A stretch of DNA of 56,285 nucleotides, taken from the NCBI GenBank assembly GCA_048939015.1, contig JBHLPW010000031.1:1-56285 (forward strand), written 5' to 3'. Positions within the stretch are counted from its first letter, which is position 1; the number at the start of each line of letters is the position of its first letter. Positions 1-56,285 of the stretch are shown here, one piece after another. The notes beneath the pieces were generated by a model, which saw only the letters and a list, made by a program, of their open reading frames with translations, was not told the DNA's origin and did no database searches. The stretch comes from Promethearchaeota archaeon. Lineage in GTDB: Archaea > Asgardarchaeota > Lokiarchaeia > Sigyniarchaeales > SOKP01. Made by a program: the position numbers and the translations under genes.

Positions 1-1150
1 TAATTAATTCTATAGTTTTTTGGGCGTCTTGTATAGACTCACCTGGCAATCCTACCATAATACTTACAAATACCTTTCTTATACCAATTTTTCGAGCATA
101 TGTCGTCATTGTTTTCAATTTATTAATAAACAAATTTTCTTTTTCTAAATTTTGCGAATTGGTCTCTGGGGATGTCACTTTTCCTATTGTCTTTAATACT
201 CTCGGAACAGCACTTTCTAATGAAAATCCAATTGAAGTAAAACCCGCTTGTTTCATCAAATCCAATAATTCTTCCGAGACGGTATCACAACGAGTAGTGC
301 AAATTAATGGTATCTGTAGATCATTTTCTATTATTGCTTCACAGATTTTTTCTGCTCGAGTTGGTACTATTGTAAAAGTATCATCGTTAATTGGAACAGG
401 ATGTATGAAATTACTATATTCACTGATATATCTTAATTCTTCAAGAACTCTCTCTATTGAATGAAAGTAAATATTTCTTTTATTAATTACAGCACAATTA
501 CAATAAATACAATTCTGATTGCATCCCCTAGCCGTAATTATTCCTGTGGGAAATGCTTTAGATATAGGAATAACATTTGAAAGATACGGAGATGGATATT
601 TGTCAATAAAATTTTTAATAAACCTATTCGAAAGAAGAACACTTCGATCTGGATTAAGTATAATTTGATCTTTAATCTTAAAGGTAACACCATTAATATC
701 AAATAATTCTGTTTGAATCAGATTGTAATTATTATCTGAGAGATTTAATAGTAATTCAAGAATAGTTTCTTCTCCTTCCCCTCTAATGCAAATATCAACA
801 CTGTTAATACTGTCTAAAATTTCTCTAGAATGCACACTAGGAGTGGGACCTCCGAAAATAATAATTATATCTGAATTATACTTCCTTAAACAATTACTTA
901 ATAACACACATTGTATATAGTTAGTTTCATAAACTGAGAATCCAACAATTTTTGGCGAATAGCTCAGAATTCTCTTTACGCATTCATCAACACTATAAGA
1001 CTCATTTGAAATAAATTGTTCAGCATTGAAATCATGTTTCCTTAAGTAAGCAATTATGTAAGCTGATCCTAAATGATATATAAAATTGGTAAAATACAAG
1101 TCCCCACCAGAAGGAAATACCATTAATATGTCTAATAAGTTCCTATCCAT
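1..1150 (-). CDS. B12-binding (class B) radical SAM protein, 3' end runs off the window
   Basis: Not in ORF track because there is no stop in the window. Manual translation from ATG 1150 gives MDRNLLDILMVFPSGG...HLGSAYIIAYLRKH...IVGFSVY...IIFGGPTPS...CIRGEGEET (cobalamin-binding domain), then TARGCNQNCIYC (CxxxCxxC), DDTF and IMVGLPGES. Confidence 0.9.
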   Translation of the reverse strand, partial: MDRNLLDILMVFPSGGDLYFTNFIYHLGSAYIIAYLRKHDFNAEQFISNESYSVDECVKRILSYSPKIVGFSVYETNYIQCVLLSNCLRKYNSDIIIIFGGPTPSVHSREILDSINSVDICIRGEGEETILELLLNLSDNNYNLIQTELFDINGVTFKIKDQIILNPDRSVLLSNRFIKNFIDKYPSPYLSNVIPISKAFPTGIITARGCNQNCIYCNCAVINKRNIYFHSIERVLEELRYISEYSNFIHPVPINDDTFTIVPTRAEKICEAIIENDLQIPLICTTRCDTVSEELLDLMKQAGFTSIGFSLESAVPRVLKTIGKVTSPETNSQNLEKENLFINKLKTMTTYARKIGIRKVFVSIMVGLPGESIQDAQKTIELI

Positions 1151-1263
1151 TTCTATTCAAATCATTAAAATCTTATTATCCGCCTTCTAAATCCAATAGT
1201 GTTATAGTTGAAGTGAGTATAAAAAAAAATTAAAAAAGGATAATTATGCTAAAATTAGTCCTA

Positions 1264-1488
1264 TTAACCTACTGTAGCCCAATGCCCCATAAGCCCATAA
1301 ATCGAATCTACATCTATTTTTGCTGCTTCTTCAGCACCAAGCTTTTCATTAAGGCATTCTTGGATACAATTTTTTAACTCGTCACCTTCCTTTCCCGCCT
1401 CCATACAATCCTCCATACATTTAGAAATTATTTTTGCCTTGTCTTTTCCATGTTTTTCTTTAAGACGGTCATTAATAGATTGATTCAA
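1264..1488 (-). CDS. Small twin-CxxxC protein; candidate peptide precursor for the downstream radical SAM enzyme
   Basis: 74-aa ORF with CMEDC...CIQEC. SD GAGGTGA at 1509-1515 lies 5 nt before an in-frame ATA (1503), so the true start may be 5 codons upstream. Confidence 0.75.
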   Translation of the reverse strand: MNQSINDRLKEKHGKDKAKIISKCMEDCMEAGKEGDELKNCIQECLNEKLGAEEAAKIDVDSIYGLMGHWATVG

Positions 1489-1632
1489 TTTTATTTTTGG
1501 TATTTAAATCACCTCAAAATTTTTGAATTTCGCTTATTAATATAATAGCTAAGTAACTATTTTGTTACATTATAGTAAATATTTTTACATGTTTAAAAAT
1601 ATATATCGTTTTACTGATGAAATTAAATTTTT

Positions 1633-1788
1633 TTAAATACTTTCAATATCTTTTTTTATACGAAGGCGCTCTCTATATACTACTCTAGACTCCTCAATTT
1701 GTTTACCCTCTTCCATAGGATTTTCTTCTATAATTATAATTTCGCTTAATATTATAGGTTCTTTTTGCTTTTCTACATCTTGTTGCAT
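1633..1788 (-). CDS. 51-aa hypothetical small protein (MQQDVEKQKEPIILSEIIIIEENPMEEGKQIEESRVVYRERLRIKKDIESI)
   Basis: Manual translation. Purine-rich GAGGGA upstream; begins 20 nt after the stop of the 1809-2039 ORF. Confidence 0.55.
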   Translation of the reverse strand: MQQDVEKQKEPIILSEIIIIEENPMEEGKQIEESRVVYRERLRIKKDIESI

Positions 1789-1808
1789 CTTTTCATCCCT
1801 CTTTTTTG

Positions 1809-2039
1809 CTATTTTAAATCTCTTAATCCAAATTTAAATTTCTCAGGATGTAAATGGTAATACCCCCCTGATAGTTTCCATCGTTTTAAATCTCTTTTTT
1901 TTGATATTTGGTCTTTTTCTTTTTTAACAGATGGAGTCTTATCATGAATAATTATATTTTTTTCAATCGGAATGCTGGAACTTACTTCTTTTTCTAATTC
2001 CTTGAAATCAGATACGAAAATTTCCTCAATTTCGGTCAG
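1809..2039 (-). CDS. 76-aa small protein with CTG start, ending in the shared LHPEKFKFGLRDL motif
   Basis: SD GGAGGTGA directly upstream of CTG ACC GAA ATT. Open for 76 codons (MTEIEEIFVSDFKELEKEV...WKLSGGYYHLHPEKFKFGLRDLK). C-terminus aligns with the peptides at 7600 and 8050. Confidence 0.7.
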   Translation of the reverse strand: MTEIEEIFVSDFKELEKEVSSSIPIEKNIIIHDKTPSVKKEKDQISKKRDLKRWKLSGGYYHLHPEKFKFGLRDLK

Positions 2040-2225
2040 ATTTCCTCACCTCCTCTATTCATTTTTACAATCTTTGGACTTCAAATATGTTATAGTTAAG
2101 TTTTTATTATTAGTTTTTGACGCTGAATTCTGACTGGACTATTGGATATGGATTGGACAATTCTAAAATAGCTGTATTATTCACTTAAATTCATACTTTA
2201 GTCTGGTAAAAAAAAAAGAAAAAAT

Positions 2226-4034
2226 TTAATTTTCTTCAACTAGTTTTTCCAATTCATCAATCTTATCTGAGAGATATTTGATTCCTTTTTCCCAGAATGT
2301 AGGATCATTTAGATCGATACCAATTTCTGCCAACATTTCTTCAGGAGAAAGTGAACTTCCAAGAGAAAGTAATTTTAGATATTTAGGAACAAATTCATCC
2401 CTTTGTTCAAGATACATTTGATAGATAGAAATGACTAAAAGATTTGACATGTTATAGGCGTACACATAGAATGGAACATTTAAAAAGTGTGGAATTACAA
2501 AAATATAGTTGGCATATTCTTCCCGGATATTGATCATAGAATTCCTAAACATTAGTTCCATTTCTTTTACGAAAGCATCTTTAATTTCTCCCGTTGTAGG
2601 TAATTTCTTTTCTAATAATCCATGAATGGCTTTTTCAAATCTATAAAAAGCATTTTGTCTATGTGAAGTTGCAAACTTTGCTTCAATAGTACTACATAAT
2701 AATGCAATTTTTTCGTCCTTAGACAAATCTGTGTTCATTAAATAATCAGTGATCAACATTTCATTGAATACAGAGGCTATTTCCGCGACCACGAGAGAAG
2801 TTTCAATGTTTACAAAATTTTGATCTCTTTGGATATAATAGGCATGGAAGGCATGACCAAGTTCATGAGCTAAAGCACGTACCGAATCAACGGTCTCTAC
2901 AAAATTAACGAAAACAAATGCATAATGTTTTTGTTTACCATGTGCACAAAAAGCACCTCTATTTTTTCCCTTTCGCGGTGTCGCATCGATGTGTCCTATA
3001 TCAACTATTTTGTCTATAATATCTTTAAATTCAGGGCTAAATTTTTCATCAGAATCCTTAATTAACTCTATAGCTTCTTGGTAGGTATATTTTCTCGTTA
3101 TTTGGCCAATTGGTGCGTACAGGTCTGACATGTGTAATTCGGGAAGATTCAAGAGTTTTGTCTTTATATTATAATATTTTTCAACAATAGGATAACTATT
3201 TGTGGTAACTTCTCCACATACTTCTACACTCTCATCACTTACTTCATTTTCCAAGTTTCTTCTTGTGATAGGTTGTTTAAAGTTTCTTTTCGCACATTCT
3301 AAATCCCAATCTCTTAAAATATTGTTATAAATATGAGTGAATATCATCTCATTTTTTTTATACTCTGCCACAATTTTTCTTAGAGCTCTACGCCTACGAT
3401 CCACATCATCCTGATACATGTAAGAAAATAGTTCTGCTTCGGTTAGTTTCTTCATTCCACCATCTACTTCAAAATCAAAAGTAAAACTACTCTTTAATTC
3501 ACCATAAAGTTTGATAAAGCCTTTTACACCAGTCATATCCTTCATTAAGATAATTTGTTCCTCATTTTCAGAGAGTTGATGTTCTTTTTTCATCCTATTG
3601 AATTTGAGAGCATGCTTGTAATTATTTAGTTCTGGAGCTTTTACTAACTCTGCAAATTTATCGTCAGAAATTCGATTAAGCTCTAAATCAAAAAATAAGA
3701 GCTTTTGTTGGATTTTAACTTTAAACTCATCAATTTTTGAATAAAAACCTTTTATGTCATCATCCAGAAAATTAGTTCTTAATAGTAATTCTGCGTATGT
3801 ATCAAAATAAAAGGTCTTCTCTGATATATTTTCATATTCCTTGTACCATTCTAAAAGTTGTTCTGGTGTAAGTGAAGGGTCTTCTAATTTACCTTTGACA
3901 TTTTGATTAAAGTCTTTCGCTAATCTTTCTATCTCTTGGATATCTGTCTCAATCATAGGATCATTGATCCCTGTATAATAATCACTTAGATCCCATTTGA
4001 TTATTTCTTGTGTCATAAAAGAGAAAGTAAACAC
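2226..4034 (-). CDS. pepF: Oligoendopeptidase F (M3B family); likely start ATG 4016
   Basis: N-terminal WDLS, KGKNRGAFC, zinc motif AHELGHAFH, AEIAS, and PHF..PFYVYAY. Confidence 0.9.
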   Translation of the reverse strand: MFTFSFMTQEIIKWDLSDYYTGINDPMIETDIQEIERLAKDFNQNVKGKLEDPSLTPEQLLEWYKEYENISEKTFYFDTYAELLLRTNFLDDDIKGFYSKIDEFKVKIQQKLLFFDLELNRISDDKFAELVKAPELNNYKHALKFNRMKKEHQLSENEEQIILMKDMTGVKGFIKLYGELKSSFTFDFEVDGGMKKLTEAELFSYMYQDDVDRRRRALRKIVAEYKKNEMIFTHIYNNILRDWDLECAKRNFKQPITRRNLENEVSDESVEVCGEVTTNSYPIVEKYYNIKTKLLNLPELHMSDLYAPIGQITRKYTYQEAIELIKDSDEKFSPEFKDIIDKIVDIGHIDATPRKGKNRGAFCAHGKQKHYAFVFVNFVETVDSVRALAHELGHAFHAYYIQRDQNFVNIETSLVVAEIASVFNEMLITDYLMNTDLSKDEKIALLCSTIEAKFATSHRQNAFYRFEKAIHGLLEKKLPTTGEIKDAFVKEMELMFRNSMINIREEYANYIFVIPHFLNVPFYVYAYNMSNLLVISIYQMYLEQRDEFVPKYLKLLSLGSSLSPEEMLAEIGIDLNDPTFWEKGIKYLSDKIDELEKLVEEN

Positions 4035-4150
4035 GTATTATTTGAATTTTACTAGATTTGATTTGACATTAAATTTGAAATTAATAGTCTTCAATCATTT
4101 TTTACGACTAATTTAAAATACAAATGGATTACTTATTTCTATTATAATAA

Positions 4151-4627
4151 ATGAAAGATACTAAAATACCATTTAATCCCACCCCAATTAATCCGATTAA
4201 TGAGTATAGCGAAGTTAAGCAAAGTGATATTCATGGTTTAGGATTATTTGCTAAAAAAAAAATTCCAAAAGGCACAAAATTTTGGTATGCACGTCCTCAA
4301 GATGTGTTAATTATCTCAAGAGATCAGTTTTTAATCCTTGATTCGGCTAATACTTCAACTTCTATGAAAGATTTTATGCATTATTTGCTTACTTATTCAT
4401 TTTATGAAAGAGATCAGGATGCATTAATCTTTTGCTTGGATAATGCAAAGTTCGTAAATCATTCCTTTAATCCTAATTCAGGAGCCTCTGAAGATGGAAA
4501 TGGATTTAGTTCCGTCGCATTAAAAGATATTTTACCTGGAGAAGAAATTACAGAGGATTATTCTAAATACACCCTCTGTTCCTGGTTGAAAAAGTATAAA
4601 ACGTATTTTGATCCTTGCTGTTGGTAA
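4151..4627 (+). CDS. SET-domain protein (lysine methyltransferase-like)
   Basis: SDIHGLGLFA, FVNHSFNPN and GEEITEDY SET signature motifs. Confidence 0.88.
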   Translation: MKDTKIPFNPTPINPINEYSEVKQSDIHGLGLFAKKKIPKGTKFWYARPQDVLIISRDQFLILDSANTSTSMKDFMHYLLTYSFYERDQDALIFCLDNAKFVNHSFNPNSGASEDGNGFSSVALKDILPGEEITEDYSKYTLCSWLKKYKTYFDPCCW

Positions 4628-4637
4628 TTCTTGAAAA

Positions 4638-5192
4638 TTATGACTTTGTAGATAATGCTTTAAATTTAGAATATAATTCAGTAATAATGGCATTGAATGC
4701 CTCGTGGACTCCTTGGCCTGTTTTTGCGGATGTTAAATAATAGTCTAAAAAATTTCGTTCCTCTATAATACCTTGAATCTTAGTCCTATTCAAATTTTGT
4801 TCATTAACTAAATCAACTTTATTGGCAAAAACAACAATAGGAATATCTCCACAATGTTTTTTAATATCTTCATGCCAGTCATTTATATGATCGAAGCTTC
4901 GTTTACCTAAATCATTTTCTTCTAAACTAAATACAATAATTGCTGCTCGACTCTCTCTATAAAAAGATGGACGCAAAAAGAGAAAATCATCCTGCCCTGC
5001 GATATCCCAAAATAATAATCGGACCTGATCGCCATTAATTTCTACATCATATTCAGACCACTGCGCACCAATAGTCTTAATATATTCCTTTTGAAACGAG
5101 CCTTGTGTAAATTTTTTGATAAGCGATGTTTTTCCAACTGATCCATTGCCTACAATCGTTATTTTAAATCCAAACTTCTGAGAATCGTTCAT
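4638..5192 (-). CDS. Rab/Ras-like small GTPase
   Basis: G1 GNGSVGKT, G2 TIG, G3 WDIAGQ, G4 NKVD, G5 SAK. No C-terminal prenylation cysteine. Confidence 0.93.
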   Translation of the reverse strand: MNDSQKFGFKITIVGNGSVGKTSLIKKFTQGSFQKEYIKTIGAQWSEYDVEINGDQVRLLFWDIAGQDDFLFLRPSFYRESRAAIIVFSLEENDLGKRSFDHINDWHEDIKKHCGDIPIVVFANKVDLVNEQNLNRTKIQGIIEERNFLDYYLTSAKTGQGVHEAFNAIITELYSKFKALSTKS

Positions 5193-5282
5193 TTTAGGCA
5201 GATTTCAAATTATTAAATTAAGATTAGATTTAGTTTAATTTAAAATTTTAGTCTAAACTAAAAAAGAAAGAAAAAAAAATAC

Positions 5283-5363
5283 TTAATGTTGATTTAACCA
5301 TTGGCAATAACCATTGTTAAAAACTTTTAATTGTGCTTCTTCATTTGCTTCAAGTTTTTTCAT
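5283..5363 (-). CDS. 26-aa peptide MKKLEANEEAQLKVFNNGYCQWLNQH
   Basis: SD GGAGGT about 8 nt before ATG, own conserved promoter/operator (5418-5453), and a T-rich tract after the stop. Confidence 0.7.
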   Translation of the reverse strand: MKKLEANEEAQLKVFNNGYCQWLNQH

Positions 5364-5417
5364 AGTTTTTTACCTCCTTTTTTTTAATTTTCTTAAGTTT
5401 AATATAGAAATGCTTCA

Positions 5418-5453
5418 TTATATAGTTTTTATTGCAAAACTTTTATCGAAGTT
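5418..5453 (-). promoter_or_regulatory. BRE/TATA (TAAAAACTATATAA) with upstream AACTT-N6-AAGTT palindrome, copy 1
   Basis: + strand ttatatagttttta-N6-AACTTttatcgAAGTT. Same layout at 7859 and 8171. Confidence 0.75.
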
Positions 5454-5501
5454 TGAATATAATGGAAAGTTTATAAATAAGACTAAAAGCAGATAAAAAT
5501 A

Positions 5502-7457
5502 CTATGTAATAAGAGGAGTACTTCTATTGACGAAAATTTCATTTATCAATGGTTCGAGCGAAGGAATGTCCTTTAGTTGTACTAATTGACAAGCCTGATT
5601 AAATTTATTAAATTTTTCCCACATTTCTGCATTCTCTTTAATCTTATCGATGAATTTTGTTACTCGTTGCTGTGCGAGATACGATTGTCCCTTAAATAAA
5701 TAGCATACGAGGAAAGGATCGAGAGAATTCATAATAATGGTATAATCTCCGAAGTTAGCCCTATCAAGGCCTTTAGAGAACATCTCATCACTAAAGGAAT
5801 TAATAGCAGTTAAGAAACCACCAAATAGATGATCCTCAAAAGCCCATTCTTCAGCAAACGATTCAGAGAACAATGGTCTTCCACCCTCAGAAATAATTAA
5901 AAGCACAATAGGATCCTCATCAGTGAGTTCGGGAACTACTATTTCTCTTTTTCGGATAATTTCTTCCATCTGTTCATCAAGTTGTGCTAATTTTATACGT
6001 TCAGACAAAGGTGCTTTTGACTTTTTCAGTTTTTCCCATATGTCTAACTTTTTAAGTAATTCATCATGTTCGTATGAAATTTTCATTGCTAATCGTTTAA
6101 TACCATGCGAATCCGCTATTTTTTGAGCTTGGGTTAAATATCGCCGGGCTGTTCCAATATTCAGATCTATTAAAGCTATTTTCGCTTGTAATATGAATGT
6201 TTCACAGAAAATCAAATAAGAATGTGAATTCTCAGCAATAGTTAATAATTGAGCAATGTTTTGATTAAGTTCCTTAAATACTTCTGGATTTTGATTTATA
6301 CGATACTCTGAAAGAAGTAAGTCGCAAAGGTCGATATAGGCATCAATAGCAACAATTAATCTAGTTGGTGTCTTGTCAAGGAGTTGTTTTAATAGTTCTT
6401 CAGCTTTAGCTTTATCTCGGATCCGAGAGCTCCTTTTCAACATATTAGCTTTAAAGTATTGGTACATTATTTCGAGATCTGTATCTTTACTTCTCTTAAT
6501 ATATAAATCTTCTAAACGTTGAAAATATTTTTGAGTACGCTCAGTATCTCCCTTTTCGAGAGCTATAAATAATAAGCCAGTAATACAGAATTCTATTCGT
6601 AAAGGGTTCTGCTCCCAAATTAGTAAAGCTTCTTCTAAATATTTCAATGCAATATCATAATTGCCAAAATAACCATATGTAGATCCTATATTGCTTTTTA
6701 GAGTAGCCACCCAAAGTTTGTTTTTAATTTTTTCAAAAAGATGTAAGCTCTTCTTAAAATGTTCTAAACTAAGAGTATATTCACCTAATTGTGCATATAA
6801 ATTTCCCAAATTGTTATGACACATAGCAATCCAGTAGTGTTTAAATTTAATCTCCTTTGCAAGTGATAATGCTTTTTTAACATATTCCAAACCAAGATCA
6901 AATCTACTTTTTACATTAATCATAATACTTGTCATTTGAAGATGAGCCATAACTTTAAAAAGTGTGACATTAGTTTCTTTTTGTAACCCTATAGTCCATT
7001 CATAGTGTTTCTCTGCTAATTCCATATCACCTTTACTATAATCTATCATTCCTCTAAAAACACTCATTAAAGCTTTTCTTTGCAGAAAATTTTTTTGAGA
7101 GATTTGAGAGGTAAGTTTTAATAAGTCTTCGGCTTTTTGGATTACTTCAAGTGCTTCATCAAATCGATCAAATAAAAGTAGCACTGCAGAAACTAAAGAC
7201 AATCCATCAAATGATTGGAGAGGTGCATTTTTTTTTTGACTCTCTTTATAGATTCTCCTTCCTAATTTAAATGCATCTTTAATTTTTCCTTGATATATTA
7301 GAATATAGCCTTTAATTAACTGGTATGAAACTTTTTGCTGGAGGGTAATTCCTTCACGCTGAATAAAATCGTCTAATAATTCAATAGCTTCATCTACCTT
7401 AAATACATCATAGAGTTTTTCAACTTCTGATAATTCATTCAGTTCAAGATAAGACAT
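5502..7457 (-). CDS. TPR-repeat protein with C-terminal longin-like domain, paralog 1
   Basis: TPR units such as NNLGNLYAQLGEYTLSLEHFKKSL. C-terminal LLIISEGGRPLF...LFGGFLTAINSF pattern resembles longin domains (by eye). Confidence 0.8.
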   Translation of the reverse strand: MSYLELNELSEVEKLYDVFKVDEAIELLDDFIQREGITLQQKVSYQLIKGYILIYQGKIKDAFKLGRRIYKESQKKNAPLQSFDGLSLVSAVLLLFDRFDEALEVIQKAEDLLKLTSQISQKNFLQRKALMSVFRGMIDYSKGDMELAEKHYEWTIGLQKETNVTLFKVMAHLQMTSIMINVKSRFDLGLEYVKKALSLAKEIKFKHYWIAMCHNNLGNLYAQLGEYTLSLEHFKKSLHLFEKIKNKLWVATLKSNIGSTYGYFGNYDIALKYLEEALLIWEQNPLRIEFCITGLLFIALEKGDTERTQKYFQRLEDLYIKRSKDTDLEIMYQYFKANMLKRSSRIRDKAKAEELLKQLLDKTPTRLIVAIDAYIDLCDLLLSEYRINQNPEVFKELNQNIAQLLTIAENSHSYLIFCETFILQAKIALIDLNIGTARRYLTQAQKIADSHGIKRLAMKISYEHDELLKKLDIWEKLKKSKAPLSERIKLAQLDEQMEEIIRKREIVVPELTDEDPIVLLIISEGGRPLFSESFAEEWAFEDHLFGGFLTAINSFSDEMFSKGLDRANFGDYTIIMNSLDPFLVCYLFKGQSYLAQQRVTKFIDKIKENAEMWEKFNKFNQACQLVQLKDIPSLEPLINEIFVNRSTPLIT

Positions 7458-7599
7458 GTTTACATTTAATGTGGATTATAACCTTATGAATTCATTAAGC
7501 TAAGTTTAATTTTAAATCTAATTAAACTAATATAACTAAGAAGATAAGAATTTTACAAGAAAAAAATTAAAAAAAAAGAATAAGAAAAAGAATAATTAA

Positions 7600-7686
7600 T
7601 TATAGGTCTTTCATTCCAAATTTGTATTTCTTTGGATTTAAGACAAAATCTCCAAGAGTAGCTTCCATACCTTTTTTATTTGACAT
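7600..7686 (-). CDS. 28-aa peptide MSNKKGMEATLGDFVLNPKKYKFGMKDL
   Basis: SD GGAGGG. Near-identical paralog at 8050 differs by an in-frame 12-nt indel. T-tract after the stop. Confidence 0.8.
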   Translation of the reverse strand: MSNKKGMEATLGDFVLNPKKYKFGMKDL

Positions 7687-7734
7687 ATTTTTACCCTCCA
7701 TAAGGTTTTATATAATATGATAAAAGTTATTTGA

Positions 7735-7812
7735 TTAATCATGAATGTAATTTTGTGAAACTATTACATCATTTCTTATTTTTATAATTCGAGTCTGATT
7801 TATTTTTTTCAT
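7735..7812 (-). CDS. 25-aa peptide MKKINQTRIIKIRNDVIVSQNYIHD
   Basis: GAGGG SD-like site. First ORF after promoter copy 2, upstream of the 28-aa peptide. Confidence 0.5.
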   Translation of the reverse strand: MKKINQTRIIKIRNDVIVSQNYIHD

Positions 7813-7858
7813 TTTTTTTCCCTCTATGTTTTCTTAATTATAATATAGAAATAATTTA

Positions 7859-7895
7859 TTATATAGTTTTTAATATAGAACTTTGTACGAAGTTC
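7859..7895 (-). promoter_or_regulatory. BRE/TATA with GAACTT-N6-AAGTTC palindrome, copy 2
   Basis: + strand ttatatagttttta-N6-AACTTtgtacgAAGTT. Confidence 0.75.
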
Positions 7896-8049
7896 GAATA
7901 TTTAAGAAAGTTATGAAATGTATATTCTTAATGCGAAAAAGAGAGGAAAGTGGGTTCTATTTTAAATATAAATATTTGATAAAAATCATAAAATATTAGA
8001 TAATATAATAAAGAATTTAAAAAGATTAAAAAGAAGAATAAAAAATTAA

Positions 8050-8124
8050 TTATAGGTCTTTCATTCCAAATTGGTATTTCTTTGGATTTAAGACAAAATC
8101 TCCAAGAGTAGCTTTATTTGACAT
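8050..8124 (-). CDS. 24-aa peptide MSNKATLGDFVLNPKKYQFGMKDL
   Basis: SD GAGGT, paralog of 7600-7686, divergent from the wHTH-TPR gene. Confidence 0.8.
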   Translation of the reverse strand: MSNKATLGDFVLNPKKYQFGMKDL

Positions 8125-8170
8125 TTTATTTACCTCTTTATTTTGTTAATTATAATATAGTATACTTTTA

Positions 8171-8206
8171 TTATATAGTTTTTATTAAGAAACTTTATGC
8201 GAAGTT
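8171..8206 (-). promoter_or_regulatory. BRE/TATA with AACTT-N6-AAGTT palindrome, copy 3
   Basis: + strand ttatatagttttta-N6-AACTTtatgcgAAGTT, in the divergent intergenic region about 80 nt before the regulator start. Confidence 0.75.
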
Positions 8207-8287
8207 CGAATATTCAAAGAATAATTTAAATAGTTAAAACTGCTATCTATCAATGACGAACGAATCTAAATAAGGATCTCAAAAGCT

Positions 8288-10189
8288 ATGAGTTTAATTA
8301 ATTATCCTCCAGAAGAAATACATAAAACACCTAAATTTGGAAAAAAAAATTTTGAACATATTATTCTCTGGATGTTATCAAATAATGATGAATGTCAATG
8401 GTCAGATTTTACTGAAACACCACTTGAACTTCGTCTATCTACCTTATCCAAATATCTTTCTATGTTGAAAGGTAGAGGTTACGTAGATAATTATACTCGA
8501 GGCCATTATAAGATAACTCCGGAAGGTAAGAAGAGATTTCATGAAGTATCTGGAGCTCTTAGGAAAAAAAGAAAATTGAATTATCCTCCCGATATTATCA
8601 AAAAAAGAAGGAATTATGATCATTGGATTCTTTGGATGGTTTATAATAACGATTTTTTGAAATGGTCAAACTTTCTTGAAGAACCACTTTCAATAAATCA
8701 ATCATCCTTATCAAAAAATATGAATTTGTTATTAGATAAAGGATTTGTAGTAAAAGAGAATAAGAGATACAGAATTACTCAATCAGGTAAATTAGAATAT
8801 TCAAGAATTTTGCAAAACTATGATTTAGATAGACAATCAATTTTAGATGAAGAAAGCAGACGAATTGAAGATATTGCAAAAAATACAATTAATTTTTTTG
8901 AAAAATATAGTATTAAGGATGAAGATATTCAATTTAGATTCCTCAACAATGTTCTAAGATTAGATTATACTCGTGTCAAAACTATGCTTACAGTTGAGGA
9001 AGAGTTTGACAAGATACTACTTTTTCTTTCTATTAACCATCCAGATCAGTATCCTGATTATATTTCAAAAAATGATTTTTCAAAAAAATTTGGGATAAAA
9101 AAATCAAAATTAGAATATTACATTGATGAGATTGTTGAAAATCAAATATATCCAATAAAGTTTTTTAAATTAACAGTATCACCGGAAACAGTTTATTATT
9201 TTCAGGAACAGGAGCGATTAGAAATTATGCTTCAAACTATTACTGAAGAGCATATCACTAAATTTACTTATTTAAACAAATTATTTTCAAGATCTATGGA
9301 TATTCGTGCTACGTTGGATGATATATTAGAGGATATATGTAATTTTTTGTTTGATGAGGAGTTAAAAAATTCGTTAGTAGAGTTTCTTCCAGAATATGTG
9401 AATTATTTAGCTTATAAAATTGAAGCTAAGGTGGAATTGAAGGAAACATTTGATAAATTAGAAGGAATAATCTGGCAGGATATGATAGATATTTTTCACA
9501 CTAGACGATTAGGAGACTTAAAAGAGCAGTATGAAGATATAATTAAACAGATAGACAAAGAAATTGAACAGAATCCCGACAATCTTGAATTGTACAATTC
9601 TAAAATAAAGGTTTTAATTTATTATGAGCAACTCGATGAGGTTTTACAACTACTAGATGAAATGTTAGAGATTTTTCCAGATAATGAAACAGATATCAAA
9701 ATGAAAAAAGCATCAGTACTTAGAATGATGAGAGGCGTACGCGCGGGTTTGGAAATTATTAATGAATTAATTGAAAAATATCCGGAAAATAATGATCTTC
9801 TTAATTATAAGGCCTATTGGCTTCAGTATTTAAATAAAAAAGAAGAAGCATTAGAGATTGCTCAAACTCTTACCACAAATGTACCCGATAATGGAACCTA
9901 CCACGATACATATGGAGAAATTTTAATGTATTATGAAGAATACGAAGAAGCTATCAAGAAATTCGAAAAAGCAATAGAAATAGGAGCTGATGAATGGTAT
10001 ATTAATCAAACATATATTAAACTTGGAATTTGTTATAAAGAACTTGGGAATTATAAATTAGCACTTGAAAATCTTAATAAGGGAAAACGGTTAACAGAAG
10101 AAATTGTTGTAGATGCTGAGACTAAACAAAAATGGAACAGTATAGCAGATCTATTTCTTTTAGAGATATCAGAGATGAAAGAAAAATAA
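8288..10189 (+). CDS. Putative transcription regulator: tandem winged-helix domains plus C-terminal TPRs, paralog 1
   Basis: Two internal repeats NYPP...ILWM...SxLSKxLxxLxxKGxV...YxITxxGK (MarR/ArsR-like wHTH). C-terminal TPRs such as YHDTYGEILMYYEEYEEAIKKFEKAIE. Confidence 0.8.
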   Translation: MSLINYPPEEIHKTPKFGKKNFEHIILWMLSNNDECQWSDFTETPLELRLSTLSKYLSMLKGRGYVDNYTRGHYKITPEGKKRFHEVSGALRKKRKLNYPPDIIKKRRNYDHWILWMVYNNDFLKWSNFLEEPLSINQSSLSKNMNLLLDKGFVVKENKRYRITQSGKLEYSRILQNYDLDRQSILDEESRRIEDIAKNTINFFEKYSIKDEDIQFRFLNNVLRLDYTRVKTMLTVEEEFDKILLFLSINHPDQYPDYISKNDFSKKFGIKKSKLEYYIDEIVENQIYPIKFFKLTVSPETVYYFQEQERLEIMLQTITEEHITKFTYLNKLFSRSMDIRATLDDILEDICNFLFDEELKNSLVEFLPEYVNYLAYKIEAKVELKETFDKLEGIIWQDMIDIFHTRRLGDLKEQYEDIIKQIDKEIEQNPDNLELYNSKIKVLIYYEQLDEVLQLLDEMLEIFPDNETDIKMKKASVLRMMRGVRAGLEIINELIEKYPENNDLLNYKAYWLQYLNKKEEALEIAQTLTTNVPDNGTYHDTYGEILMYYEEYEEAIKKFEKAIEIGADEWYINQTYIKLGICYKELGNYKLALENLNKGKRLTEEIVVDAETKQKWNSIADLFLLEISEMKEK

Positions 10190-10197
10190 TAAAAATA

Positions 10198-10752
10198 TTA
10201 AATTTGAAAAGCTAATTTCTTAGATTTATAATATAATTTTTCTATAATTGCATTAAAAGCTTCTATTACTCCTTGGCCTGTTTTTGCTGAAGTTATATAA
10301 TACCCTAAAAGGTTAAATTTATTGACTAAATTTTGAATTTCTGATTCATTTAAATCATTTTCATTAATTAAGTCGACCTTATTGGCAAATAAAACAACTG
10401 GTATATTGCCACAATATTTATTTAATTCATTATTCCAATTTTCTATATGCAATAAGCTGTCTTTTCCTAATTCATTTTCTTCAAGGCTATATACAATAAT
10501 ACATGCTCTACTTTCTTTATAAAATAAAGGATGGAGAAAATTAAAATCATCTTGACCTGCAATATCCCAAAATACTAATTTAATTATATCTCCATCAATT
10601 TCTTTTTCATATTTCGAGAATTGGGCTCCTATTGTCTTTATATAGTCTTTTTCAAAAGTTCCCTTAGTAAATTTGTTAATTAGGGAAGTTTTTCCAACTC
10701 CTCCATCACCTATTATAGATATTTTAAATCCAAATTCTTGGGAACTATTCAT
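10198..10752 (-). CDS. Rab/Ras-like small GTPase, paralog of 4638-5192
   Basis: GDGGVGKT, TIG, WDIAGQ, NKVD, SAK. Confidence 0.93.
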   Translation of the reverse strand: MNSSQEFGFKISIIGDGGVGKTSLINKFTKGTFEKDYIKTIGAQFSKYEKEIDGDIIKLVFWDIAGQDDFNFLHPLFYKESRACIIVYSLEENELGKDSLLHIENWNNELNKYCGNIPVVLFANKVDLINENDLNESEIQNLVNKFNLLGYYITSAKTGQGVIEAFNAIIEKLYYKSKKLAFQI

Positions 10753-10855
10753 CGATTTCTTTTGTTTTTCAAAATAAATGTACTTTAATGTAGAATTAGA
10801 TGTTGTCTAATATAAAATTTTAGCAATAAAACATGAAATTTTAACATTTTTCACA

Positions 10856-12814
10856 TTATAAGCTAACCATACTTTTAGGGACAAAAATTTCTGATATTAA
10901 AGTTTCAAGTAAGGGAAGGTCTTCTAGTTTAACAGTTTGATTAATTTGAAAAGACTTAAGCAAGTTTTGCCATATTTTTTCTTCCTTTTTGATCTTATCC
11001 TTGAAGTAGTCTACTTTTTGAAGTGCAAAATAGGAATCACCTTTAAAAATATAAGATATAAAAAACGGTGGAATAGATTTCATATGAAGTGTATACTCAC
11101 CGAAAATTGCCCTGTCAAGACCTTCAGAAAACATCTCTCTGATAAAATAATCAATCGTTGTCAGAAATCCACCAAAAAGATGTGATTCATAGGATTTTTC
11201 ACCAATAAAAGAGTGGGAGAACAATGGTGTACCTCCTTCTGATAAAATTAAAAGAAGTATTGGTTCTTCATCTGAAAGCTCAGGTACAACTATTCGTTTT
11301 TTTATCATATTTTCCATTTGCTCGTTCAACCCCGCGAGATTCAAACGTTCAGTTAAGGAAGCATTTGATTCTTTTAACTTCTCCCACATAATTTTTTGTT
11401 TGATTAATTCATCATGTTCATATGAAATTTTCATAGCTAATCGTTTCAAATTGTAAGATTCGGCTAGCTGTTGTGCTTGAGTTAGATATCGACGAGCTTC
11501 CTTTATATCAAAATTTAATAATGCTATTTTTGCTTTTAAAATATAAGCTTCGCAAAAAAATCGATAAGAATGCGTTGTTTCTGCTATATTCAATATTTGA
11601 GCTACATTTTCATTTATTTCATCAAGTACTTCACTATTATTATTCATACGAAATTCTACAAGAAGTAGGTCACATATTTGAATATATGTATTCAGTATTA
11701 AAACAAAGTCCCTAGTTTCTGTTTCAAGAGCTTGTTTGAATAATTCCTCTGCTTTAACTTTATCTCGAATCCGAGAACTCCTTTTTAACATTAAAGCTTT
11801 ATTGTATTTGTATATGAAATCGAGTTGACTGTCCGATGTTTGATTATGTATAATTTCCAAATGTTGAAAGTATTTTTGAGCAAGCTTAATATCACCCTTT
11901 TCAAGTGCGACATAAATTAAACTATCAAGACATCCCCCTATACCTGCTCTATAGAACGAAGGTTGGATTTCCTTGATATTTAAGTTTTTTTCCAAATATT
12001 CCAAAGCAAGATCATATTCACCCATTTCCAAATAAGTATTCCCAATGTTATTATATAAGGCTGCAGTCCATTGACTACTTTTAAATCCTTTTGTAACCTT
12101 TAAAGCTTTAAAATAATGTTCTAAACTTTTATCTATTTCTCCTGTAGTTTGATATGTAATTGCAATAAAACCATAGCACATTCCAAGCCAGTAATGATTA
12201 AATTTAATTTCTTTAGCGAGTGATAATGCCTTCTGGAAATATTCCATGGCGAAATTAGTTCTTCTTTTTCCTAAGAGCATAATTTGTCCTAATATTGCAT
12301 TAGCCCAAACAATTTCAAATGAAGTTCCAAGTTCTTTTTGCAAATTAAAAGTCCATTCTAAATATCTTTCTGCTAAATCTAAGTTACCTTCATTATAATG
12401 AATAAATGCTTTTAATAAATTTAAACGAGCTTTTCTTTGAATCATAACTTTCTTAGAAAGATTAGATAGGAGTTTAAACTCGGATTCGGCTTTTTCAATT
12501 ATTCTTTTTGCTTCATCATATTTCTCATAAATACTTAATCCAACAATATTAAAATATAATCCATCAAAAGATTGAAGGTGCTCATTGAGCTTCTGCCCTT
12601 CATTAAATATATGTTCACCTAGTTTTATTACTTCTTCACTATGGTTTAGATATGTTAAAACAAATCCCTTTAGATTCTGAAAATAACTTTTTTGTTGAGG
12701 ATTCAGCCCCTGATATTGAGTCTCATCATTCAATATTTCAAGAGCCTTCTCAAGTTTACCATCATCAAAAAGCTGTTCTGCTCTTGTTAATTCATTCAAT
12801 TCCGGAAGAGACAT
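10856..12814 (-). CDS. TPR-repeat protein with C-terminal longin-like domain, paralog 2
   Basis: Full-length similarity to 5502-7457 (KRSSRIRDK, KRLAMKISYEHD, LFGGFLT). Confidence 0.8.
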   Translation of the reverse strand: MSLPELNELTRAEQLFDDGKLEKALEILNDETQYQGLNPQQKSYFQNLKGFVLTYLNHSEEVIKLGEHIFNEGQKLNEHLQSFDGLYFNIVGLSIYEKYDEAKRIIEKAESEFKLLSNLSKKVMIQRKARLNLLKAFIHYNEGNLDLAERYLEWTFNLQKELGTSFEIVWANAILGQIMLLGKRRTNFAMEYFQKALSLAKEIKFNHYWLGMCYGFIAITYQTTGEIDKSLEHYFKALKVTKGFKSSQWTAALYNNIGNTYLEMGEYDLALEYLEKNLNIKEIQPSFYRAGIGGCLDSLIYVALEKGDIKLAQKYFQHLEIIHNQTSDSQLDFIYKYNKALMLKRSSRIRDKVKAEELFKQALETETRDFVLILNTYIQICDLLLVEFRMNNNSEVLDEINENVAQILNIAETTHSYRFFCEAYILKAKIALLNFDIKEARRYLTQAQQLAESYNLKRLAMKISYEHDELIKQKIMWEKLKESNASLTERLNLAGLNEQMENMIKKRIVVPELSDEEPILLLILSEGGTPLFSHSFIGEKSYESHLFGGFLTTIDYFIREMFSEGLDRAIFGEYTLHMKSIPPFFISYIFKGDSYFALQKVDYFKDKIKKEEKIWQNLLKSFQINQTVKLEDLPLLETLISEIFVPKSMVSL

Positions 12815-12904
12815 GTGTTTATTTAGTTTGGATTAAAATGCTATGAATTTATTAAGTTAATTAGTGTTTTAAATGTGTTGTAAAATTATTCTTTATTTTA
12901 AAAA

Positions 12905-14866
12905 TTAAATTCTATTAAATTTAGTATTTTTATTAATAAAGGTTTCTGTTATTAAAGATTCAAGTAAAGGGATGTCTTTTAAGTTAATAGACTGGTTTGC
13001 TTGAAAGAATTTAAGTAAATTTTGCCAAATAAATTCTTCTTTTTGTATACTATCGATAAAATTTTGCATTTTTTGATGAGCGTGATAAGAATCCCCTTTG
13101 AATATATAGGTAATAAAAAAGGGGGGAATAGATTTCATAAGGAGGGTATATTCACCGAAGATCGCGCGATCTAGACCTTCAGAAAACATTTCTTTAATAA
13201 AGTAATCAATAGTTGTTAAAAAACCACCAAAAAGATGTGACTCAAAAGATTTTTCATCTAAGAATGAGTGGGAGAATAAAGCTAAACCTCCTTCTGTTAT
13301 GATAAATAATGAAACAGGTTCTTCTTCTGACAGCTTAGGAATTTCAATCATTCGTTTTTTTACTATTTTCTCCATTTGCTCGCTTAATCCAGAGATTTTC
13401 CAGCGTTCGGGTAAAGAAGCCTCTGAATCTTTTAATTTTTCCCATAAATTTAATTGCTTTAGTAATTTATCATGTTCATGTGAAATTTTAATTGCCAATC
13501 GTTTGATCCCATAAATTTCCGCGATTTTTTGAGCTTGAGTTAGAAAACGTCGCGCTGCTTTCATATTAAAAGTTAATAAAGATAATTTGGCTTGCAATAT
13601 GAAAGTTTCACAAAAAACAAGAAAGGAATGTGCATTTTCAGCTATAGTTAATAATTGGGTAATATAATATTTGAGTTCATTAAGAACTTCAATATCATTA
13701 TTGATACGATATTCTGAAAGAAGCAAGTCACAAAGATGAATAAGTGCGTTAATTTTAAGATCAAAATGTAAAGTTTCTTTTTTGATGATTTTTTTTAATA
13801 ATTCCTCGGCTTTAACTTTATCTCGGATTCGAGAACTCCTTTTAAGTATTAATGCTTTAGTGTAATAGTAAAGCAATTCTACTTCACTATCTGTGCTTTG
13901 ATTATATATATTTTGTAATTGATGAAAATATTTTTGAGCTAGTTCAGTATCTCCCTTTTCGAGAGCTACATTGGTTAAACTATCTAGAACTCCTTCTATT
14001 TCTTTAGATTTCTTCTCACGGATTAATAAACTTCTTTCCAAATATTCTAAAGCAAGGTCATATTCACCTTTCTCGTAATACAATATCCCAATATTGTTTA
14101 ATAAACTCGCATTCCAAAAATCACTTTTAAATCCTTTTACAATTTTTAATGATTTCATATAATATTTTAAACTATTATCTAACTCTCCAATATTGCGATC
14201 TAATATCGCACTAAAACCGTGATATACAGCAATCCAATAGTGGTTAAATCTAATTTCTTTTGCACATAATAATAATTTCTTGAGGTAGGTCCTAGCAAGA
14301 TCAAATCTTCCCTTTACTAGAGCCATAATTTGTACCATCATTAAATTAGCCCAAACTATTTCGAATGTAATTCCAATCTTATTTTGCAAACTCAAAACTC
14401 CTTCTATACTTTTTTCTGCAAAATCTATTTTACCGTAATTCACATTAATCCAAGCTTTTAGTAAAGTTAAACGAGCGCCTCTTTGAAGGAAAATTTTTTT
14501 AGAAACAATATTAGGCATATGTTTCAAAAAAAGTTCAGCTTTTTCAATTAATGATGATGTTTCTTCAAATTTTTTATCAAGAATACATAATCCAATGAGT
14601 TTTAAAAGCAATCCATCAAAAGATTGGAGAATATCATTACAATTTTGACCTTCATTAAATAATTCTTGACCCCACTCAATAAGTTTTTTACTTTTGCGCT
14701 GGTATGTTAAAACTAAGCCTTTAAGAAACTGGTAATATTGTTTTTGCTCATGTGTAAGCTCCTCAAATTGGTTCTGATCATTTAATATTTCAAGAGCCTT
14801 CTCAAGCTCACCCTCATCAAAAAATTCTTCCGCTCTTGTTAATTGGCTTATCTTAGGAAGAGACAT
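12905..14866 (-). CDS. TPR-repeat protein with C-terminal longin-like domain, paralog 3
   Basis: Tandem paralog of 10856-12814. Confidence 0.8.
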   Translation of the reverse strand: MSLPKISQLTRAEEFFDEGELEKALEILNDQNQFEELTHEQKQYYQFLKGLVLTYQRKSKKLIEWGQELFNEGQNCNDILQSFDGLLLKLIGLCILDKKFEETSSLIEKAELFLKHMPNIVSKKIFLQRGARLTLLKAWINVNYGKIDFAEKSIEGVLSLQNKIGITFEIVWANLMMVQIMALVKGRFDLARTYLKKLLLCAKEIRFNHYWIAVYHGFSAILDRNIGELDNSLKYYMKSLKIVKGFKSDFWNASLLNNIGILYYEKGEYDLALEYLERSLLIREKKSKEIEGVLDSLTNVALEKGDTELAQKYFHQLQNIYNQSTDSEVELLYYYTKALILKRSSRIRDKVKAEELLKKIIKKETLHFDLKINALIHLCDLLLSEYRINNDIEVLNELKYYITQLLTIAENAHSFLVFCETFILQAKLSLLTFNMKAARRFLTQAQKIAEIYGIKRLAIKISHEHDKLLKQLNLWEKLKDSEASLPERWKISGLSEQMEKIVKKRMIEIPKLSEEEPVSLFIITEGGLALFSHSFLDEKSFESHLFGGFLTTIDYFIKEMFSEGLDRAIFGEYTLLMKSIPPFFITYIFKGDSYHAHQKMQNFIDSIQKEEFIWQNLLKFFQANQSINLKDIPLLESLITETFINKNTKFNRI

Positions 14867-15006
14867 ATATTCGTTTGAATTGGATTATAACCTTATAAAA
14901 ATATTAGGCTAATTAACATTTTAAATATAATGTAAAGGAGAAATATTTTCAAAACTTCAATACATTTTCTTCAATTATTATTAACGTTTATATAGAAAAA
15001 AAAGAA

Positions 15007-15100
15007 GTATTGAATGGAGGACCATTGGTTTAGTACTAACTACTTCTGGAAGTATTTTTTCTAACCCAACTCCTCCAATTCTATACCCTGATTTAAAATT
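15007..15100 (-). terminator. Conserved 3' stem-loop plus U-tract, copy 1
   Basis: Minus strand GTATAGAATTGGAGGA...TCCTCCATTCAATAC followed by a T-run. Repeated at 15805. Confidence 0.5.
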
Positions 15101-15142
15101 AAAATTTCCTTTTTTCACCCTCATTATTCTTTCTTATAAGGT

Positions 15143-15646
15143 TTAAGTAATATTTAACGTGTAAGTCAGAGTAACAAAAAGTCTCCATCCATAAACTTCA
15201 TCTCCATAATAAGGCTTTTGAACCCACATTTGATGTATGATTGTGTGCTCACCAACCTCAAAATAACCCGCTTCAAAAACATGATAAACAGCCCGCCATT
15301 TAAGGCCTGGAATACCAAATAACCCATCCGTATCAATCCACGTAAACCTCTGCAAAGCTATTTTTTCTCCATCAATCCATACTATATGTTTATATGGTTG
15401 CTGTGGGAAATATCCTATTTCATCTTCACTACATGCCGTCATAACACCCCATATACTTGGCTCATCCTGTGGAGCTTCTATCACTACATTTGGTTCCAAG
15501 CTGCTAATAACATTATACTGGAAATATTCCCATATGAATGGAGGGGCACCTGCTCTAGCTGTTGTAGTAAAACCTAAGATTGTTACCAAAACAGTTAGAC
15601 CTAATAAGACTTTTGGAACTAATTTCGATTTGCTAATTTTGATCAA
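15143..15646 (-). CDS. Hypothetical secreted protein
   Basis: Basic N-terminus, hydrophobic stretch and ARA|G cleavage-like site. Remainder looks beta-rich. Confidence 0.7.
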   Translation of the reverse strand: MIKISKSKLVPKVLLGLTVLVTILGFTTTARAGAPPFIWEYFQYNVISSLEPNVVIEAPQDEPSIWGVMTACSEDEIGYFPQQPYKHIVWIDGEKIALQRFTWIDTDGLFGIPGLKWRAVYHVFEAGYFEVGEHTIIHQMWVQKPYYGDEVYGWRLFVTLTYTLNIT

Positions 15647-15719
15647 CTCTTTTATTTAAATTTTAATTTTAAGTTTATCACCAATATGATGATCGAGAAA
15701 AGTTTGAGATTTTCTGCTA

Positions 15720-15773
15720 TTTATAATTAGGCATCCGTAAATTCCATGGAACATCCTTTTTTTAATGGAACTT
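15720..15773 (-). promoter_or_regulatory. Second conserved promoter/operator type, copy A
   Basis: Aligns without gaps to 16841-16894: TTTATAATT, three TCC units, ATGGAA. Confidence 0.6.
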
Positions 15774-15804
15774 TATTAGTAGAAAAATTAAAAATAAAAA
15801 AAAT

Positions 15805-15864
15805 GTATAGAATGGAGGATTAGTTAATCCAATCTCCTCCAATTCTATTCCCTGATTTAAAATT
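15805..15864 (-). terminator. Conserved 3' stem-loop plus U-tract, copy 2
   Basis: Minus strand TAGAATTGGAGGA...TCCTCCATTCTA followed by a T-run. Confidence 0.5.
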
Positions 15865-15916
15865 TTATTCTCCCTTTTTCACTTTAATATAATCATTTTC
15901 TGACTATACCCTGATT

Positions 15917-16327
15917 TTATCCTCTCTGTTTAACATAAGCAACAACAATAAGAACGAGAAGTAGGCTCATTATAACAATATCCATAACGCCTTGCATAGT
16001 AGCTTCAGTGGAGAATACAGAGCCAAATACCGCAACCAATGAAGCTTCCACAGCTATGTTAATTGGTAACCAAATACCCAAAACTTCATATGCGAGTTTA
16101 ATTTTTTCCCACTCCCAATCCTTATGGAGAAGTACTAATACGGCAAAAATTGTTACGATGAATAATGCTGCACCAAACATTCGTGGATGAGAAGGATTTT
16201 GCCACGTTGGCTCATTAAGGGTGGCCAAGAATATATCAGTTAGGAATACAAGCATTATCCCAAAAAATAAACTGACACCACCGTATGCTAAAATTGCAAT
16301 TTTTGTTAATTTTTTAATTTCAGTCAT
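15917..16327 (-). CDS. Four-helix membrane protein, paralog 1
   Basis: Four hydrophobic segments. Paralog of 16368-16760 (MTEIKK, WEKxKLxYE, YxKQR). Confidence 0.8.
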   Translation of the reverse strand: MTEIKKLTKIAILAYGGVSLFFGIMLVFLTDIFLATLNEPTWQNPSHPRMFGAALFIVTIFAVLVLLHKDWEWEKIKLAYEVLGIWLPINIAVEASLVAVFGSVFSTEATMQGVMDIVIMSLLLVLIVVAYVKQRG

Positions 16328-16367
16328 TTATTTCACTCAAATTTTTTTCAAATTTCTTTTTTTATAA

Positions 16368-16760
16368 TTATTCTCTTTGTTTAATATACGAGTAAACCCC
16401 AAGAACAAGCAATACAGACATTACTATCATATCCATAATAGTCTGAGAAATCATCATACTAGTAGGTGTACCAAATGCTAACCGTGTAGGTTCCAGGATC
16501 ATCATAGCTATTAACAAATAGTACAAGAATTCATATATCAGCTTTACTTTTTCCCATTCTCGATCTTTTTTAATTAGAATTAAGAATGCGAAAATTGCAA
16601 TTCCCAATAAAGTTGCACCATTGTATCTTACATTGAAAGGATTGGTTGTAGCATCTATAAGAAGAGGGACAGGAAAAAATAAACCCATAGGTCCATATAG
16701 TATATTAACGATACCGTATGCTAAAAGGGAAATCTTTGTAATCTTTTTTATTTCGGTCAA
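16368..16760 (-). CDS. Four-helix membrane protein, paralog 2
   Basis: Same architecture as 15917-16327; TTG start. Confidence 0.8.
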   Translation of the reverse strand: MTEIKKITKISLLAYGIVNILYGPMGLFFPVPLLIDATTNPFNVRYNGATLLGIAIFAFLILIKKDREWEKVKLIYEFLYYLLIAMMILEPTRLAFGTPTSMMISQTIMDMIVMSVLLVLGVYSYIKQRE

Positions 16761-16840
16761 TTTTTAAATCAACTCAATATCTTTGTTTTTTCGGTTTTAT
16801 CATCTTAATGATGACCAATATAAGTTTGAGAAATTGTGTG

Positions 16841-16894
16841 TTTATAATTGAGCTTCCGATAGTTCCGTGATAGTTCCATTGCATTATGGAAGTT
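16841..16894 (-). promoter_or_regulatory. Second conserved promoter/operator type, copy B
   Basis: GATAGTTCC direct repeats and a TTCCAT-N6-ATGGAA palindrome upstream of the TATA, divergent from wHTH-TPR paralog 2. Confidence 0.6.
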
Positions 16895-16964
16895 CTATGA
16901 AATAAATATAAATAGAAAAAAAAATGATCTTTAATTTAGAAATTTAAATTTATTTTTCTAAAAA

Positions 16965-18899
16965 ATGGTAAACGTAATTTATCCTCCAGAAAAGATATAT
17001 AGCCCTTCCATATTAAAAAAGCCAAATTATAACCATATTATTCTCTGGATGTTGAAAAATAATGAAGAATGTAAATGGGGGGATTTTCGTCAAAAACCAA
17101 TAGAAATTCCCACAGGAACTTTATCGAGACATCTAGAAGTATTAAAACGCAAGGGTTTTGTTGAAAATTTTTCAAGAGGATATTATAGAATTACATCAGA
17201 GGGGAAAAAGAAATTTCATGAGTTATCGAGTGCAAAGATAAGTGCTCGCAAACTTAATTATCCTCCTAAATTAATGTTAAAAAGTGGAAGAAATTACTTA
17301 GACTGGATACTTTGGATGATTTATAATAATAATTACTGTAAAAGAACAGATTTTTTAGAAAAACCCTTATCTATAAATCAATCTTCCTTATCAAAAAATT
17401 TGAGTTTGTTAATTGAAAAGGGTTTTGCATCAAAAGAGGATGGAAAATATATAATCACTCAAGTAGGGAAATCAGAGTATTCAAGGATGCTTCAAAATTA
17501 TGATTTAGATAGACAAACTATTTTAGAAGAGGAGGGTAAACGAATTGAAGAGATTACTCAAAAAACAATTGAATTCTTCAACAAACTTGATGTAAGAGAT
17601 AAAGAGATTCAATTTAGGTTTCTCAATAGTATTCTAAAATTAGATTATGAAAAAGTAAAGCCTCTATTAAAAGATGAGGAGGTTTTTCATAAAATTTTAC
17701 TTTTTCTCTCAATTAATCATCCAGATCAATATCCAGACTTTATATCTTCTGAAGATTTTTCCAAAATCTATAAAATTAAAAAAACTACACTTGATTATTA
17801 TATAACTGAAATTTCTGAAGGTAAAATATATCCAATAAGATTTTTTAAGTTGACTCAACCATCTGGCAAGCAATATTACTTTCAATCCGATGGGAGGTTA
17901 GAAAGAATACTTCAAGTACTCACAGAGAATCAAATCACAAAAGCTTCTTATTTGGATAAGTTATTTTCAAAGTTAACTTCCGAATTACCCGCAGTAAATA
18001 TGAAATCCATTATAAATGATGTCGCAGATAAGAGTTGTGAATTCTTATTTAATATAGATATGAAGGCGTCATTAAAAGAATTCCTACCCGAATACATTAA
18101 GTATCTTGCATATAAAGTCGAGACTAAGAAAGAATTGAAAGCTACATATGATAAGTTAGAAGGAATAATATGGCAAAATATAACAGATATATTTCAATCT
18201 GAAATATATAATAACTTAGAGGATCAATTTGAAGTACAAATAAAAGAAATTGAAAAGAAAATTGAATTAACCCCAGAAAATCCTGATTTATATTATTTGA
18301 AGATAAGAATTTTGCTTTATTTTAACCAATATCAAGAAACTATAAAGCTTTTAGACAGTTTGCTTGAAATTTTTCCTGAAAATGAAAAGGATATTAAATT
18401 ATTAAAAGCAGCTGTTCTTAAAAGGATGCAAAATGTGGAAGCAGGATTAGATATTATTAATGAATTAATTCAAAAATATCCAAAAGACAATGATCTAATG
18501 TGTTATAAAGCGTATTGGATGCAATACTTAGAAAACGAAGAAGAGGCAATAAGAGTGATTCAAAACCTTATAAAAATGGAACCAGATAATGGAATGTATC
18601 ATGATACTTATGGCGAGATTTTAATGTATTCTGAGCACTATGAAGACGCTGCGAAAAAATTTCTAAAAGCAATTGTGATTGATAGTGATCAGTGGTACAT
18701 ATATCAAACTTATATTAAATTAGGAATATGTTATAAAGCACTTGAGAATTTTGATTTAGCGCTTAAAAATCTTAAAAAAGGAAAAGAGTTAATAAAAAAA
18801 AGTGCTATAGATGCAGAAACAAACAAGAAATGGAGCACAATAGCCGATCTTTTCATTACTGAGATAAATGATTTTTTCGAAAACATTGTTGAAATTTAG
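16965..18899 (+). CDS. Putative transcription regulator: tandem wHTH plus TPRs, paralog 2
   Basis: Full-length similarity to 8288-10189. Confidence 0.8.
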   Translation: MVNVIYPPEKIYSPSILKKPNYNHIILWMLKNNEECKWGDFRQKPIEIPTGTLSRHLEVLKRKGFVENFSRGYYRITSEGKKKFHELSSAKISARKLNYPPKLMLKSGRNYLDWILWMIYNNNYCKRTDFLEKPLSINQSSLSKNLSLLIEKGFASKEDGKYIITQVGKSEYSRMLQNYDLDRQTILEEEGKRIEEITQKTIEFFNKLDVRDKEIQFRFLNSILKLDYEKVKPLLKDEEVFHKILLFLSINHPDQYPDFISSEDFSKIYKIKKTTLDYYITEISEGKIYPIRFFKLTQPSGKQYYFQSDGRLERILQVLTENQITKASYLDKLFSKLTSELPAVNMKSIINDVADKSCEFLFNIDMKASLKEFLPEYIKYLAYKVETKKELKATYDKLEGIIWQNITDIFQSEIYNNLEDQFEVQIKEIEKKIELTPENPDLYYLKIRILLYFNQYQETIKLLDSLLEIFPENEKDIKLLKAAVLKRMQNVEAGLDIINELIQKYPKDNDLMCYKAYWMQYLENEEEAIRVIQNLIKMEPDNGMYHDTYGEILMYSEHYEDAAKKFLKAIVIDSDQWYIYQTYIKLGICYKALENFDLALKNLKKGKELIKKSAIDAETNKKWSTIADLFITEINDFFENIVEI

Positions 18900-19206
18900 A
18901 TGGAAATGACATTTTTAATCATTTTAGCTGTTAAATCCAATCAGTATAACTTTAGAGAGTATTTGGTTTTTCAGTTTTAGTATTATGTCTTTACTTGAGA
19001 TTCCATTATAGGTTAGAATTTGAATTTCAAAGATGATTCCTGGTGATCTTATTTCCTTAATAAATGGAAAATGGAGTTTATAAAGGAATTCATTAATCTT
19101 CTACATTTTTTCCTAACTTCTTTCACTAATTTTTTCTTCATTGAATCTTTTGCTTAAAAAAAAAGTTAAAATGATCAAATTTTATATATTTTACAGAAAA
19201 TATATT

Positions 19207-21084
19207 ATGAATGAATTAAACCCCAAACCAATTATAACACAATTCGATTATAGATCAATTTTTAATAATTTTCCTACTCCTACTTATCTCTGGGAGAAAA
19301 AAGATGATGATTTACTATTAATTGATTATAATAATGCTGCCAGAGAAATTACAGATGATAAAATAGAAAATTATTTGGGTATCAAAGCTTCAGAATTGTA
19401 TAAAGAACAACCTCAGATTTCAGAAGAACTTCACTACTGTATAAATGAGCAAAAATCTATATCAAGAGAAATGGTATATAAATTTAAATCTACAGGAAAG
19501 GAAAAAATTCTTAATGTAATTTACGATTTTATTCCACCAAATTTAGTGATAGTTTATACAAATGATATAACAGAAAAAAAAAGAGCAGAAGAAAAATTAC
19601 GGGAGAGTGAAATACACTATCGTACTATTGTAGAAAATTCTCATGCGGGAATTCTTATTGTAAAGGGTGATTACAAATTTTCATATGTCAATGACAAATT
19701 ATGCCAAATTTTAGGATATTCCTATAATGAGCTTATAGGTCAAGATTTTCGTAATTTCTTGGATGAACCTAGTAAAATTCTTGTAGCAGATCGTTATATT
19801 CGAAGACAAAGAGGAGAACATGTACCGGCTAGATATGAGTTTAACGTAATTAGAAAAGATGGTGAAATAAGGCATGTAGAAATAATTTCTGCAATAAGTA
19901 CAGAATTAAAGGCAGGAATCACAACAATTGCTCAAATCTTAGATATTACAGACCGTAAACACATTGAACAAAAATTAAGGGAATCAGAAAAAAAATTTCG
20001 GAGAGTTTTTGAAGATTCACCTTTTTCTATAGTCCTAATTAATCCAGAAGGAGAGATTGTTGATTGTAATCCCGCTACAGAAAAATATAGTGGATATGAA
20101 AAGGATGAATTAGTTGATAAAAACTTTAGAGATCTATCTTTAATCCATCCAAAGTTCTTACCTTTCCTTCAAAAAACCTTTAATCGACTTTTAAAAGAAG
20201 AGAAAATTTTTAATACAGATATTCAAATGTATAAGAAAAGTGGAGATTTGATCTGGATAAATTTACAAGCTTCGCGAGTCAAATTAGTTGGAGAAACATT
20301 CTTTCAAGTAATAATACACGATATTAATAAACAAAAGAAAGCAGATCTTCTTATAAGAGAACAGATTCAAAAATTGAAAGAATTAAATCAAATTCAAAGA
20401 GATTTTATTACTAGAGCCTCACACGAATTAAAAACTCCTTTAATGTCTATAGCTGGAGCTAATGAACTTCTAACAGATGTTTATAATGATAAATTAGATG
20501 AAAATGCGTTAGAAATGCTTGAAATTATTGAAAGAAATAAGCAACGTTTAGAATATCTCGTTAACAATTTAATTGATATTGTAAGGATAGATTATAATAA
20601 AATTAAGTTAAAAAGACAACAATATAATATTTGTGAATTAATTCACGATATGGTTAAAGAGTGGAAGTATTATTTAAAAAGAAGTAAAATCAATTTAATT
20701 TTAGAGCTCCCTTCTAGTATACTTTTAAATGTGGATAAAGTTAGATTTGAGCAAGTAATTACAAATATCCTTTTAAATGCTGTTAAAAATTCCCCTCCTA
20801 ATAGTGAAGTAAAAATTGTTGTAATAGAGAAAGCCCAAAAAGTTCTAATATCTATAAGTGACACAGGCATAGGCTTGACTGAAGATGAAATTACTAAATT
20901 ATTTACCAAATTTGGTAAGATAGAAAGATACGGGAAAGGTTTAGAATTCCTTGATATTCAAGGTTCTGGTCTAGGATTATTCATATCTAAAGAAATAATT
21001 GAGTTACATGGAGGTCATATTAGTGTTGAATCTACCGGAAGAAACATGGGTGCAACATTCATTATTGAATTGCTAAAAGAATAA
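19207..21084 (+). CDS. PAS-domain sensor histidine kinase (ATG 19207 preferred to TTG 19141)
   Basis: About 3 PAS/PAC units ending in DIT, H-box ASHELKTPL, NILLNAVK, DTGIG and GSGLGL. Confidence 0.92.
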   Translation: MNELNPKPIITQFDYRSIFNNFPTPTYLWEKKDDDLLLIDYNNAAREITDDKIENYLGIKASELYKEQPQISEELHYCINEQKSISREMVYKFKSTGKEKILNVIYDFIPPNLVIVYTNDITEKKRAEEKLRESEIHYRTIVENSHAGILIVKGDYKFSYVNDKLCQILGYSYNELIGQDFRNFLDEPSKILVADRYIRRQRGEHVPARYEFNVIRKDGEIRHVEIISAISTELKAGITTIAQILDITDRKHIEQKLRESEKKFRRVFEDSPFSIVLINPEGEIVDCNPATEKYSGYEKDELVDKNFRDLSLIHPKFLPFLQKTFNRLLKEEKIFNTDIQMYKKSGDLIWINLQASRVKLVGETFFQVIIHDINKQKKADLLIREQIQKLKELNQIQRDFITRASHELKTPLMSIAGANELLTDVYNDKLDENALEMLEIIERNKQRLEYLVNNLIDIVRIDYNKIKLKRQQYNICELIHDMVKEWKYYLKRSKINLILELPSSILLNVDKVRFEQVITNILLNAVKNSPPNSEVKIVVIEKAQKVLISISDTGIGLTEDEITKLFTKFGKIERYGKGLEFLDIQGSGLGLFISKEIIELHGGHISVESTGRNMGATFIIELLKE

Positions 21085-21221
21085 AGCTTCTCATAATTTT
21101 CAAATTTATTCATATAATAGGATTTTAGAAAATACTTTTTATAATTTTTAAACAAAAAAAGAATTGAAATTGCTTTTTAAATAGAAAACCTTCTTTTAAA
21201 ATCGATTTTTTTTTCTTTATA

Positions 21222-21887
21222 ATGAATAATGAAATTGAGATACAATATCAAAATATATTAGAACATTTTCCAAATTTAGTAATTATAGAAAATAAAATTA
21301 CTCATATTAAAATTGAATTAATTAAGGGAATTATTTTAGAAATTAATTATTCTAAATATCCTAAAAGACCAAAAGTTAAGCTTATTAACAAATCGGGGCA
21401 AGTATATAAAAAACTAAATAATGAGGTAACTTCTTTAGAAAATTGGAAAATCGATAAAATTAAGTCTGTATTAAATGTTATTAATGAAATTATTTCGATT
21501 TTAAAGGATCTTCAGTCAGGTATAGTTAAAATAAAAAAAGAGTTATTGATGGGTTTTTTAGCCCTATGTCGGGCACATCATCCAAAAGAATTTTTAGGAA
21601 TTCTTAAAATGGATAATAATATTTTTACTGAATTTATATTACCTCCTGGTGCAATTACTTCAAACAGTTCAGGAGTATTCTTTCCAAGTAGAATCCCATT
21701 AAGTCGAGATTATCAAGGAACTATTCATTCACATCCATCTGGAACTTTGTACCCTTCCCCACAAGATTTAAATAGTATGTTTAAAGGAAATAGATTTCAT
21801 TTTATAGTAGGATTTCCATATAGTTTAAATCATATTAAATGTTTTAATAAAAGTGGCAAAGAGCTTCAATTTAAATTGATTAACTAA
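21222..21887 (+). CDS. JAB/MPN+ (JAMM) metalloprotease with N-terminal UBC/RWD-like domain
   Basis: PKEFLGIL...HSHPSG...SPQD JAMM motif. N-terminal YPKRPKV...W...SVLNVINEI pattern. Confidence 0.8.
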   Translation: MNNEIEIQYQNILEHFPNLVIIENKITHIKIELIKGIILEINYSKYPKRPKVKLINKSGQVYKKLNNEVTSLENWKIDKIKSVLNVINEIISILKDLQSGIVKIKKELLMGFLALCRAHHPKEFLGILKMDNNIFTEFILPPGAITSNSSGVFFPSRIPLSRDYQGTIHSHPSGTLYPSPQDLNSMFKGNRFHFIVGFPYSLNHIKCFNKSGKELQFKLIN

Positions 21888-22038
21888 TATAAGGTTACTT
21901 GAAAATTATGATTAAGCTGTTGAAAATCTTAAAAATGGAAAACATTTAACAAAAAAGGGATCAATCGACACGAAAATTAAGCAAAAGAGGTAGAAAATTG
22001 CTGATCTTTTTATCAAAAATGTTAATCAAGTTCTCTAA
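21888..22038 (+). pseudogene. Decayed 3' end of a third wHTH-TPR regulator
   Basis: From 21898 it reads LENYD*AVENLKNGKHLTKKGSIDTKIKQKR*KIADLFIKNVNQVL*. This matches LENFDLALKNLKKGKELIKKSAIDAETNKKWSTIADLF of paralog 2. Confidence 0.8.
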
Positions 22039-22152
22039 TTCTTTTTTAAAAATTATTTGAGAACTATATTCAGAATAAAAATATAAATTGCTATTTTTTT
22101 TTTATTTTAATATAGGATTATTTATTATTTATTACCTTTTAGAACTAAAATT

Positions 22153-25100
22153 ATGGGTAACGGGGTTATTGGCAAGAGAGTTAAGTTCATCTTAATTACA
22201 GCAATTTTTTTAACCACAATTGCCATATTCTTTCAAAGCAATCTGATTTATAATAATGGGTATAACAAAATACCTTATGATAATCAAAATAAGGATAAAT
22301 TTAATAACCACACTTTAAATACTGCGAGTATTGACCCAAATGGGAAACCATTATTGGTTAAGCAATATGCCAATATTTCAAGAACATTTACTGATGTTGA
22401 ATCAAATGAAAATGTAACATTCCCAATAGCCCCTGGGTGGATATCTAAAAATACTACTATTTATTATGATGGAGTCGAAAGACAAAAACAATGGGTAACA
22501 AATTCTGATTTTGCTACAAACGCCGATCATTGGAACTATGTAGAACAAGATACATATTATAGGTTTTGGGAGGGAGGTTATGCTGGTTGGGGAGTAGATG
22601 GCCATTATGGATCGGCTTGGTTTGGAATGGATAATGGGATGGTAGCTGAAGGAGATTATGCAGGATATCAACAGAGTTTTTCAATTTCAGAAGAAACTTT
22701 GACCGATAAATTAGTAACAGCTTCTTTTGAATATTACTATGTTCCGGGAGGAAGCTATCCTGATGCAAGTATATACTTAAAAGTTGTAATCGGTGGTGTT
22801 GAAAAGAATATCACACGTCATTTAGATGATATTTCAATGAATCAATGGGAACCCATTTCGATTCAATATAACGCTGAGAGTATTGGTCAGATCTTACCAG
22901 GAAGTGTTTCTGTATTTGCTGGTCTTTATATCAATGATGATTCTACACACAGTGACCAAGATACAATATTTATGGATAATATACAACTGACGCTATGGAC
23001 AAATCTAAATGATACTAATGGTTTAATTAGAACGTATGATGTCCTCTCTGAAACAGATTATCAATACTATAGTATATCTGAAGGTCAAGGTTATTCATTC
23101 ATCGATATAGAAAGAAGTACTCCCGGAGATGTTACCTTTACTATATTTGAAGACATTTCCCCTGAAATGGATTATATTGAATTTAACGTACGTGAAGTTA
23201 CAGTATTTTCCTCTGCGATTAAAGTCTTTAATACGACTTATTTTGGTAAAGAAGGTAGTTTTTACAGTTTAGGATCACCAGTAGATTGGACGACTAGTTT
23301 CTCAATTTCATTACCTACATATTATTATTCTTGGATTGAGATTCTGAAACCTATAGATTGGTCGGTTACATCGATAATTGATGGTTTTGAAACAGAACAA
23401 ATCGGAGGATGTTATGGTAATGAATATGGATCCTCAAAGTTAATTATTCCCTACTCCATCATTGGGGAGGGGGTTTGGGATATTAAGGCAAAAAGCCAGA
23501 ATAATATTATTGATCTTAATTTATTGGTTTGGAACCAGACTCAATTTAAAAATCGACTTAATCTTACCCAGAATGAAATCTTTAAAATTAATTTAGATTT
23601 GAACAGTTCAATATCTCTCCAAAATTCAGAAGTTAATTGTACGATTTTTTATTCGAATCGTACTATATTCCTACAAGAAAGTTTAGAACCTTCTTCTTAC
23701 AACGTTAATTTCGGTAATTATTCTGTTGGTAAAAATATGACTGTTGGTCAATATTTGGTGGAAGTTACATGGAGAAATGATAAATCCTTACAAGAAATAG
23801 ATCAGACAGGATTTGCAAACTTAACTTTTAGCTTATGGCATCATACAAATTTAACTGCAATTAATTCCTACTATGAACTTGTTGCTAGTGAACCATTATT
23901 GCTCAAGGTAAGTTATATAGATATAGATCTCAGTATTGATATAGATTTTGCAAATGTCAAATTTGCTTCTTCCTATGGTTTATCTGGAACAATGGCTTAC
24001 CAAGGATTGGGAATATATTTTATAGATATAGATACGAGTTCTTTAGAATTGGGTAACTATTTCTTTTCTTTTAATGCATCAAAATCTTACTATGAAAATC
24101 AGACTAAAGTTAACTTGATTCAATTGAAAATAGTCCCGCATCCACTCATATTAGATTTTAATTCTAGAATTGTTAACTCGACAGGGAATAATTATGCAAT
24201 TTGCAGAGTAAATGTTATTGGAGAGATATCCGGTTCTCCTGTATGGCCTGTAAATATTAGCAGCGATTGGGACAATGGTTATTCCATTTTTGATTATGGT
24301 AATGGAACGTACTCTTTCAATTTTTCGACCTACGAACTTCCAACTAATGGCATACCTGATACTTTTGAAATTGAGATTTTTGCTAATAAAACGAACTATG
24401 AAAGCACATCTGATTTTATTACATTGATTGTTCATCCTATTCCAACATTAGCACATGCAAATAATACTAATATTTATACTTACATCAATGAGGTGTTTGC
24501 ATTGAAAGTAAATTATACCGTTCAAGTTTCTGGAGCATTGATTAGTGATGCGGAATGCACGGTTACCTGGGAAGGGTATTATAATATAATTCCTAATGCT
24601 GATGGATTTACAATCAAATATAATACGTCAGGTCTTAGTATAGATTTATACAATTCATTGATTACGTTGTCTAGTCCGGGTTATGAAGATGCAGTAATAA
24701 GTATCACGGTTGTGATCAATGAAATACCTACTTTAGCTCATGCGAATAATACCAATATTTATACTTACATCAATGAGGTGTTTGCATTGAAAGTAAATTA
24801 TACCGTTCAAGCTTCTGGAGCATTGATTAGTGATGCGGAATGCACGGTTACCTGGGAAGGGTATTATAATATAATTCCTAATGCTGATGGATTTACAATC
24901 AAATATAATACGTCAGGTCTTAGTATAGATTTATACAATTCATTGATTACGTTGTCTAGTCCGGGTTATGAAGATGCAGTAATAAGTATCACGGTTGTGA
25001 TCAATGAAATACCTACTTTAGCTCATGCGAATAATACTAATATTTCTACTTATTTTAATGAGGAGTTTGAACTGAAGGTAAATTATACCGTTCAAGCTTC

Positions 25101-27360
25101 CGGAGCATTGATTGGTGATGCGGAATGCATTGTCACCTGGGAAGGGTATTATAATATAATTCCTAATGCTGATGGATTTACAATTAAATATTATACTTCA
25201 GGTCTTAACATAAGTTCATACAATTCATTGATTACATTGTCTAGATCGGGTTATGAAGATGCGGTAATAAGTATCCTAGTTATAATCAAAAAAATTCCCA
25301 CATTAGCTCATGCGAATAATACCAATATTTCTACTTATTTTAATGAGGAGTTTGAACTGAAGGTAAATTATACCGTTCAAGCTTCCGGAGCATTGATTGG
25401 TGAAGCAGAATGCACCGTCACCTGGGAAGGGTATTATAATATAATTTCTAATGCTGATGGATTTACAATTAAATATTATACTTCAGGTCTTAACAGAAGT
25501 TTATACAATTCATTGATTACATTGTCTAGACCGGGTTATGAAGATGCGGTAATAAGTATCGCAGTTATAATCAATGAAATGGATGTCAGTTTAAATGTTA
25601 AGATAGGTAGTAATGAAGTCAGCCAAGATGATCTTGTTGAGATGTTCTTCAATGATAAAATGAATATAACTGCACAAGTGTATTCTGAACGAGAAGGAAA
25701 ATTCATTACAGGAGGGCTAATATCTTTTCTAAGTGATAATTATCAAGCTAACTTTACTGAATTTCAACCATCGTACTTCGGTTTAATAATCAATATTGAT
25801 GGAGACTACTTTAATGCTGGTCTCATTAATATTTATTTAAGGTTTGAAAAGCAAAACTATACAACAGAAATTTTCTCCTTCCAAATCTTTATTCGAGCAC
25901 AGAATGTTATTTTGGATTTGGAAATTAATCATCAAACTATTCCAGAGAATTATTTAGTTGAAAAATCCTACAATGATCTCTTCGTAATATCTTGTAGAGC
26001 TTTTGCAGAATATGATGGAATATATTTATCAGAAGGAACTGTTAAATTTATACTAAATAATTATGAATTCAACTTAACAGAATACAATAATTTTTGGTAT
26101 AATGGTACAATAGGTATATCTACAGATCAATTTTCTTTAGGAATTAACTATGTTTATGTAAGATTTGAGCTTTCAAATTATACTACAACCGTGTTTTCAT
26201 TTCAAATCTTGGTCAATCAAATAGAATTAAATGTTCAACCTATGGATTTTACTGATTCTCTAAATGTGTATTCCGGAGAAAGTGTATTAATTCAGATTAA
26301 TCTAACTGAATTTGGTTCAACAATACTCATAGAAAATGCCACAATATATTGTTATTGGGAATTTGGTACATATCATTTTGATTATATAGGGGATGGATTA
26401 TATCAATTGAATCTTAATTTACCAACAAATTTAATAGGAACATATCGTTTTAATTTGATTATTTCTACAAATAAAACAATATATAAAACAACAGAGTATT
26501 CATTTTTAATTATAGTATCTGAAAAAGAATTACCAAATTACATTGGTTGGATAATTTTTCTAATTCTTGTCATAATTGTGGTTATTTTAGGCGTCTTGAG
26601 TCTAAGATCTTATGTAATAATACCTAGAAAAAAAAAGAGAGCTTTGATTATTGCTGATAAAGCACAACCTTATAAAGACATAAGGAATATTCAAGCAATC
26701 CTTGTCAGCCATAGAACTAGTGGAATTTCACTTTATGACAATATATTCTCAATATTAGATGAAAATTATATTACAGGTTTTTCAGGATTTATTCAGGCAA
26801 TTACAGTTTTAGGAAAGCAATATACCAAAAACGGAATAAAAACTGTTGATGTTGAAAGTAATACAGATGGTGTTCATGAAGGAGAGGAAGAAATCAAAGA
26901 GTTAGATTTTAACTTCTTCCATTCATTGATTTGTGATTTTGCAAACGTTCGTGTAGTTTTGCTACTGAAAGAAAGAAGTTCTGCGCGATTAAGGAGAATA
27001 ATCGATATTATAACAAGAGAAATATATTCTCGAGGTATCGATATCCTTACCAACTTTGATGGAAGACTTACTAAGATAACGGCAATTATAAATGAAGTTC
27101 TTTATCGTTATCTGCCCTTATACTACAAAGGTCCGTTTGTTCTAAATAAAACTAAACATTATCACCGAGTAAAAGTTTCAGGAATGTTATCAAATATAGA
27201 ACTCAGGATGCTAAAGGTTCTTGAATCTCAATCAAAATATAAAAAACATTTCTTATTAGATGATTTAATTGAATCTTTAGCAGGTATTGGAGAAGATGAA
27301 AAGATTATTGGTGTTGAAGCTCTCATTATGCATAAAATGATTATACCCGCTGTAATGTAA
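22153..27360 (+). CDS. Large cell-surface protein: signal/TM, beta-rich ectodomain with Ig-like repeats, TM helix, cytoplasmic longin-like domain
   Basis: Hydrophobic N-terminus, many N-x-S/T sequons, TM IGWIIFLILVIIVVILGVLSL followed by RKKKR, then IQAILVSHRTSGISLY...FSGFIQAIT. Confidence 0.8.
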   Translation: MGNGVIGKRVKFILITAIFLTTIAIFFQSNLIYNNGYNKIPYDNQNKDKFNNHTLNTASIDPNGKPLLVKQYANISRTFTDVESNENVTFPIAPGWISKNTTIYYDGVERQKQWVTNSDFATNADHWNYVEQDTYYRFWEGGYAGWGVDGHYGSAWFGMDNGMVAEGDYAGYQQSFSISEETLTDKLVTASFEYYYVPGGSYPDASIYLKVVIGGVEKNITRHLDDISMNQWEPISIQYNAESIGQILPGSVSVFAGLYINDDSTHSDQDTIFMDNIQLTLWTNLNDTNGLIRTYDVLSETDYQYYSISEGQGYSFIDIERSTPGDVTFTIFEDISPEMDYIEFNVREVTVFSSAIKVFNTTYFGKEGSFYSLGSPVDWTTSFSISLPTYYYSWIEILKPIDWSVTSIIDGFETEQIGGCYGNEYGSSKLIIPYSIIGEGVWDIKAKSQNNIIDLNLLVWNQTQFKNRLNLTQNEIFKINLDLNSSISLQNSEVNCTIFYSNRTIFLQESLEPSSYNVNFGNYSVGKNMTVGQYLVEVTWRNDKSLQEIDQTGFANLTFSLWHHTNLTAINSYYELVASEPLLLKVSYIDIDLSIDIDFANVKFASSYGLSGTMAYQGLGIYFIDIDTSSLELGNYFFSFNASKSYYENQTKVNLIQLKIVPHPLILDFNSRIVNSTGNNYAICRVNVIGEISGSPVWPVNISSDWDNGYSIFDYGNGTYSFNFSTYELPTNGIPDTFEIEIFANKTNYESTSDFITLIVHPIPTLAHANNTNIYTYINEVFALKVNYTVQVSGALISDAECTVTWEGYYNIIPNADGFTIKYNTSGLSIDLYNSLITLSSPGYEDAVISITVVINEIPTLAHANNTNIYTYINEVFALKVNYTVQASGALISDAECTVTWEGYYNIIPNADGFTIKYNTSGLSIDLYNSLITLSSPGYEDAVISITVVINEIPTLAHANNTNISTYFNEEFELKVNYTVQASGALIGDAECIVTWEGYYNIIPNADGFTIKYYTSGLNISSYNSLITLSRSGYEDAVISILVIIKKIPTLAHANNTNISTYFNEEFELKVNYTVQASGALIGEAECTVTWEGYYNIISNADGFTIKYYTSGLNRSLYNSLITLSRPGYEDAVISIAVIINEMDVSLNVKIGSNEVSQDDLVEMFFNDKMNITAQVYSEREGKFITGGLISFLSDNYQANFTEFQPSYFGLIINIDGDYFNAGLINIYLRFEKQNYTTEIFSFQIFIRAQNVILDLEINHQTIPENYLVEKSYNDLFVISCRAFAEYDGIYLSEGTVKFILNNYEFNLTEYNNFWYNGTIGISTDQFSLGINYVYVRFELSNYTTTVFSFQILVNQIELNVQPMDFTDSLNVYSGESVLIQINLTEFGSTILIENATIYCYWEFGTYHFDYIGDGLYQLNLNLPTNLIGTYRFNLIISTNKTIYKTTEYSFLIIVSEKELPNYIGWIIFLILVIIVVILGVLSLRSYVIIPRKKKRALIIADKAQPYKDIRNIQAILVSHRTSGISLYDNIFSILDENYITGFSGFIQAITVLGKQYTKNGIKTVDVESNTDGVHEGEEEIKELDFNFFHSLICDFANVRVVLLLKERSSARLRRIIDIITREIYSRGIDILTNFDGRLTKITAIINEVLYRYLPLYYKGPFVLNKTKHYHRVKVSGMLSNIELRMLKVLESQSKYKKHFLLDDLIESLAGIGEDEKIIGVEALIMHKMIIPAVM
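24439..25578 (+). repeat. Four tandem 285-bp (95-aa) intragenic repeats
   Basis: Units start at 24439, 24724, 25009 and 25294 (IPTLAHANNTNI...). Units 1/2 and units 3/4 are the closest pairs. Confidence 0.95.
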
Positions 27361-27403
27361 ATCCTGTAAGATATAACCCTATTTCAAAATTTTTAAGGAA
27401 TAA

Positions 27404-28627
27404 TTAAATTTTCTCGACAATTATCGATATAATATTATTTCCAAACCCACCAAAATTACATGTTATCCCTCTTTCTGCTCCATCAACTTGTCTTTTTCCA
27501 GCTTCCCCTCTTAACTGCCATACTAATTCTACAACTTGAGCAACACCAGTAGCACCAAGTGGATGACCTCGTGCCTTCAATCCTCCCGAGGGATTAATCG
27601 GTATTTTTCCATCAATATGGGTTAATCCTTCATGAGCTGCTTTAGCCCCCTTTCCTTTTTCAAAAAATCCAATATCTTCTGATTGAACGGCTTCAAGAAT
27701 CTCAAAAGCATCATGTAATTCTGCCACATCCATATCATTTGGAGTTTTTTTAGCCATTTTATATGCTTGGTTTGAACAAATCCGTAAAGCCTTGAGAGTT
27801 GTAATATCATCTCTTTCAAAAACAATATGAGTATCAGTTGCTTGTCCAATTCCTGATATTAAAATAGGATTATCGCAATATCTTTTTGCCTTAGCTGCAT
27901 TACACAGAACTAAAGCTGCTGCTCCATCAGAAATAGGACAAATATGAAATAACCTTAAAGGATCCGCTATTATTGGATTTGTTTTATCATCTTTAAGGAA
28001 ATCGTTCACAGTTTTCCAACTACCTTTTCCTTTTTGAATAGCACTCTTCATAAAATCCTCGATTGTCTTTTGAAAATGCGCATTTGGGTTCAAAGCACCA
28101 TTTCTGTGATTTTTTATGGCTATATCGGAGATCCAGTCAAGCTTAGCATTATATTTTTCTAAGTATGTATGTGTTAACATACCTGCAAAGGAAGGAAGAG
28201 AGGCTCCATGAGGTCTTTCTGCTTCTGGATGTGTCAAAGTAGCAACATTTGAAGTCACATAACCTGGCGTTGTAATATGCGTCATTTTTTCACCGCCTGC
28301 AACTAATACTAAATCATACATTCCAGAAGCAATTGATTGAAAACCGACTTTAACTGCTGAACCCCCACTTGCTGGACCATTTTTAATATGATCAGCAGCA
28401 GCAGGTAATAAGCCTAATTTATCAACAAGGGCACTTGCAATCCCTGATAAATCATTGAAAGCAGAAGGACTCATTGCCCCTACATACACGGAATCAAACT
28501 CTTTATCGTTTGTATTTGAATCTACCATTGCTTCTAGAGAAGCTTCAGAAAGTAAATCAAGGAGCCCTTTATCTGATAATTGTCCAAATTTTGTATGTCC
28601 TACTCCAATTATTGCCACATTTTCCAA
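27404..28627 (-). CDS. Thiolase-family protein (SCP2/archaeal HDAF type) lacking the nucleophilic Cys
   Basis: CPISDGAAA, ELHDAF, NPSGGLKARGHPLGATG. NGPASG occurs in place of NACASG. Confidence 0.88.
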   Translation of the reverse strand: MENVAIIGVGHTKFGQLSDKGLLDLLSEASLEAMVDSNTNDKEFDSVYVGAMSPSAFNDLSGIASALVDKLGLLPAAADHIKNGPASGGSAVKVGFQSIASGMYDLVLVAGGEKMTHITTPGYVTSNVATLTHPEAERPHGASLPSFAGMLTHTYLEKYNAKLDWISDIAIKNHRNGALNPNAHFQKTIEDFMKSAIQKGKGSWKTVNDFLKDDKTNPIIADPLRLFHICPISDGAAALVLCNAAKAKRYCDNPILISGIGQATDTHIVFERDDITTLKALRICSNQAYKMAKKTPNDMDVAELHDAFEILEAVQSEDIGFFEKGKGAKAAHEGLTHIDGKIPINPSGGLKARGHPLGATGVAQVVELVWQLRGEAGKRQVDGAERGITCNFGGFGNNIISIIVEKI

Positions 28628-28780
28628 AAATTTTCACCATATTATACATCTTTTTTTGTACTTCTGAATAATAAATATTAAAGTTAAGTCTTTAATATAG
28701 ACAATTTATCCCAAACTTAAAATTATTAATGCTAATATCCTAAATTAAGTATTGATAATTAAGTAAAAAGATTTTGAGAT

Positions 28781-29953
28781 TTAATTATTCCTTCTGTAAC
28801 TTTTTTCTAGTAATGTAGAGATTTCTTCAAAACTTGCTATTTTTGGATGCAATTTATAGTTACGAAGATTAAGAGTATCATTTGCTATTGCTATCATTTT
28901 ATCTTTAGATACAGCTTTATCTTCTAAACTTATCCATAATCCAATTTCTTTCAAGAATGACTCGATTTCATTACAACAACTTTCAGCAGCTTTTTCATCA
29001 GAACTCTTTTCTAAAGCAGGATTAAATAAGCGTCCAATGGTAGCATATTTCTCAATTGCATATCTCCATGTCCAACGATTGATTTCAGGATAAAGTATCG
29101 CGAGACTTTCACCATGACTGATACCAGATGCATGTCCTCCAAGAGCCATTGCTATTCCATGAGGAAGTGTGGTTCCTATATTTGAAATAGCTAAACCGCC
29201 AAGTGTAGCTGCGAATGAAAGAGCTTCTCTAGCTTCTTTATTGGTACCGTCTTTAATAGCAATAGGCAGGTATTTTATTATGTTTTTTAATGCTTGCAGA
29301 GCGTATAAATCTATAAATTCTGATGAGTTCTTATTTATATATGTTTCAAATGAATGAGTAAATGCATCAAAACCTGTAGAAGCTGTAAGTTGTGGGGGAA
29401 CGGTTATTGTAAGTTCAGGATCAACCAATGCAACAGTAGGAGTAAGATTCCAGCTAGCTATAGCAGATTTAAATTTATCTTTTGAACTTTTTATTACTGC
29501 CATATTAGTAACTTCTGCCCCTGTACCCCCTGTAGTTGGTACTGCTATGACTGGAAGGATTTTTTTACTATCAATTTGTTTTTGACCTATTCTATAATCC
29601 CAAATGTTCCCTTCATGCGTGATACCTACCGCAATAGCTTTTGCAGTGTCAATACTTGAGCCTCCTCCTACTCCTAAGATTACTTGTACATTATTTTCTG
29701 CACCAATCTTAGAACCTATGTCTACGCATTCATCGGTGGGTTCTGGAACTGCACCGTCATAGTGAATTACATCTACTCCTTCTTCCTGGCATAACTTGCT
29801 TACTTTTGTAAATAACTCTTCCATTGCAGTAAAAGGTTTAACAGTAACTAATAAACATCTTTTACCATTTCTTTTTACTATCTTTCCAATCTCATTTATA
29901 CGACCACATCCGAACTGAATCCTAGTTGGATGGAAATAATTAAAATTTCTCAT
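28781..29953 (-). CDS. Iron-containing alcohol dehydrogenase
   Basis: GGGSSIDTAK, PTTGGTGAE, DAFTHSFE, PHGIA, HG. Confidence 0.92.
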   Translation of the reverse strand: MRNFNYFHPTRIQFGCGRINEIGKIVKRNGKRCLLVTVKPFTAMEELFTKVSKLCQEEGVDVIHYDGAVPEPTDECVDIGSKIGAENNVQVILGVGGGSSIDTAKAIAVGITHEGNIWDYRIGQKQIDSKKILPVIAVPTTGGTGAEVTNMAVIKSSKDKFKSAIASWNLTPTVALVDPELTITVPPQLTASTGFDAFTHSFETYINKNSSEFIDLYALQALKNIIKYLPIAIKDGTNKEAREALSFAATLGGLAISNIGTTLPHGIAMALGGHASGISHGESLAILYPEINRWTWRYAIEKYATIGRLFNPALEKSSDEKAAESCCNEIESFLKEIGLWISLEDKAVSKDKMIAIANDTLNLRNYKLHPKIASFEEISTLLEKSYRRNN

Positions 29954-30025
29954 AAGACATCAATTTCATATTTTTAAAATCTAAAAAATATTATCAATTA
30001 GTTTTATTTAAAATTCTACTTATTA

Positions 30026-31372
30026 TCATTTTGGATTTTCATTTCGTATAATTGTAGCAGCACCCATACCTAAACCAACACGCATGGAAGAAATTGCAAA
30101 TTCTTTACCAGAGTGTTCTAATTGATGTAAGTTAGTTCCGATTAATCTACATCCTGTCATTCCTGTTGGATGTCCTAATGCAATTGCGCCCCCCCATTTA
30201 TTAAATCTTTCGTCTTTCCAATCCAATCCAAGTTCGTAACAGCTAGCATATACTACTGGGCTAAAAGCCTCATTGATTTCTATGAAAGACATATCATCTA
30301 AATTCATATTCGCCCTCTTTAATGCTTCAGGTATGGACTCAATAGGACCTGTAAGCATTAAGACCGGATCTGTACCCATTACAGCAAAGTTTACAATAGT
30401 AGCTCTTGGTTTAAATCCTAATTCTTCAGCTAAACTTCGTGTCATCCATAATTGTGCTGTAGCCCCATCACTAACAGGACAGCTATTCCCCGCTGTAAGA
30501 AATGCCTTACTTTTCCTACCAACGATAGTTCTCAAAGTTGCTAATTTTTCAAGTGAAGTTCCAGGACGTGGTGTTTCATCTTTTTCAGTCAATTCTGATA
30601 AGCTTGGATCTTTAGCAACTTGATTTTTTTCATCCAACAACGGTTTTCCATTTTCATCAAGTTTAGGACACCAAATTGGTTCGATTTCTGTTCCTCTTTC
30701 ATCCCAAGTTGAGCATGCTTTTTCATGTGAAAGTAAAGATAAACTATCCATTTCATTTCTGAAATCTTCCAAACTGATTCCTGCTTTCTTCATCCAATGT
30801 TGCCCCATAACATGAGCAGAATTAATCTGTCCAGCAAAAGAAGTTTTATGAGCTTTTAATTGCTCTGCTACAAAAGGATGTGTCATAATTTTTCCGTTTG
30901 GAGCTATCATTACCATTTTATTCTGTTCTTTATCATAAATATTACAATCTGCCATGATTTCATATCGATTCTGTACTTCTACTCCTCCACAAATTACACA
31001 CTCATGTATTCCAGAAGCAATAGCCTGCCATGCAGACATTACTGATTGAGCACCACTTGCACATTGACGATTAATCGACATTCCTGGCACACTTACAGGC
31101 AAATGTGCCGCTAATGCAGCAGTTCTTCCAATATCTAAAGCACAATCTCCAATTTGACTATTACAAGATACAATCGAGTCTCCTATTAATTTTGGATCGA
31201 ATTCATTCCTTTTTAAGATTGTATTATAACAATGTACCACCAAATCATCTCCTCGATGGCGACCTACAGTTCCTCTTCTCTTACCAATTGGAGTCCTTAC
31301 ATAATCTATTAAAACAGGCTCCCGTTTTGGATCTTTAAAATATTTCTCATATATATTTACTGGTTCTACCAT
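30026..31372 (-). CDS. Acetyl-CoA C-acyltransferase (thiolase); C-terminal CxG motif reads RVG
   Basis: RTPIG, NRQCASG, TAGNS, INEAF, GGAIALGHP. Confidence 0.9.
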   Translation of the reverse strand: MVEPVNIYEKYFKDPKREPVLIDYVRTPIGKRRGTVGRHRGDDLVVHCYNTILKRNEFDPKLIGDSIVSCNSQIGDCALDIGRTAALAAHLPVSVPGMSINRQCASGAQSVMSAWQAIASGIHECVICGGVEVQNRYEIMADCNIYDKEQNKMVMIAPNGKIMTHPFVAEQLKAHKTSFAGQINSAHVMGQHWMKKAGISLEDFRNEMDSLSLLSHEKACSTWDERGTEIEPIWCPKLDENGKPLLDEKNQVAKDPSLSELTEKDETPRPGTSLEKLATLRTIVGRKSKAFLTAGNSCPVSDGATAQLWMTRSLAEELGFKPRATIVNFAVMGTDPVLMLTGPIESIPEALKRANMNLDDMSFIEINEAFSPVVYASCYELGLDWKDERFNKWGGAIALGHPTGMTGCRLIGTNLHQLEHSGKEFAISSMRVGLGMGAATIIRNENPK

Positions 31373-31494
31373 AAAAATTCACTTTTACTTGAAATTTATA
31401 ACATCAAATACAATTTTACTAATTAATTTTATTTATTAGTTGAATAAGTATATACATAATTGATGTATAAAGTAAATTAAGTAGGTAAAATATC

Positions 31495-32397
31495 TTGTTG
31501 AAAGGAATCCATTTTCTATTAACTTATGTATGTAATTATACGTGTGATCATTGTTTTTTATATTGTAGCCCAAATTCAAAAGGTACATTTACATTAGCCC
31601 AGATCAAAAAAGTACTTAATGAAGCCATAAAAATTAAGACAGTTGAATGGATCTATTTTGAGGGAGGGGAACCGTTCCTCTATTATCCTATAATGGTTGA
31701 AGGTCTTAAATTAGCAAATGAATTAGGATTCAAAACAGGACTGGTTTCTAATTCATATTGGGCAACAAGTGTTGAAGATGCAGAAATTTGGCTCAAACCT
31801 ATTTCTAAGATTGGGATTTCAGATTTTAGCATAAGTAATGATACTTTTCATTATGGGAATGAAGAATTAAACTTATCTAAAAGAGCTGAGCAAGCAGCAA
31901 AAAACTTGGATTTGCCATCTTTTTCTATTACAATTAATGAACCAACTGTGAAACAGGGAATTGATAAAGATCACGAAAAAGGTGAACCTGTGATCAAAGG
32001 AGGAGCAATGTTTAGAGGAAGAGCAATTGAAACTTTAACTCAAGGTTTGCCTTGTAGACCTTGGGAAGATTTAAACAAATGTCCATATGAAGACTTGGAA
32101 GAGCTTGGAAGAATCCATGTTGATCCTTTTGGAAATGCTCAAATTTGTCAAGGATTAAGCATCGGTAATTTTTGGAATATAGATCTTTCAGAATTGATTG
32201 AAAATTACGATCCCAATTCTCATCCGATATGCAAATCTTTAATCCAAGGTGGACCGGCTCAATTAGTAAAAGATTATCAAGTTGAGCATGAAGATGAATA
32301 TGTTGATGAATGTCATTTATGTTATCTTACAAGACTAAAACTTTTAGATAAATTTCCAAAGCTTCTTGCCCCTAGACAAGTATATGGATTGGAATAA
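31495..32397 (+). CDS. Radical SAM protein with C-terminal Cys cluster (SPASM/twitch-like)
   Basis: CNYTCDHC, EGGEP, C-terminal C...C...DECHLC. Confidence 0.88.
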   Translation: MLKGIHFLLTYVCNYTCDHCFLYCSPNSKGTFTLAQIKKVLNEAIKIKTVEWIYFEGGEPFLYYPIMVEGLKLANELGFKTGLVSNSYWATSVEDAEIWLKPISKIGISDFSISNDTFHYGNEELNLSKRAEQAAKNLDLPSFSITINEPTVKQGIDKDHEKGEPVIKGGAMFRGRAIETLTQGLPCRPWEDLNKCPYEDLEELGRIHVDPFGNAQICQGLSIGNFWNIDLSELIENYDPNSHPICKSLIQGGPAQLVKDYQVEHEDEYVDECHLCYLTRLKLLDKFPKLLAPRQVYGLE

Positions 32398-32565
32398 GAC
32401 TTCTTTTCTACTAAATTATTTTAAATTTATCGGTAAGGTTACATATACAATTTTGTTATTACAAATCTTTACCAAAATGTTAAATATAATTAGTTCTGTG
32501 TGATATTGGTATAAGAACATCACAATTTGAGTTTATTTATTTGGAGTAGATTTAAATTGATTAAA

Positions 32566-35500
32566 ATGGGTGACAACCAACAAAATAATGCTGGAAGTTT
32601 ATTCAAATCTATATATAATGATTCTCCAATAGGAATAGAAATTTATGATTGCGAGGGGAAATTGATTGATTTAAATCAGTCGTGTATGGATTTGTTTGGA
32701 GTATTAAGTAAAGAAGAAGTTAAAGGATTTAATCTTCTAAATGATCCGAACCTTCCTAAAGAATATTTAACTAAATTAAAACGACAAGAAACCGTGCATT
32801 TTGAAAGTAAATTTGATTTTGATTTGGTTAAAGAATATAAATTGTACAAGACTACAAGATCTGGAAAAATATATCTCGATGTATTAATTACACCCTTATT
32901 TCTTGAAGATAATAAATATATTAGTAATTATTTAGTTCAAATTCAAGATGTTACTGATCAAAAAAGGGCAGAGAGGAAATTAGTAGATTTAAATCAATAC
33001 TTAGAAAACCAAATAAATGAGAGAATAATTGAATTAAGAAAATCAGAGGAAAAATATCACATTTTTTTGGCTAATTTTCAAGGTATTGCATTTCAGGGTA
33101 ATTTGGATTTCACACCAATATTTTTCCATGGAAATGTTCAAGAAATCACAGGATATACAGAAGAAGATTTTATAACAGGAAATCCTAGATGGGATCAAAT
33201 TATTTTGGAAGAGGATAAGAACAAAATTGCTGATAGTATAAAAAATATTCATGATGTTCCTAACACTGTTATTGAACGTGAATATCGTATATTAACTAAG
33301 GATGGTAAATACAAATGGCTTTCAGAAATTATCCAAAATATAAGTGATAAGAATGGAATTCCATATTTGGTTCAGGGAGTTATTAATGATATCACCAAGC
33401 GTAAGGAAGCAGAATTAAAATTAAAAGAATCAGAAAAGAAATATCGTACTTTAATTAATAATATTTTAGATATTATTTATGAAATTGATTTGGATGGATT
33501 GATCATCTATTTAAGCCCTCAGACGATTGATATATTAGGTTATACGCCAGATGAATTAATTGGTCGAAGTGCTTTTAGATTTATACATCCAGATGATCAA
33601 CCTAAAGTCTCAGACAATCAAAATTATGTTATTAATTCTGGTGAAGTTAGCTCTGTAGAATTTAGAATACGGAATAAGGAAGGTCGTTACATAACAGTTT
33701 CTTCAAGAGGTCAACTCATAGAGAAAGATGGAGATAAAAGAATTATTGGATTATTTAGAGATGTGACTGATAGGAGAAAAATTGAAGAAAAAGTTCAAGA
33801 AGAAAAAGAAAAAGCAGAAATGTATTTAAATCTTGTACATGTAATTTTAGTTGCTTTAGATAAAGAAGGGAACATTTCACTCATTAATAAAGAAGGAAAT
33901 GATATTTTGGGATGGAATGCCGGTGAATTAATAGAGAAAAATTGGTTTAAAACCTGTATCCCACCTCAAGATAGAGATAGAGTTTTTGATTATTTCAAGA
34001 AATTGATGAGAGGAGAAATAGATGTAGTTCCATTCTATGAGAATCCTATTATAACCAAAGAAGGGTATGAAAAATTGATTGCATGGTCCACAATTTTACT
34101 TAAGGATTCTAATGGTAGAATAATAGGAGCTCTAAGCTCAGGAGAAGACATAACAGAGAAGAAAAAAGCAGAACAATTATTAAAAGAATCTGAGGCAAAA
34201 TTTCGAACCATAGCGGAACAATCATTAATGGGTATTATAATTTTACAGGATAATAGAATTAAATATGTAAATTCCGCAGTATTAGCTATGCTTGATTATA
34301 CCCGGGATGAGCTGTTGAAGATGGATGCTGGAGGTTTTATTAATCTAATACATCCAGATGATAGAGAATTTGTTCAAGAAATAGCAAAAAAAAGACAAAT
34401 GGGAATTAAAACAGAGGTTACTGGATATGAACACAGAGTATTAAAAAAGAATGGAAATTGTATTTGGATCCAAAATTACTCAAAAACAATTAACTACAGA
34501 GGAAATCTTGCGGATCTAATTACTGTTATTGATATTACTGAACGGAAGAAAGCGGAAGTAAAGATTCAAGAATCCGAGAAAAAGTTAACGGATTTAATAG
34601 AAGCTGTACCCGTTGGGATTTCAATTACTACTCCTGAAGGAAAGATTATTGAATGCAATTCACACGCAGTACAAATGCATGGATACGAATCAAAAGAGGA
34701 ACTTTTGAAAGTACCAGTAATTAATCTTTACAAAAATCATAGTGATAGAGAAAAATTTATTGAATTGCATAAAAAGCAAAAAGTAACTGATTTTGAAGTA
34801 CAATTTAGACGTAAAGACAGCACTATTTTCTGGGTAACCCTTTCTTCTGTTGCTTATAGAGAGGAAAATCAGACATTTTATATCAATTCATTTCAAGATA
34901 TTACAAATCGCAAAATAAGTGAAATCAAACTTCAACAAAGTGAAGCAGAATTATCGGCTATATACGATTTCATGCCAATAGCAATACTTCTAGTGGATAA
35001 AGAGCACCGTATCAGAAAAATTAACAAACTTGCATTAAATTTTACAGATCGGCGAAAAGAGGAAGTATTTGGTATTCATGGAGGTGAGGCTCTTCGTTGC
35101 CTATATTCAGAGCAGGATCCCCGAGGATGTGGTTTTAGTGAATATTGTAAAAATTGTACTATTCATAACACTATTCTTGAAACTTATAAGTCTAAAAAAC
35201 CTCATATTAATATAGAAGCTACACTTCATCTCTTGCCTGGTAGCATTGTTAATAAAGTACATTTACTTTTATCTACTGTTCCACTTGAATTTGCTGGAGA
35301 AAATTTAGTTCTAATTTGTTTAATAGACATAACTGAGAGAAAGAAAACTGAAGAAAAATTAAAAGAGTCTGAAAAAAAATATAGAACCGTTGTCAATAAT
35401 ATCCCAGGGATGGTTTATAGAGGAAAATCAGATTGGAGTGTTGAGTTTCTTTCTAATTGTGAGGTAATTTCAGGTTATAAAGAGGAAGACTTTCTCTTAG

Positions 35501-36837
35501 CAAAACTAAATTGGATTGATATTATCCATCCAGAAGATAGTAAATCAATTATAACTCAAGGAAATAAAATGTCCGAGAGACCAATAGCATTATCACAAAC
35601 TTACCGAATTATCATGAAAGATGGCTCTATTCGATGGGTTAATGATCGTAAGATTTCCCTCTTTGATGAGAATGGGGTATTTTGTGGAGTTGATGGTATT
35701 GTTTATGATATTAGTGATTATAAAATAGCTGAAGAAAAATTGAGAGAATCTGAAGAAAAATTTAGAAATATAGCAGAACAAACTTCTCTTGGATTGATGA
35801 TTCAGCAAGAAGGGTTTATTAAGTTTGCTAATTCAGCAGTAGCAGAAATATTCGAATATCCTTTAAAAGAAATAAATAATTGGTCTACAGAAGATTTGGT
35901 AAAAGTCATTCACAATGAAGATCTCAAACTTATAAACACTAAGATGAAGAATGTTCAAAGTGAAAATTTTAGATCATCCGAACAATTTGAATATAGAATA
36001 GATACAAAATCGGGAATAAAATGGCTTGAAATTATTGCCAAACCAATTATTTATTTAGGTAAAAAAGCAGTGTTTGCAACTCTCATTGATACTACAGGAA
36101 AGAAAAAAGTTGAGGAGAAGTTAAAAGAAGTAAATAAATTAAAATCAGAACTAATTAGTAGAACATCACATGAACTAAAAACACCTTTAGTCTCAATTAA
36201 AGGTTATACTGATTTATTACTAACTCAACATTATGATTTACTTGACTATTACGCTATTTCTGTATTACATGAAATTAAACAAGGATGTTATCGACTTGAA
36301 TCATTGATAAAGGATCTCTTAGAAACATCAGAATTAGAAACTGGAGAAGTAGTATTACATAAAATGGAGGAGGATCTTTCTTTTTTAATTAGATTTTGCA
36401 TTAAAGACTTAAGAGGTATGATTGAGATGAGAAATCATAAATTATTCTTAGATATTCCCGATAATCTGATAACCATATTTGAAAAAGAAAGAATTTACGA
36501 GGTAATCATGAATTTATTAAGCAATGCAATAAAATATACCCCTCCGGATGGAAAAATTTCAATAAAATCTGAAGTAAATGAGGATAATATTATAATATCT
36601 GTTGAAGACAATGGTATCGGATTAAATGAAGCAGAAAAAGATAAAATATTCAAAAAATTTGGAAAAGTTGAGCGGTATGGTAAAGGTATGAATGTAATAT
36701 CTGAAGGATCAGGTTTAGGCCTCTACATATCGAAAAGAATCATAGAACTCCATGGAGGAGAGATATGGGTTGAATCAGAAGGAAGAGATAAAGGTTCTAA
36801 ATTCTATTTCTCCTTACCGAGAATAACAAAGAAATAA
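32566..36837 (+). CDS. Multi-PAS sensor histidine kinase (ATG 32566 preferred)
   Basis: About 9 PAS units, TSHELKTPL, NLLSNAIKY, DNGIG, GSGLGL. Confidence 0.93.
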   Translation: MGDNQQNNAGSLFKSIYNDSPIGIEIYDCEGKLIDLNQSCMDLFGVLSKEEVKGFNLLNDPNLPKEYLTKLKRQETVHFESKFDFDLVKEYKLYKTTRSGKIYLDVLITPLFLEDNKYISNYLVQIQDVTDQKRAERKLVDLNQYLENQINERIIELRKSEEKYHIFLANFQGIAFQGNLDFTPIFFHGNVQEITGYTEEDFITGNPRWDQIILEEDKNKIADSIKNIHDVPNTVIEREYRILTKDGKYKWLSEIIQNISDKNGIPYLVQGVINDITKRKEAELKLKESEKKYRTLINNILDIIYEIDLDGLIIYLSPQTIDILGYTPDELIGRSAFRFIHPDDQPKVSDNQNYVINSGEVSSVEFRIRNKEGRYITVSSRGQLIEKDGDKRIIGLFRDVTDRRKIEEKVQEEKEKAEMYLNLVHVILVALDKEGNISLINKEGNDILGWNAGELIEKNWFKTCIPPQDRDRVFDYFKKLMRGEIDVVPFYENPIITKEGYEKLIAWSTILLKDSNGRIIGALSSGEDITEKKKAEQLLKESEAKFRTIAEQSLMGIIILQDNRIKYVNSAVLAMLDYTRDELLKMDAGGFINLIHPDDREFVQEIAKKRQMGIKTEVTGYEHRVLKKNGNCIWIQNYSKTINYRGNLADLITVIDITERKKAEVKIQESEKKLTDLIEAVPVGISITTPEGKIIECNSHAVQMHGYESKEELLKVPVINLYKNHSDREKFIELHKKQKVTDFEVQFRRKDSTIFWVTLSSVAYREENQTFYINSFQDITNRKISEIKLQQSEAELSAIYDFMPIAILLVDKEHRIRKINKLALNFTDRRKEEVFGIHGGEALRCLYSEQDPRGCGFSEYCKNCTIHNTILETYKSKKPHINIEATLHLLPGSIVNKVHLLLSTVPLEFAGENLVLICLIDITERKKTEEKLKESEKKYRTVVNNIPGMVYRGKSDWSVEFLSNCEVISGYKEEDFLLAKLNWIDIIHPEDSKSIITQGNKMSERPIALSQTYRIIMKDGSIRWVNDRKISLFDENGVFCGVDGIVYDISDYKIAEEKLRESEEKFRNIAEQTSLGLMIQQEGFIKFANSAVAEIFEYPLKEINNWSTEDLVKVIHNEDLKLINTKMKNVQSENFRSSEQFEYRIDTKSGIKWLEIIAKPIIYLGKKAVFATLIDTTGKKKVEEKLKEVNKLKSELISRTSHELKTPLVSIKGYTDLLLTQHYDLLDYYAISVLHEIKQGCYRLESLIKDLLETSELETGEVVLHKMEEDLSFLIRFCIKDLRGMIEMRNHKLFLDIPDNLITIFEKERIYEVIMNLLSNAIKYTPPDGKISIKSEVNEDNIIISVEDNGIGLNEAEKDKIFKKFGKVERYGKGMNVISEGSGLGLYISKRIIELHGGEIWVESEGRDKGSKFYFSLPRITKK

Positions 36838-36957
36838 GACAGACTTTTTTGCTAATTTAAATATTTCCATTTAAAAGAATTCAAATATCCACACCCTATT
36901 ATTTTTTTATAAGATAAAATTGATATTGCTTACAAAATAATAAAATGTTGAAACAAG

Positions 36958-38151
36958 ATGGTTTATATTGATAAAGAAAAGTTAATGACGTTATTTAAAT
37001 GGTATATGCAAGAGGTAGGAGATAATTTAGTTTCTGTTCTTGTAGTGGATCGCGATGGTTTAATTGTCGAAATCTATACTAGAGATTCTGATAAATCAGA
37101 TGAAAAAAAGTTTATTGGAGCATTTAGTTCTTTAGTTGAGTTAGTATTAAAAAAATTAACTCAAGATTTTGATCTTGGAACTTTCGGCGCCGGAACTTTC
37201 GATACTGATAAATATCGTTTTATATTTTGTGAAGCGGGATCTGATCATGTATTAGTGTCAATTCTCAATCATACAGCGTTAGTTGATGATGTATTTCCTT
37301 ATACTTATTTAACAGCGGATAAGGTTGCGAGAATTATTGATGGCGAATTACCAGTTAGTCCTGTAATTCCAAAAATCAAACGAGATACTGAACTTGAAAA
37401 AATAAAACGTAAAATGGAATATTACCAAAGTAAATCTCATTCACCCAAATATGTTTATAAACTTTCTTTAATTGGAGATGGTGGAGTAGGAAAGACAAGT
37501 ATGGCTCAAAGGTATGTTCATGGGATATTTCGAGCAGATTATAAAGGAACAATTGGAACATATATCTCAAAGAAAGAATGTGAATTTAAAGAATTAGGTA
37601 CCTCAGTAAGATTTATGATATGGGATCTTGCTGGCCAAAGCCAATTTGAGCGACTATGGCCAGATTACTTAACAGATTCTCGTGCAGGAATTATTGTTTT
37701 CGACATAACAAATAGAGAAACATTTGATAATGTTAAGAAATGGTCTGATATCATCACTAGAGTTGCATTACCTCATATAGTTTTGATCCTTGTCGGAAAT
37801 AAAGTTGATCTAGACACCTCAAGAGTAGTTTCTACCGAAGAAGGTATGGAATTGGCTAAGGAATTAGGTGTTTATTATATGGAAACGTCAGCAAAAACAA
37901 ATGAAAATATTGATGATGTTTTTGAGTGGATTGCGCTTCAAATCATCAATACAAACATTGAAGAAGTAAAAGACACTATATTCGATAAACAAATAGAAGA
38001 AGGTTCAAAATTCATTATTTCTAGCCCCCAAATGAAAATTTTAAACCAATATTTCACTAAGCAATTGGATTATTGCATTGGTAAAAGTGATTCAAAAGAA
38101 ATTCTTAGATATTTAGACATTTTAAATGTGATTGAGAAAAATAAATTATAA
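36958..38151 (+). CDS. Roadblock/longin-like domain fused to a Rab-like small GTPase
   Basis: N-terminal VLVVDRDGLIV roadblock-like pattern, then GDGGVGKT, WDLAGQ, GNKVD, ETSAK. Confidence 0.88.
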   Translation: MVYIDKEKLMTLFKWYMQEVGDNLVSVLVVDRDGLIVEIYTRDSDKSDEKKFIGAFSSLVELVLKKLTQDFDLGTFGAGTFDTDKYRFIFCEAGSDHVLVSILNHTALVDDVFPYTYLTADKVARIIDGELPVSPVIPKIKRDTELEKIKRKMEYYQSKSHSPKYVYKLSLIGDGGVGKTSMAQRYVHGIFRADYKGTIGTYISKKECEFKELGTSVRFMIWDLAGQSQFERLWPDYLTDSRAGIIVFDITNRETFDNVKKWSDIITRVALPHIVLILVGNKVDLDTSRVVSTEEGMELAKELGVYYMETSAKTNENIDDVFEWIALQIINTNIEEVKDTIFDKQIEEGSKFIISSPQMKILNQYFTKQLDYCIGKSDSKEILRYLDILNVIEKNKL

Positions 38152-38168
38152 AAAGTTTTGAAATTTGT

Positions 38169-41111
38169 TTATATGTTTATATATAGAGCTGGTTTGAATG
38201 GTTTTGCTCTTTCAGCTCTATTTTTCGGATCGAAATCAGAATTTAAAATGATCTTGGAATTTACACGCTTTTCTATATAAAATGTATAATCTTTAATTAA
38301 TTCGGTTTCATTGATTTGAGGAATCTTCTTTTCCCAAATTCTATCCTTTATCTGACTTTTTATGAAAGGAACAAGTTCTTTTTGGACTAGCAGCTTTTTC
38401 TCATTTTTTAATATTAACATTATTTCATTAAAATTATCTTTTTTCAGTAAAATCAATTCTACTATCCGATATTTCCATTCAGGAGCAGTGTATAAAAAGA
38501 TATCATTGGAGTTCTCTGATGTAATTATTTTCTTTATATTAAAAATATCCTCAATAATGTTTGAGATGTATTCAAATTCATTCTCAAGGTTTTTATTAAT
38601 GTATTGATTACTAAAATCTCCCCAAACCGCTTTCGATATAAATCCTTCATTTCCAGAGGCTTCCCATAATTCTTCACATAAATGAGGCATTGTCAAGGAA
38701 AGTATCTTTAACCAGTCCTTATAAATCAATTTGAACACGATATGAAAATCATTCATATCATCAGTATCCCTATAAAATTCCTGTATCAGATTGAAAATTT
38801 CGTAAAAAGATATCTGAAGATATTTACGTATATTATATTCTTCTAAAGCTGTTTTGGCCTCAATAAATTTTCCAATAACCTTAGAGAGCATTACTTTTGA
38901 ATATTTAGAGCCAATATCATTAAAAATTGGAGCAAAATTTTTGGATTGACCTAATTTTTCAGAAATAAAGCTATAAAATTTTGTTATATGGTTTTTCACT
39001 GTTTCTATTTCCTTTTCTCGAAAATCCATATACACTCCAAAGTCAGCACCGTGAGAGATATAAAACCGAAATAAATCCGCAGAATAACTTTTTTGAATCT
39101 CAGCCAATGGAATTAGATTTCCTTTTGATTTACCCATTTTCTGACCTTCTACATTAACAGGTTCAATCAGACTTATAACTTTTGGCCAAAATTTTTCAGG
39201 GAATATAGCAACATGATGAAATATGTAAAAACTTAAATGATTAGAAATATGCATAATTGCTGTATGGCGATGGTCAACCGGATACCAATATACAAATTCT
39301 TTTTGGAGTTCTAGAAGTATTTTTTCGCTTATTTTCGTCTGTTTTGAAATTTTCTGAATATCTCCTCTCTCTAAAAATACAAAATCAAAAAATTCAGGAA
39401 TTAATTGTTCCTGTTTAATTTGATATTCTCTAATTTTATATGAAATTGTATAAAATGCCATATATATGGTTGAATCACTAAGAGACTCTATTATCCAATC
39501 TTTATTGAAAGGCAATTTCGTTCCTAAACCTCTTTTTCTCGCACAAGGTCTTTTTTCAAGCCAATTAAAAATGTTTTCAAAGTTTAATCGATATTTATTT
39601 GGTATAATTTTCATCTTATTAAGACAATCGAATGCTTTTTCTTTCCAATCTCCCGAATTAAAATTCAGAAACCATTGATCTTTAAGAATTGATACTATAA
39701 TATCAGCTCCACACTTGCATTTAAGTTTTTTAGTTATAGGAATATAAACTTTATCTGCTTTATTTTCTTCTATTAGATCTTCTGTGACCTGTCGTGCAGC
39801 ATCACTAACCTTCATACATTGGTATTTACCACATTTATCATTAAGTATACCATTATAAAACTCATTTTTGTAATTCTCACTGGTTGCTAGATCTAATTTT
39901 TCTTTATCTAATTGAGATTCAACATTATTTCGTTCACAATAAATTTTTGCGGGAAAATCGCTAAATCCTTTTATTTCAATAATTTGAATCGGATAAATTA
40001 ATTCAATTGACCTCTTATCTAAATTAAATTTTTCAATTATTTGACTATTTTTCTGCAAATCAATTAATGCGATGTAATCATAAGGGGCATGGGCAGGAAC
40101 GGAATAAACCACACCTGTAGCTGTTGCTGTGTCTACAAAATCTCCTGGTAAAACTGGAATTTCTTTAATTCCATAGACATCCCTAGCATTTTTTCCAATA
40201 AGATTACTTCCTTTAAACTTTTCTATAATATTAATTTCTTTGTTTTGATTTTCTAATAAATTAGTAGCTTCTCTAGAGATAAACCATATTTCACCATTTA
40301 CATTAGCTTTAATATAATCTCCTTTTGGTTTTATCCATATATTAGTTACTCCATAAACTGTTTCTGGTCTTAAAGTTGATGCAACAAGGAATCCATCTTC
40401 AAATGGAAATTTTATACAAATAAATTCATTAATATTAAGATCTAGCTCATCTCCACTAGCAATGTCATCCTCTCCTACAGCATTTTTATCTCTAGGGCAA
40501 TACAAGATAGGATATTCACCTTTTTCAATATAACCTTTTTCTTTTAAATGAAAATATTGCCATTCAATGAATTTATTATATATTTTATCTCCTGTCGTGA
40601 ATTCCCTACGCCAATCTAGACTCATTCCTATAGATTTGAAATCCAATTTAATCGTATTTGAGAAATAGTTCACAATTTTCCATGGATCCACGAAACTATT
40701 CACAATTTCTTCCACTTTTTTCTGATCATTTGTATGTAGTGATACGTATTCTTTCATCCGTTCTATTTGAATTTGATCTCCTCTTTCAATAGATGATGAA
40801 ATCGCTAAAACAGGGGTACCTGTGATATGAAAAGCCATTGGATATAAAACATTATATCCTCTAGCTCGATAATACCTAGCAAATATATCTCCATTGACAA
40901 AACTCCTCCCATGACCAATGTGAGTAGGACCTGATGCGTAGGGATAAGGAGAAGTAATAAATGTTTTGTCTATTTTACTTTCTGGATTTGCTTCAAATAT
41001 TTTTGCTTCTTCCCATCTATCTTGCCATTTCTTCTCAATCTTTTGTGGTTCGTACATTTTTTCATCAATTATTCCAATCAATTTTTTTTTATAAATCTTT
41101 AACTCTTTCAA
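38169..41111 (-). CDS. leuS: Leucine--tRNA ligase, archaeal type (start may be ATG 41057)
   Basis: PYPY..G..HIGH, STLRPET, editing motif ATGVVYSVPAHAPYD, KMGKSKGN. Confidence 0.95.
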   Translation of the reverse strand: MKELKIYKKKLIGIIDEKMYEPQKIEKKWQDRWEEAKIFEANPESKIDKTFITSPYPYASGPTHIGHGRSFVNGDIFARYYRARGYNVLYPMAFHITGTPVLAISSSIERGDQIQIERMKEYVSLHTNDQKKVEEIVNSFVDPWKIVNYFSNTIKLDFKSIGMSLDWRREFTTGDKIYNKFIEWQYFHLKEKGYIEKGEYPILYCPRDKNAVGEDDIASGDELDLNINEFICIKFPFEDGFLVASTLRPETVYGVTNIWIKPKGDYIKANVNGEIWFISREATNLLENQNKEINIIEKFKGSNLIGKNARDVYGIKEIPVLPGDFVDTATATGVVYSVPAHAPYDYIALIDLQKNSQIIEKFNLDKRSIELIYPIQIIEIKGFSDFPAKIYCERNNVESQLDKEKLDLATSENYKNEFYNGILNDKCGKYQCMKVSDAARQVTEDLIEENKADKVYIPITKKLKCKCGADIIVSILKDQWFLNFNSGDWKEKAFDCLNKMKIIPNKYRLNFENIFNWLEKRPCARKRGLGTKLPFNKDWIIESLSDSTIYMAFYTISYKIREYQIKQEQLIPEFFDFVFLERGDIQKISKQTKISEKILLELQKEFVYWYPVDHRHTAIMHISNHLSFYIFHHVAIFPEKFWPKVISLIEPVNVEGQKMGKSKGNLIPLAEIQKSYSADLFRFYISHGADFGVYMDFREKEIETVKNHITKFYSFISEKLGQSKNFAPIFNDIGSKYSKVMLSKVIGKFIEAKTALEEYNIRKYLQISFYEIFNLIQEFYRDTDDMNDFHIVFKLIYKDWLKILSLTMPHLCEELWEASGNEGFISKAVWGDFSNQYINKNLENEFEYISNIIEDIFNIKKIITSENSNDIFLYTAPEWKYRIVELILLKKDNFNEIMLILKNEKKLLVQKELVPFIKSQIKDRIWEKKIPQINETELIKDYTFYIEKRVNSKIILNSDFDPKNRAERAKPFKPALYINI

Positions 41112-41209
41112 TTATAATTACTCGACAAGCGAACAAATCCGAGGATATTATAAAAGAGAAAGAGCTTAAGGATTTGTATCGCTCAAGATAATAATAAAAC
41201 TGCGAGTAA
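41101..41209 (-). promoter_or_regulatory. Putative attenuator RNA structure in the leuS 5' leader
   Basis: GAGCGATACAAATCC/GGATTTGTTCGCTT stem, TTACTCG/CGAGTAA outer stem, U-rich loop tract, and alternative AGCTCTTTC/GAAAGAGTT pairing. Confidence 0.6.
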
Positions 41210-41233
41210 ATCAACTACTGACATTTCAATCAT
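41183..41233 (-). CDS. Leu-rich leader peptide MIEMSVVDLLAVLLLS upstream of leuS
   Basis: SD GGTGA 5 nt before ATG. Five Leu codons, including TTA TTA TTA just before Ser-stop. Confidence 0.7.
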   Translation of the reverse strand: MIEMSVVDLLAVLLLS

Positions 41234-41481
41234 TAAATTCACCTTAAACGCAGTCTTATTTGAAAACATCCTTATAAAGAGTATATATAAGCTTATATTA
41301 AAATATTTCTAGGCGCGTGTAACATTTTTTATGAACAGTATTGATTATTGAATTTTAATCTATTACTATAACTCGTTTTTTATATATAGTGCAAATTGTT
41401 AAATAGATCCTCTTTTTTCATTCAGTAAAGATTCATACATCTAATTAAATCTAATTTATAAGAGATTAAAGATGATTTCAA

Positions 41482-44118
41482 ATGACATATATCAATAATT
41501 CAACTAATTCTGAACAACAATATCTTACGATTCTTAATTCCTTAAATGATCCTATGCATGTGGTTGATAGAGACTTAAGAATTATGTATCAAAATCCTGC
41601 TATGATAAATTGGCTCACAAAATTAAAGATAGATTCTGAGATTATAGGTAAAACCATTTTCGAGGTATTTCCATTCTTAGATTATGATAAAGTTTATAAT
41701 GAATATGATAAAATCTTCCAAAATGGAGGCGTTTTAGTCACTACTGAGGCAACAAAACCATTTGATCGTTTTCTTTATACTGAAACCTCAAAGATCCCGA
41801 TAAAAACGGAAGGCAAGGTTAATCAAGTCATTACTATTTTGAGAGATATTACTGATCAGAAGGAGGCTGAAGAAAAATTAGTAGCATCTGAAAAAAAGTT
41901 TCGAAATTTATTCGAAAATTCTCCAAATATGATAATACTACTAAACAAGGAGGGAATTATTCTAGATGTAAATCAATTGTTTTTAAAAAGATTTGGTTAT
42001 GAAAAAGAAGAATTGATAGGAAAGAATTTTCAAAATGTTAGCAGGTTTGATTCAGAAAATATATTACTTTTAATAAAAAAGCACAAAGAAGTAATAGAAA
42101 AGGGAAAAGTAGAACCCTTCATACTGGAAACAAAAACTAAGGAAGGAGTATCATTATGGTTTAATTTCCAAGCATCTACTATTGAAATTGGTGAACAAAA
42201 ATATATTCAAGTAATTTTTCAAGATATTACAGAAAAAGTGTCAGCTGATCGTGAATTAAAAGAATCAGAAGAAAAATTTAGGAGTATTACCGAACAATCA
42301 ATTATGAGTATATTAGTAATACAGGATGGACTAATTAAGTATATTAATGAACGTGTTTCACAAATTAATGGTTATTCAGAAGAAGAAATACTAAACTGGG
42401 GACCATATGAGTTCATGAAAGTTGTTCATCCAGAAGATAAAGATTTTATTTTGGAACAAGCTAAGAAAAAACAATCAGGAGATCCAGATGTTACTCCTCA
42501 ACATCAATATCGCTTAATAAGGAAGGATAATGAGATTCGGTGGATTGAAAACTTCTCTAAAACAATAAATTTTGATGGAAAGCCTGCAGATTTAGTAACT
42601 ACTATTGATATTACAGACAAGATAAAAGCAGAACAAAAATTAAAAGAATCTGAAGAAAAATATCGTTATTTAATTGAAAATGCATTAGAAGGAGTTTGGG
42701 TTATAGATTCAAATGCAGATACAATACTAGTGAATCCTACTATGGCAAAGATTTTAGGTTATACTGTTGATGAAATGATTGGAAAGTCCTTATTTTCATT
42801 CATTGATGAAGATCAAATTGAAATAACAAAAAAACAAATTAAAAGAAGAAAGTTAGGTATCGCCGATGAGAGGGATGCTGAATATTTACATAAGAATGGA
42901 AATAAAGTCTATTTAAGATTAAGAGCAGCTCCCATATTCGATAAACAGCGTAATTATGAGGGTGCTTATGCCTTTCTGGCAGATATTACTCAACAAAAAT
43001 TAGCTGAGCAAAAATTAAAAGAATCTGAAGAAAATTTTAGAACGATTGCAGAACAAGCGTTTATAGGAACCCTGATAATCCAAGATGATAAAGTTGAATA
43101 TGTGAATGAAGCATTACTTCAAATTTTCGATTTTTCTCATGAAGATGTTCATAATTGGACAAAAGATGATCTTTTGAAACTTATTTTTCCCGAAGATTTG
43201 GATAATCTAAGAGAATATCGTAATAAATTAAAAGCTGGTGAACCCGACTTTAAAAAGTTCTATTCTTTTAGAGCGTTTACTAAATATGGCAAATTAAAGT
43301 GGATTGATCAATTCTCTAAATCCATCATTTATCGAGGGAAGCCAGCAGAATTAATCACTATCATGGATATCACTGAAAAGAAGAAAGCTGAGCAAGAATT
43401 AATAAAGCTCAACAATTTAAAATCTGAACTACTTAGAAGAACCTCTCATGAATTAAAAACACCGCTCGTATCAATTAAGGGTTTTTCTGATCTCTTATTA
43501 ACAGTACATAAAGAAAAGTTAGATGACTATGTGCTAGCTACTGTTCGTGAAATCAAACTTGGGTGCGAAAGACTTGAGAATCTGATACAAGATATTTTGA
43601 AAACTTCAGAATTAGAAACTGAATCAGTTGAAATAAAAAAAAGAAAGGAGGATTTATCTTTTCTTATAAAATTGTGTATAAAGGAGCTACAAGGTTTAAT
43701 TAGGTTAAGAAATCATGAAATTAGCCTTGAAATTCATGACAAGTTAATCACTTGGTTTGAACCAGATCAAATCCACTTAGTTATAAGTAATTTACTTAGT
43801 AACGCAATTAAATACACCCCTCCTGACGGAAAAATTATAATTCAATCTGCTTTAACACAAGATTATATTTTAATTTCAATAAAAGATAATGGAATTGGAA
43901 TTACAACTGAAGAAAAGAAGCGTTTATTTTCTCAATTTGGAAAAATTGAACGATACGGGCAAGGACTTGATCTTATAACTGAAGGATCCGGTTTAGGATT
44001 ATATATTACTAAAAAAATCATTGAATTACATGGGGGAATGATAAGGGTAAAATCTGGTGGAAGAAATAAAGGATCTACTTTTTATTTCACTCTTCCTTTG
44101 ATTGAAAAAAAAGATTAA
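41482..44118 (+). CDS. Multi-PAS sensor histidine kinase
   Basis: About 5 PAS units, TSHELKTPL, HATPase motifs. Confidence 0.93.
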   Translation: MTYINNSTNSEQQYLTILNSLNDPMHVVDRDLRIMYQNPAMINWLTKLKIDSEIIGKTIFEVFPFLDYDKVYNEYDKIFQNGGVLVTTEATKPFDRFLYTETSKIPIKTEGKVNQVITILRDITDQKEAEEKLVASEKKFRNLFENSPNMIILLNKEGIILDVNQLFLKRFGYEKEELIGKNFQNVSRFDSENILLLIKKHKEVIEKGKVEPFILETKTKEGVSLWFNFQASTIEIGEQKYIQVIFQDITEKVSADRELKESEEKFRSITEQSIMSILVIQDGLIKYINERVSQINGYSEEEILNWGPYEFMKVVHPEDKDFILEQAKKKQSGDPDVTPQHQYRLIRKDNEIRWIENFSKTINFDGKPADLVTTIDITDKIKAEQKLKESEEKYRYLIENALEGVWVIDSNADTILVNPTMAKILGYTVDEMIGKSLFSFIDEDQIEITKKQIKRRKLGIADERDAEYLHKNGNKVYLRLRAAPIFDKQRNYEGAYAFLADITQQKLAEQKLKESEENFRTIAEQAFIGTLIIQDDKVEYVNEALLQIFDFSHEDVHNWTKDDLLKLIFPEDLDNLREYRNKLKAGEPDFKKFYSFRAFTKYGKLKWIDQFSKSIIYRGKPAELITIMDITEKKKAEQELIKLNNLKSELLRRTSHELKTPLVSIKGFSDLLLTVHKEKLDDYVLATVREIKLGCERLENLIQDILKTSELETESVEIKKRKEDLSFLIKLCIKELQGLIRLRNHEISLEIHDKLITWFEPDQIHLVISNLLSNAIKYTPPDGKIIIQSALTQDYILISIKDNGIGITTEEKKRLFSQFGKIERYGQGLDLITEGSGLGLYITKKIIELHGGMIRVKSGGRNKGSTFYFTLPLIEKKD

Positions 44119-44169
44119 AAACTTAAAATTTAACACCAACTAGTCTTTTTTAACAAATCTAACATTTTA

Positions 44170-44796
44170 TTGAATATGACAATAACAAAAAAAGATGCTG
44201 AGATCCAAGCAAAGGATATAGTCAAGTCAATATTAGAACACAAAAACAATCTTTCAACTATCTTGAAGGGTGTTACAAATAAAGTTGATTCTATTAGATA
44301 CCCAAATGCAATTGCATTAGAAATTTTAAGTGAAAAACATCCAATGATCATATATCCTGAATGGGATTTCTTTACTGAATTATTGAATTCCAATAATGCT
44401 TATCATAAATCTATAGCAATTTCTACAATTTCAAACTTAACATTAGTAGATAATCAGAATAAATTTGAAGATATCTTTGAACTATTTTTTCAATTTATTG
44501 ATGATAAAAGTGTAATTGTTAGCCGAAAACTCGCTATTTATACTGGTAGAATTGTGAAAGCTAAACCTTCTCTAAGTTCAAGAATCACTGAAATTTTACT
44601 AAATATAAACAAAACTCAACATAATCCAAGTCGCAAGGACTTAATAAAGGGAGATATTATTGAGAGTTTCGATGAATATTTTGAGGAGATAAAGGATAAA
44701 AAGAAAATTTTAGATTTTGTTAAAAGTCAATTAGATAGTAGTAGTCCTAGCACAGTGAAGAAAGCAAAAAAATTCCTTTTAAAATGGGAGAAATAA
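44170..44796 (+). CDS. Hypothetical helical-repeat (HEAT-like) protein
   Basis: 208-aa amphipathic helical ORF; no catalytic motif recognised. Confidence 0.65.
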   Translation: MNMTITKKDAEIQAKDIVKSILEHKNNLSTILKGVTNKVDSIRYPNAIALEILSEKHPMIIYPEWDFFTELLNSNNAYHKSIAISTISNLTLVDNQNKFEDIFELFFQFIDDKSVIVSRKLAIYTGRIVKAKPSLSSRITEILLNINKTQHNPSRKDLIKGDIIESFDEYFEEIKDKKKILDFVKSQLDSSSPSTVKKAKKFLLKWEK

Positions 44797-44900
44797 CAAA
44801 ATATTAAAATATTAACTTTTTTTGTTTAAAAGTCTTAAAACTTTTAATCCATTCTTTTATTATATAAATTTAAATCAAATTCAAATAGTTGTGAGTCAAA

Positions 44901-46355
44901 ATGGTTGAATTTAATCCTAAAGTATTAAGTAAGGAGGAATTAAGAGCAATTTCATCAGGCGTGAATGAGGAAGAATTATTATTATTTGACAAGCATTTAT
45001 TACAAAATTATTATGATAGCAATGTTTTTATAGAAGCAAAAGAACCAGGTTCTCCTTGGGTTGTTATAAGGGACTTTAAAACAGGAGAAAAATCAGAAGT
45101 GCTTGACTGTACAGCTCAGTATTGGTCCTTAGCATTGGGGTTTGCTCATCCTGATGTAAATTATGCCGTCGCAGAACAAATGAAAAGAGTTACTCATATT
45201 AAATCAGAAGGTGTATTTCCCTCTAGAGCTAAGTTTATCAATAAACTATCTGAATTATGTCCTGGCAGATTAAAAGGCGGAAGAGTTGCAATTAATAATG
45301 AAGGGGGTAGTATGGCAATTGAATCGGCTGTAAAATTTGCAATGGTGGCATCCAGAGGTGGAGATCATTTCTTAACTTTTCGAGGGGGATATCATGGAAA
45401 TACTTTGGCAATGGCAACAGCATCTCAGCCTTTCCACGCAATTACCAGGTATAAACCTGTTGGAGTCGACTTCTTTACAAGGGTACCACAGCCATATTGC
45501 TATCGGTGTTTATGGAATTATAAAAATGGATTATACGGTGAAAAAGATCCTCAATGTAATTTAGAGTGCTTTAATCTTGTAAAAGAATATTTAATGGGTT
45601 TAACTTCAAGAAGGCTAGCAGGAGTTATTTTGGAACCTTGGCAAGCCGCAGGGGGCCATGTCCCTTTTCCACCAGACTTTCTTATCAAGTTAAGAGAAGT
45701 ATGTGAAGAGGAGAAGATATTTATAATATATGATGAATCTCAAACAGGAGTTTGGAGAACAGGTAAACACTTTACTTTAACAGAGAAGTATGAAAAAGAA
45801 CTTGGAATTGATGTATCACCTGACATGATGTGTTTCACTAAGGCGATTGGAGGAGGATTTCCTTTAGGAGCTATGATTGTATCCACAAAGATAAATAAAA
45901 GATTTGGTCCTACTGAAGATCATACTACATTTTGTAATACACCAATAGGATGTACAGCGGGTCTTGCTTCAATTATGGTTATTGAAAGAGCTAAAATTGG
46001 AGATAACTGTGAAGAACGAGGAAAACAAATCACTAAACGATTAAAGGAACTCCAAGAGAAATATGACATGATAGGAGATATTCGTGGTCCAGGTTTATTC
46101 ATAGGAATTGAGTTAGTAAAAGATAGTAAGTCAAGAGAACCTTATACAGATCTGATGGAAGAAATACTTCATGAAGGTATCAGACAGAATATTTATTTTG
46201 GACCTAGCATGCCATATTTAAGCGGAACAGGAAAGTTGATAAAGCGGAATTTATTAAAAATAAAACCTCCACTCATTATTACTAAAGAAGATGCTGATTT
46301 TATCTGCGATAAATTTGAAAGTGTGTTAAATAATTCAATTAATAATTTGAAATAA
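44901..46355 (+). CDS. Class III PLP-dependent aminotransferase
   Basis: LGFAHP, GYHGNT, ILEPWQAAGG, YDESQTGVWRTG, TKAIGGGFP. Confidence 0.92.
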   Translation: MVEFNPKVLSKEELRAISSGVNEEELLLFDKHLLQNYYDSNVFIEAKEPGSPWVVIRDFKTGEKSEVLDCTAQYWSLALGFAHPDVNYAVAEQMKRVTHIKSEGVFPSRAKFINKLSELCPGRLKGGRVAINNEGGSMAIESAVKFAMVASRGGDHFLTFRGGYHGNTLAMATASQPFHAITRYKPVGVDFFTRVPQPYCYRCLWNYKNGLYGEKDPQCNLECFNLVKEYLMGLTSRRLAGVILEPWQAAGGHVPFPPDFLIKLREVCEEEKIFIIYDESQTGVWRTGKHFTLTEKYEKELGIDVSPDMMCFTKAIGGGFPLGAMIVSTKINKRFGPTEDHTTFCNTPIGCTAGLASIMVIERAKIGDNCEERGKQITKRLKELQEKYDMIGDIRGPGLFIGIELVKDSKSREPYTDLMEEILHEGIRQNIYFGPSMPYLSGTGKLIKRNLLKIKPPLIITKEDADFICDKFESVLNNSINNLK

Positions 46356-46362
46356 CAATAGA

Positions 46363-47607
46363 ATGAAATCACGAGAATGTGTACTCGCAAGCATTAATCA
46401 TAAAGAACCAGATAGAGTACCAATAGACCTTGGTGGAACTCCAGTTACAGGTATTTCTGCGATCGCCTACTATAACTTAAAACAACATCTTGGAATAAAT
46501 TCAGGGCACGTGAAAGTTTATGACCTTATGCAACAATTAGCTATCCCCGAGAAAAACATTCTTGATTTATTTAACGTTGATATTCTTGATATTGGAAGGA
46601 CCTTTAATACTCAAGATGAGGATTGGTATGACATTCATGTGAATGGTTATGATTTGCAGTATCCTAACTGGATTCGACTTATACATAATCCTGATGATTC
46701 TTATGATATTCTCCATAGTGATGGCACAATAATTGCTAGGATGACAAAAGATGCTTTAGTTTTTGATCAGATGTATTACCCATGTAAGGAGGATTACCCT
46801 GCAACTTATTTAGAATTTCAAAAAATGATTAATAAAAATCCTTGGGCGGCTGTAACCACTCCTCCATTCAGTAATATTGGTCAAAAAAAATTTTGGAAAA
46901 CTTTAAAACAAAATGCCATAACTTTAAAAGAACAATCGAATAGGTTAATAGCACTTAATTTAGGGAGTACTTCTTTCGAATTTGCAAATTCTTTTAGAAG
47001 ATTAGATAGATTCTTAATAGACGTAGTACGAAACAGGTCTAAAGTTGAAAAGTTCCTTGACTTTCTTCTTGATTTCTTTTTAAATTCACTAAGTGTAATA
47101 TGTGGTTATGTAGGAGACATTATCGATGTTATTAAAATTGGTGATGATCTTGGAGAAAATAAAGGTCCTTTTATTAGTCCTAAACTATTTCGAGATATTT
47201 TTAAACCCAGAATAACTGAGATTTGCGATTTTATTAAAAAGAACAGCGCTATGAAAATTTTCTACCATTCTTGTGGCTCTATTGTACCATTAATACCAGA
47301 TTTAATTGAAACAGGAATTGATATTCTCAATCCAGTTCAAATAAGTGCAAGGGATATGGATCCAAAATTTCTAAAAGAGAATTTTGGTGATGATATCACA
47401 TTTTGGGGAGGAGGTGTAGATACACGTAATGTTATTAATAGAAAAAAACCTGAAGAAGTTAAAAAGCATGTATTTGAATTACTTGATATATTCTTTCCTG
47501 GAGGAGGATACGTTTGGAGTGCTATACATAATATTTTACCGGATGTACCACCTCAAAATATTGTTGCTACATTTGAAGCGATTAAGGAATTTAATGATAA
47601 GCTTTAA
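46363..47607 (+). CDS. Uroporphyrinogen decarboxylase / MtaA-CmuA methyltransferase family protein
   Basis: EPDRVPIDLG, GDDLG, YHSCG, LNPVQ, FWGGGVD, HNI. Confidence 0.85.
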   Translation: MKSRECVLASINHKEPDRVPIDLGGTPVTGISAIAYYNLKQHLGINSGHVKVYDLMQQLAIPEKNILDLFNVDILDIGRTFNTQDEDWYDIHVNGYDLQYPNWIRLIHNPDDSYDILHSDGTIIARMTKDALVFDQMYYPCKEDYPATYLEFQKMINKNPWAAVTTPPFSNIGQKKFWKTLKQNAITLKEQSNRLIALNLGSTSFEFANSFRRLDRFLIDVVRNRSKVEKFLDFLLDFFLNSLSVICGYVGDIIDVIKIGDDLGENKGPFISPKLFRDIFKPRITEICDFIKKNSAMKIFYHSCGSIVPLIPDLIETGIDILNPVQISARDMDPKFLKENFGDDITFWGGGVDTRNVINRKKPEEVKKHVFELLDIFFPGGGYVWSAIHNILPDVPPQNIVATFEAIKEFNDKL

Positions 47608-47629
47608 GTCTATCTAAAAAATCTTTTTT

Positions 47630-48583
47630 TTAAATTATGCTGAGATATTGAATTGAGTTAGGTGTAAATGAAAACTCGTTCTTTGTATATGGAATTATCT
47701 TTATCAGTGGTAGAAAATTGGCTAAATATAAGGAAATTCCTCTTATTTCTATATTATTTAATAGAAATTTAACATTACTAAATTTGAAAAATCCAAACTG
47801 CCCATTTATTTCATGTAAAGAGCCAATTTTTTTATTTCCCATGAAAATTGATTGAGAGGGATCAGAGTTGAAATCTTGTTGTGAAATAACCGTACCAATT
47901 TTATAGTGTGGAACCCCTCCATCTAAAATACATTCTTTATTACCAACTTTAGTAATAACACCATAAATTGGTAAAATTTTGCGATAAAAATTTTTTGGCA
48001 TACTTACAAGTATCATTTCGGGATAAATGGAGTGAATTGTAACTGGAATTCGATTTGTATTTACATTCTCACTTATAGCTTGACTCTTATGTTTTTCTTT
48101 AAGTGCTAATGAAAAGTTAATCCCACCTCTTGCCCGAACAGCATCATTTACAGATCTTATCTCTAGATGCAAATGAGGGCTAGACCAATATGCAAAATAA
48201 CCATTGCGAATTGTTTCTCCTAATATATCACCTACTTCAATAGTTTCTCCCTCTTTATGGTATGGTTTAATATGCATAATTTTCCAAAGAATATCAGGAT
48301 TATTAAAATTACTAATTAAAAGTAAATAATCTTTATCAACTCCATCAGGAAACTTTGGTTTAGGAGCCCTCAAGGGCTTAATTTTGAATATCTTTCCTGA
48401 AATTGGGCTTAATACATCATAGCTTTTTAAAGTTAAGTTTTGATATATGTCAACTGCGAGTCCGTGTTGGTGTGCATAATAGGGAGAAGTTCCTATACTG
48501 AAATGACTTGTTTTTGGTATTGAAACTCTAATATCATCACTTTTGATTATATCATAAAATTCAGATTTAGGCATGAGAACCAA
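47630..48583 (-). CDS. M23-like peptidase domain protein
   Basis: HGLAVD (HxxxD-like), MH, GxxxxVGDILG and SSPHLHLEIR motifs. Confidence 0.6.
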   Translation of the reverse strand: MVLMPKSEFYDIIKSDDIRVSIPKTSHFSIGTSPYYAHQHGLAVDIYQNLTLKSYDVLSPISGKIFKIKPLRAPKPKFPDGVDKDYLLLISNFNNPDILWKIMHIKPYHKEGETIEVGDILGETIRNGYFAYWSSPHLHLEIRSVNDAVRARGGINFSLALKEKHKSQAISENVNTNRIPVTIHSIYPEMILVSMPKNFYRKILPIYGVITKVGNKECILDGGVPHYKIGTVISQQDFNSDPSQSIFMGNKKIGSLHEINGQFGFFKFSNVKFLLNNIEIRGISLYLANFLPLIKIIPYTKNEFSFTPNSIQYLSII

Positions 48584-48783
48584 AAAAAATGTGTCTAATT
48601 AAAAATTATTTCTTTAAAAATTAATAAATTAACTCATTTCTTATATTGAAAGAAGAAGTAAAGCGCAATAAAATATTATATTATTTTTTGAAATGCGAGT
48701 TTTTAAAAATATTTAACATTATTATCAAAATATAATTTTTTTATTTGAAGATTTTTGTTATATACTTATTCGGATGATAATTT

Positions 48784-51700
48784 ATGACTAGTCTCGAAAT
48801 AAATATTTTCTCTCCTTCTGAAAGTGAAAATTTGAAGAGTCTACTAAAAAATCCTGATGAAGATTTTCAAAAGATCGTATCCCTTATGGAAAGGAAAATT
48901 GAAGAAAACAATAACCAATATAGAGAGATAGACGAGAATTATCGTTATTTTATTGAAAATTCTTTAGAAGGTGTATGGGTAATAGATGAAGATGCTAATA
49001 CTGTATTAGTTAATGCAAGTATGGCGAAATTATTAGGGTATACAAATGATGAAATGATTGGAAAATCTTTATTTACATTCATGGATGAAAAAACAGCTGA
49101 TCTAACTAGGTTCCATTTAGAAAAACGAAAGAAAGGGATTTCTGAGGAACGTGATGCCTTGTTTATCCATAAAAGTGGTAATAATGTTTATTTACGATTA
49201 AGAGCTACACCTATTTTTAATGATGAGGGGAATTATAAAGGGACTTATGCTTTTTTAACAGATATAACCGAACATATGAAGGCAGAACAGAAACTAAAAG
49301 AATCTGAAGAAAAGTTCAAAACTATTACAGAACAATCACTAATGGGAATCTGTATCGCCCAAGATAATAAAATCAAATATATTAATCAGATCTATGCTGA
49401 TATTTTTGGATATTCCATAGAAGAAATGATGAAATGGAATTTGAAAGATGTTGTTAGAGCTATATATCCAGAGGATAGAACTTATATCTTAAATCAATTA
49501 GATAAAAAACAGCAGGGTGAAAAAGATATTCCTGAACATTATCAATACAGAGGAATTAAAAAATCTGGAGAGATAATTTGGGTAGAGAATTTCTCAAAAT
49601 CATTCAAATATGGTGGAAGACCCGCTGATTTAGTTACATTAATAGATATTACTGAAAGAACAAAAGCTGAACAAAAACTTAAAGAATCAGAAGAACAATT
49701 TAGGACAATCGCGGAACAATCATTTATGGGTATTATCATAATGCAGGATGGAGTATTTAAATATTATAACGAGCAAGCAAGAAATTTAAATGGATATTCA
49801 GATGAAGAGATTCAGAATTGGGAACCCTATGAATTCTCTAAAGTAATTCACCCAGATGATAAAGATTTTGTAATTGAACAAGCACGTAAAAAACAATCAG
49901 GTGATCCGGATGTAGTTACCCATTACCAATATAGATTAATTAAAAAAGATGGAGATATACGATGGGTTGAGAATTTCTCAAAAACTATTAATTATAAAGG
50001 AAAAACAGCAGATTTTGTAATGACTATTGATATTACCGATAAAATTGAAGCAGAGAATAAAATAAGGGAATCTGAAGAAAGGTATCGAAATCTATTTGAG
50101 AATTCTCCAAATGCGATTGCATTAATAGATTTGACTGGAAAAATTATAGATTGCAACTTACCAACTGAGAAAATTTTTGGATATTCTGTAGAGGATTTAG
50201 TTGGTCAAAATTACTTAGAATTACCCTTTTATTCGAAAAGCACGATAAATAAGTTAATGGAGAGATTTCAAGTAATAATAAAAGGAATTGAAATAGAACC
50301 ACAAGAATTGGATGTAGAAAAAAAAGATGGGAGCATTGCATGGATTAAAACTGCAATATCTTATTTTAAAATAGGAGAACAAAATTTCTTTCAAGCTATA
50401 ATTCAAGATATAACCGAACAGAAAAAAGCTGAACAACAATTAAGAGAATCTGAAGATAAATTTAGAACTATAACAGAACAATCCGTAGTAGGAATAGCCA
50501 TTCTTCAAGACAATCAAATAAAATACGTAAATCAGCGAATACTTGATTACTTTGGATATACCAAAGAAGAGGTTGAAGAATGGCCTCCAGGATATTTCAT
50601 TAATGTAATTCATCCAGATTCTAGAGAGATAGCTATAGAGATTGCTAGAATAAATCAATCAGGTGAATCAAAAAGCCCTATAAATAAGGAACTTAAGACG
50701 GTTAAAAAAAATGGTAAAATACAGTGGACTGAGTTTTACACACGCTCAATGATTTTTAATGGAAAACCAGCAGGGATGAATATTAGTATTGATATTACGG
50801 AAAGGAAGAAAGCAGAACAAAAGTTAAAGGAATCAGAAGAAAAATTTAGAAATATCGCAGAACAGTCATTTATGGGGATAATCATCATACAAGATGGGTT
50901 ATTTAAATATTTTAATGATAGGATTTCTGAGATGAATGGATATTCGACAGAAGAGATGAAAGAATGGGGTCCTTATGAATTTTTAAAAGCAATCTATCCT
51001 GAAGATCGAGAGTTCGTGAGGGAACAAGCTCGTAAAAAGCAAATAGGCGATCCAGACGTGACCCATCAGTATCGATATAGAACAATAATGAAAAATGGGG
51101 AAATTAGATGGACACAAATTTTCTCGAAAACTATAACTTATGAAGGTCGTTTTGCAGATTTAGCAATGGTAATTGACATTACCGATAAAATAGAAGCAGA
51201 GAATAAAATTAAAGAATCTGAAGAACAATTCAGAACACTTACAGAACAATCATTTTTAGGTATTGCTATAATTCAAAATAATCTTGTTAAATATGTCAAC
51301 AAGCAACTTGCTGATATTTTTAGATACCCAATAGAAGAGATTATTAATTGGGGTGAAGGAGGTTTTCTTAATGTTATCTATCCTGAAGATAGACAAATAG
51401 TTGCTGAACAGGCCAGGAAAAAACAGTTAGGTGAATCAGATGTTCTTAATCAATATGAATTTAGAGGTATAAAAAAGAATGGAGAAATGATTTGGCTGGA
51501 ACTTTTCTCAAAAAGTATTAATTATCGGGGAGAACTGGCTGATTTTGTTACTATTCATGATATAACTGATAAAAAAATATCTCAACAAAGATTAAAAGAA
51601 TCGGAAGAAAAATTCAGAAAAATCACAGAAGAATCTCTCTTGGCTATATGTATCATACAAGATGATACTATTAAATATATAAATCAGGAAATGGCAAATT

Positions 51701-52683
51701 TATATGGATATTCAACAGAAGAAATGTTAAATTGGGGACCACGTGAATTATTAAAAACTATAGCAGAAGAATCATTAGATACTGTGAGAGAGCAATTAAT
51801 AAAAAAGCAGACTGGTGATCCAGATGTTATCATTCATTACCCTATTCAGTGTATAAAAAAAAATGGGGATTTATTTTGGGTTGATAATCTCTCAAAAACC
51901 ATGATGTATGAAGGTCGACCAGCAGATTTAATTACACAAATTGATATTACAGAAAGAATTAAAGCACAACAGGAATTAGTTAAATTAAATCAGTTGAAAT
52001 CTGAATTACTTAGGAGAACTTCACATGAGTTAAAAACTCCCTTAGTATCAATTAAAGGATTTTCAGAACTCTTACTTGAAGTGCATAGAGATAAACTTGA
52101 TGCTTTAGTGATATCCACAATAAATGAAATTAAACAAGGTTGTTTGCGTCTTGAGTCTCTTATTGGAGATATTCTAAAAACTGCTGAATTAGAATCAGGT
52201 ACAATTGAATTATATAAATCAAAAGAAGATCTCACCTTTTTGGTTAATTTATGTGTCAATGAGATTAAGGGATTCTCAAGACTAAGAAATCATACCATAA
52301 AAGTAGAAATACACGATACTTTAATAACTCAGTTTGAGAAGGAACAGATTCACCAAGTAATTAGTAATTTATTAAATAACGCAGTCAAGTATACACCTCC
52401 AAGTGGTTTAATAGAGATTAAATCTGAGATTACAGATAAGTTCATAATCCTTTCTATAAAAGATAATGGAATTGGCTTTACAGAGGAAGAAAAAGTCAGA
52501 ATTTTTACACAATTTGGAAAAATTGAAAGATATGGTCAGGGATTAGATATTATTGCCGAAGGTTCTGGATTTGGATTATATATATCTAAAAAGATTATTG
52601 AATTACACGGTGGAGATATTTGGGTTGAATCTGGAGGTAGAAATAAAGGTTCCACCTTTTATTTTTCATTACCTTTAATCTAA
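48784..52683 (+). CDS. Multi-PAS sensor histidine kinase
   Basis: About 8 PAS units, TSHELKTPL, HATPase motifs. Confidence 0.93.
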   Translation: MTSLEINIFSPSESENLKSLLKNPDEDFQKIVSLMERKIEENNNQYREIDENYRYFIENSLEGVWVIDEDANTVLVNASMAKLLGYTNDEMIGKSLFTFMDEKTADLTRFHLEKRKKGISEERDALFIHKSGNNVYLRLRATPIFNDEGNYKGTYAFLTDITEHMKAEQKLKESEEKFKTITEQSLMGICIAQDNKIKYINQIYADIFGYSIEEMMKWNLKDVVRAIYPEDRTYILNQLDKKQQGEKDIPEHYQYRGIKKSGEIIWVENFSKSFKYGGRPADLVTLIDITERTKAEQKLKESEEQFRTIAEQSFMGIIIMQDGVFKYYNEQARNLNGYSDEEIQNWEPYEFSKVIHPDDKDFVIEQARKKQSGDPDVVTHYQYRLIKKDGDIRWVENFSKTINYKGKTADFVMTIDITDKIEAENKIRESEERYRNLFENSPNAIALIDLTGKIIDCNLPTEKIFGYSVEDLVGQNYLELPFYSKSTINKLMERFQVIIKGIEIEPQELDVEKKDGSIAWIKTAISYFKIGEQNFFQAIIQDITEQKKAEQQLRESEDKFRTITEQSVVGIAILQDNQIKYVNQRILDYFGYTKEEVEEWPPGYFINVIHPDSREIAIEIARINQSGESKSPINKELKTVKKNGKIQWTEFYTRSMIFNGKPAGMNISIDITERKKAEQKLKESEEKFRNIAEQSFMGIIIIQDGLFKYFNDRISEMNGYSTEEMKEWGPYEFLKAIYPEDREFVREQARKKQIGDPDVTHQYRYRTIMKNGEIRWTQIFSKTITYEGRFADLAMVIDITDKIEAENKIKESEEQFRTLTEQSFLGIAIIQNNLVKYVNKQLADIFRYPIEEIINWGEGGFLNVIYPEDRQIVAEQARKKQLGESDVLNQYEFRGIKKNGEMIWLELFSKSINYRGELADFVTIHDITDKKISQQRLKESEEKFRKITEESLLAICIIQDDTIKYINQEMANLYGYSTEEMLNWGPRELLKTIAEESLDTVREQLIKKQTGDPDVIIHYPIQCIKKNGDLFWVDNLSKTMMYEGRPADLITQIDITERIKAQQELVKLNQLKSELLRRTSHELKTPLVSIKGFSELLLEVHRDKLDALVISTINEIKQGCLRLESLIGDILKTAELESGTIELYKSKEDLTFLVNLCVNEIKGFSRLRNHTIKVEIHDTLITQFEKEQIHQVISNLLNNAVKYTPPSGLIEIKSEITDKFIILSIKDNGIGFTEEEKVRIFTQFGKIERYGQGLDIIAEGSGFGLYISKKIIELHGGDIWVESGGRNKGSTFYFSLPLI

Positions 52684-52697
52684 TATTCTTTTATACC

Positions 52698-53138
52698 TTA
52701 TAAGAGATTTTCCTTCTTTTTGTAAAATTGGAATATAAAAACTACAGTAAGATGGAAAATGAGTAAAATTGGAATTGAAATCATTATAGGAATATAATTT
52801 TCTCCGTCTTGATTAAGTATCAGTACTCCTGGAATGGAAATTAATAATGGAATTAATTCGCTTATAATTCCCATAATTATTGTTTTTTTTAAAGTTGCTT
52901 TATCCATGATATATTTTAACAAGTAATAGATTACGATAAACCTGAAAAAATAATACGGAAAATATTCCAGCACTGTAAACCATCTTATTATAGAAAAATC
53001 CCAATATTCCCAAAGAATTGCCATTAGACCGTTCGGTCCAGGCCCTAAATCTATGTGGAAACCATAAGGTGTAAGTAGAACAATAACGAGAGAAACAAGT
53101 CCAATTAAATAGATTTTAAATCGATTATTAGACAACAT
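52698..53138 (-). CDS. Hypothetical membrane protein
   Basis: About 4 hydrophobic segments. Confidence 0.7.
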   Translation of the reverse strand: MLSNNRFKIYLIGLVSLVIVLLTPYGFHIDLGPGPNGLMAILWEYWDFSIIRWFTVLEYFPYYFFRFIVIYYLLKYIMDKATLKKTIIMGIISELIPLLISIPGVLILNQDGENYIPIMISIPILLIFHLTVVFIFQFYKKKENLL

Positions 53139-53255
53139 ATTTTAATCTATAATAATAATTAATGATGACAAGGATCTTACTATTTAAGTATATTATGCTC
53201 TAATTTGTCATTAACTTCAATATTAATTCTACTTCATTATGACAATCACTTTATT

Positions 53256-53879
53256 CTACCAAGAATTGAAATGAAGTCGTTCATTGATTTTAATTGGATC
53301 AGGTGGAAATGACTTCGCATTAGGTTTAGGGTATCCTATGGCTAAGATACAAGGAAACTCATAATTTTCCGGTATTTTTAAAATACTTTTAATTTTTTCT
53401 GGATATTTAGGAATGTAAGGAACCCCAAAAATCCCTTCTTCGACAGCGGATAAAAGTATATTTTCTATACACATCCAAATTGAAGCAAAGTAGTTTAAAT
53501 GCATACGTTCTTTAGGTTCCAGCAATGGAAATGGTTGGTGGTAAATGGGGATTACAACTGCTCCAGCAGTCAGAATCATTTTTGCTTGTTTTGGGATAGA
53601 ATATTTATACATTTCCCTTTGATATTTATCTTTAAAACCTAAATCATCAAGTATTTGTTCTGGATCTCTCAATTTAATTAATCGTTCTCCATCATCTCCA
53701 ACCAGTTTCATTCGTGATTCCTGTTCCTTAACGATTATAAATTCCCATTTTCTCATATGACTATTACTAGGAGCTTGCATCCCATCCATAAGAATTTTTG
53801 TTAGAGTCTCCTCCTTAATAGGTTCCTCAGTAAAGTCTCGAATTGTTCTCCGTTTGTATATTACTTCCTTTAATTTCAT
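53256..53879 (-). CDS. Nitroreductase family protein
   Basis: RRTIRDF, APS...WEFIIV, ENILLSA..EG, LAIGYP. Confidence 0.9.
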   Translation of the reverse strand: MKLKEVIYKRRTIRDFTEEPIKEETLTKILMDGMQAPSNSHMRKWEFIIVKEQESRMKLVGDDGERLIKLRDPEQILDDLGFKDKYQREMYKYSIPKQAKMILTAGAVVIPIYHQPFPLLEPKERMHLNYFASIWMCIENILLSAVEEGIFGVPYIPKYPEKIKSILKIPENYEFPCILAIGYPKPNAKSFPPDPIKINERLHFNSW

Positions 53880-54066
53880 TTTTTAATAGTTTTATAATTA
53901 TTTTTATTAGCATGATAAAAAGTATGTCATAACTTAAAAATCGATAAATAGGAAGTTTTCTCATCCCAAAAAAGTCAAAATTTATTATCTTTGCTTTCTT
54001 TTTTTTTAACAGTTCTTTAGAAATAAAGAATTTTATGCAAAACTATAAAATTTTAGTTGAAAAATT

Positions 54067-54327
54067 TTGGTAAAAGGAACAGTAAAATGGTTTAATAGCC
54101 GTAAGGGCTATGGATTTATAAATTCGGAAGAAGGTGCTGATGTTTTTGTTCATTATACTGCATTATCAGGTAGAGATGATGAATACAAAACATTAAATGA
54201 AAATGATAAGGTAGAATTTGAAATCGTTGATGGCCAAAAGGGGCCTCAAGCTAGCAATGTAGTAGTAACCGAAAAAGCTCCTCCTAATCCATATAATCGA
54301 GGCAGAGGAAGAAATTTCCGCTTTTAA
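54067..54327 (+). CDS. cspA: Cold-shock domain protein with RG-rich tail
   Basis: GTVKWFN, KGYGFI (RNP1), DVFVHY (RNP2), KGPQASNV. Confidence 0.93.
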
Positions 54328-54502
54328 GTAATAAGTTTTTGTAAATCAATAAAAAGTAATATAATATAAGAAGTAAATAATAATTAGTAAAAATCTGTTT
54401 TTGCGATTGTTATCGAATCTTATCTTTTTTTTTATTTTTTCTAATAATTATGAAGTATGAGTAATATTATAGGAAAAAAGGAATAATCCTTAATCTCATG
54501 GT

Positions 54503-55951
54503 TTATTTCCAAATATTAATCCCTTGTGTTTTTAGATTATCTAAGATGCTATTTGTTTTTTCTCCTTTCTCAATAGCCAACGGTGTGTTTACAATATATA
54601 AATCTGTAAGAGAATGAAGATCTAATAATGAAGCAGAGATTTTTTTTATTGGATTATTGTTTAACCATAAAACTTTTAATACTTCAAGAAAACTTATATT
54701 TTCATGAAGAACCGTAATTTTATTATTACTTAGATCTAAAGTTTCGAGATTTGACATTTTGGAGGAAAAGATAGGAAATTTTTCAAGTTGATTGAAACTT
54801 AATCCTAAAACTCTTAATGACACCATTTTATCTACATTAGGTGGGAGAATTTTTAATTGGTTGCCCCACATAGATAGGATTTCCAAATTTTTTAATTTTA
54901 ATATTGATTCAGGTAATTTTTGAAGTAAATTATGATTTAAAAGCAATTCTTTTAGATTTTTTAGATTTCCAATCTCTTCAGGAAGTTGAATTAGGTGATT
55001 ATCACTTAAATCTAATTTTTTCAGAGAAATTAGAGTTCCTATTGATGAAGGAAGATAATTTAAATTATTTTCAGTTAAATAGAGTTGTTTCAAATGTTCA
55101 AAATCTCCTATTGAGGGGGGTAGTCTTTTTAATCCACATCGATTAAATCCTAAAGTAATTACTTTATTGCTTTGAGAAAGGAATCCCATTTGGGTTTGTT
55201 TATTAATTAAATCAATAGATTTTAAACGACTAGTCAAAAATATCTTAGAGTTGATCAGATTAACATGAATTATTTCTAACAAGGCTTCTAATTCAGATTG
55301 GTCAAGATTATTCTTGTATTTTTTAACAAACTTATGTTTTAGTTGTTCGAAAAGTATTTCCATCAATAACTCAATTTCTTCTTTATTAAAATATTCAAGG
55401 TAATTTTCTTGTATTAGATAATGAGCAACATTTGTATAGAGATTGGTAAGTCTTTCAGCAATTTCATCTTTAAACACTTTTTTTGCAGTTGGATCTCCGA
55501 CATCAGTCAACTTTTTGAGAAGTGGAAAAGCTAAATTACTATGAAGTAAACTAGTATCATATAGATTTTCAGACCATGCTTGAAGATTAGAAGCATGTCC
55601 CCAGAATTCAACTTCAGGAATTAATTTATTATATTTCATCTCATATTCTAAAGAATGATCGAGTCTTTCACTTACATCATCAATGGACATCAAATCCTCG
55701 AAATCATTGACATTTTCTTTGGGAATTTCGATTAATAAGTATTTACATTGGAGAAATTTCTCATTCTTAACATAAATTACAGTTTTACCATGTTCAAGTT
55801 TTAGTGTAATGAAATCGTTAATCTTGTACTGAGAAATTTCTTTTTTAGTTGGTTTAATATCTTCAATTGAGAATTTGATTTTAGTTCCACATTTACGACA
55901 ATAATTATACGTAGGTTTATTACGAGTTCCACATTTGGGGCAAAATAGCAT
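54503..55951 (-). CDS. Zinc-ribbon plus leucine-rich repeat protein
   Basis: CPKC...CRKC, central FWGHASNLQAW domain, C-terminal LxxLxLxxNxL repeats. Confidence 0.9.
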   Translation of the reverse strand: MLFCPKCGTRNKPTYNYCRKCGTKIKFSIEDIKPTKKEISQYKINDFITLKLEHGKTVIYVKNEKFLQCKYLLIEIPKENVNDFEDLMSIDDVSERLDHSLEYEMKYNKLIPEVEFWGHASNLQAWSENLYDTSLLHSNLAFPLLKKLTDVGDPTAKKVFKDEIAERLTNLYTNVAHYLIQENYLEYFNKEEIELLMEILFEQLKHKFVKKYKNNLDQSELEALLEIIHVNLINSKIFLTSRLKSIDLINKQTQMGFLSQSNKVITLGFNRCGLKRLPPSIGDFEHLKQLYLTENNLNYLPSSIGTLISLKKLDLSDNHLIQLPEEIGNLKNLKELLLNHNLLQKLPESILKLKNLEILSMWGNQLKILPPNVDKMVSLRVLGLSFNQLEKFPIFSSKMSNLETLDLSNNKITVLHENISFLEVLKVLWLNNNPIKKISASLLDLHSLTDLYIVNTPLAIEKGEKTNSILDNLKTQGINIWK

Positions 55952-56054
55952 TTTAATTTAATGACAATTGAAATTAGTATAATTCCTTTAAGTAATATTA
56001 GGTCTAGCTTTTTTATACTTATTTTCTTTATATATTATTATATGGGTGAATTTA

Positions 56055-56285
56055 ATGATTGAAGCATATGAAAAAGGTAAGAAAAAGGATAAAGTTATAG
56101 GCCTTATTGACGGGAAAAAATACTTGAGTAAGAAAAAAAAATTATGGGGTTACTTAGATGGAAATGCTGCCAAAGACAAAAGCGGTTATCCATTATTATA
56201 CATTAAAGATGATGGTAAAATAACATTAAACGAAGATTGGAATTTTGAGGAACAAGGATATTTAAAAGAGAATAAGATTTTTTAT
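56055..56285 (+). CDS. Hypothetical protein, truncated by the window end
   Basis: SD GGTGA then ATG. Open for 77 codons (MIEAYEKGKKKDKVIGLIDGKK...). Confidence 0.7.
   Translation, partial: MIEAYEKGKKKDKVIGLIDGKKYLSKKKKLWGYLDGNAAKDKSGYPLLYIKDDGKITLNEDWNFEEQGYLKENKIFY

Follow-up and report, generated by a model that had tools for sequence, protein, structure and literature searches.

A palindromic promoter cassette with recurrent micro-protein genes beside a winged-helix/TPR regulator in a TPR-longin/Rab-like GTPase gene cluster of an Asgard archaeon

The window, i.e., the whole 56,285-nt stretch of DNA that was analysed, contains a cluster of micro-protein genes, genes for wHTH-TPR proteins and genes for TPR-longin proteins and Rab-like GTPases (Table 1). 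A preliminary description of this region had listed four SD-led peptide genes of 24–28 aa lacking hydrophobic signal sequences, a divergent wHTH-TPR regulator, a twice-repeated unit of a TPR-longin-like gene followed by a gene for a Rab-like GTPase, and a nearby pepF, and all of these elements were borne out. The four small ORFs lie on the minus strand, each with a GAGG or GGAGG box 7–9 nt 5′ of its ATG; the second family 1 ORF (7600–7686) would encode 33 aa if an upstream ATG at 7701 were used. None of the peptide sequences contains a hydrophobic N-terminal segment or stretch, the N-termini being Lys-rich and polar, and an export signal is absent from all of them. The gene for wHTH-TPR1 faces away from cassette copy 1, and the second TPR-longin/GTPase unit includes two tandem TPR-longin genes. 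The long-form relative of family 1 has no ATG, GTG or TTG start; a CTG follows a GGAGGTG box, an arrangement conserved in genome G017. Its stop codon lies at position 1809, where the region singled out in the preliminary description begins.

Table 1 Features of the micro-protein locus and the neighbouring TPR-longin/GTPase units
Feature	Position	Strand	Remarks
Long-form diverged family 1 ORF, ~76 codons	1809–2036	minus	Same C-terminal motif as family 1
Oligoendopeptidase F (pepF, M3B)	2226–4034	minus	HExxH (HELGH) present
Rab-like small GTPase 1, 184 aa	4638–5192	minus	G1 GxxxxGKT, G3 DIAGQ, G4 NKVD, G5 SAK intact
Micro-ORF, 26 aa, family 2	5283–5363	minus	T9 tract after stop
Cassette copy 3	5364–5469	minus	Palindrome 5437–5454, one mismatch
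TPR-longin protein 1, 651 aa	5502–7457	minus	MalT-like TPR solenoid, linker, C-terminal longin-fold domain (~residues 515–650)
Micro-ORF, 28 aa, family 1	7600–7686	minus	Second cistron, own GGAGGG SD, long T-rich tract after
Micro-ORF, 25 aa, family 3	7735–7812	minus	IIK[VI]RND core; first cistron of bicistronic unit
Cassette copy 2	7813–7910	minus	Palindrome 7878–7895
Micro-ORF 1, 24 aa, family 1	8050–8124	minus	C-terminal NPKKYxFGxKDL, then oligo-T tracts
Cassette copy 1	8125–8222	minus	Palindrome GAACTT-N6-AAGTTT at 8190–8207; BRE/TATA AAAAACTATATAAT; conserved initiator region, SD
wHTH-TPR1, 633 aa	8288–10189	plus	Two N-terminal winged helices, 200-aa middle region, C-terminal TPR domain
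Rab-like small GTPase 2	10198–10752	minus	Convergent with wHTH-TPR1, 8-nt gap
TPR-longin protein 2	10856–12814	minus	
TPR-longin protein 3, tandem paralog	12905–14866	minus	
wHTH-TPR2, paralog (58% identity)	16965–18899	plus	Without cassette of this type

The GTPases carry the Ras-superfamily G1–G5 motifs (Pfam Ras, E = 1.8e-41), and Rab proteins are their closest relatives; Rab23 and Rab21 head the best PDB matches, which also include Rab43 and Rab2, and Ran and Rho follow closely. Since neither C terminus contains a Cys that could form a prenylation motif, we refer to these proteins as Rab-like rather than as Rab. For the C-terminal domain of the TPR-longin proteins, the sole Pfam match, Fuz_longin_1 (E = 0.2), was under the cut-off. 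Its AF2 model (pLDDT 80.6) has a β-β-α-β-β-β-α-α topology and superposes on known longins, with VIA Z scores of 12.8 for TRAPPC4, 11–12 for AP sigma/mu, VAMP7 and sedlin, and 8–9 for Mon1-Ccz1; roadblock chains reached 7–8.8. The top 50 Foldseek matches were mostly longin-fold proteins, interspersed with proteins of the roadblock/LAMTOR type (Ragulator, MglB, dynein light chain). PepF matches Peptidase_M3 (1.5e-40) and Peptidase_M3_N (8.9e-13), and at least eight genomes show synteny between its gene and the wHTH-TPR1 orthogroup. In wHTH-TPR1 itself, Pfam recognizes only winged-helix families (HTH_45, HTH_34) and generic TPR.

A conserved cassette of ~95 nt precedes three of the four small ORFs, with a palindrome, GAACTT-N6-AAGTT(C/T), positioned just (~10 nt) 5′ of the TATA box. 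The three copies at the locus were matched by nhmmer with E-values of 1e-18 to 5e-20. In total, only five copies occur in the genome (4.86 Mb), the next best match having an E-value of 0.96. The earlier proposal that the small genes share an operator thus has to be narrowed to three of them, because the ORF at 7600–7686 has no cassette of its own and is the second cistron behind the family 3 ORF. Several cassettes per genome are found in related species of the genus. In an alignment of 36 cassettes from 17 species, the palindrome, the TATA box and an AATTAA element are at least 90% conserved, and the common build is a GAACTT-N6-AAGTTC palindrome, TATA, initiator region, strong SD, one or two ORFs of 21–30 codons and an oligo-T tract, the ORF length holding across related Asgard (Lokiarchaeia-type) genomes. 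An SD-like box is present at 26 of the 29 small ORFs of 21–30 aa. Runs of at least five T occur within 50 nt after 25 of the 29 (background, 22%), and a second SD-led ORF comes after each of the other four. The oligo-T tract is also attenuator-like. A back-to-back position with the wHTH-TPR1 orthogroup is fixed for one cassette, and the others are dispersed, often 5′ of the orthologous GTPase gene, a TPR-longin gene or pepF; among same-strand genes 3′ of the cassettes, the gene for the orthologous Rab-like GTPase is the most frequent (12 of 36 cassettes), ahead of TPR-longin genes and pepF.

Family 1, with two ORFs at the locus and an NPKKYxFGxKDL tail, is found in 48 of the 53 genomes of the genus, in 19 of the 42 genomes of the sister genus and in none of 27 genomes outside the taxonomic family. 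It is under coding selection and evolves as a protein: variable columns number 11, 9 and 17 at the three codon positions, and the ratio of synonymous to non-synonymous differences is 323:521 in frame, compared with 103:694 and 89:731 out of frame. The 12 codons that precede the stop are the most strongly conserved, and the peptide is homologous to the module that forms the C terminus of a conserved protein of 76 aa. Families 3 and 2 display weaker coding signals of the same kind, with orthologs in genomes G005, G017 and G024 for the former, and in G001, G006 and G008 for the latter; the family 2 orthologs all lie 5′ of the orthologous GTPase gene, with a TPR-longin gene in between in G006. Family 4 has no codon-level signal. 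A cassette with its small ORF lies 40–230 nt from, and divergent to, a wHTH-TPR1 ortholog in 12 genomes. Furthermore, an ORF with the family 1 motif lies no more than 400 nt from a wHTH-TPR gene in 12 genomes and 0.5–1.7 kb away in 16 further places, that is, in at least 28 places, against a chance expectation of ~1% per ORF. The co-occurrence of the peptides with wHTH-TPR genes, to which the preliminary description had tied its proposal, thus goes well beyond chance, and the recurrence of the cassettes and peptide families in many related genomes, with a codon signature in the main family, likewise exceeds chance.

The coding signature of family 1, the retention of the SD box and of the 21–30-codon length in 26–29 of the 29 cassettes despite sequence turnover, and the absence of any Rfam family match make it very improbable that the cassette transcripts are small RNAs with incidental ORFs, even though such RNAs would account for family 4 and for the frequent complete replacement of the small ORF at orthologous positions. 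Nor does it seem at all probable that a neighbouring radical SAM enzyme of the B12-dependent type (2–1150) modifies the peptides as RiPP precursors: synteny between the gene for this enzyme and the long-form ORF extends to G017, and the peptides combine a charged N-terminal half with a conserved C-terminal half, but radical SAM genes are absent from the vicinity of most cassettes, neither a transporter nor a leader protease is encoded nearby, and family 1 is devoid of a Cys, Ser or Thr-rich core.

The length of the small ORFs would suit the ribosomal exit tunnel and, together with the conservation of the last 12 codons and the terminator-like tract that follows, recalls leader and arrest peptides such as TnaC, SecM and fungal AAP. 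As such cis-acting uORFs, the small ORFs would by their translation set read-through of the oligo-T terminator into the gene for the GTPase, TPR-longin protein or PepF, and a same-strand gene indeed often lies within 100–300 nt. Unlike leader peptides, however, family 1 also occurs as stand-alone genes far from TPR and GTPase genes (on contig C4 of the same genome and in G006, G008, G018, G002 and G024), where no same-strand gene is found within 0.8–2.4 kb; the same motif terminates the free-standing 76-aa protein; and the small ORFs have a dedicated, operator-bearing promoter. Downstream of the terminator, a separate TATA-like element precedes the ATG of GTPase 1, and, to our knowledge, attenuation of this type has not been established in archaea. 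We therefore regard a leader-peptide role as quite unlikely.

PIP-box peptides that bind the clamp include p21, Thermococcales TIP and the tails of Fen1 and RFC. Within the N-terminal half of family 1, a conserved core, xATLxD[FY][VLI], which like that of p21 has basic residues to either side, resembles the end of the organism's own Fen1, QVSLDDFIK; other C-terminal PIP candidates of this organism read QxxLxxF[FILV]. Positions 4, 7 and 8 of the motif Qxx[LIM]xx[FYW][FYWLIV] fit in 13 of 13 family 1 sequences, and by chance a stretch of 28 residues should contain the relaxed motif only 0.003 times. Family 1 might comprise stand-alone PCNA-binding micro-proteins, an inducible brake on the clamp resembling p21 or the PCNA inhibitor TIP and expressed under the wHTH-TPR regulon. 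The comparison is, however, post hoc, and the canonical Gln at position 1 is replaced by E, K or D; the motif lies internally, ahead of the 12-residue NPKKYxFGxKDL tail, which is better conserved than the PIP-like part; and no replication gene lies in the neighbourhood, all of which renders this function unlikely.

The gene arrangement had been likened in the preliminary description to bacterial RRNPP systems. In those of Bacillota and their phages (Rgg/SHP, PlcR/PapR, NprR/NprX, PrgX, AimR/AimP), the gene for a cytoplasmic DNA-binding protein with a C-terminal TPR domain likewise adjoins a tiny peptide gene, often in divergent orientation, with an operator in the shared intergenic region and an oligopeptidase nearby; PepF in Bacillus is reported to degrade Phr peptides. 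The analogy stands with respect to layout, a small peptide gene adjoining a wHTH-TPR regulator, but extends neither to receptor homology nor to export. Searches of Pfam and PDB sequences revealed no RRNPP homology of wHTH-TPR1, which has two winged helices and a 200-aa region, whereas RRNPP receptors carry an XRE-type HTH. RRNPP propeptides are exported and processed outside the cell, and the mature form switches the regulator by binding in its TPR groove, whereas the peptides described here have no signal sequence or obvious processing site, and no Opp-type importer is encoded in the locus. Also unlike in RRNPP systems, the host is an archaeon and the peptide beside the regulator is swapped for unrelated families between species, although the regulators are 64–80% identical; even in G003, G010 and G016, with the regulators closest to wHTH-TPR1 (78–79% identity), the adjoining small ORFs are unrelated. 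This turnover runs counter to the prediction of a tight receptor-ligand pair.

Interchangeable outputs would fit such turnover better than a cognate ligand. Accordingly, the peptides could be outputs only, with the TPR domain of the regulator sensing something else and the peptides acting as effectors that dock on another partner, for example PepF, the longin domain or the Rab-like GTPase. The genes that most commonly follow the cassettes encode these proteins, and the structural matches of the longin domain to VAMP7 and AP sigma point in the same direction, longin domains being known peptide-binding modules. Nevertheless, very different peptides are encoded 5′ of GTPases that are 65–80% identical, and the stand-alone family 1 genes have no GTPase gene nearby, leaving us doubtful of a purely effector role.

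We favour, with a probability of roughly one in three, a regulon that is particular to this lineage, consists of self-contained micro-protein genes associated with a double-wHTH/TPR transcription factor and resides within a cluster of TPR-longin and Rab-like GTPase paralogs. In such a regulon, the candidate regulator wHTH-TPR1 would probably bind the palindrome and control its own divergent promoter as well as the dispersed cassettes. With similar likelihood, the peptides would be produced and would function in trans within the cell, serving as ligands of the short linear-motif type and not as quorum signals for export. More tentatively, our preferred target is a TPR domain, either that of the regulator, providing feedback, or those of the TPR-longin proteins, with PepF as the putative clearing enzyme, which would amount to RRNPP-like logic without the export step. 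A further-reaching and rather doubtful version envisages intracellular peptide switches, in which the TPR factor would induce short-lived, PepF-cleared micro-proteins that dock on TPR domains or, through the PIP-like core, on PCNA, linking transcription with replication or with the Rab-like GTPase/longin modules. If true, the lineage of archaea nearest to eukaryotes would possess a layer of peptide signalling that needs no export.

Elsewhere in the genome, at least three further TPR-longin/GTPase/wHTH-TPR triads, two of which were also scanned for SD-led small ORFs, contain none of these peptides or cassettes; thus, the peptides are not integral to the GTPase module, which works without them. 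The TPR-longin proteins probably serve the neighbouring Rab-like GTPases as partners of the GEF/GAP type, and the gene pair is associated with a wHTH-TPR gene and, in many cases, with a gene for a small 4-TM protein. Pairing of a longin-fold protein with a GTPase is shared with the longin/roadblock GTPase regulators, such as TRAPP, Mon1-Ccz1, CPLANE, BLOC-3, MglB-MglA and Asgard proteins (Tran et al. 2024, PMC10933270), but, in contrast to the known longin regulators, the longin domain here is appended to a ~500-aa TPR solenoid as its tail. In the cultured strain MK-D1, GTPase genes as a rule do not share operons with longin or roadblock genes (PMC10933270), whereas in the genome studied here a longin-domain gene lies directly 5′ of, and adjacent to, a Rab-like GTPase gene at five loci.

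The anatomy of this locus is real, conserved, and non-random, and the best-supported reading is that the micro-protein genes, each self-contained, form a regulon under the control of the double-wHTH/TPR protein wHTH-TPR1 and are situated amid pairs of TPR-longin and Rab-like GTPase genes and a gene for oligopeptidase F (pepF). The source assembly measures 4.86 Mb with 30% G+C, and the window DNA is present in eleven metagenome runs (contigs, read as DNA), ten of which are labelled as sediment; a run search identified the locus in no RNA run. Gene order was derived from the ORF listing combined with Pfam.

Features of the locus, with positions in the window
Feature	Position	Strand	Basis
B12-type radical SAM gene	2-1150	minus	ORF listing, Pfam
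Small ORFs	between radical SAM gene and pepF		ORF listing
74-aa ORF, two CxxxC pairs	1264-1488	minus	
Acidic 51-aa ORF	1633-1788	minus	
Diverged member of 76-aa long form	1809-2036	minus	
pepF, family M3B	2226-4034	minus	ORF listing, Pfam
SET-domain gene (158 aa)	4151-4627	plus	ORF listing, Pfam
Rab-like GTPase1	4638-5192	minus	ORF listing, Pfam
Family-2 micro-ORF	5283-5363		
TPR protein 1	5502-7457	minus	ORF listing, Pfam
Family-1 micro-ORF	7600-7686		
Family-3 micro-ORF	7735-7812		
Family-1 micro-ORF	8050-8124		
wHTH-TPR1, double-wHTH/TPR	8288-10189	plus	ORF listing, Pfam
GTPase2	10198-10752	minus	ORF listing, Pfam
TPR protein 2	10856-12814	minus	ORF listing, Pfam
snoRNA-like match	12686-12773	minus	Rfam
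TPR protein 3	12905-14866	minus	ORF listing, Pfam
54-nt direct repeat	15065-15118 and 15829-15882		
Secreted protein and two 4-TM proteins	between TPR protein 3 and wHTH-TPR2; 4-TM proteins 15917-16327 and 16368-16760	minus (4-TM)	ORF listing, Pfam
wHTH-TPR2	16965-18899	plus	ORF listing, Pfam

All four small ORFs claimed in the preliminary description are present, and a GAGG or GGAGG box precedes each ATG by 7-9 nt. Two of them belong to one family (family 1), recognizable by the C-terminal motif NPKKYxFGxKDL. Among its 13 distinct members, variable columns number 11, 9, and 17 by codon position, the third being the most variable, and the ratio of synonymous to non-synonymous codon differences is 323:521 in frame versus 103:694 and 89:731 in the two alternative frames. 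The ORFs are conserved across relatives: a six-frame profile search recovered family 1 in 48 of 53 genomes of the genus, in 19 of 42 of the sister genus, in one of six of a third genus, and in none of 27 genomes outside the taxonomic family. About 40 of the matches lie in open frames shorter than 60 codons; the remaining frames span 75-110 codons. The short peptides share homology with a conserved hypothetical protein of 76 aa, corresponding to its C-terminal 25 residues; this protein has 45 database relatives. A protein atlas search with this long form gave no usable match, and its AF2 model is helical and of low confidence (pLDDT 68.7, pTM 0.35). Neither the diverged long form in the window nor its ortholog in the related genome G017 (locus L016, 6276-6506, minus strand) has an ATG, GTG, or TTG start; both open with CTG-ACC-GAA (Leu-Thr-Glu), the shared CTG being preceded in the window by a GGAGGTG box; the ORF represents either a gene initiated at CTG or a copy undergoing decay. 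The G017 long form stands 0.9 kb from, and divergent to, a second wHTH-TPR paralog that is absent from the window. Between the two lie small acidic ORFs of 102 and 75 aa (6554-6862 and 7035-7262, minus strand) that carry xNPRYFE, resembling the family-1 core NP[KE]K[FY], and may be more distant members of the family. The neighbours of the 76-aa long form in two genomes share no theme beyond a small zinc-finger protein (C1_2/zf-Tnp_2-like) directly adjoining it (L025, 9146-10198; L049, 6246-7061; both minus strand).

Family 2 has orthologs in three related genomes (G001, G006, and G008); each precedes the orthologous GTPase, with a TPR-longin gene intervening in G006. Orthologs of family 3 are found in G005, G017, and G024, where it is the leading cistron, followed by a family-1 peptide, in the former two and in one cassette of the latter. 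Synonymous/non-synonymous ratios for families 2 and 3 are 0.28 and 0.44 in frame versus 0.09-0.26 out of frame, a weaker signal than that of family 1, and family 4, confined to relatives, displayed no codon-level signal in this comparison. A toxin-antitoxin reading was dropped, there being no hydrophobic peptide and no antisense partner.

The shared operator proposed earlier holds for three of the four small ORFs, which are preceded by a conserved element of about 95 nt, the cassette. Searching the whole genome with a profile of the three window copies yielded only two further cassettes, one upstream of a third family-1 member (contig C4) and the other upstream of another small ORF and a TPR-longin paralog (C21); the next best match had an E-value of 0.96. 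Across the genus, 36 copies from 17 species aligned readily, and three segments are at least 90% conserved: TTCGAACTTC-N6-AAGTT, corresponding to the inverted repeat GAACTT-N6-AAGTTC; AACTATATA, a BRE/TATA element about 10 nt beyond the inverted repeat; and AATTAA, about 25 nt beyond the BRE/TATA. Archaeal activators usually bind just upstream of the BRE/TATA, which is the site of the cassette palindrome. Twenty-nine of the 36 cassettes lead into an ORF of 21-30 codons. Of these ORFs, 26 have an SD-like box at a fixed distance, and 25 have five or more consecutive T no further than 50 nt from the stop (compared with 22% of random 50-nt windows); in the four ORFs without a T run, a second SD-led small ORF comes next. 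Thus, with operator, promoter, SD, one or two micro-ORFs, and oligo-T terminator together, each cassette constitutes a complete miniature gene. In G005, the same 55-nt cassette start occurs on both sides of an assembly gap (locus L017, about 10260-10360; contig C71), where two tandem cassettes, as in the window, were probably merged by the assembler.

The divergent arrangement of peptide cassette and regulator is borne out in 12 genomes, in which the cassette lies 40-230 nt from an ortholog of wHTH-TPR1 (64-80% identity). Co-occurrence is evident elsewhere as well: among the matches listed, at least 12 genomes have a family-1 ORF no more than 400 nt from a wHTH-TPR gene, and in at least 16 further places the distance is 0.5-1.7 kb. 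These counts are lower bounds, obtained by cross-tabulating family-1 matches with the best 150 of about 500 regulator matches; with 3-9 regulator genes per 4-Mb genome, chance proximity is expected for about 1% of ORFs. The wHTH-TPR family comprises more than 1,200 database proteins (E < 1e-10) and is nearly confined to the taxonomic family (105 of 134 genomes, plus one genome of a neighbouring family), with none in 25 genomes from four other families searched. Such a layout is the usual signature of an autoregulated divergent promoter with a dispersed regulon, and we infer that wHTH-TPR1 binds the candidate operator palindrome.

The neighbouring TPR proteins were correctly described as TPR-longins. 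The C-terminal 150 residues of TPR protein 1 define a family of 860 representatives (50% clustering), almost all of which terminate proteins 600-700 aa in length. Pfam gave only a sub-threshold Fuz_longin_1 match, and the AF2 model (39-row alignment, pLDDT 80.6) has the longin topology beta-beta-alpha-beta-beta-beta-alpha-alpha, with longins as its best structural matches: TRAPPC4 (Z 12.8), AP-3 sigma/mu (11.7-11.9), VAMP7 (11.4), sedlin (11.1), CPLANE (10.9), and Mon1-Ccz1 (8-9). Roadblock chains scored 7-8.8. The GTPases are likewise Rab-like, with intact G motifs, Rab23, Rab21, Rab43, and Rab2 as closest relatives, and Ran and Rho not far off; they lack prenylation cysteines. The genome encodes about ten full-length TPR-longin, six wHTH-TPR, and about 13 close GTPase paralogs, among 57 small GTPases in all. 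A TPR-longin gene followed by a GTPase gene, with a usually convergent wHTH-TPR gene alongside, recurs on contigs C32, C21, and C59. Profile searches of the genome placed neither a cassette nor a family-1 peptide in any of these triads, and no SD-led small ORF lies beside the genes of the two triads scanned; rather than being a constant component of the GTPase module, the peptides are an addition to a single locus type. Two of the three triad loci also carry a small 4-TM protein upstream (C32:84327-84764 and C21:125609-126004); these and the window proteins are 130-145 aa long and 27-35% identical. Because such genes precede the TPR-longin in other triads, a small membrane protein may be a regular fourth member of the module.

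The preliminary description regarded the system as an analogue of bacterial RRNPP receptor/peptide systems. The layout, in which a micro-gene adjoins an HTH-TPR gene and an operator is shared, supports this comparison in part, as do the strong co-occurrence and pepF, which is syntenic at at least eight of 13 regulator loci examined. However, Pfam and PDB sequence searches revealed no homology of wHTH-TPR1 to RRNPP receptors, and none of the peptides has a hydrophobic export signal, as had been cautioned. Furthermore, although the regulators are 64-80% identical throughout, the small ORF beside them switches between species: family 1 in the window and G018, families 3 and 1 in G005 and G017, family 2 in G001, G006, and G008, family 4 in G016, and unrelated small ORFs in G003, G010, and G021. 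Among the matches listed, the regulators closest to that of the window (G003, G010, and G016; 78-79%) adjoin peptides unrelated to those of the window. Stand-alone family-1 genes also differ from the RRNPP arrangement in carrying the same cassette remote from any TPR or GTPase gene. The system is not a member of the RRNPP family and at most might function in an RRNPP-like manner without export. Literature searches on RRNPP in archaea and on micro-peptides in Lokiarchaeia found nothing relevant, nor any publication describing this peptide/regulator system.

The micro-peptides would most likely serve as short intracellular docking ligands, with a TPR domain as the preferred putative target. Complex prediction for full-length wHTH-TPR1 (32-row alignment) with a 33-aa peptide form (13 rows) scored 0.00 in both runs, which speaks neither for nor against binding. 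An unlikely alternative target is PCNA: the N-terminal half of family 1 reads xATLxD[FY][VLI], resembling the PIP-box candidates of the organism itself (QVSLDDFIK at the end of its Fen1, and QxxLxxF[FILV] in other C-terminal candidates), and a relaxed PIP motif is expected only 0.003 times in 28 residues, but E, K, or D occupies the Q position, the C-terminal tail is better conserved than the PIP-like half, and the comparison was made post hoc.

Asgard archaea possess dozens of small GTPases together with longin or roadblock proteins, the genes of which are rarely linked (PMC10933270), so that one cannot guess at partners and regulators. Loci of this type provide three handles, namely, the repeated pairing of TPR-longin with Rab-like GTPase, a candidate transcription factor for which a palindromic operator is defined, and a conserved micro-protein family overlooked by gene callers, all approachable with recombinant proteins and synthetic peptides and requiring no culture of the organism. 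Should the peptides be TPR or PCNA ligands, they would constitute a layer of peptide-based regulation not previously described in Asgard archaea.

Several further features of the window deserve mention. An Rfam scan of positions 1-22000 (E up to 0.1) returned nothing but one sub-threshold C/D-box snoRNA-like match inside the TPR-longin 2 coding region (32 bits versus a gathering score of 60), probably a chance match. One copy of the 54-nt direct repeat (85% identity, reading frame not kept) precedes TPR-longin 3 by about 200 nt, and the other precedes the secreted 167-aa protein by about 180 nt; the repeat probably represents a second shared regulatory or 5′-UTR element. The SET-domain gene occupies the same position, between pepF and GTPase1, in G005 (76% identity). 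Finally, the radical SAM gene is preceded by the 74-aa and acidic 51-aa ORFs, with which it possibly forms a peptide-modification unit; a radical SAM gene with 66% identity also occurs at the G017 locus, as does a relative of the 51-aa ORF.

Follow-up and report, generated by a model that had tools for sequence, protein, structure and literature searches.

The stretch of DNA analysed here, called the window, comprises 56,285 nucleotides from a Promethearchaeota archaeon. It carries a direct repeat between positions 7600 and 8124, which is almost certainly, judging from sequence comparison, a pair of real and unannotated genes belonging to an undescribed peptide family (family A). The features discussed below are listed here; all are in the window except for the last two.

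1809..2039 (-): 76-residue long-form family A gene with a CTG start and the Shine-Dalgarno (SD) sequence GGAGGTGA at 2046-2053; a predicted helix, then the same C-terminal core
4638..5192 (-): Rab-like small GTPase whose clade is repeatedly found beside the peptides; a paralogue lies at 10198-10752
5283..5456 (-): third operator-promoter (5418-5456) and gene for a 26-residue basic peptide (5283-5363), directly upstream of the GTPase
5502..7457 (-): 651-residue TPR protein, downstream of the peptides; its C-terminal domain looks longin-like (by eye)
7545..7599 (-): T-rich tract past the stop codon, a probable terminator; a similar tract at about 7995-8049
7600..7686 (-): 28-residue family A micropeptide gene; ATG at 7684-7686, SD GGAGG at 7695-7699
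7735..7812 (-): 25-residue family B basic peptide gene with the motif IIKIRND, first gene behind the 7897 operator and unrelated to family A
7859..7897 (-): operator-like palindrome TCGAACTT-N6-AAGTT (7879-7897) and BRE/TATA-like AAAAACTATATAA (7859-7871)
8050..8124 (-): 24-residue family A micropeptide gene, four codons shorter than the 28-residue copy; SD GAGGT at 8132-8136
8171..8209 (-): second operator copy (8191-8209) and BRE/TATA-like box (8171-8183), between the 24-residue gene and the divergent regulator
8288..10189 (+): 633-residue tandem winged-helix and TPR (wHTH-TPR) protein, candidate operator-binding regulator, head-to-head with the peptide genes; Pfam TPR over the cut-off, TPR region at 9485-10186
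C4:14372-14449: further family A member, 25 residues, from the six-frame genome search
C125:48430-48660: further family A member, 76 residues, from the same search

The preliminary description read the repeat as two peptide genes, each with its own SD, that differ by a frame-preserving 12-nt indel and one K/Q change. The translations are as it gave them, and the indel and a single non-synonymous AAA/CAA change are indeed the sole differences between the two genes. It also reported a third copy of the motif at the end of a 76-residue open reading frame, and this is the gene at 1809-2039, which ORF lists based on ATG, GTG and TTG overlook because it starts with CTG behind GGAGGTGA. It made no mention of the third, unrelated peptide gene between the two, of the micro and long classes, or of the operator-controlled cassette with its second peptide family. 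The TAA of each of the two genes is trailed by a T-rich tract, and the gene at 7600..7686 is probably the second of a two-gene transcript.

All synonymous sites are identical in the tandem pair, and therefore the pair alone represents a DNA duplication and shows no selection. The copies differ at 2/63 core bases here and at 2/63 in the close relative G323, and the four cross-genome comparisons give 4-6; this fits homogenisation of the window pair, via gene conversion or repeated duplication. An assembly artefact is excluded, because two other genomes (G026 and G030) have the same tandem layout. Neither peptide is among 15 billion called proteins and no gene caller recorded either. Rfam gave no match for 7400-8300, and a search of sequencing runs listed no RNA holder.

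Family A and selection on its core

The six-frame search of the source genome found five family A members at 46-52 bits, with the next best at 14, although the profile was built from those same five sequences. Independently of the profile, the 28-residue peptide alone as query has matches in 33/36 genomes of the same genus. A profile search of Asgard genomes, which the preliminary description had suggested, found further members to be abundant in two genera, that of the window (48/53 genomes) and a second (26/42), with weak matches in a third (2/6). Ten other genera of the same Promethearchaeota family gave no profile match, and a draw of 260 genomes from the phylum gave four marginal hits outside the family, none convincing. 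The relatives are Promethearchaeota, and the range of family A would appear to be two genera (weakly a third) of one family of these Loki-type Asgard archaea. Records titled Hermodarchaeota or Hodarchaeota (L064, L067, L071) carry the same module, and matches were also obtained in two contigs with such titles; the titles may be submitter labels and not GTDB placement.

Among the 1.8 billion representatives searched, 51 proteins were recovered, 30-104 residues in length. Pfam, run on 50 members, gave nothing over E 0.1, and the peptides have no Pfam or NCBIfam match, short sequences scoring poorly in such searches. No longer fused homologues of family A were found in what is a weak test, the ESM Atlas gave no usable hit, and the literature search found no paper on such peptides and none joining Asgard and RRNPP.

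The members fall into two classes. The micro class (24-31 residues) has a basic start followed by T-L-x-D-[YF]-L-x-[NH]-P-K-K-Y-x-F-G-x-K-D-L. The long class, mostly of 63-100 residues, has a charged N-terminal part and then W-K-x-S-x-G-Y-Y-x-L-[NH]-P-x-K-F-x-F-G-L-K-D-L. Some 30-residue forms retain the long-form Trp and look intermediate. CTG or TTG starts led by an SD are found in 17/46 long forms. The motif originally proposed for the family captures a real shared core and is too narrow: its literal form matches the three window copies only, and not the C4 and C125 members, G5 and positions 6 and 18 being variable.

Over the 21-residue C-terminal core, dN/dS is 0.26 (31 disjoint nearest pairs from 77 distinct cores; binomial p about 2e-18 for purifying selection), the value being approximate because the pairs mix paralogues and orthologues. 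It is 0.37 for positions 1-8 and 0.19 for positions 9-21, and the best conserved residues are P11, K13, F16, G17, D20 and L21. The claim of protein-level selection on the core is thus borne out across the family, and not by the tandem pair alone; that the core is also active, as the preliminary description put it, is suggested by this conservation. Its picture of variable N-termini before a C-terminal core holds as well, the stop lying within one residue of the core end in 70/77 distinct copies, with 3 to about 80 residues N-terminal to the core. Almost all homologues are open frames, and a few copies are broken.

These results bear on the possibility that the repeat is non-coding DNA or RNA, open by chance. 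The window copies are almost identical at the DNA level and are missing from gene calls, as such a repeat might be, but the chance is negligible given that the synonymous excess is in this frame only (0.26 against 0.96-1.9; pN/pS is 0.96 and 1.88 in the two shifted frames and 0.96 on the reverse strand), that the stop position is fixed, that an SD and ATG are present in 27/31 micro copies, and that there is homology to called proteins of 75-90 residues.

The core is also found at the end of other proteins. A 296-residue protein with an N-terminal Cys/His motif has it as its C-terminus (L021:1498-2388, L057:685-1590; one event, two genomes), and paralogues of this protein in the source genome are without it. 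The idea that an ending of this kind is native to the host family was rejected, only 2/11 paralogue ends fitting loosely. At L124:146-460 a truncated winged-helix gene and the C-terminal half of a long form are joined in one frame, which is open in a 661-bp contig, and the same fusion at L089:10640-10900 is interrupted by a stop-rich insertion in G343. Two near-identical divergent 49-residue members stand in tandem in the third genus (L091:2432-2840, G306), again homogenised. Several small proteins (L024, L030, L046, L051, L026) have the long-form N-terminus with a different ending (S-T-Y-S-Y-G...W-H-Y), and this suggests that the C-terminal motifs are swappable. Further small-protein families of 50-90 residues are found in long-form operons (window 1633-1788 (-), L010:921-1184, L076:3046-3597); one has a helix and then an N-P-[KR]-Y motif, and the window copy at 1633-1788 looks truncated.

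The promoter and the neighbouring genes

The micro unit consists of TCGAACTT-N6-AAGTT, seven bases, AAAAACTATATA, and an SD-led ATG about 55 nt further. With a promoter profile that was trained on other genomes, the source genome has five sites scoring 58-70, with the next at 18, and all five precede a basic peptide of 24-26 residues. Among the fetched loci, nearly all strong sites lie before 21-30-residue peptides of family A or family B. The family B gene is kept at the 7735..7812 position in L002-L004, L007, L011, L075 and L080, and the peptide at 5283-5363 resembles it. Basic peptides of 21-32 residues, of this second family and unrelated ones, are found behind the same operator-promoter at 7735-7812, 5283-5363 and G000 C21:19553-19633. 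Paralogues of the regulator have related half-sites in their divergent gaps, as read by eye. Away from the module there are stand-alone units, each with a promoter and terminator of its own (C4, L005, L006, L008, L009, L012).

The typical module order is divergent wHTH-TPR gene, operator, peptides and Rab-like GTPase. The regulator lies within 1.5 kb of 16/31 micro copies, always divergent and upstream (genome background 0.5%), and the GTPase within 1.5 kb of 13/31, always co-oriented and downstream (background 3.8%). Long copies face the wHTH-TPR regulator in 13/46 cases and an unrelated AbrB-type regulator in 14/46 (within 1.5 kb), and none of the tested neighbours is within 1.5 kb of 9/31 micro and 12/46 long copies, 21/77 in all; these counts are inflated by kinship, kin not being independent, and limited by short flanks. 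The regulator is mostly multi-copy in the two peptide genera and mostly single-copy in the other genera that have it, and it also occurs in genera without a peptide match. The source genome also has regulator-GTPase clusters without peptides.

Other genes of the region were noted in passing. The cluster includes a stand-alone SET-domain gene at 4151-4627 (+) and a PepF-type M3 peptidase at 2226-4034 (-), each single-copy or rare. A link to the family was rejected for both, the SET methyltransferase being within 1.5 kb of only 2/77 copies and PepF of only 4/77. At 1264-1488 (-), upstream of a B12 radical-SAM-like gene, is a 74-residue protein with two C-x3-C motifs, whose Cys are not kept in all homologues. 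A paralogue of a small membrane-protein gene that faces the second wHTH-TPR gene lies at 15917-16763 (-), apparently split in two frames; it begins with TTG near 16760 and is intact in C32 and C21.

Possible functions of the core

The peptides are basic (pI 8-10, net charge +1 to +5), Lys-rich and aromatic. They are hydrophilic (GRAVY -0.4 to -1.35) with no hydrophobic signal stretch or export region, and are therefore taken as cytoplasmic. AlphaFold predicts for the long form a helix that leads into an HP turn and, past this, short helical turns, with a pLDDT of about 80 for residues 41-70. Fold searches with this model gave no Foldseek hit, and the best VIA match (Z 2.9) was to generic helices.

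We propose that the divergent wHTH-TPR protein would, judging from its position only, bind the palindrome just upstream of the BRE/TATA-like box and switch the peptides on, and that these would remain in the cytoplasm. In the core, a helix would be followed by an [NH]P turn and then by an aromatic tail ([FY]xFGxKDL). The core would dock on one conserved protein, most likely of the module: either the regulator, in its invariant TPR groove, or the Rab-like GTPase, giving feedback or inhibition. The micro forms would be the motif on its own, probably descended from long forms that lost their N-terminal part, and would act by dose, which would account for the tandem copies. That these are cytoplasmic docking peptides binding one conserved protein of the module is our preferred reading, held tentatively and drawn from the gene context.

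The core is fixed despite very different N-termini and has twice been grafted onto other genes, as may be expected of a motif that docks on a single conserved surface. Since the TPR region of the regulator has K, W, D, T, E and Q residues that are invariant across paralogues, and since the GTPase clade is conserved, either could be the docking surface; the TPR invariance would match the need of one shared ligand. Against a target in the module, a peptide regulated by a protein need not bind that protein, and we also count against it the copies without tested neighbours, the AbrB-type pairings, the peptide-free regulator-GTPase clusters, and the presence of the regulator in peptide-free genera. 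A joint structure prediction in which the peptide was combined with PCNA, the regulator TPR region and the GTPase scored 0.00, with the peptide fold uncertain and a set-up unlike the calibration, and it counts neither for nor against docking. The CRIB motif of Cdc42/Rac effectors has an F-x-H-x-x-H pattern after a Pro. Some micro forms resemble it, reading I-S-x-P-x-x-aromatic after a basic patch beside a small GTPase gene, but no copy has the two His or the pattern that follows them, position 16 being F and position 19 K/R.

The same core in every context, behind two regulator types, would also point to one conserved cytoplasmic protein that is not encoded nearby, linkage being unnecessary. 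This has a fairly low chance of being correct, as it has no positive candidate, and it reduces the repeated linkage to the GTPase module to co-regulation. A role as basic peptides of stress or dormancy, with direct binding to nucleic acid or ribosomes and no more than co-regulation with the module, would suit the high pI and the Lys-rich, aromatic composition, the several unrelated basic peptides under the same promoter, and the stand-alone units. The net charge is however only +1 to +5, Asp20 is conserved, the rigid residue pattern better suits a protein pocket than bulk nucleic-acid binding, and the patchy multi-copy distribution makes a ribosomal component unlikely; we consider that such binding is not the likely role.

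Core positions 1-8 could also be a non-canonical PIP box with the tail running along PCNA in the manner of the p21 C-terminus or TIP, making the peptides sliding-clamp inhibitors that pause replication on operon induction. The spacing h4-x-x-aromatic7-h8 fits 28/31 micro forms, Asp is at position 6 in 29/31, and the source genome, with one PCNA gene, has similar PIP-like ends on its own FEN1-like and DP2-like proteins (QVSLDDFI, QHKLSDFF). The C-terminus of p21 is described as a PCNA-inhibiting peptide (PMC6204406), as is TIP of the Thermococcales, a small archaeal protein reported to bind PCNA without a canonical PIP (PMC5389659). Family A resembles these, TIP by description only, in being small and basic with hydrophobic-x-x-aromatic-hydrophobic spacing and then a basic/aromatic tail. 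However, the Gln of the canonical PIP box (Qxxhxxaa) is at position 1 in 0/77 copies, micro forms seldom have an aromatic residue at position 8, and the spacing, often broken in long forms, is found in only 25/46 of them even with position 8 relaxed. Conservation is centred past the PIP-like part, all of the best conserved residues listed above lying outside it and dN/dS being higher in positions 1-8. Given that a Gln-less PIP-like 6-mer arises by chance in about 2% of 28-mers, and that no replication genes are among the neighbours examined, clamp inhibition is rather improbable.

The cassette invites comparison with the RRNPP cassettes of Bacillota, such as Rgg/SHP, PlcR/PapR and NprR/NprX (PMC10075063). 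In both, the gene of a DNA-binding TPR protein neighbours, in many cases head-to-head, a small peptide gene that follows an operator-like site and has a conserved C-terminal part, and the propeptide length (10-100 residues in RRNPP) and the TPR hits of the regulator agree. Adjacency holds in the window and in the 16/31 micro and 13/46 long copies given above, and not in the rest. On the other hand, the Asgard cassette has several peptide families per locus, long forms, unlinked copies, a linked Rab-like GTPase, and a receptor candidate of 633-840 residues with tandem winged helices, and no sequence similarity to RRNPP was found. It is not classed as RRNPP, because two of the five features (PMC10075063) are lacking: there is no Sec signal or SHP-type hydrophobic export region, and the regulator has 633 residues here and about 630-890 in relatives, against 250-500. 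These two points also weigh against a pheromone that is exported, trimmed to the C-terminal few residues, re-imported, sensed by the wHTH-TPR protein and cleared by PepF, for which there is otherwise the shared layout and a PepF gene nearby in the window and some loci. In addition, conservation covers all 21 core positions and not just the final 5-10, the core shows no diversification from one receptor paralogue to another and so holds no receptor-specific code, it is found also with a second type of regulator and as the ending of 76- and 296-residue proteins, and PepF is rarely close by. We find such a pheromone improbable.

A cytochrome c fragment or mimic, with the core copying the 60s helix and the NPKKY loop, is scarcely credible: the TLxDYLxNPKKY-type helix and turn does resemble cytochrome c residues about 61-74 (rice 70-83 being the best PDB sequence hit for both profiles, E about 0.001), but the match is just 14 residues, the score of an unrelated HAD hydrolase comes close to it, the CxxCH haem site and the rest of the fold are absent from all members, the source genome (95% complete) has no PF00034 match, the nearby SET gene is seldom a neighbour, and the shared helix-cap turn explains the match, which is best read as convergence on a shared local structure.

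Family A is thus, on the strength of sequence comparison, an undescribed micropeptide family with good evolutionary support, a clear regulatory setting and a narrow range. Since it is found in one Promethearchaeota family only, it says little on the eukaryotic ancestor unless its target proves conserved. Few partners are known for the small GTPases that Asgard genomes encode by the dozen, and annotation does not see genes shorter than 30 codons. The family offers a selected and synthesisable motif of 24-30 residues whose promoter is defined and whose candidate targets are few, so that what one Rab-like clade and the regulator linked to it respond to is addressable in vitro without culturing the organism. 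It is possible, if on balance doubtful, that the wHTH-TPR regulator induces a micropeptide set in which the motif of this family directly controls either the Rab-like GTPase or the regulator of that GTPase, or acts as a brake on PCNA. If true, peptide-level regulation of 'eukaryote-like' machinery would here be seen for the first time in Asgard archaea.

Follow-up and report, generated by a model that had tools for sequence, protein, structure and literature searches.

In bacteria, attenuation by leader peptides is textbook knowledge, and it relies on coupled transcription and translation. The locus described here raises the question of whether an Asgard archaeon controls leuS, its gene for leucine–tRNA ligase, in a comparable way. 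An earlier note on the window, a 56,285-nucleotide stretch of DNA from an uncultured Promethearchaeota archaeon, proposed that ribosome position on the Leu codons of a short open reading frame (ORF) switches leuS on the minus strand, and remarked that such a mechanism is barely documented in archaea. Literature searches yielded no documented example of archaeal leader-peptide attenuation. The proposal is upheld here in part: its ORF, long stem, pyrimidine tract and the complement of that tract are real, and its start codon, Shine–Dalgarno (SD) sequence and TATA box have been corrected. From comparison of orthologous sequences, a translation-coupled RNA switch before leuS is well supported.

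The predicted leuS product matches the models NF008957 (1087 bits) and TIGR00395 (948 bits), which bears out the earlier assignment of an archaeal leuS downstream of the leader. Its start is placed at ATG 41057, as supported by a protein that can be aligned from residue 1 onward (MYEPQKIEKKW) in all leuS orthologues, and the mechanically called TTG at 41111 was discarded. The intergenic stretch that carries the leader has divergent genes on either side, and the archaeal-type leuS mRNA would carry a conserved ~190-nt 5′ leader with the region of interest at its core (Table 1).

Table 1. Features of the leuS leader locus, in the order of the minus strand from 5′ to 3′ (positions in the window).
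Feature	Position	Strand	Sequence	Basis
BRE/TATA-like candidate promoter	41293..41310	minus	AGAAATATTTTAATATAA	Near-invariance across 43 orthologous leaders; promoter function putative
Leader ORF, 28 codons plus TGA	41183..41269	minus	MFSNKTAFKVNLMIEMSVVDLLAVLLLS	ATG column invariant, frame kept
H1 5′ strand, codons 4–7	41249..41260	minus	AAUAAGACUGCG	Partner 41204–41193
H1 3′ strand, within the L-A-V-L-L codons	41193..41204	minus	CGCAGUUUUAUU	Covariation with H1 5′ strand
H2 5′ arm, first base directly after the stop codon	41170..41182	minus	GCGAUACAAAUCC	Covariation; RNAalifold
H3 5′ strand, first part of the H2 loop, shared in part with the tract	41158..41169	minus	UUAAGCUCUUUC	Partner 41109–41099
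Pyrimidine/U-rich tract, H2 loop	41152..41164	minus	CUCUUUCUCUUUU (consensus CUCUUUUUCUUUUA)	Conserved across leader classes
H2 3′ arm	41129..41140	minus	GGAUUUGUUCGC	Covariation with H2 5′ arm
H3 3′ strand	41099..41109	minus	GAAAGAGUUAA	Covariation with H3 5′ strand
leuS, archaeal-type leucine–tRNA ligase, 962 aa	38169..41057	minus		Profile scores and orthologue alignment

The conserved TATA element upstream of the leader is TTTTAATATAA at 41303–41293 on the minus strand, rather than the TATA-like site at 41284–41290 that had been picked out before. In most leaders, with every class represented, a T/A-rich box starts 31–34 nt upstream of the leader ATG; it is preceded in the leader classes by an A-rich patch at −39 to −37, and T-A-A-T-A stands directly ahead of the ATG. 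In archaeal leaderless promoters, the TATA centre lies ~26–27 nt before the transcription start site (TSS) and the start codon is at most ~5 nt from the TSS. The spacing of the box implies a 5′ UTR of ~4 nt, with a putative TSS at ~41273 and an mRNA that would be effectively leaderless. With so short a 5′ UTR, direct ribosome loading on the leader ORF is possible.

The ORF as first described (MIEMSVVDLLAVLLLS, ATG 41233 to TGA 41183) is present, but as the 16-codon tail of a 28-codon ORF that begins at ATG 41269; ATG 41233 is an internal codon that is absent as a conserved feature in the orthologues. The supposed SD sequence GGTGA (41243–41239) lies inside the longer ORF, and most orthologues have AAGATGAAT at this place. 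Frame 0 of the leader is open in 43/43 orthologues, compared with 0/43 and 1/43 for the other two frames. Indels within the ORF are of 3, 3 and 6 nt and those outside it of 1–2 nt, and variability across its codon positions is highest at the third. Across leaders, the ORF is 20–32 codons long, and its stop codon adjoins helix H2 in 43/43 orthologues with a spacing of exactly 0 nt. A short translated ORF apparently sits in the 5′ leader of leuS, translation being what we infer from the sequence comparison. It probably shares one transcript with leuS, because no TATA element between the two is conserved among the orthologues. A search of sequencing runs for this DNA listed DNA contigs from sediment metagenomes and no RNA run. 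The window sequence alone carries a TATA-like TTTATAAAAA, the 3′ end of which lies ~27 nt upstream of the leuS ATG, and a second promoter ahead of leuS is possible there.

Three helices, H1, H2 and H3, covary in the leader. Across 43 orthologues, 90.2% of their cells are paired, compared with 42–52% in slid controls; changes on both sides occur at 16 pairs in total, and the observed values were reached by 0/500 shuffles. Folding of the single sequence gave a z-score of −2.78. In H1, 91–93% of cells are paired and three pairs have changes on both sides. H2, which was recovered by RNAalifold, has 12 pairs with 95% of cells paired and compensatory changes at four of them, and in the window it consists of 12 bp and one bulged base (41182–41170 with 41140–41129). 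The long stem originally drawn between 41184–41170 and 41140–41127 is thus present and covarying. The stop codon, which was said to overlap its 5′ arm, does touch H2, but abuts it when H2 is counted from 41182. H3 has 14 consensus pairs, with pairing in 86% of cells and changes on both sides at seven pairs; it is the alternative pairing of the pyrimidine tract with GAAAGAGTT(AA) at 41109–41099, foreseen earlier and now supported by covariation. A further pairing that had been suggested, between the Leu codons TTACTCG (41209–41203) and CGAGTAA (41124–41118), can form in the window but is not a conserved helix: its 5′ side is invariant, its 3′ side drifts uncompensated and several orthologues break it (n = 43). 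A second upstream ORF or SD sequence (AGGUGG) between H3 and leuS was also rejected, as its frame is not consistently open; the AGG of AGGUGG appears to lengthen H3 so that it takes in the final CC of H2.

The inverted repeat GCGAACAAATCC/GGATTTGTTCGC might be read not as an RNA stem but as an operator in the DNA of a divergent promoter region, bound by a dimeric transcription factor, given its highly conserved arms and its intergenic position between divergent genes. This reading is highly improbable. The spacer measures 29 bp, and G-U pairs fix the strand of the structure as that of leuS: G-U-type arm changes are tolerated on this strand only and give A-C mismatches on the opposite one. Furthermore, the non-palindromic partners H1, H1b and H3 covary across 50–70 nt, and the neighbour upstream of the element varies by locus whereas the orientation of the downstream gene is constant.

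The same data bear on a second reading, in which the ORF stands on its own as a small-protein gene for a hydrophobic or amphipathic, trans-acting micropeptide, H2 and the U tract form its 3′ end, and leuS is transcribed separately, their linkage being inherited synteny. It would account for a frame conserved under purifying selection, for a U tract shortly 3′ of the stop codon, for the TATA-like box just 5′ of leuS in the window and for the resemblance of several leader classes to signal or membrane-anchor peptides, with a polar basic N-terminus followed by 12–16 hydrophobic residues. However, the covarying H2 3′ arm and H3 3′ strand lie past the U tract, so RNA beyond the tract is made and selected. 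At >110 loci, spread over at least five gene classes, the next gene invariably follows directly downstream of the element and on its strand. The invariant stop-to-H2 spacing and the lack of a conserved second promoter in the orthologues also count against a separate gene, as do an Asp within the short hydrophobic stretch of the leuS peptide and versions that are Leu/Arg/Gln/Lys-rich and not membrane-like. A micropeptide gene is therefore considered improbable, and a cis-acting leader is preferred.

H2 and H3 share a junction, and because H3 crosses H2 the two would be either a pseudoknot or alternative states. Predicted energies in the window are −44.9 kcal/mol for the H3 state and −42.4 kcal/mol for the H2 state. 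The H3 state is lower in energy in 34/43 orthologues; H2 covaries nonetheless, which fits a co-transcriptional role for H2. When a ribosome footprint was masked at the stop codon in fold prediction, H2 was lost from the predicted fold.

The pyrimidine tract, which the earlier note likened to an archaeal terminator, is present and is conserved in every leader class. Its consensus contains U5 and U4. It lies inside the H2 loop without a stem immediately before it, and a scan of 40900–41600 found no intrinsic terminator-like sites. U5 plus U4 matches the two-U4-tract minimal signal of archaeal aCPSF1 (FttA) termination; a hairpin that leads directly into a U run is absent. In M. maripaludis, two U4 tracts are the least that a terminator needs for aCPSF1 binding, and confer high termination efficacy; the orthologues tested included those of Lokiarchaeota, and the signal was described at gene 3′ ends and internal operon sites (PMC8716108). 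In the genome that carries the window, the best match to an aCPSF1 model scored 283 bits, below the cut-off, with the KH region unmatched. It is proposed that the U tract may act as a terminator in the leuS leader. No report was found in the literature of an aCPSF1 signal that is conditionally masked by an RNA helix under ribosome control.

Leucine occupies 8 of the 28 codons in the window's leader ORF, and the last eight codons are mainly leucine (DLLAVLLLS). Over the last 12 codons, leuS leaders contain 56% Leu (range 42–75%), 1% Ile and 12% Val, compared with 9.7% Leu and 10.4% Ile in the proteome. The leuS-linked copies, which come from three LeuRS lineages and at least three genera, are Leu-rich in all 53 cases, and diverged leaders with interspersed polar residues remain so (ending in FLLRKVLLRELLQLLSL or KVLLLLLL before the stop). 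One of the checks suggested earlier was an alignment of leuS upstream regions: in 43 orthologues, the Leu codons and the covarying stems are both conserved, and orthologous leaders keep both the frame (43/43) and the Leu enrichment (all 53). Variants at codons 21, 22 and 25–27 are mostly synonymous. The Leu codons are not rare ones, the commonest, TTA, accounting for 72%. The Leu run overlaps the H1 3′ strand (GCAGUUUUAUUAUUA), so RNA pairing constrains the same bases too, and the run may reflect RNA constraint. A quick tree separated the leuS-linked leaders into distinct groups. Their monophyly was not rejected by an AU test on the alignment without the Leu-run columns (p = 0.685), and it is therefore possible that Leu-richness arose once; no convergence is claimed. 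With a Leu run, a stop codon touching covarying, apparently competing helices and a U-rich tract, the leader has, as judged from its sequence, the anatomy of a ribosome-sensing leader.

The element is present in all 18 full-length leuS orthologues of the same genus and in one split copy, and blastn detected it in 43/54 genomes of the genus. Among the genomes sampled with a covariance model, the scaffold occurs in 101/131 from a single Asgard family and in 0/19 from sister families; the genome of the window has two copies only. In a sequence-pattern scan of GTDB genomes, chance matches in A/T-rich bacteria dominate among the matches listed. An Rfam cmscan of 40500–42000 with E up to 10 gave chance-level matches well under gathering scores, and no T-box.

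Apart from leuS, the scaffold precedes a FrhB/TrmB-fusion gene, acyl-CoA dehydrogenase, an amidohydrolase cluster and genes for small acidic proteins, and the leaders before these unrelated genes are Ile-rich, Val-rich, Leu+Val-rich or non-hydrophobic. Leaders of the FrhB/TrmB class contain 36% Ile and those of the small-protein and acyl-CoA dehydrogenase classes 39% Val, and a methylmalonyl-CoA mutase cluster is preceded by an Ile-rich leader. One non-leuS class, with a Leu+Val leader (MFVRPLLNKLLVLLLLSLVVVLLLL and stop), is as Leu-dense as the leuS leaders, and another (ending in VKPVFIRSIIKRE) contains neither a repeated codon nor a hydrophobic run. The DYYKDW class shares the RNA motif and reads it in a different frame, ending in IRSIIKRE. 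Cognate-codon leaders before other aminoacyl-tRNA synthetase genes, which the earlier note had suggested looking for, were not found: no such gene occurs among the ~75 non-leuS matches inspected. On these sequences, the cognate-codon rule is not general across scaffold classes, because Leu-dense and codon-repeat-free leaders precede non-amino-acid genes. Leucine-specific sensing by the leuS leader is plausible, and is put no higher because the scaffold also precedes non-amino-acid genes.

These observations lend some weight to a third reading, in which the same leader RNA and upstream ORF respond to a signal other than leucine and the scaffold is a general cis-regulator. Candidate inputs are the general state of translation or of coupling, binding of a ligand or protein to the conserved loop and stems, and nascent-peptide arrest; the Leu run would then arise incidentally, from in-frame reading of the A/U-rich H1 3′ strand or from a preference for a hydrophobic tail. 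Besides the variety of gene classes and the altered frame of the DYYKDW class, it is consistent with Leu/Ile/Val-rich tails that follow the H1 3′ strand sequence across classes (GUAGUAGUAUUAUUA, GCAGUUUUAUUAUUA), with H2 arms conserved more than pairing demands, and with a narrow range of ORF lengths, like that of tunnel-acting arrest peptides. Nevertheless, tail composition is class-specific, and H1 could be kept with Leu, Ile or Val codons, so the choice of leucine is not dictated by structure alone. The bias of key Leu codons to synonymous substitution also argues against it, and the association of leuS with Leu, acyl-CoA dehydrogenase with Val-rich leaders and the methylmalonyl-CoA mutase cluster with an Ile-rich one suggests an amino-acid logic. 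A non-leucine signal is accordingly thought unlikely, though it is a serious contender.

The account preferred for leuS, held with slightly more confidence than doubt, is that ribosome position on a leaderless, Leu-rich ORF in the 5′ leader selects H2 or H3 and so sets leuS read-through via the U tract. Transcription would start ~4 nt ahead of the ATG, from the BRE/TATA promoter, and a ribosome would load straight onto the 28-codon ORF. H2 would be made first, as a kinetic state, with H3 the more stable in most orthologues. While translating the Leu run, a ribosome would open H1; at the stop codon it would cover the H2 5′ arm, allowing H3 to form and hide the U tract. A ribosome stalled at the Leu codons, or none at all, would leave H2 to form and present the tract single-stranded. 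The choice between H2 and H3 may set the amount of transcription, or of intact mRNA, that enters leuS, probably through termination or cleavage dependent on the U tract, and the Leu codons may link this choice to charged tRNA-Leu; the ON/OFF direction is the one that we infer. The original idea of a leuS switch worked by ribosomes on Leu codons thus gains a conserved ORF, a Leu run and apparently competing helices, but lacks a classical terminator, and its scaffold is not specific to leuS.

The leuS leader resembles bacterial cognate-codon attenuators (the E. coli leu, pheST/pheM and ilv leaders) in having a short ORF before the regulated gene, a cognate-codon run near the ORF end, a U-rich tract and an ORF end that overlaps or adjoins the first of two helices, which in the leuS leader probably compete; in pheST, too, the target is an aminoacyl-tRNA synthetase. 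Unlike them, it occurs in an Asgard archaeon, has a putatively leaderless ORF with no SD, and uses the commonest Leu codon instead of rare ones. In place of a hairpin followed by a U run, it has a U tract within the H2 loop that H3 would sequester, and its scaffold is shared with unrelated genes. The T-box riboswitches of bacterial leuS are likewise cis-acting 5′ leaders with alternative RNA structures on an aminoacyl-tRNA synthetase gene, but they bind uncharged tRNA directly, without a leader ORF, and the leuS leader has no Rfam T-box match. In ermC/cat attenuation and with the MifM/SecM arrest peptides, a ribosome on a short upstream ORF similarly remodels downstream mRNA structure, and the leader ORF, at ~20–32 codons, is of a size typical of peptides acting in the exit tunnel. 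However, in those systems an SD is made accessible for translation, and the cue is a drug or the secretion/insertion status, whereas leuS leaders sequester no SD and their conserved feature is the U tract.

To our knowledge, conditional termination in archaeal 5′ leaders has barely been explored. The elements described here make up a covariation-supported RNA family in ~100 Asgard genomes, with a conserved, putatively leaderless upstream ORF at the base of a probable two-state structure that surrounds a U tract, and represent a new class of archaeal cis-regulatory leader, whether or not leucine is the signal. More tentatively, with doubt outweighing confidence, the Asgard family may use amino-acid-specific, ribosome-mediated attenuation, in which leaderless peptides enriched for Leu, Ile or Val would read the supply of charged tRNA and occupancy of the H2 foot would gate U-tract termination of leuS and of branched-chain acyl-CoA genes (acyl-CoA dehydrogenase, methylmalonyl-CoA mutase cluster). 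If this is true, the system would draw on the termination machinery of archaea and not on a bacterial intrinsic terminator, and would be, as far as the literature searches go, the first such system in archaea. The leader offers a direct handle on transcription–translation coupling and on the control of aCPSF1/FttA-type termination in Asgard archaea. If it works as proposed, the lineage closest to eukaryotes would gate transcript completion by ribosome position.

The leuS gene is preceded by a conserved element of about 200 nt, which is also present before all 18 full-length same-genus orthologues that a first search recovered and before one split copy. By blastn, 43 of the genus's 54 genomes have a single copy of the element, in nearly every case immediately upstream of leuS, and the resulting 43 orthologous leaders were aligned for analysis of the ORF and helices. 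About 30 nt downstream of the box AGAAATATTTTAATATAA, the alignment contains an invariant ATG, at position 41269 in the window, and the conserved ORF therefore spans 28 codons (consensus MISNKTALKMNLxEKxSLVDLLAVLLLS*). An earlier note had instead proposed an ORF from ATG 41233 to TGA 41183, led by the Shine–Dalgarno motif GGTGA. That ORF exists, but as the last 16 codons of the 28-codon frame; in the alignment, its internal ATG and the GGTGA motif are not conserved. The original observation is partly confirmed, with its ORF and promoter corrected.

Between the ATG and the foot of the downstream stem, frame 0 is open in 43/43 leaders (0/43 and 1/43 for the other two frames). All 43 frames close with a TGA or TAA whose last base lies exactly one base ahead of the stem. 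Distinct indels within the ORF are of 3, 3 and 6 nt, as compared with eight 1-nt indels and a single 2-nt indel in the 90 columns that follow it. Column entropy is greatest at third codon positions (0.75 vs 0.54 and 0.60). By these measures of sequence variation, the leader ORF behaves as a coding frame. In all leader classes, the TATA-like box starts 31–34 nt ahead of the ATG, which is immediately preceded by T-A-A-T-A. This arrangement points to a transcription start ∼4 nt upstream of the ATG, such that the mRNA would be effectively leaderless.

Features of the leuS leader, its surroundings and related loci
Feature	Position	Strand	Remarks
Box AGAAATATTTTAATATAA	41310-41293	minus	nearly invariant (43-sequence alignment)
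Leader ORF	41269-41183	minus	
Helix H1	41260-41249 / 41204-41193	minus	
Helix H2	41182-41170 / 41140-41129	minus	12 bp, one bulge
Pyrimidine (U) tract	41164-41152	minus	complement at 41109-41099
Helix H3	41169-41158 / 41109-41099	minus	
H3-to-leuS spacer	41058-41098	minus	
leuS, long ORF	38169-41111	minus	
Small-GTPase-domain protein, 397 aa	36958-38151	+	convergent with leuS 3′ end
PAS histidine kinase, 878 aa	41482-44118	+	multiple PAS domains; divergent from leader promoter
Antisense 76-codon ORF	40961-41191	+	opposite leader and leuS start
Second LeuRS, 929 aa	C61:22594-25380 (L272:595-3381)	minus	
Second scaffold copy	C12:1485-1591 (L071)	minus	31-codon ORF (…VKPTFIGSIIKRE*)
Best TIGR03675 match	C107:60339-61643 (L273)	minus	444-aa ORF
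FrhB-like + TrmB-HTH fusion gene	L067-L069, L072-L076, L116-L120		scaffold upstream; within methylmalonyl-CoA mutase/MeaB cluster
Acyl-CoA dehydrogenase	L125		scaffold upstream; Val-rich leader (...SSVVVVDVVVVLL*)
Amidohydrolase cluster			scaffold upstream; Leu+Val-rich leader (…LLVLLLLSLVVVLLLL*)
Several 45-70-aa acidic protein families			scaffold upstream; no Pfam match
DYYKDW class			leader without hydrophobic run (…VKPVFIRSIIKRE*); shared GUAGUAUUAUUA motif read in another frame

The leuS ORF encodes an archaeal-type leucine–tRNA ligase (NF008957, 1087 bits; TIGR00395, 948 bits), in a genome of 29.8% G+C. Its real start is ATG 41057 (MYEPQKIEKKW), because all orthologues align from that residue. 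In the window only, a TATA-like TTTATAAAAA ends ∼27 nt ahead of this ATG, and could be a lineage-specific second promoter. Only ∼41 nt separate H3 from the leuS ATG in the window, vs ∼70–100 nt in orthologues, and this spacer does not contain the orthologues' conserved AGGUGG…CACUC hairpin. The antisense ORF, which overlaps covarying RNA, is probably spurious.

The 203-nt leader fold is more stable than its shuffles (z = −2.78). In the 43-sequence alignment, the four named helices are paired in 90.2% of cells, vs 42–52% in slid controls, and 16 pairs have changed on both sides (82 cells), values that 0/500 shuffles reached. The frequent G-U pairs place the structured RNA on the leuS strand. 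In H1, codons 4–7 pair with those for L-A-V-L-L, and a small covarying hairpin lies between the two strands. H2, the long stem described in the earlier note, has four compensatory pairs, and H3, with seven double-change pairs, joins the downstream GAAAGAGAUCAUAG to the beginning of the H2 loop and, with it, the U tract. The tract and its complement had likewise been recognised. The proposed pairing of TTACTCG with 41124–41118, however, is without covariation and is broken in several of the 43 orthologues.

H2 and H3 cross, and the pairing of H3 extends to the final CC of the H2 5′ arm. Folding energies in the window are −44.9 kcal/mol for the H3 state vs −42.4 kcal/mol for the H2 state, and H3 is likewise favoured in 34/43 orthologues (median gap 3.8 kcal/mol). 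H2 is nevertheless conserved and covarying, and its 3′ arm is transcribed ∼75 nt ahead of the H3 3′ strand, as expected of a kinetic, co-transcriptional structure. These data demonstrate the anatomy and conservation of the leader and support competition between H2 and H3. When a ribosome footprint with its A site on the stop codon is masked, H2 is lost from the predicted fold; with the footprint on the earlier Leu codons, the H2 5′ arm is predicted to stay free.

In the proposed mechanism, a ribosome would start on the leader ORF at its 5′ ATG. Unhindered, it would reach the stop and sit on the H2 5′ arm as the 3′ arm emerges, leaving the U tract to pair in H3; if delayed on the Leu codons, it would allow H2 to form first, with the U tract single-stranded in a 30-nt loop. 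The tract has the consensus U5+U4. Binding of U tracts by the termination factor aCPSF1 is reported from Methanococcus maripaludis, with two U4 tracts as the minimal signal (PMC8716108). Exposure of the tract may thus favour termination or cleavage before leuS, giving the candidate direction ‘Leu plentiful = ON’, which would also fit the acyl-CoA and mutase-cluster genes. Within the window's own genome, the highest-scoring ORF for the aCPSF1 model (TIGR03675) reaches 283 bits, below the cut-off, and covers only model positions 173–629, the N-terminal KH domains being unmatched in that ORF.

A covariance model built from the element core was run on the genus, the family and sister families of the order. 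It matches 51/54 genomes of the genus and 101/131 sampled family genomes (11/13 genera), and 0/19 genomes from three sister families. The layout of promoter, ATG, H1, H2, U tract and H3 is not restricted to leuS, and also precedes unrelated genes. The FrhB/TrmB fusion gene, which has Ile-rich leaders (…IIIIILAVLIR*), is flanked by the genes for the methylmalonyl-CoA mutase B12 subunit and for MeaB, and the acyl-CoA dehydrogenase is followed by an ETF-beta-like ORF, assigned from its N-terminal sequence only. In the second copy in the window's genome, the leader stop falls inside the H2 5′ arm; the downstream gene encodes an SD-led acidic protein of ∼60 aa with an DLILDYYKDWDS motif and no Pfam family.

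Over the last 12 leader-ORF codons, the Leu, Ile and Val shares are 56% (42–75%), 1% and 12% in leuS leaders (46 tabulated; 53 leuS-linked in all), 24%, 36% and 17% in FrhB/TrmB leaders, and 39%, 2% and 39% in leaders of the small ‘EIEDE’ proteins. The Ile-rich FrhB/TrmB and Val-rich acyl-CoA dehydrogenase leaders suggest a branched-chain amino-acid logic.

All leuS-linked leaders are Leu-rich and Ile-poor, in a proteome of 10.4% Ile vs 9.7% Leu. Leu-richness is kept in strongly diverged leuS leaders that intersperse their leucines with polar residues (…FLLRKVLLRELLQLLSL*, …FLQKKVLLQTLLQLLL*), and variants at codons 21, 22 and 25–27 are mostly synonymous (CTA, CTT, TTG, CTG). Furthermore, Leu-rich leaders precede LeuRS genes of three lineages, namely the archaeal type, one that is ∼40% identical and one with a bacterial core; the leader of the last, in another genus (L114, L132), ends …KVLLLLLL*. 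Against a leucine signal, the Leu run and the H1 3′ strand share sequence, which places two constraints on those nucleotides; TTA is more frequent than any other Leu codon; one unrelated leader class is equally Leu-dense; and descent of the leuS leaders from one common ancestor is not rejected (AU p = 0.685). On balance, a translation-coupled leader switch is well supported, and leucine specificity is only plausible.

The window's genome also encodes a second LeuRS, ∼29% identical to the first, with a bacterial-type catalytic core (TIGR00396, 949 bits) and a C-terminal 320 residues that match archaeal models. No leader was found upstream of it; in another genus of the family, this bacterial-core type carries the Leu-rich leader.

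The leuS leader may work like the bacterial leader-peptide attenuators of leu and pheST. Their defining hairpin-plus-U-run terminator was looked for, and a scan of 40900–41600 found no bacterial-type intrinsic terminator; the leader is therefore not classed with them. The candidate direction is also the opposite of that of classical biosynthetic attenuators. No Rfam family matched the leader in a scan of 40500–42000, and by that search it is not a T-box riboswitch. The earlier interpretation is partly supported: the translation-coupled, two-state leader that is Leu-rich before leuS is retained, and the SD and Leu-codon helix are not conserved. No description of archaeal leader-peptide attenuation was found in the literature searched and, to our knowledge, the leuS system is undescribed. 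It represents a new, family-wide Asgard 5′ leader, in which a putative leaderless uORF, leucine-rich in the leuS version, would be coupled to an RNA whose two states differ in how they hold a U tract.
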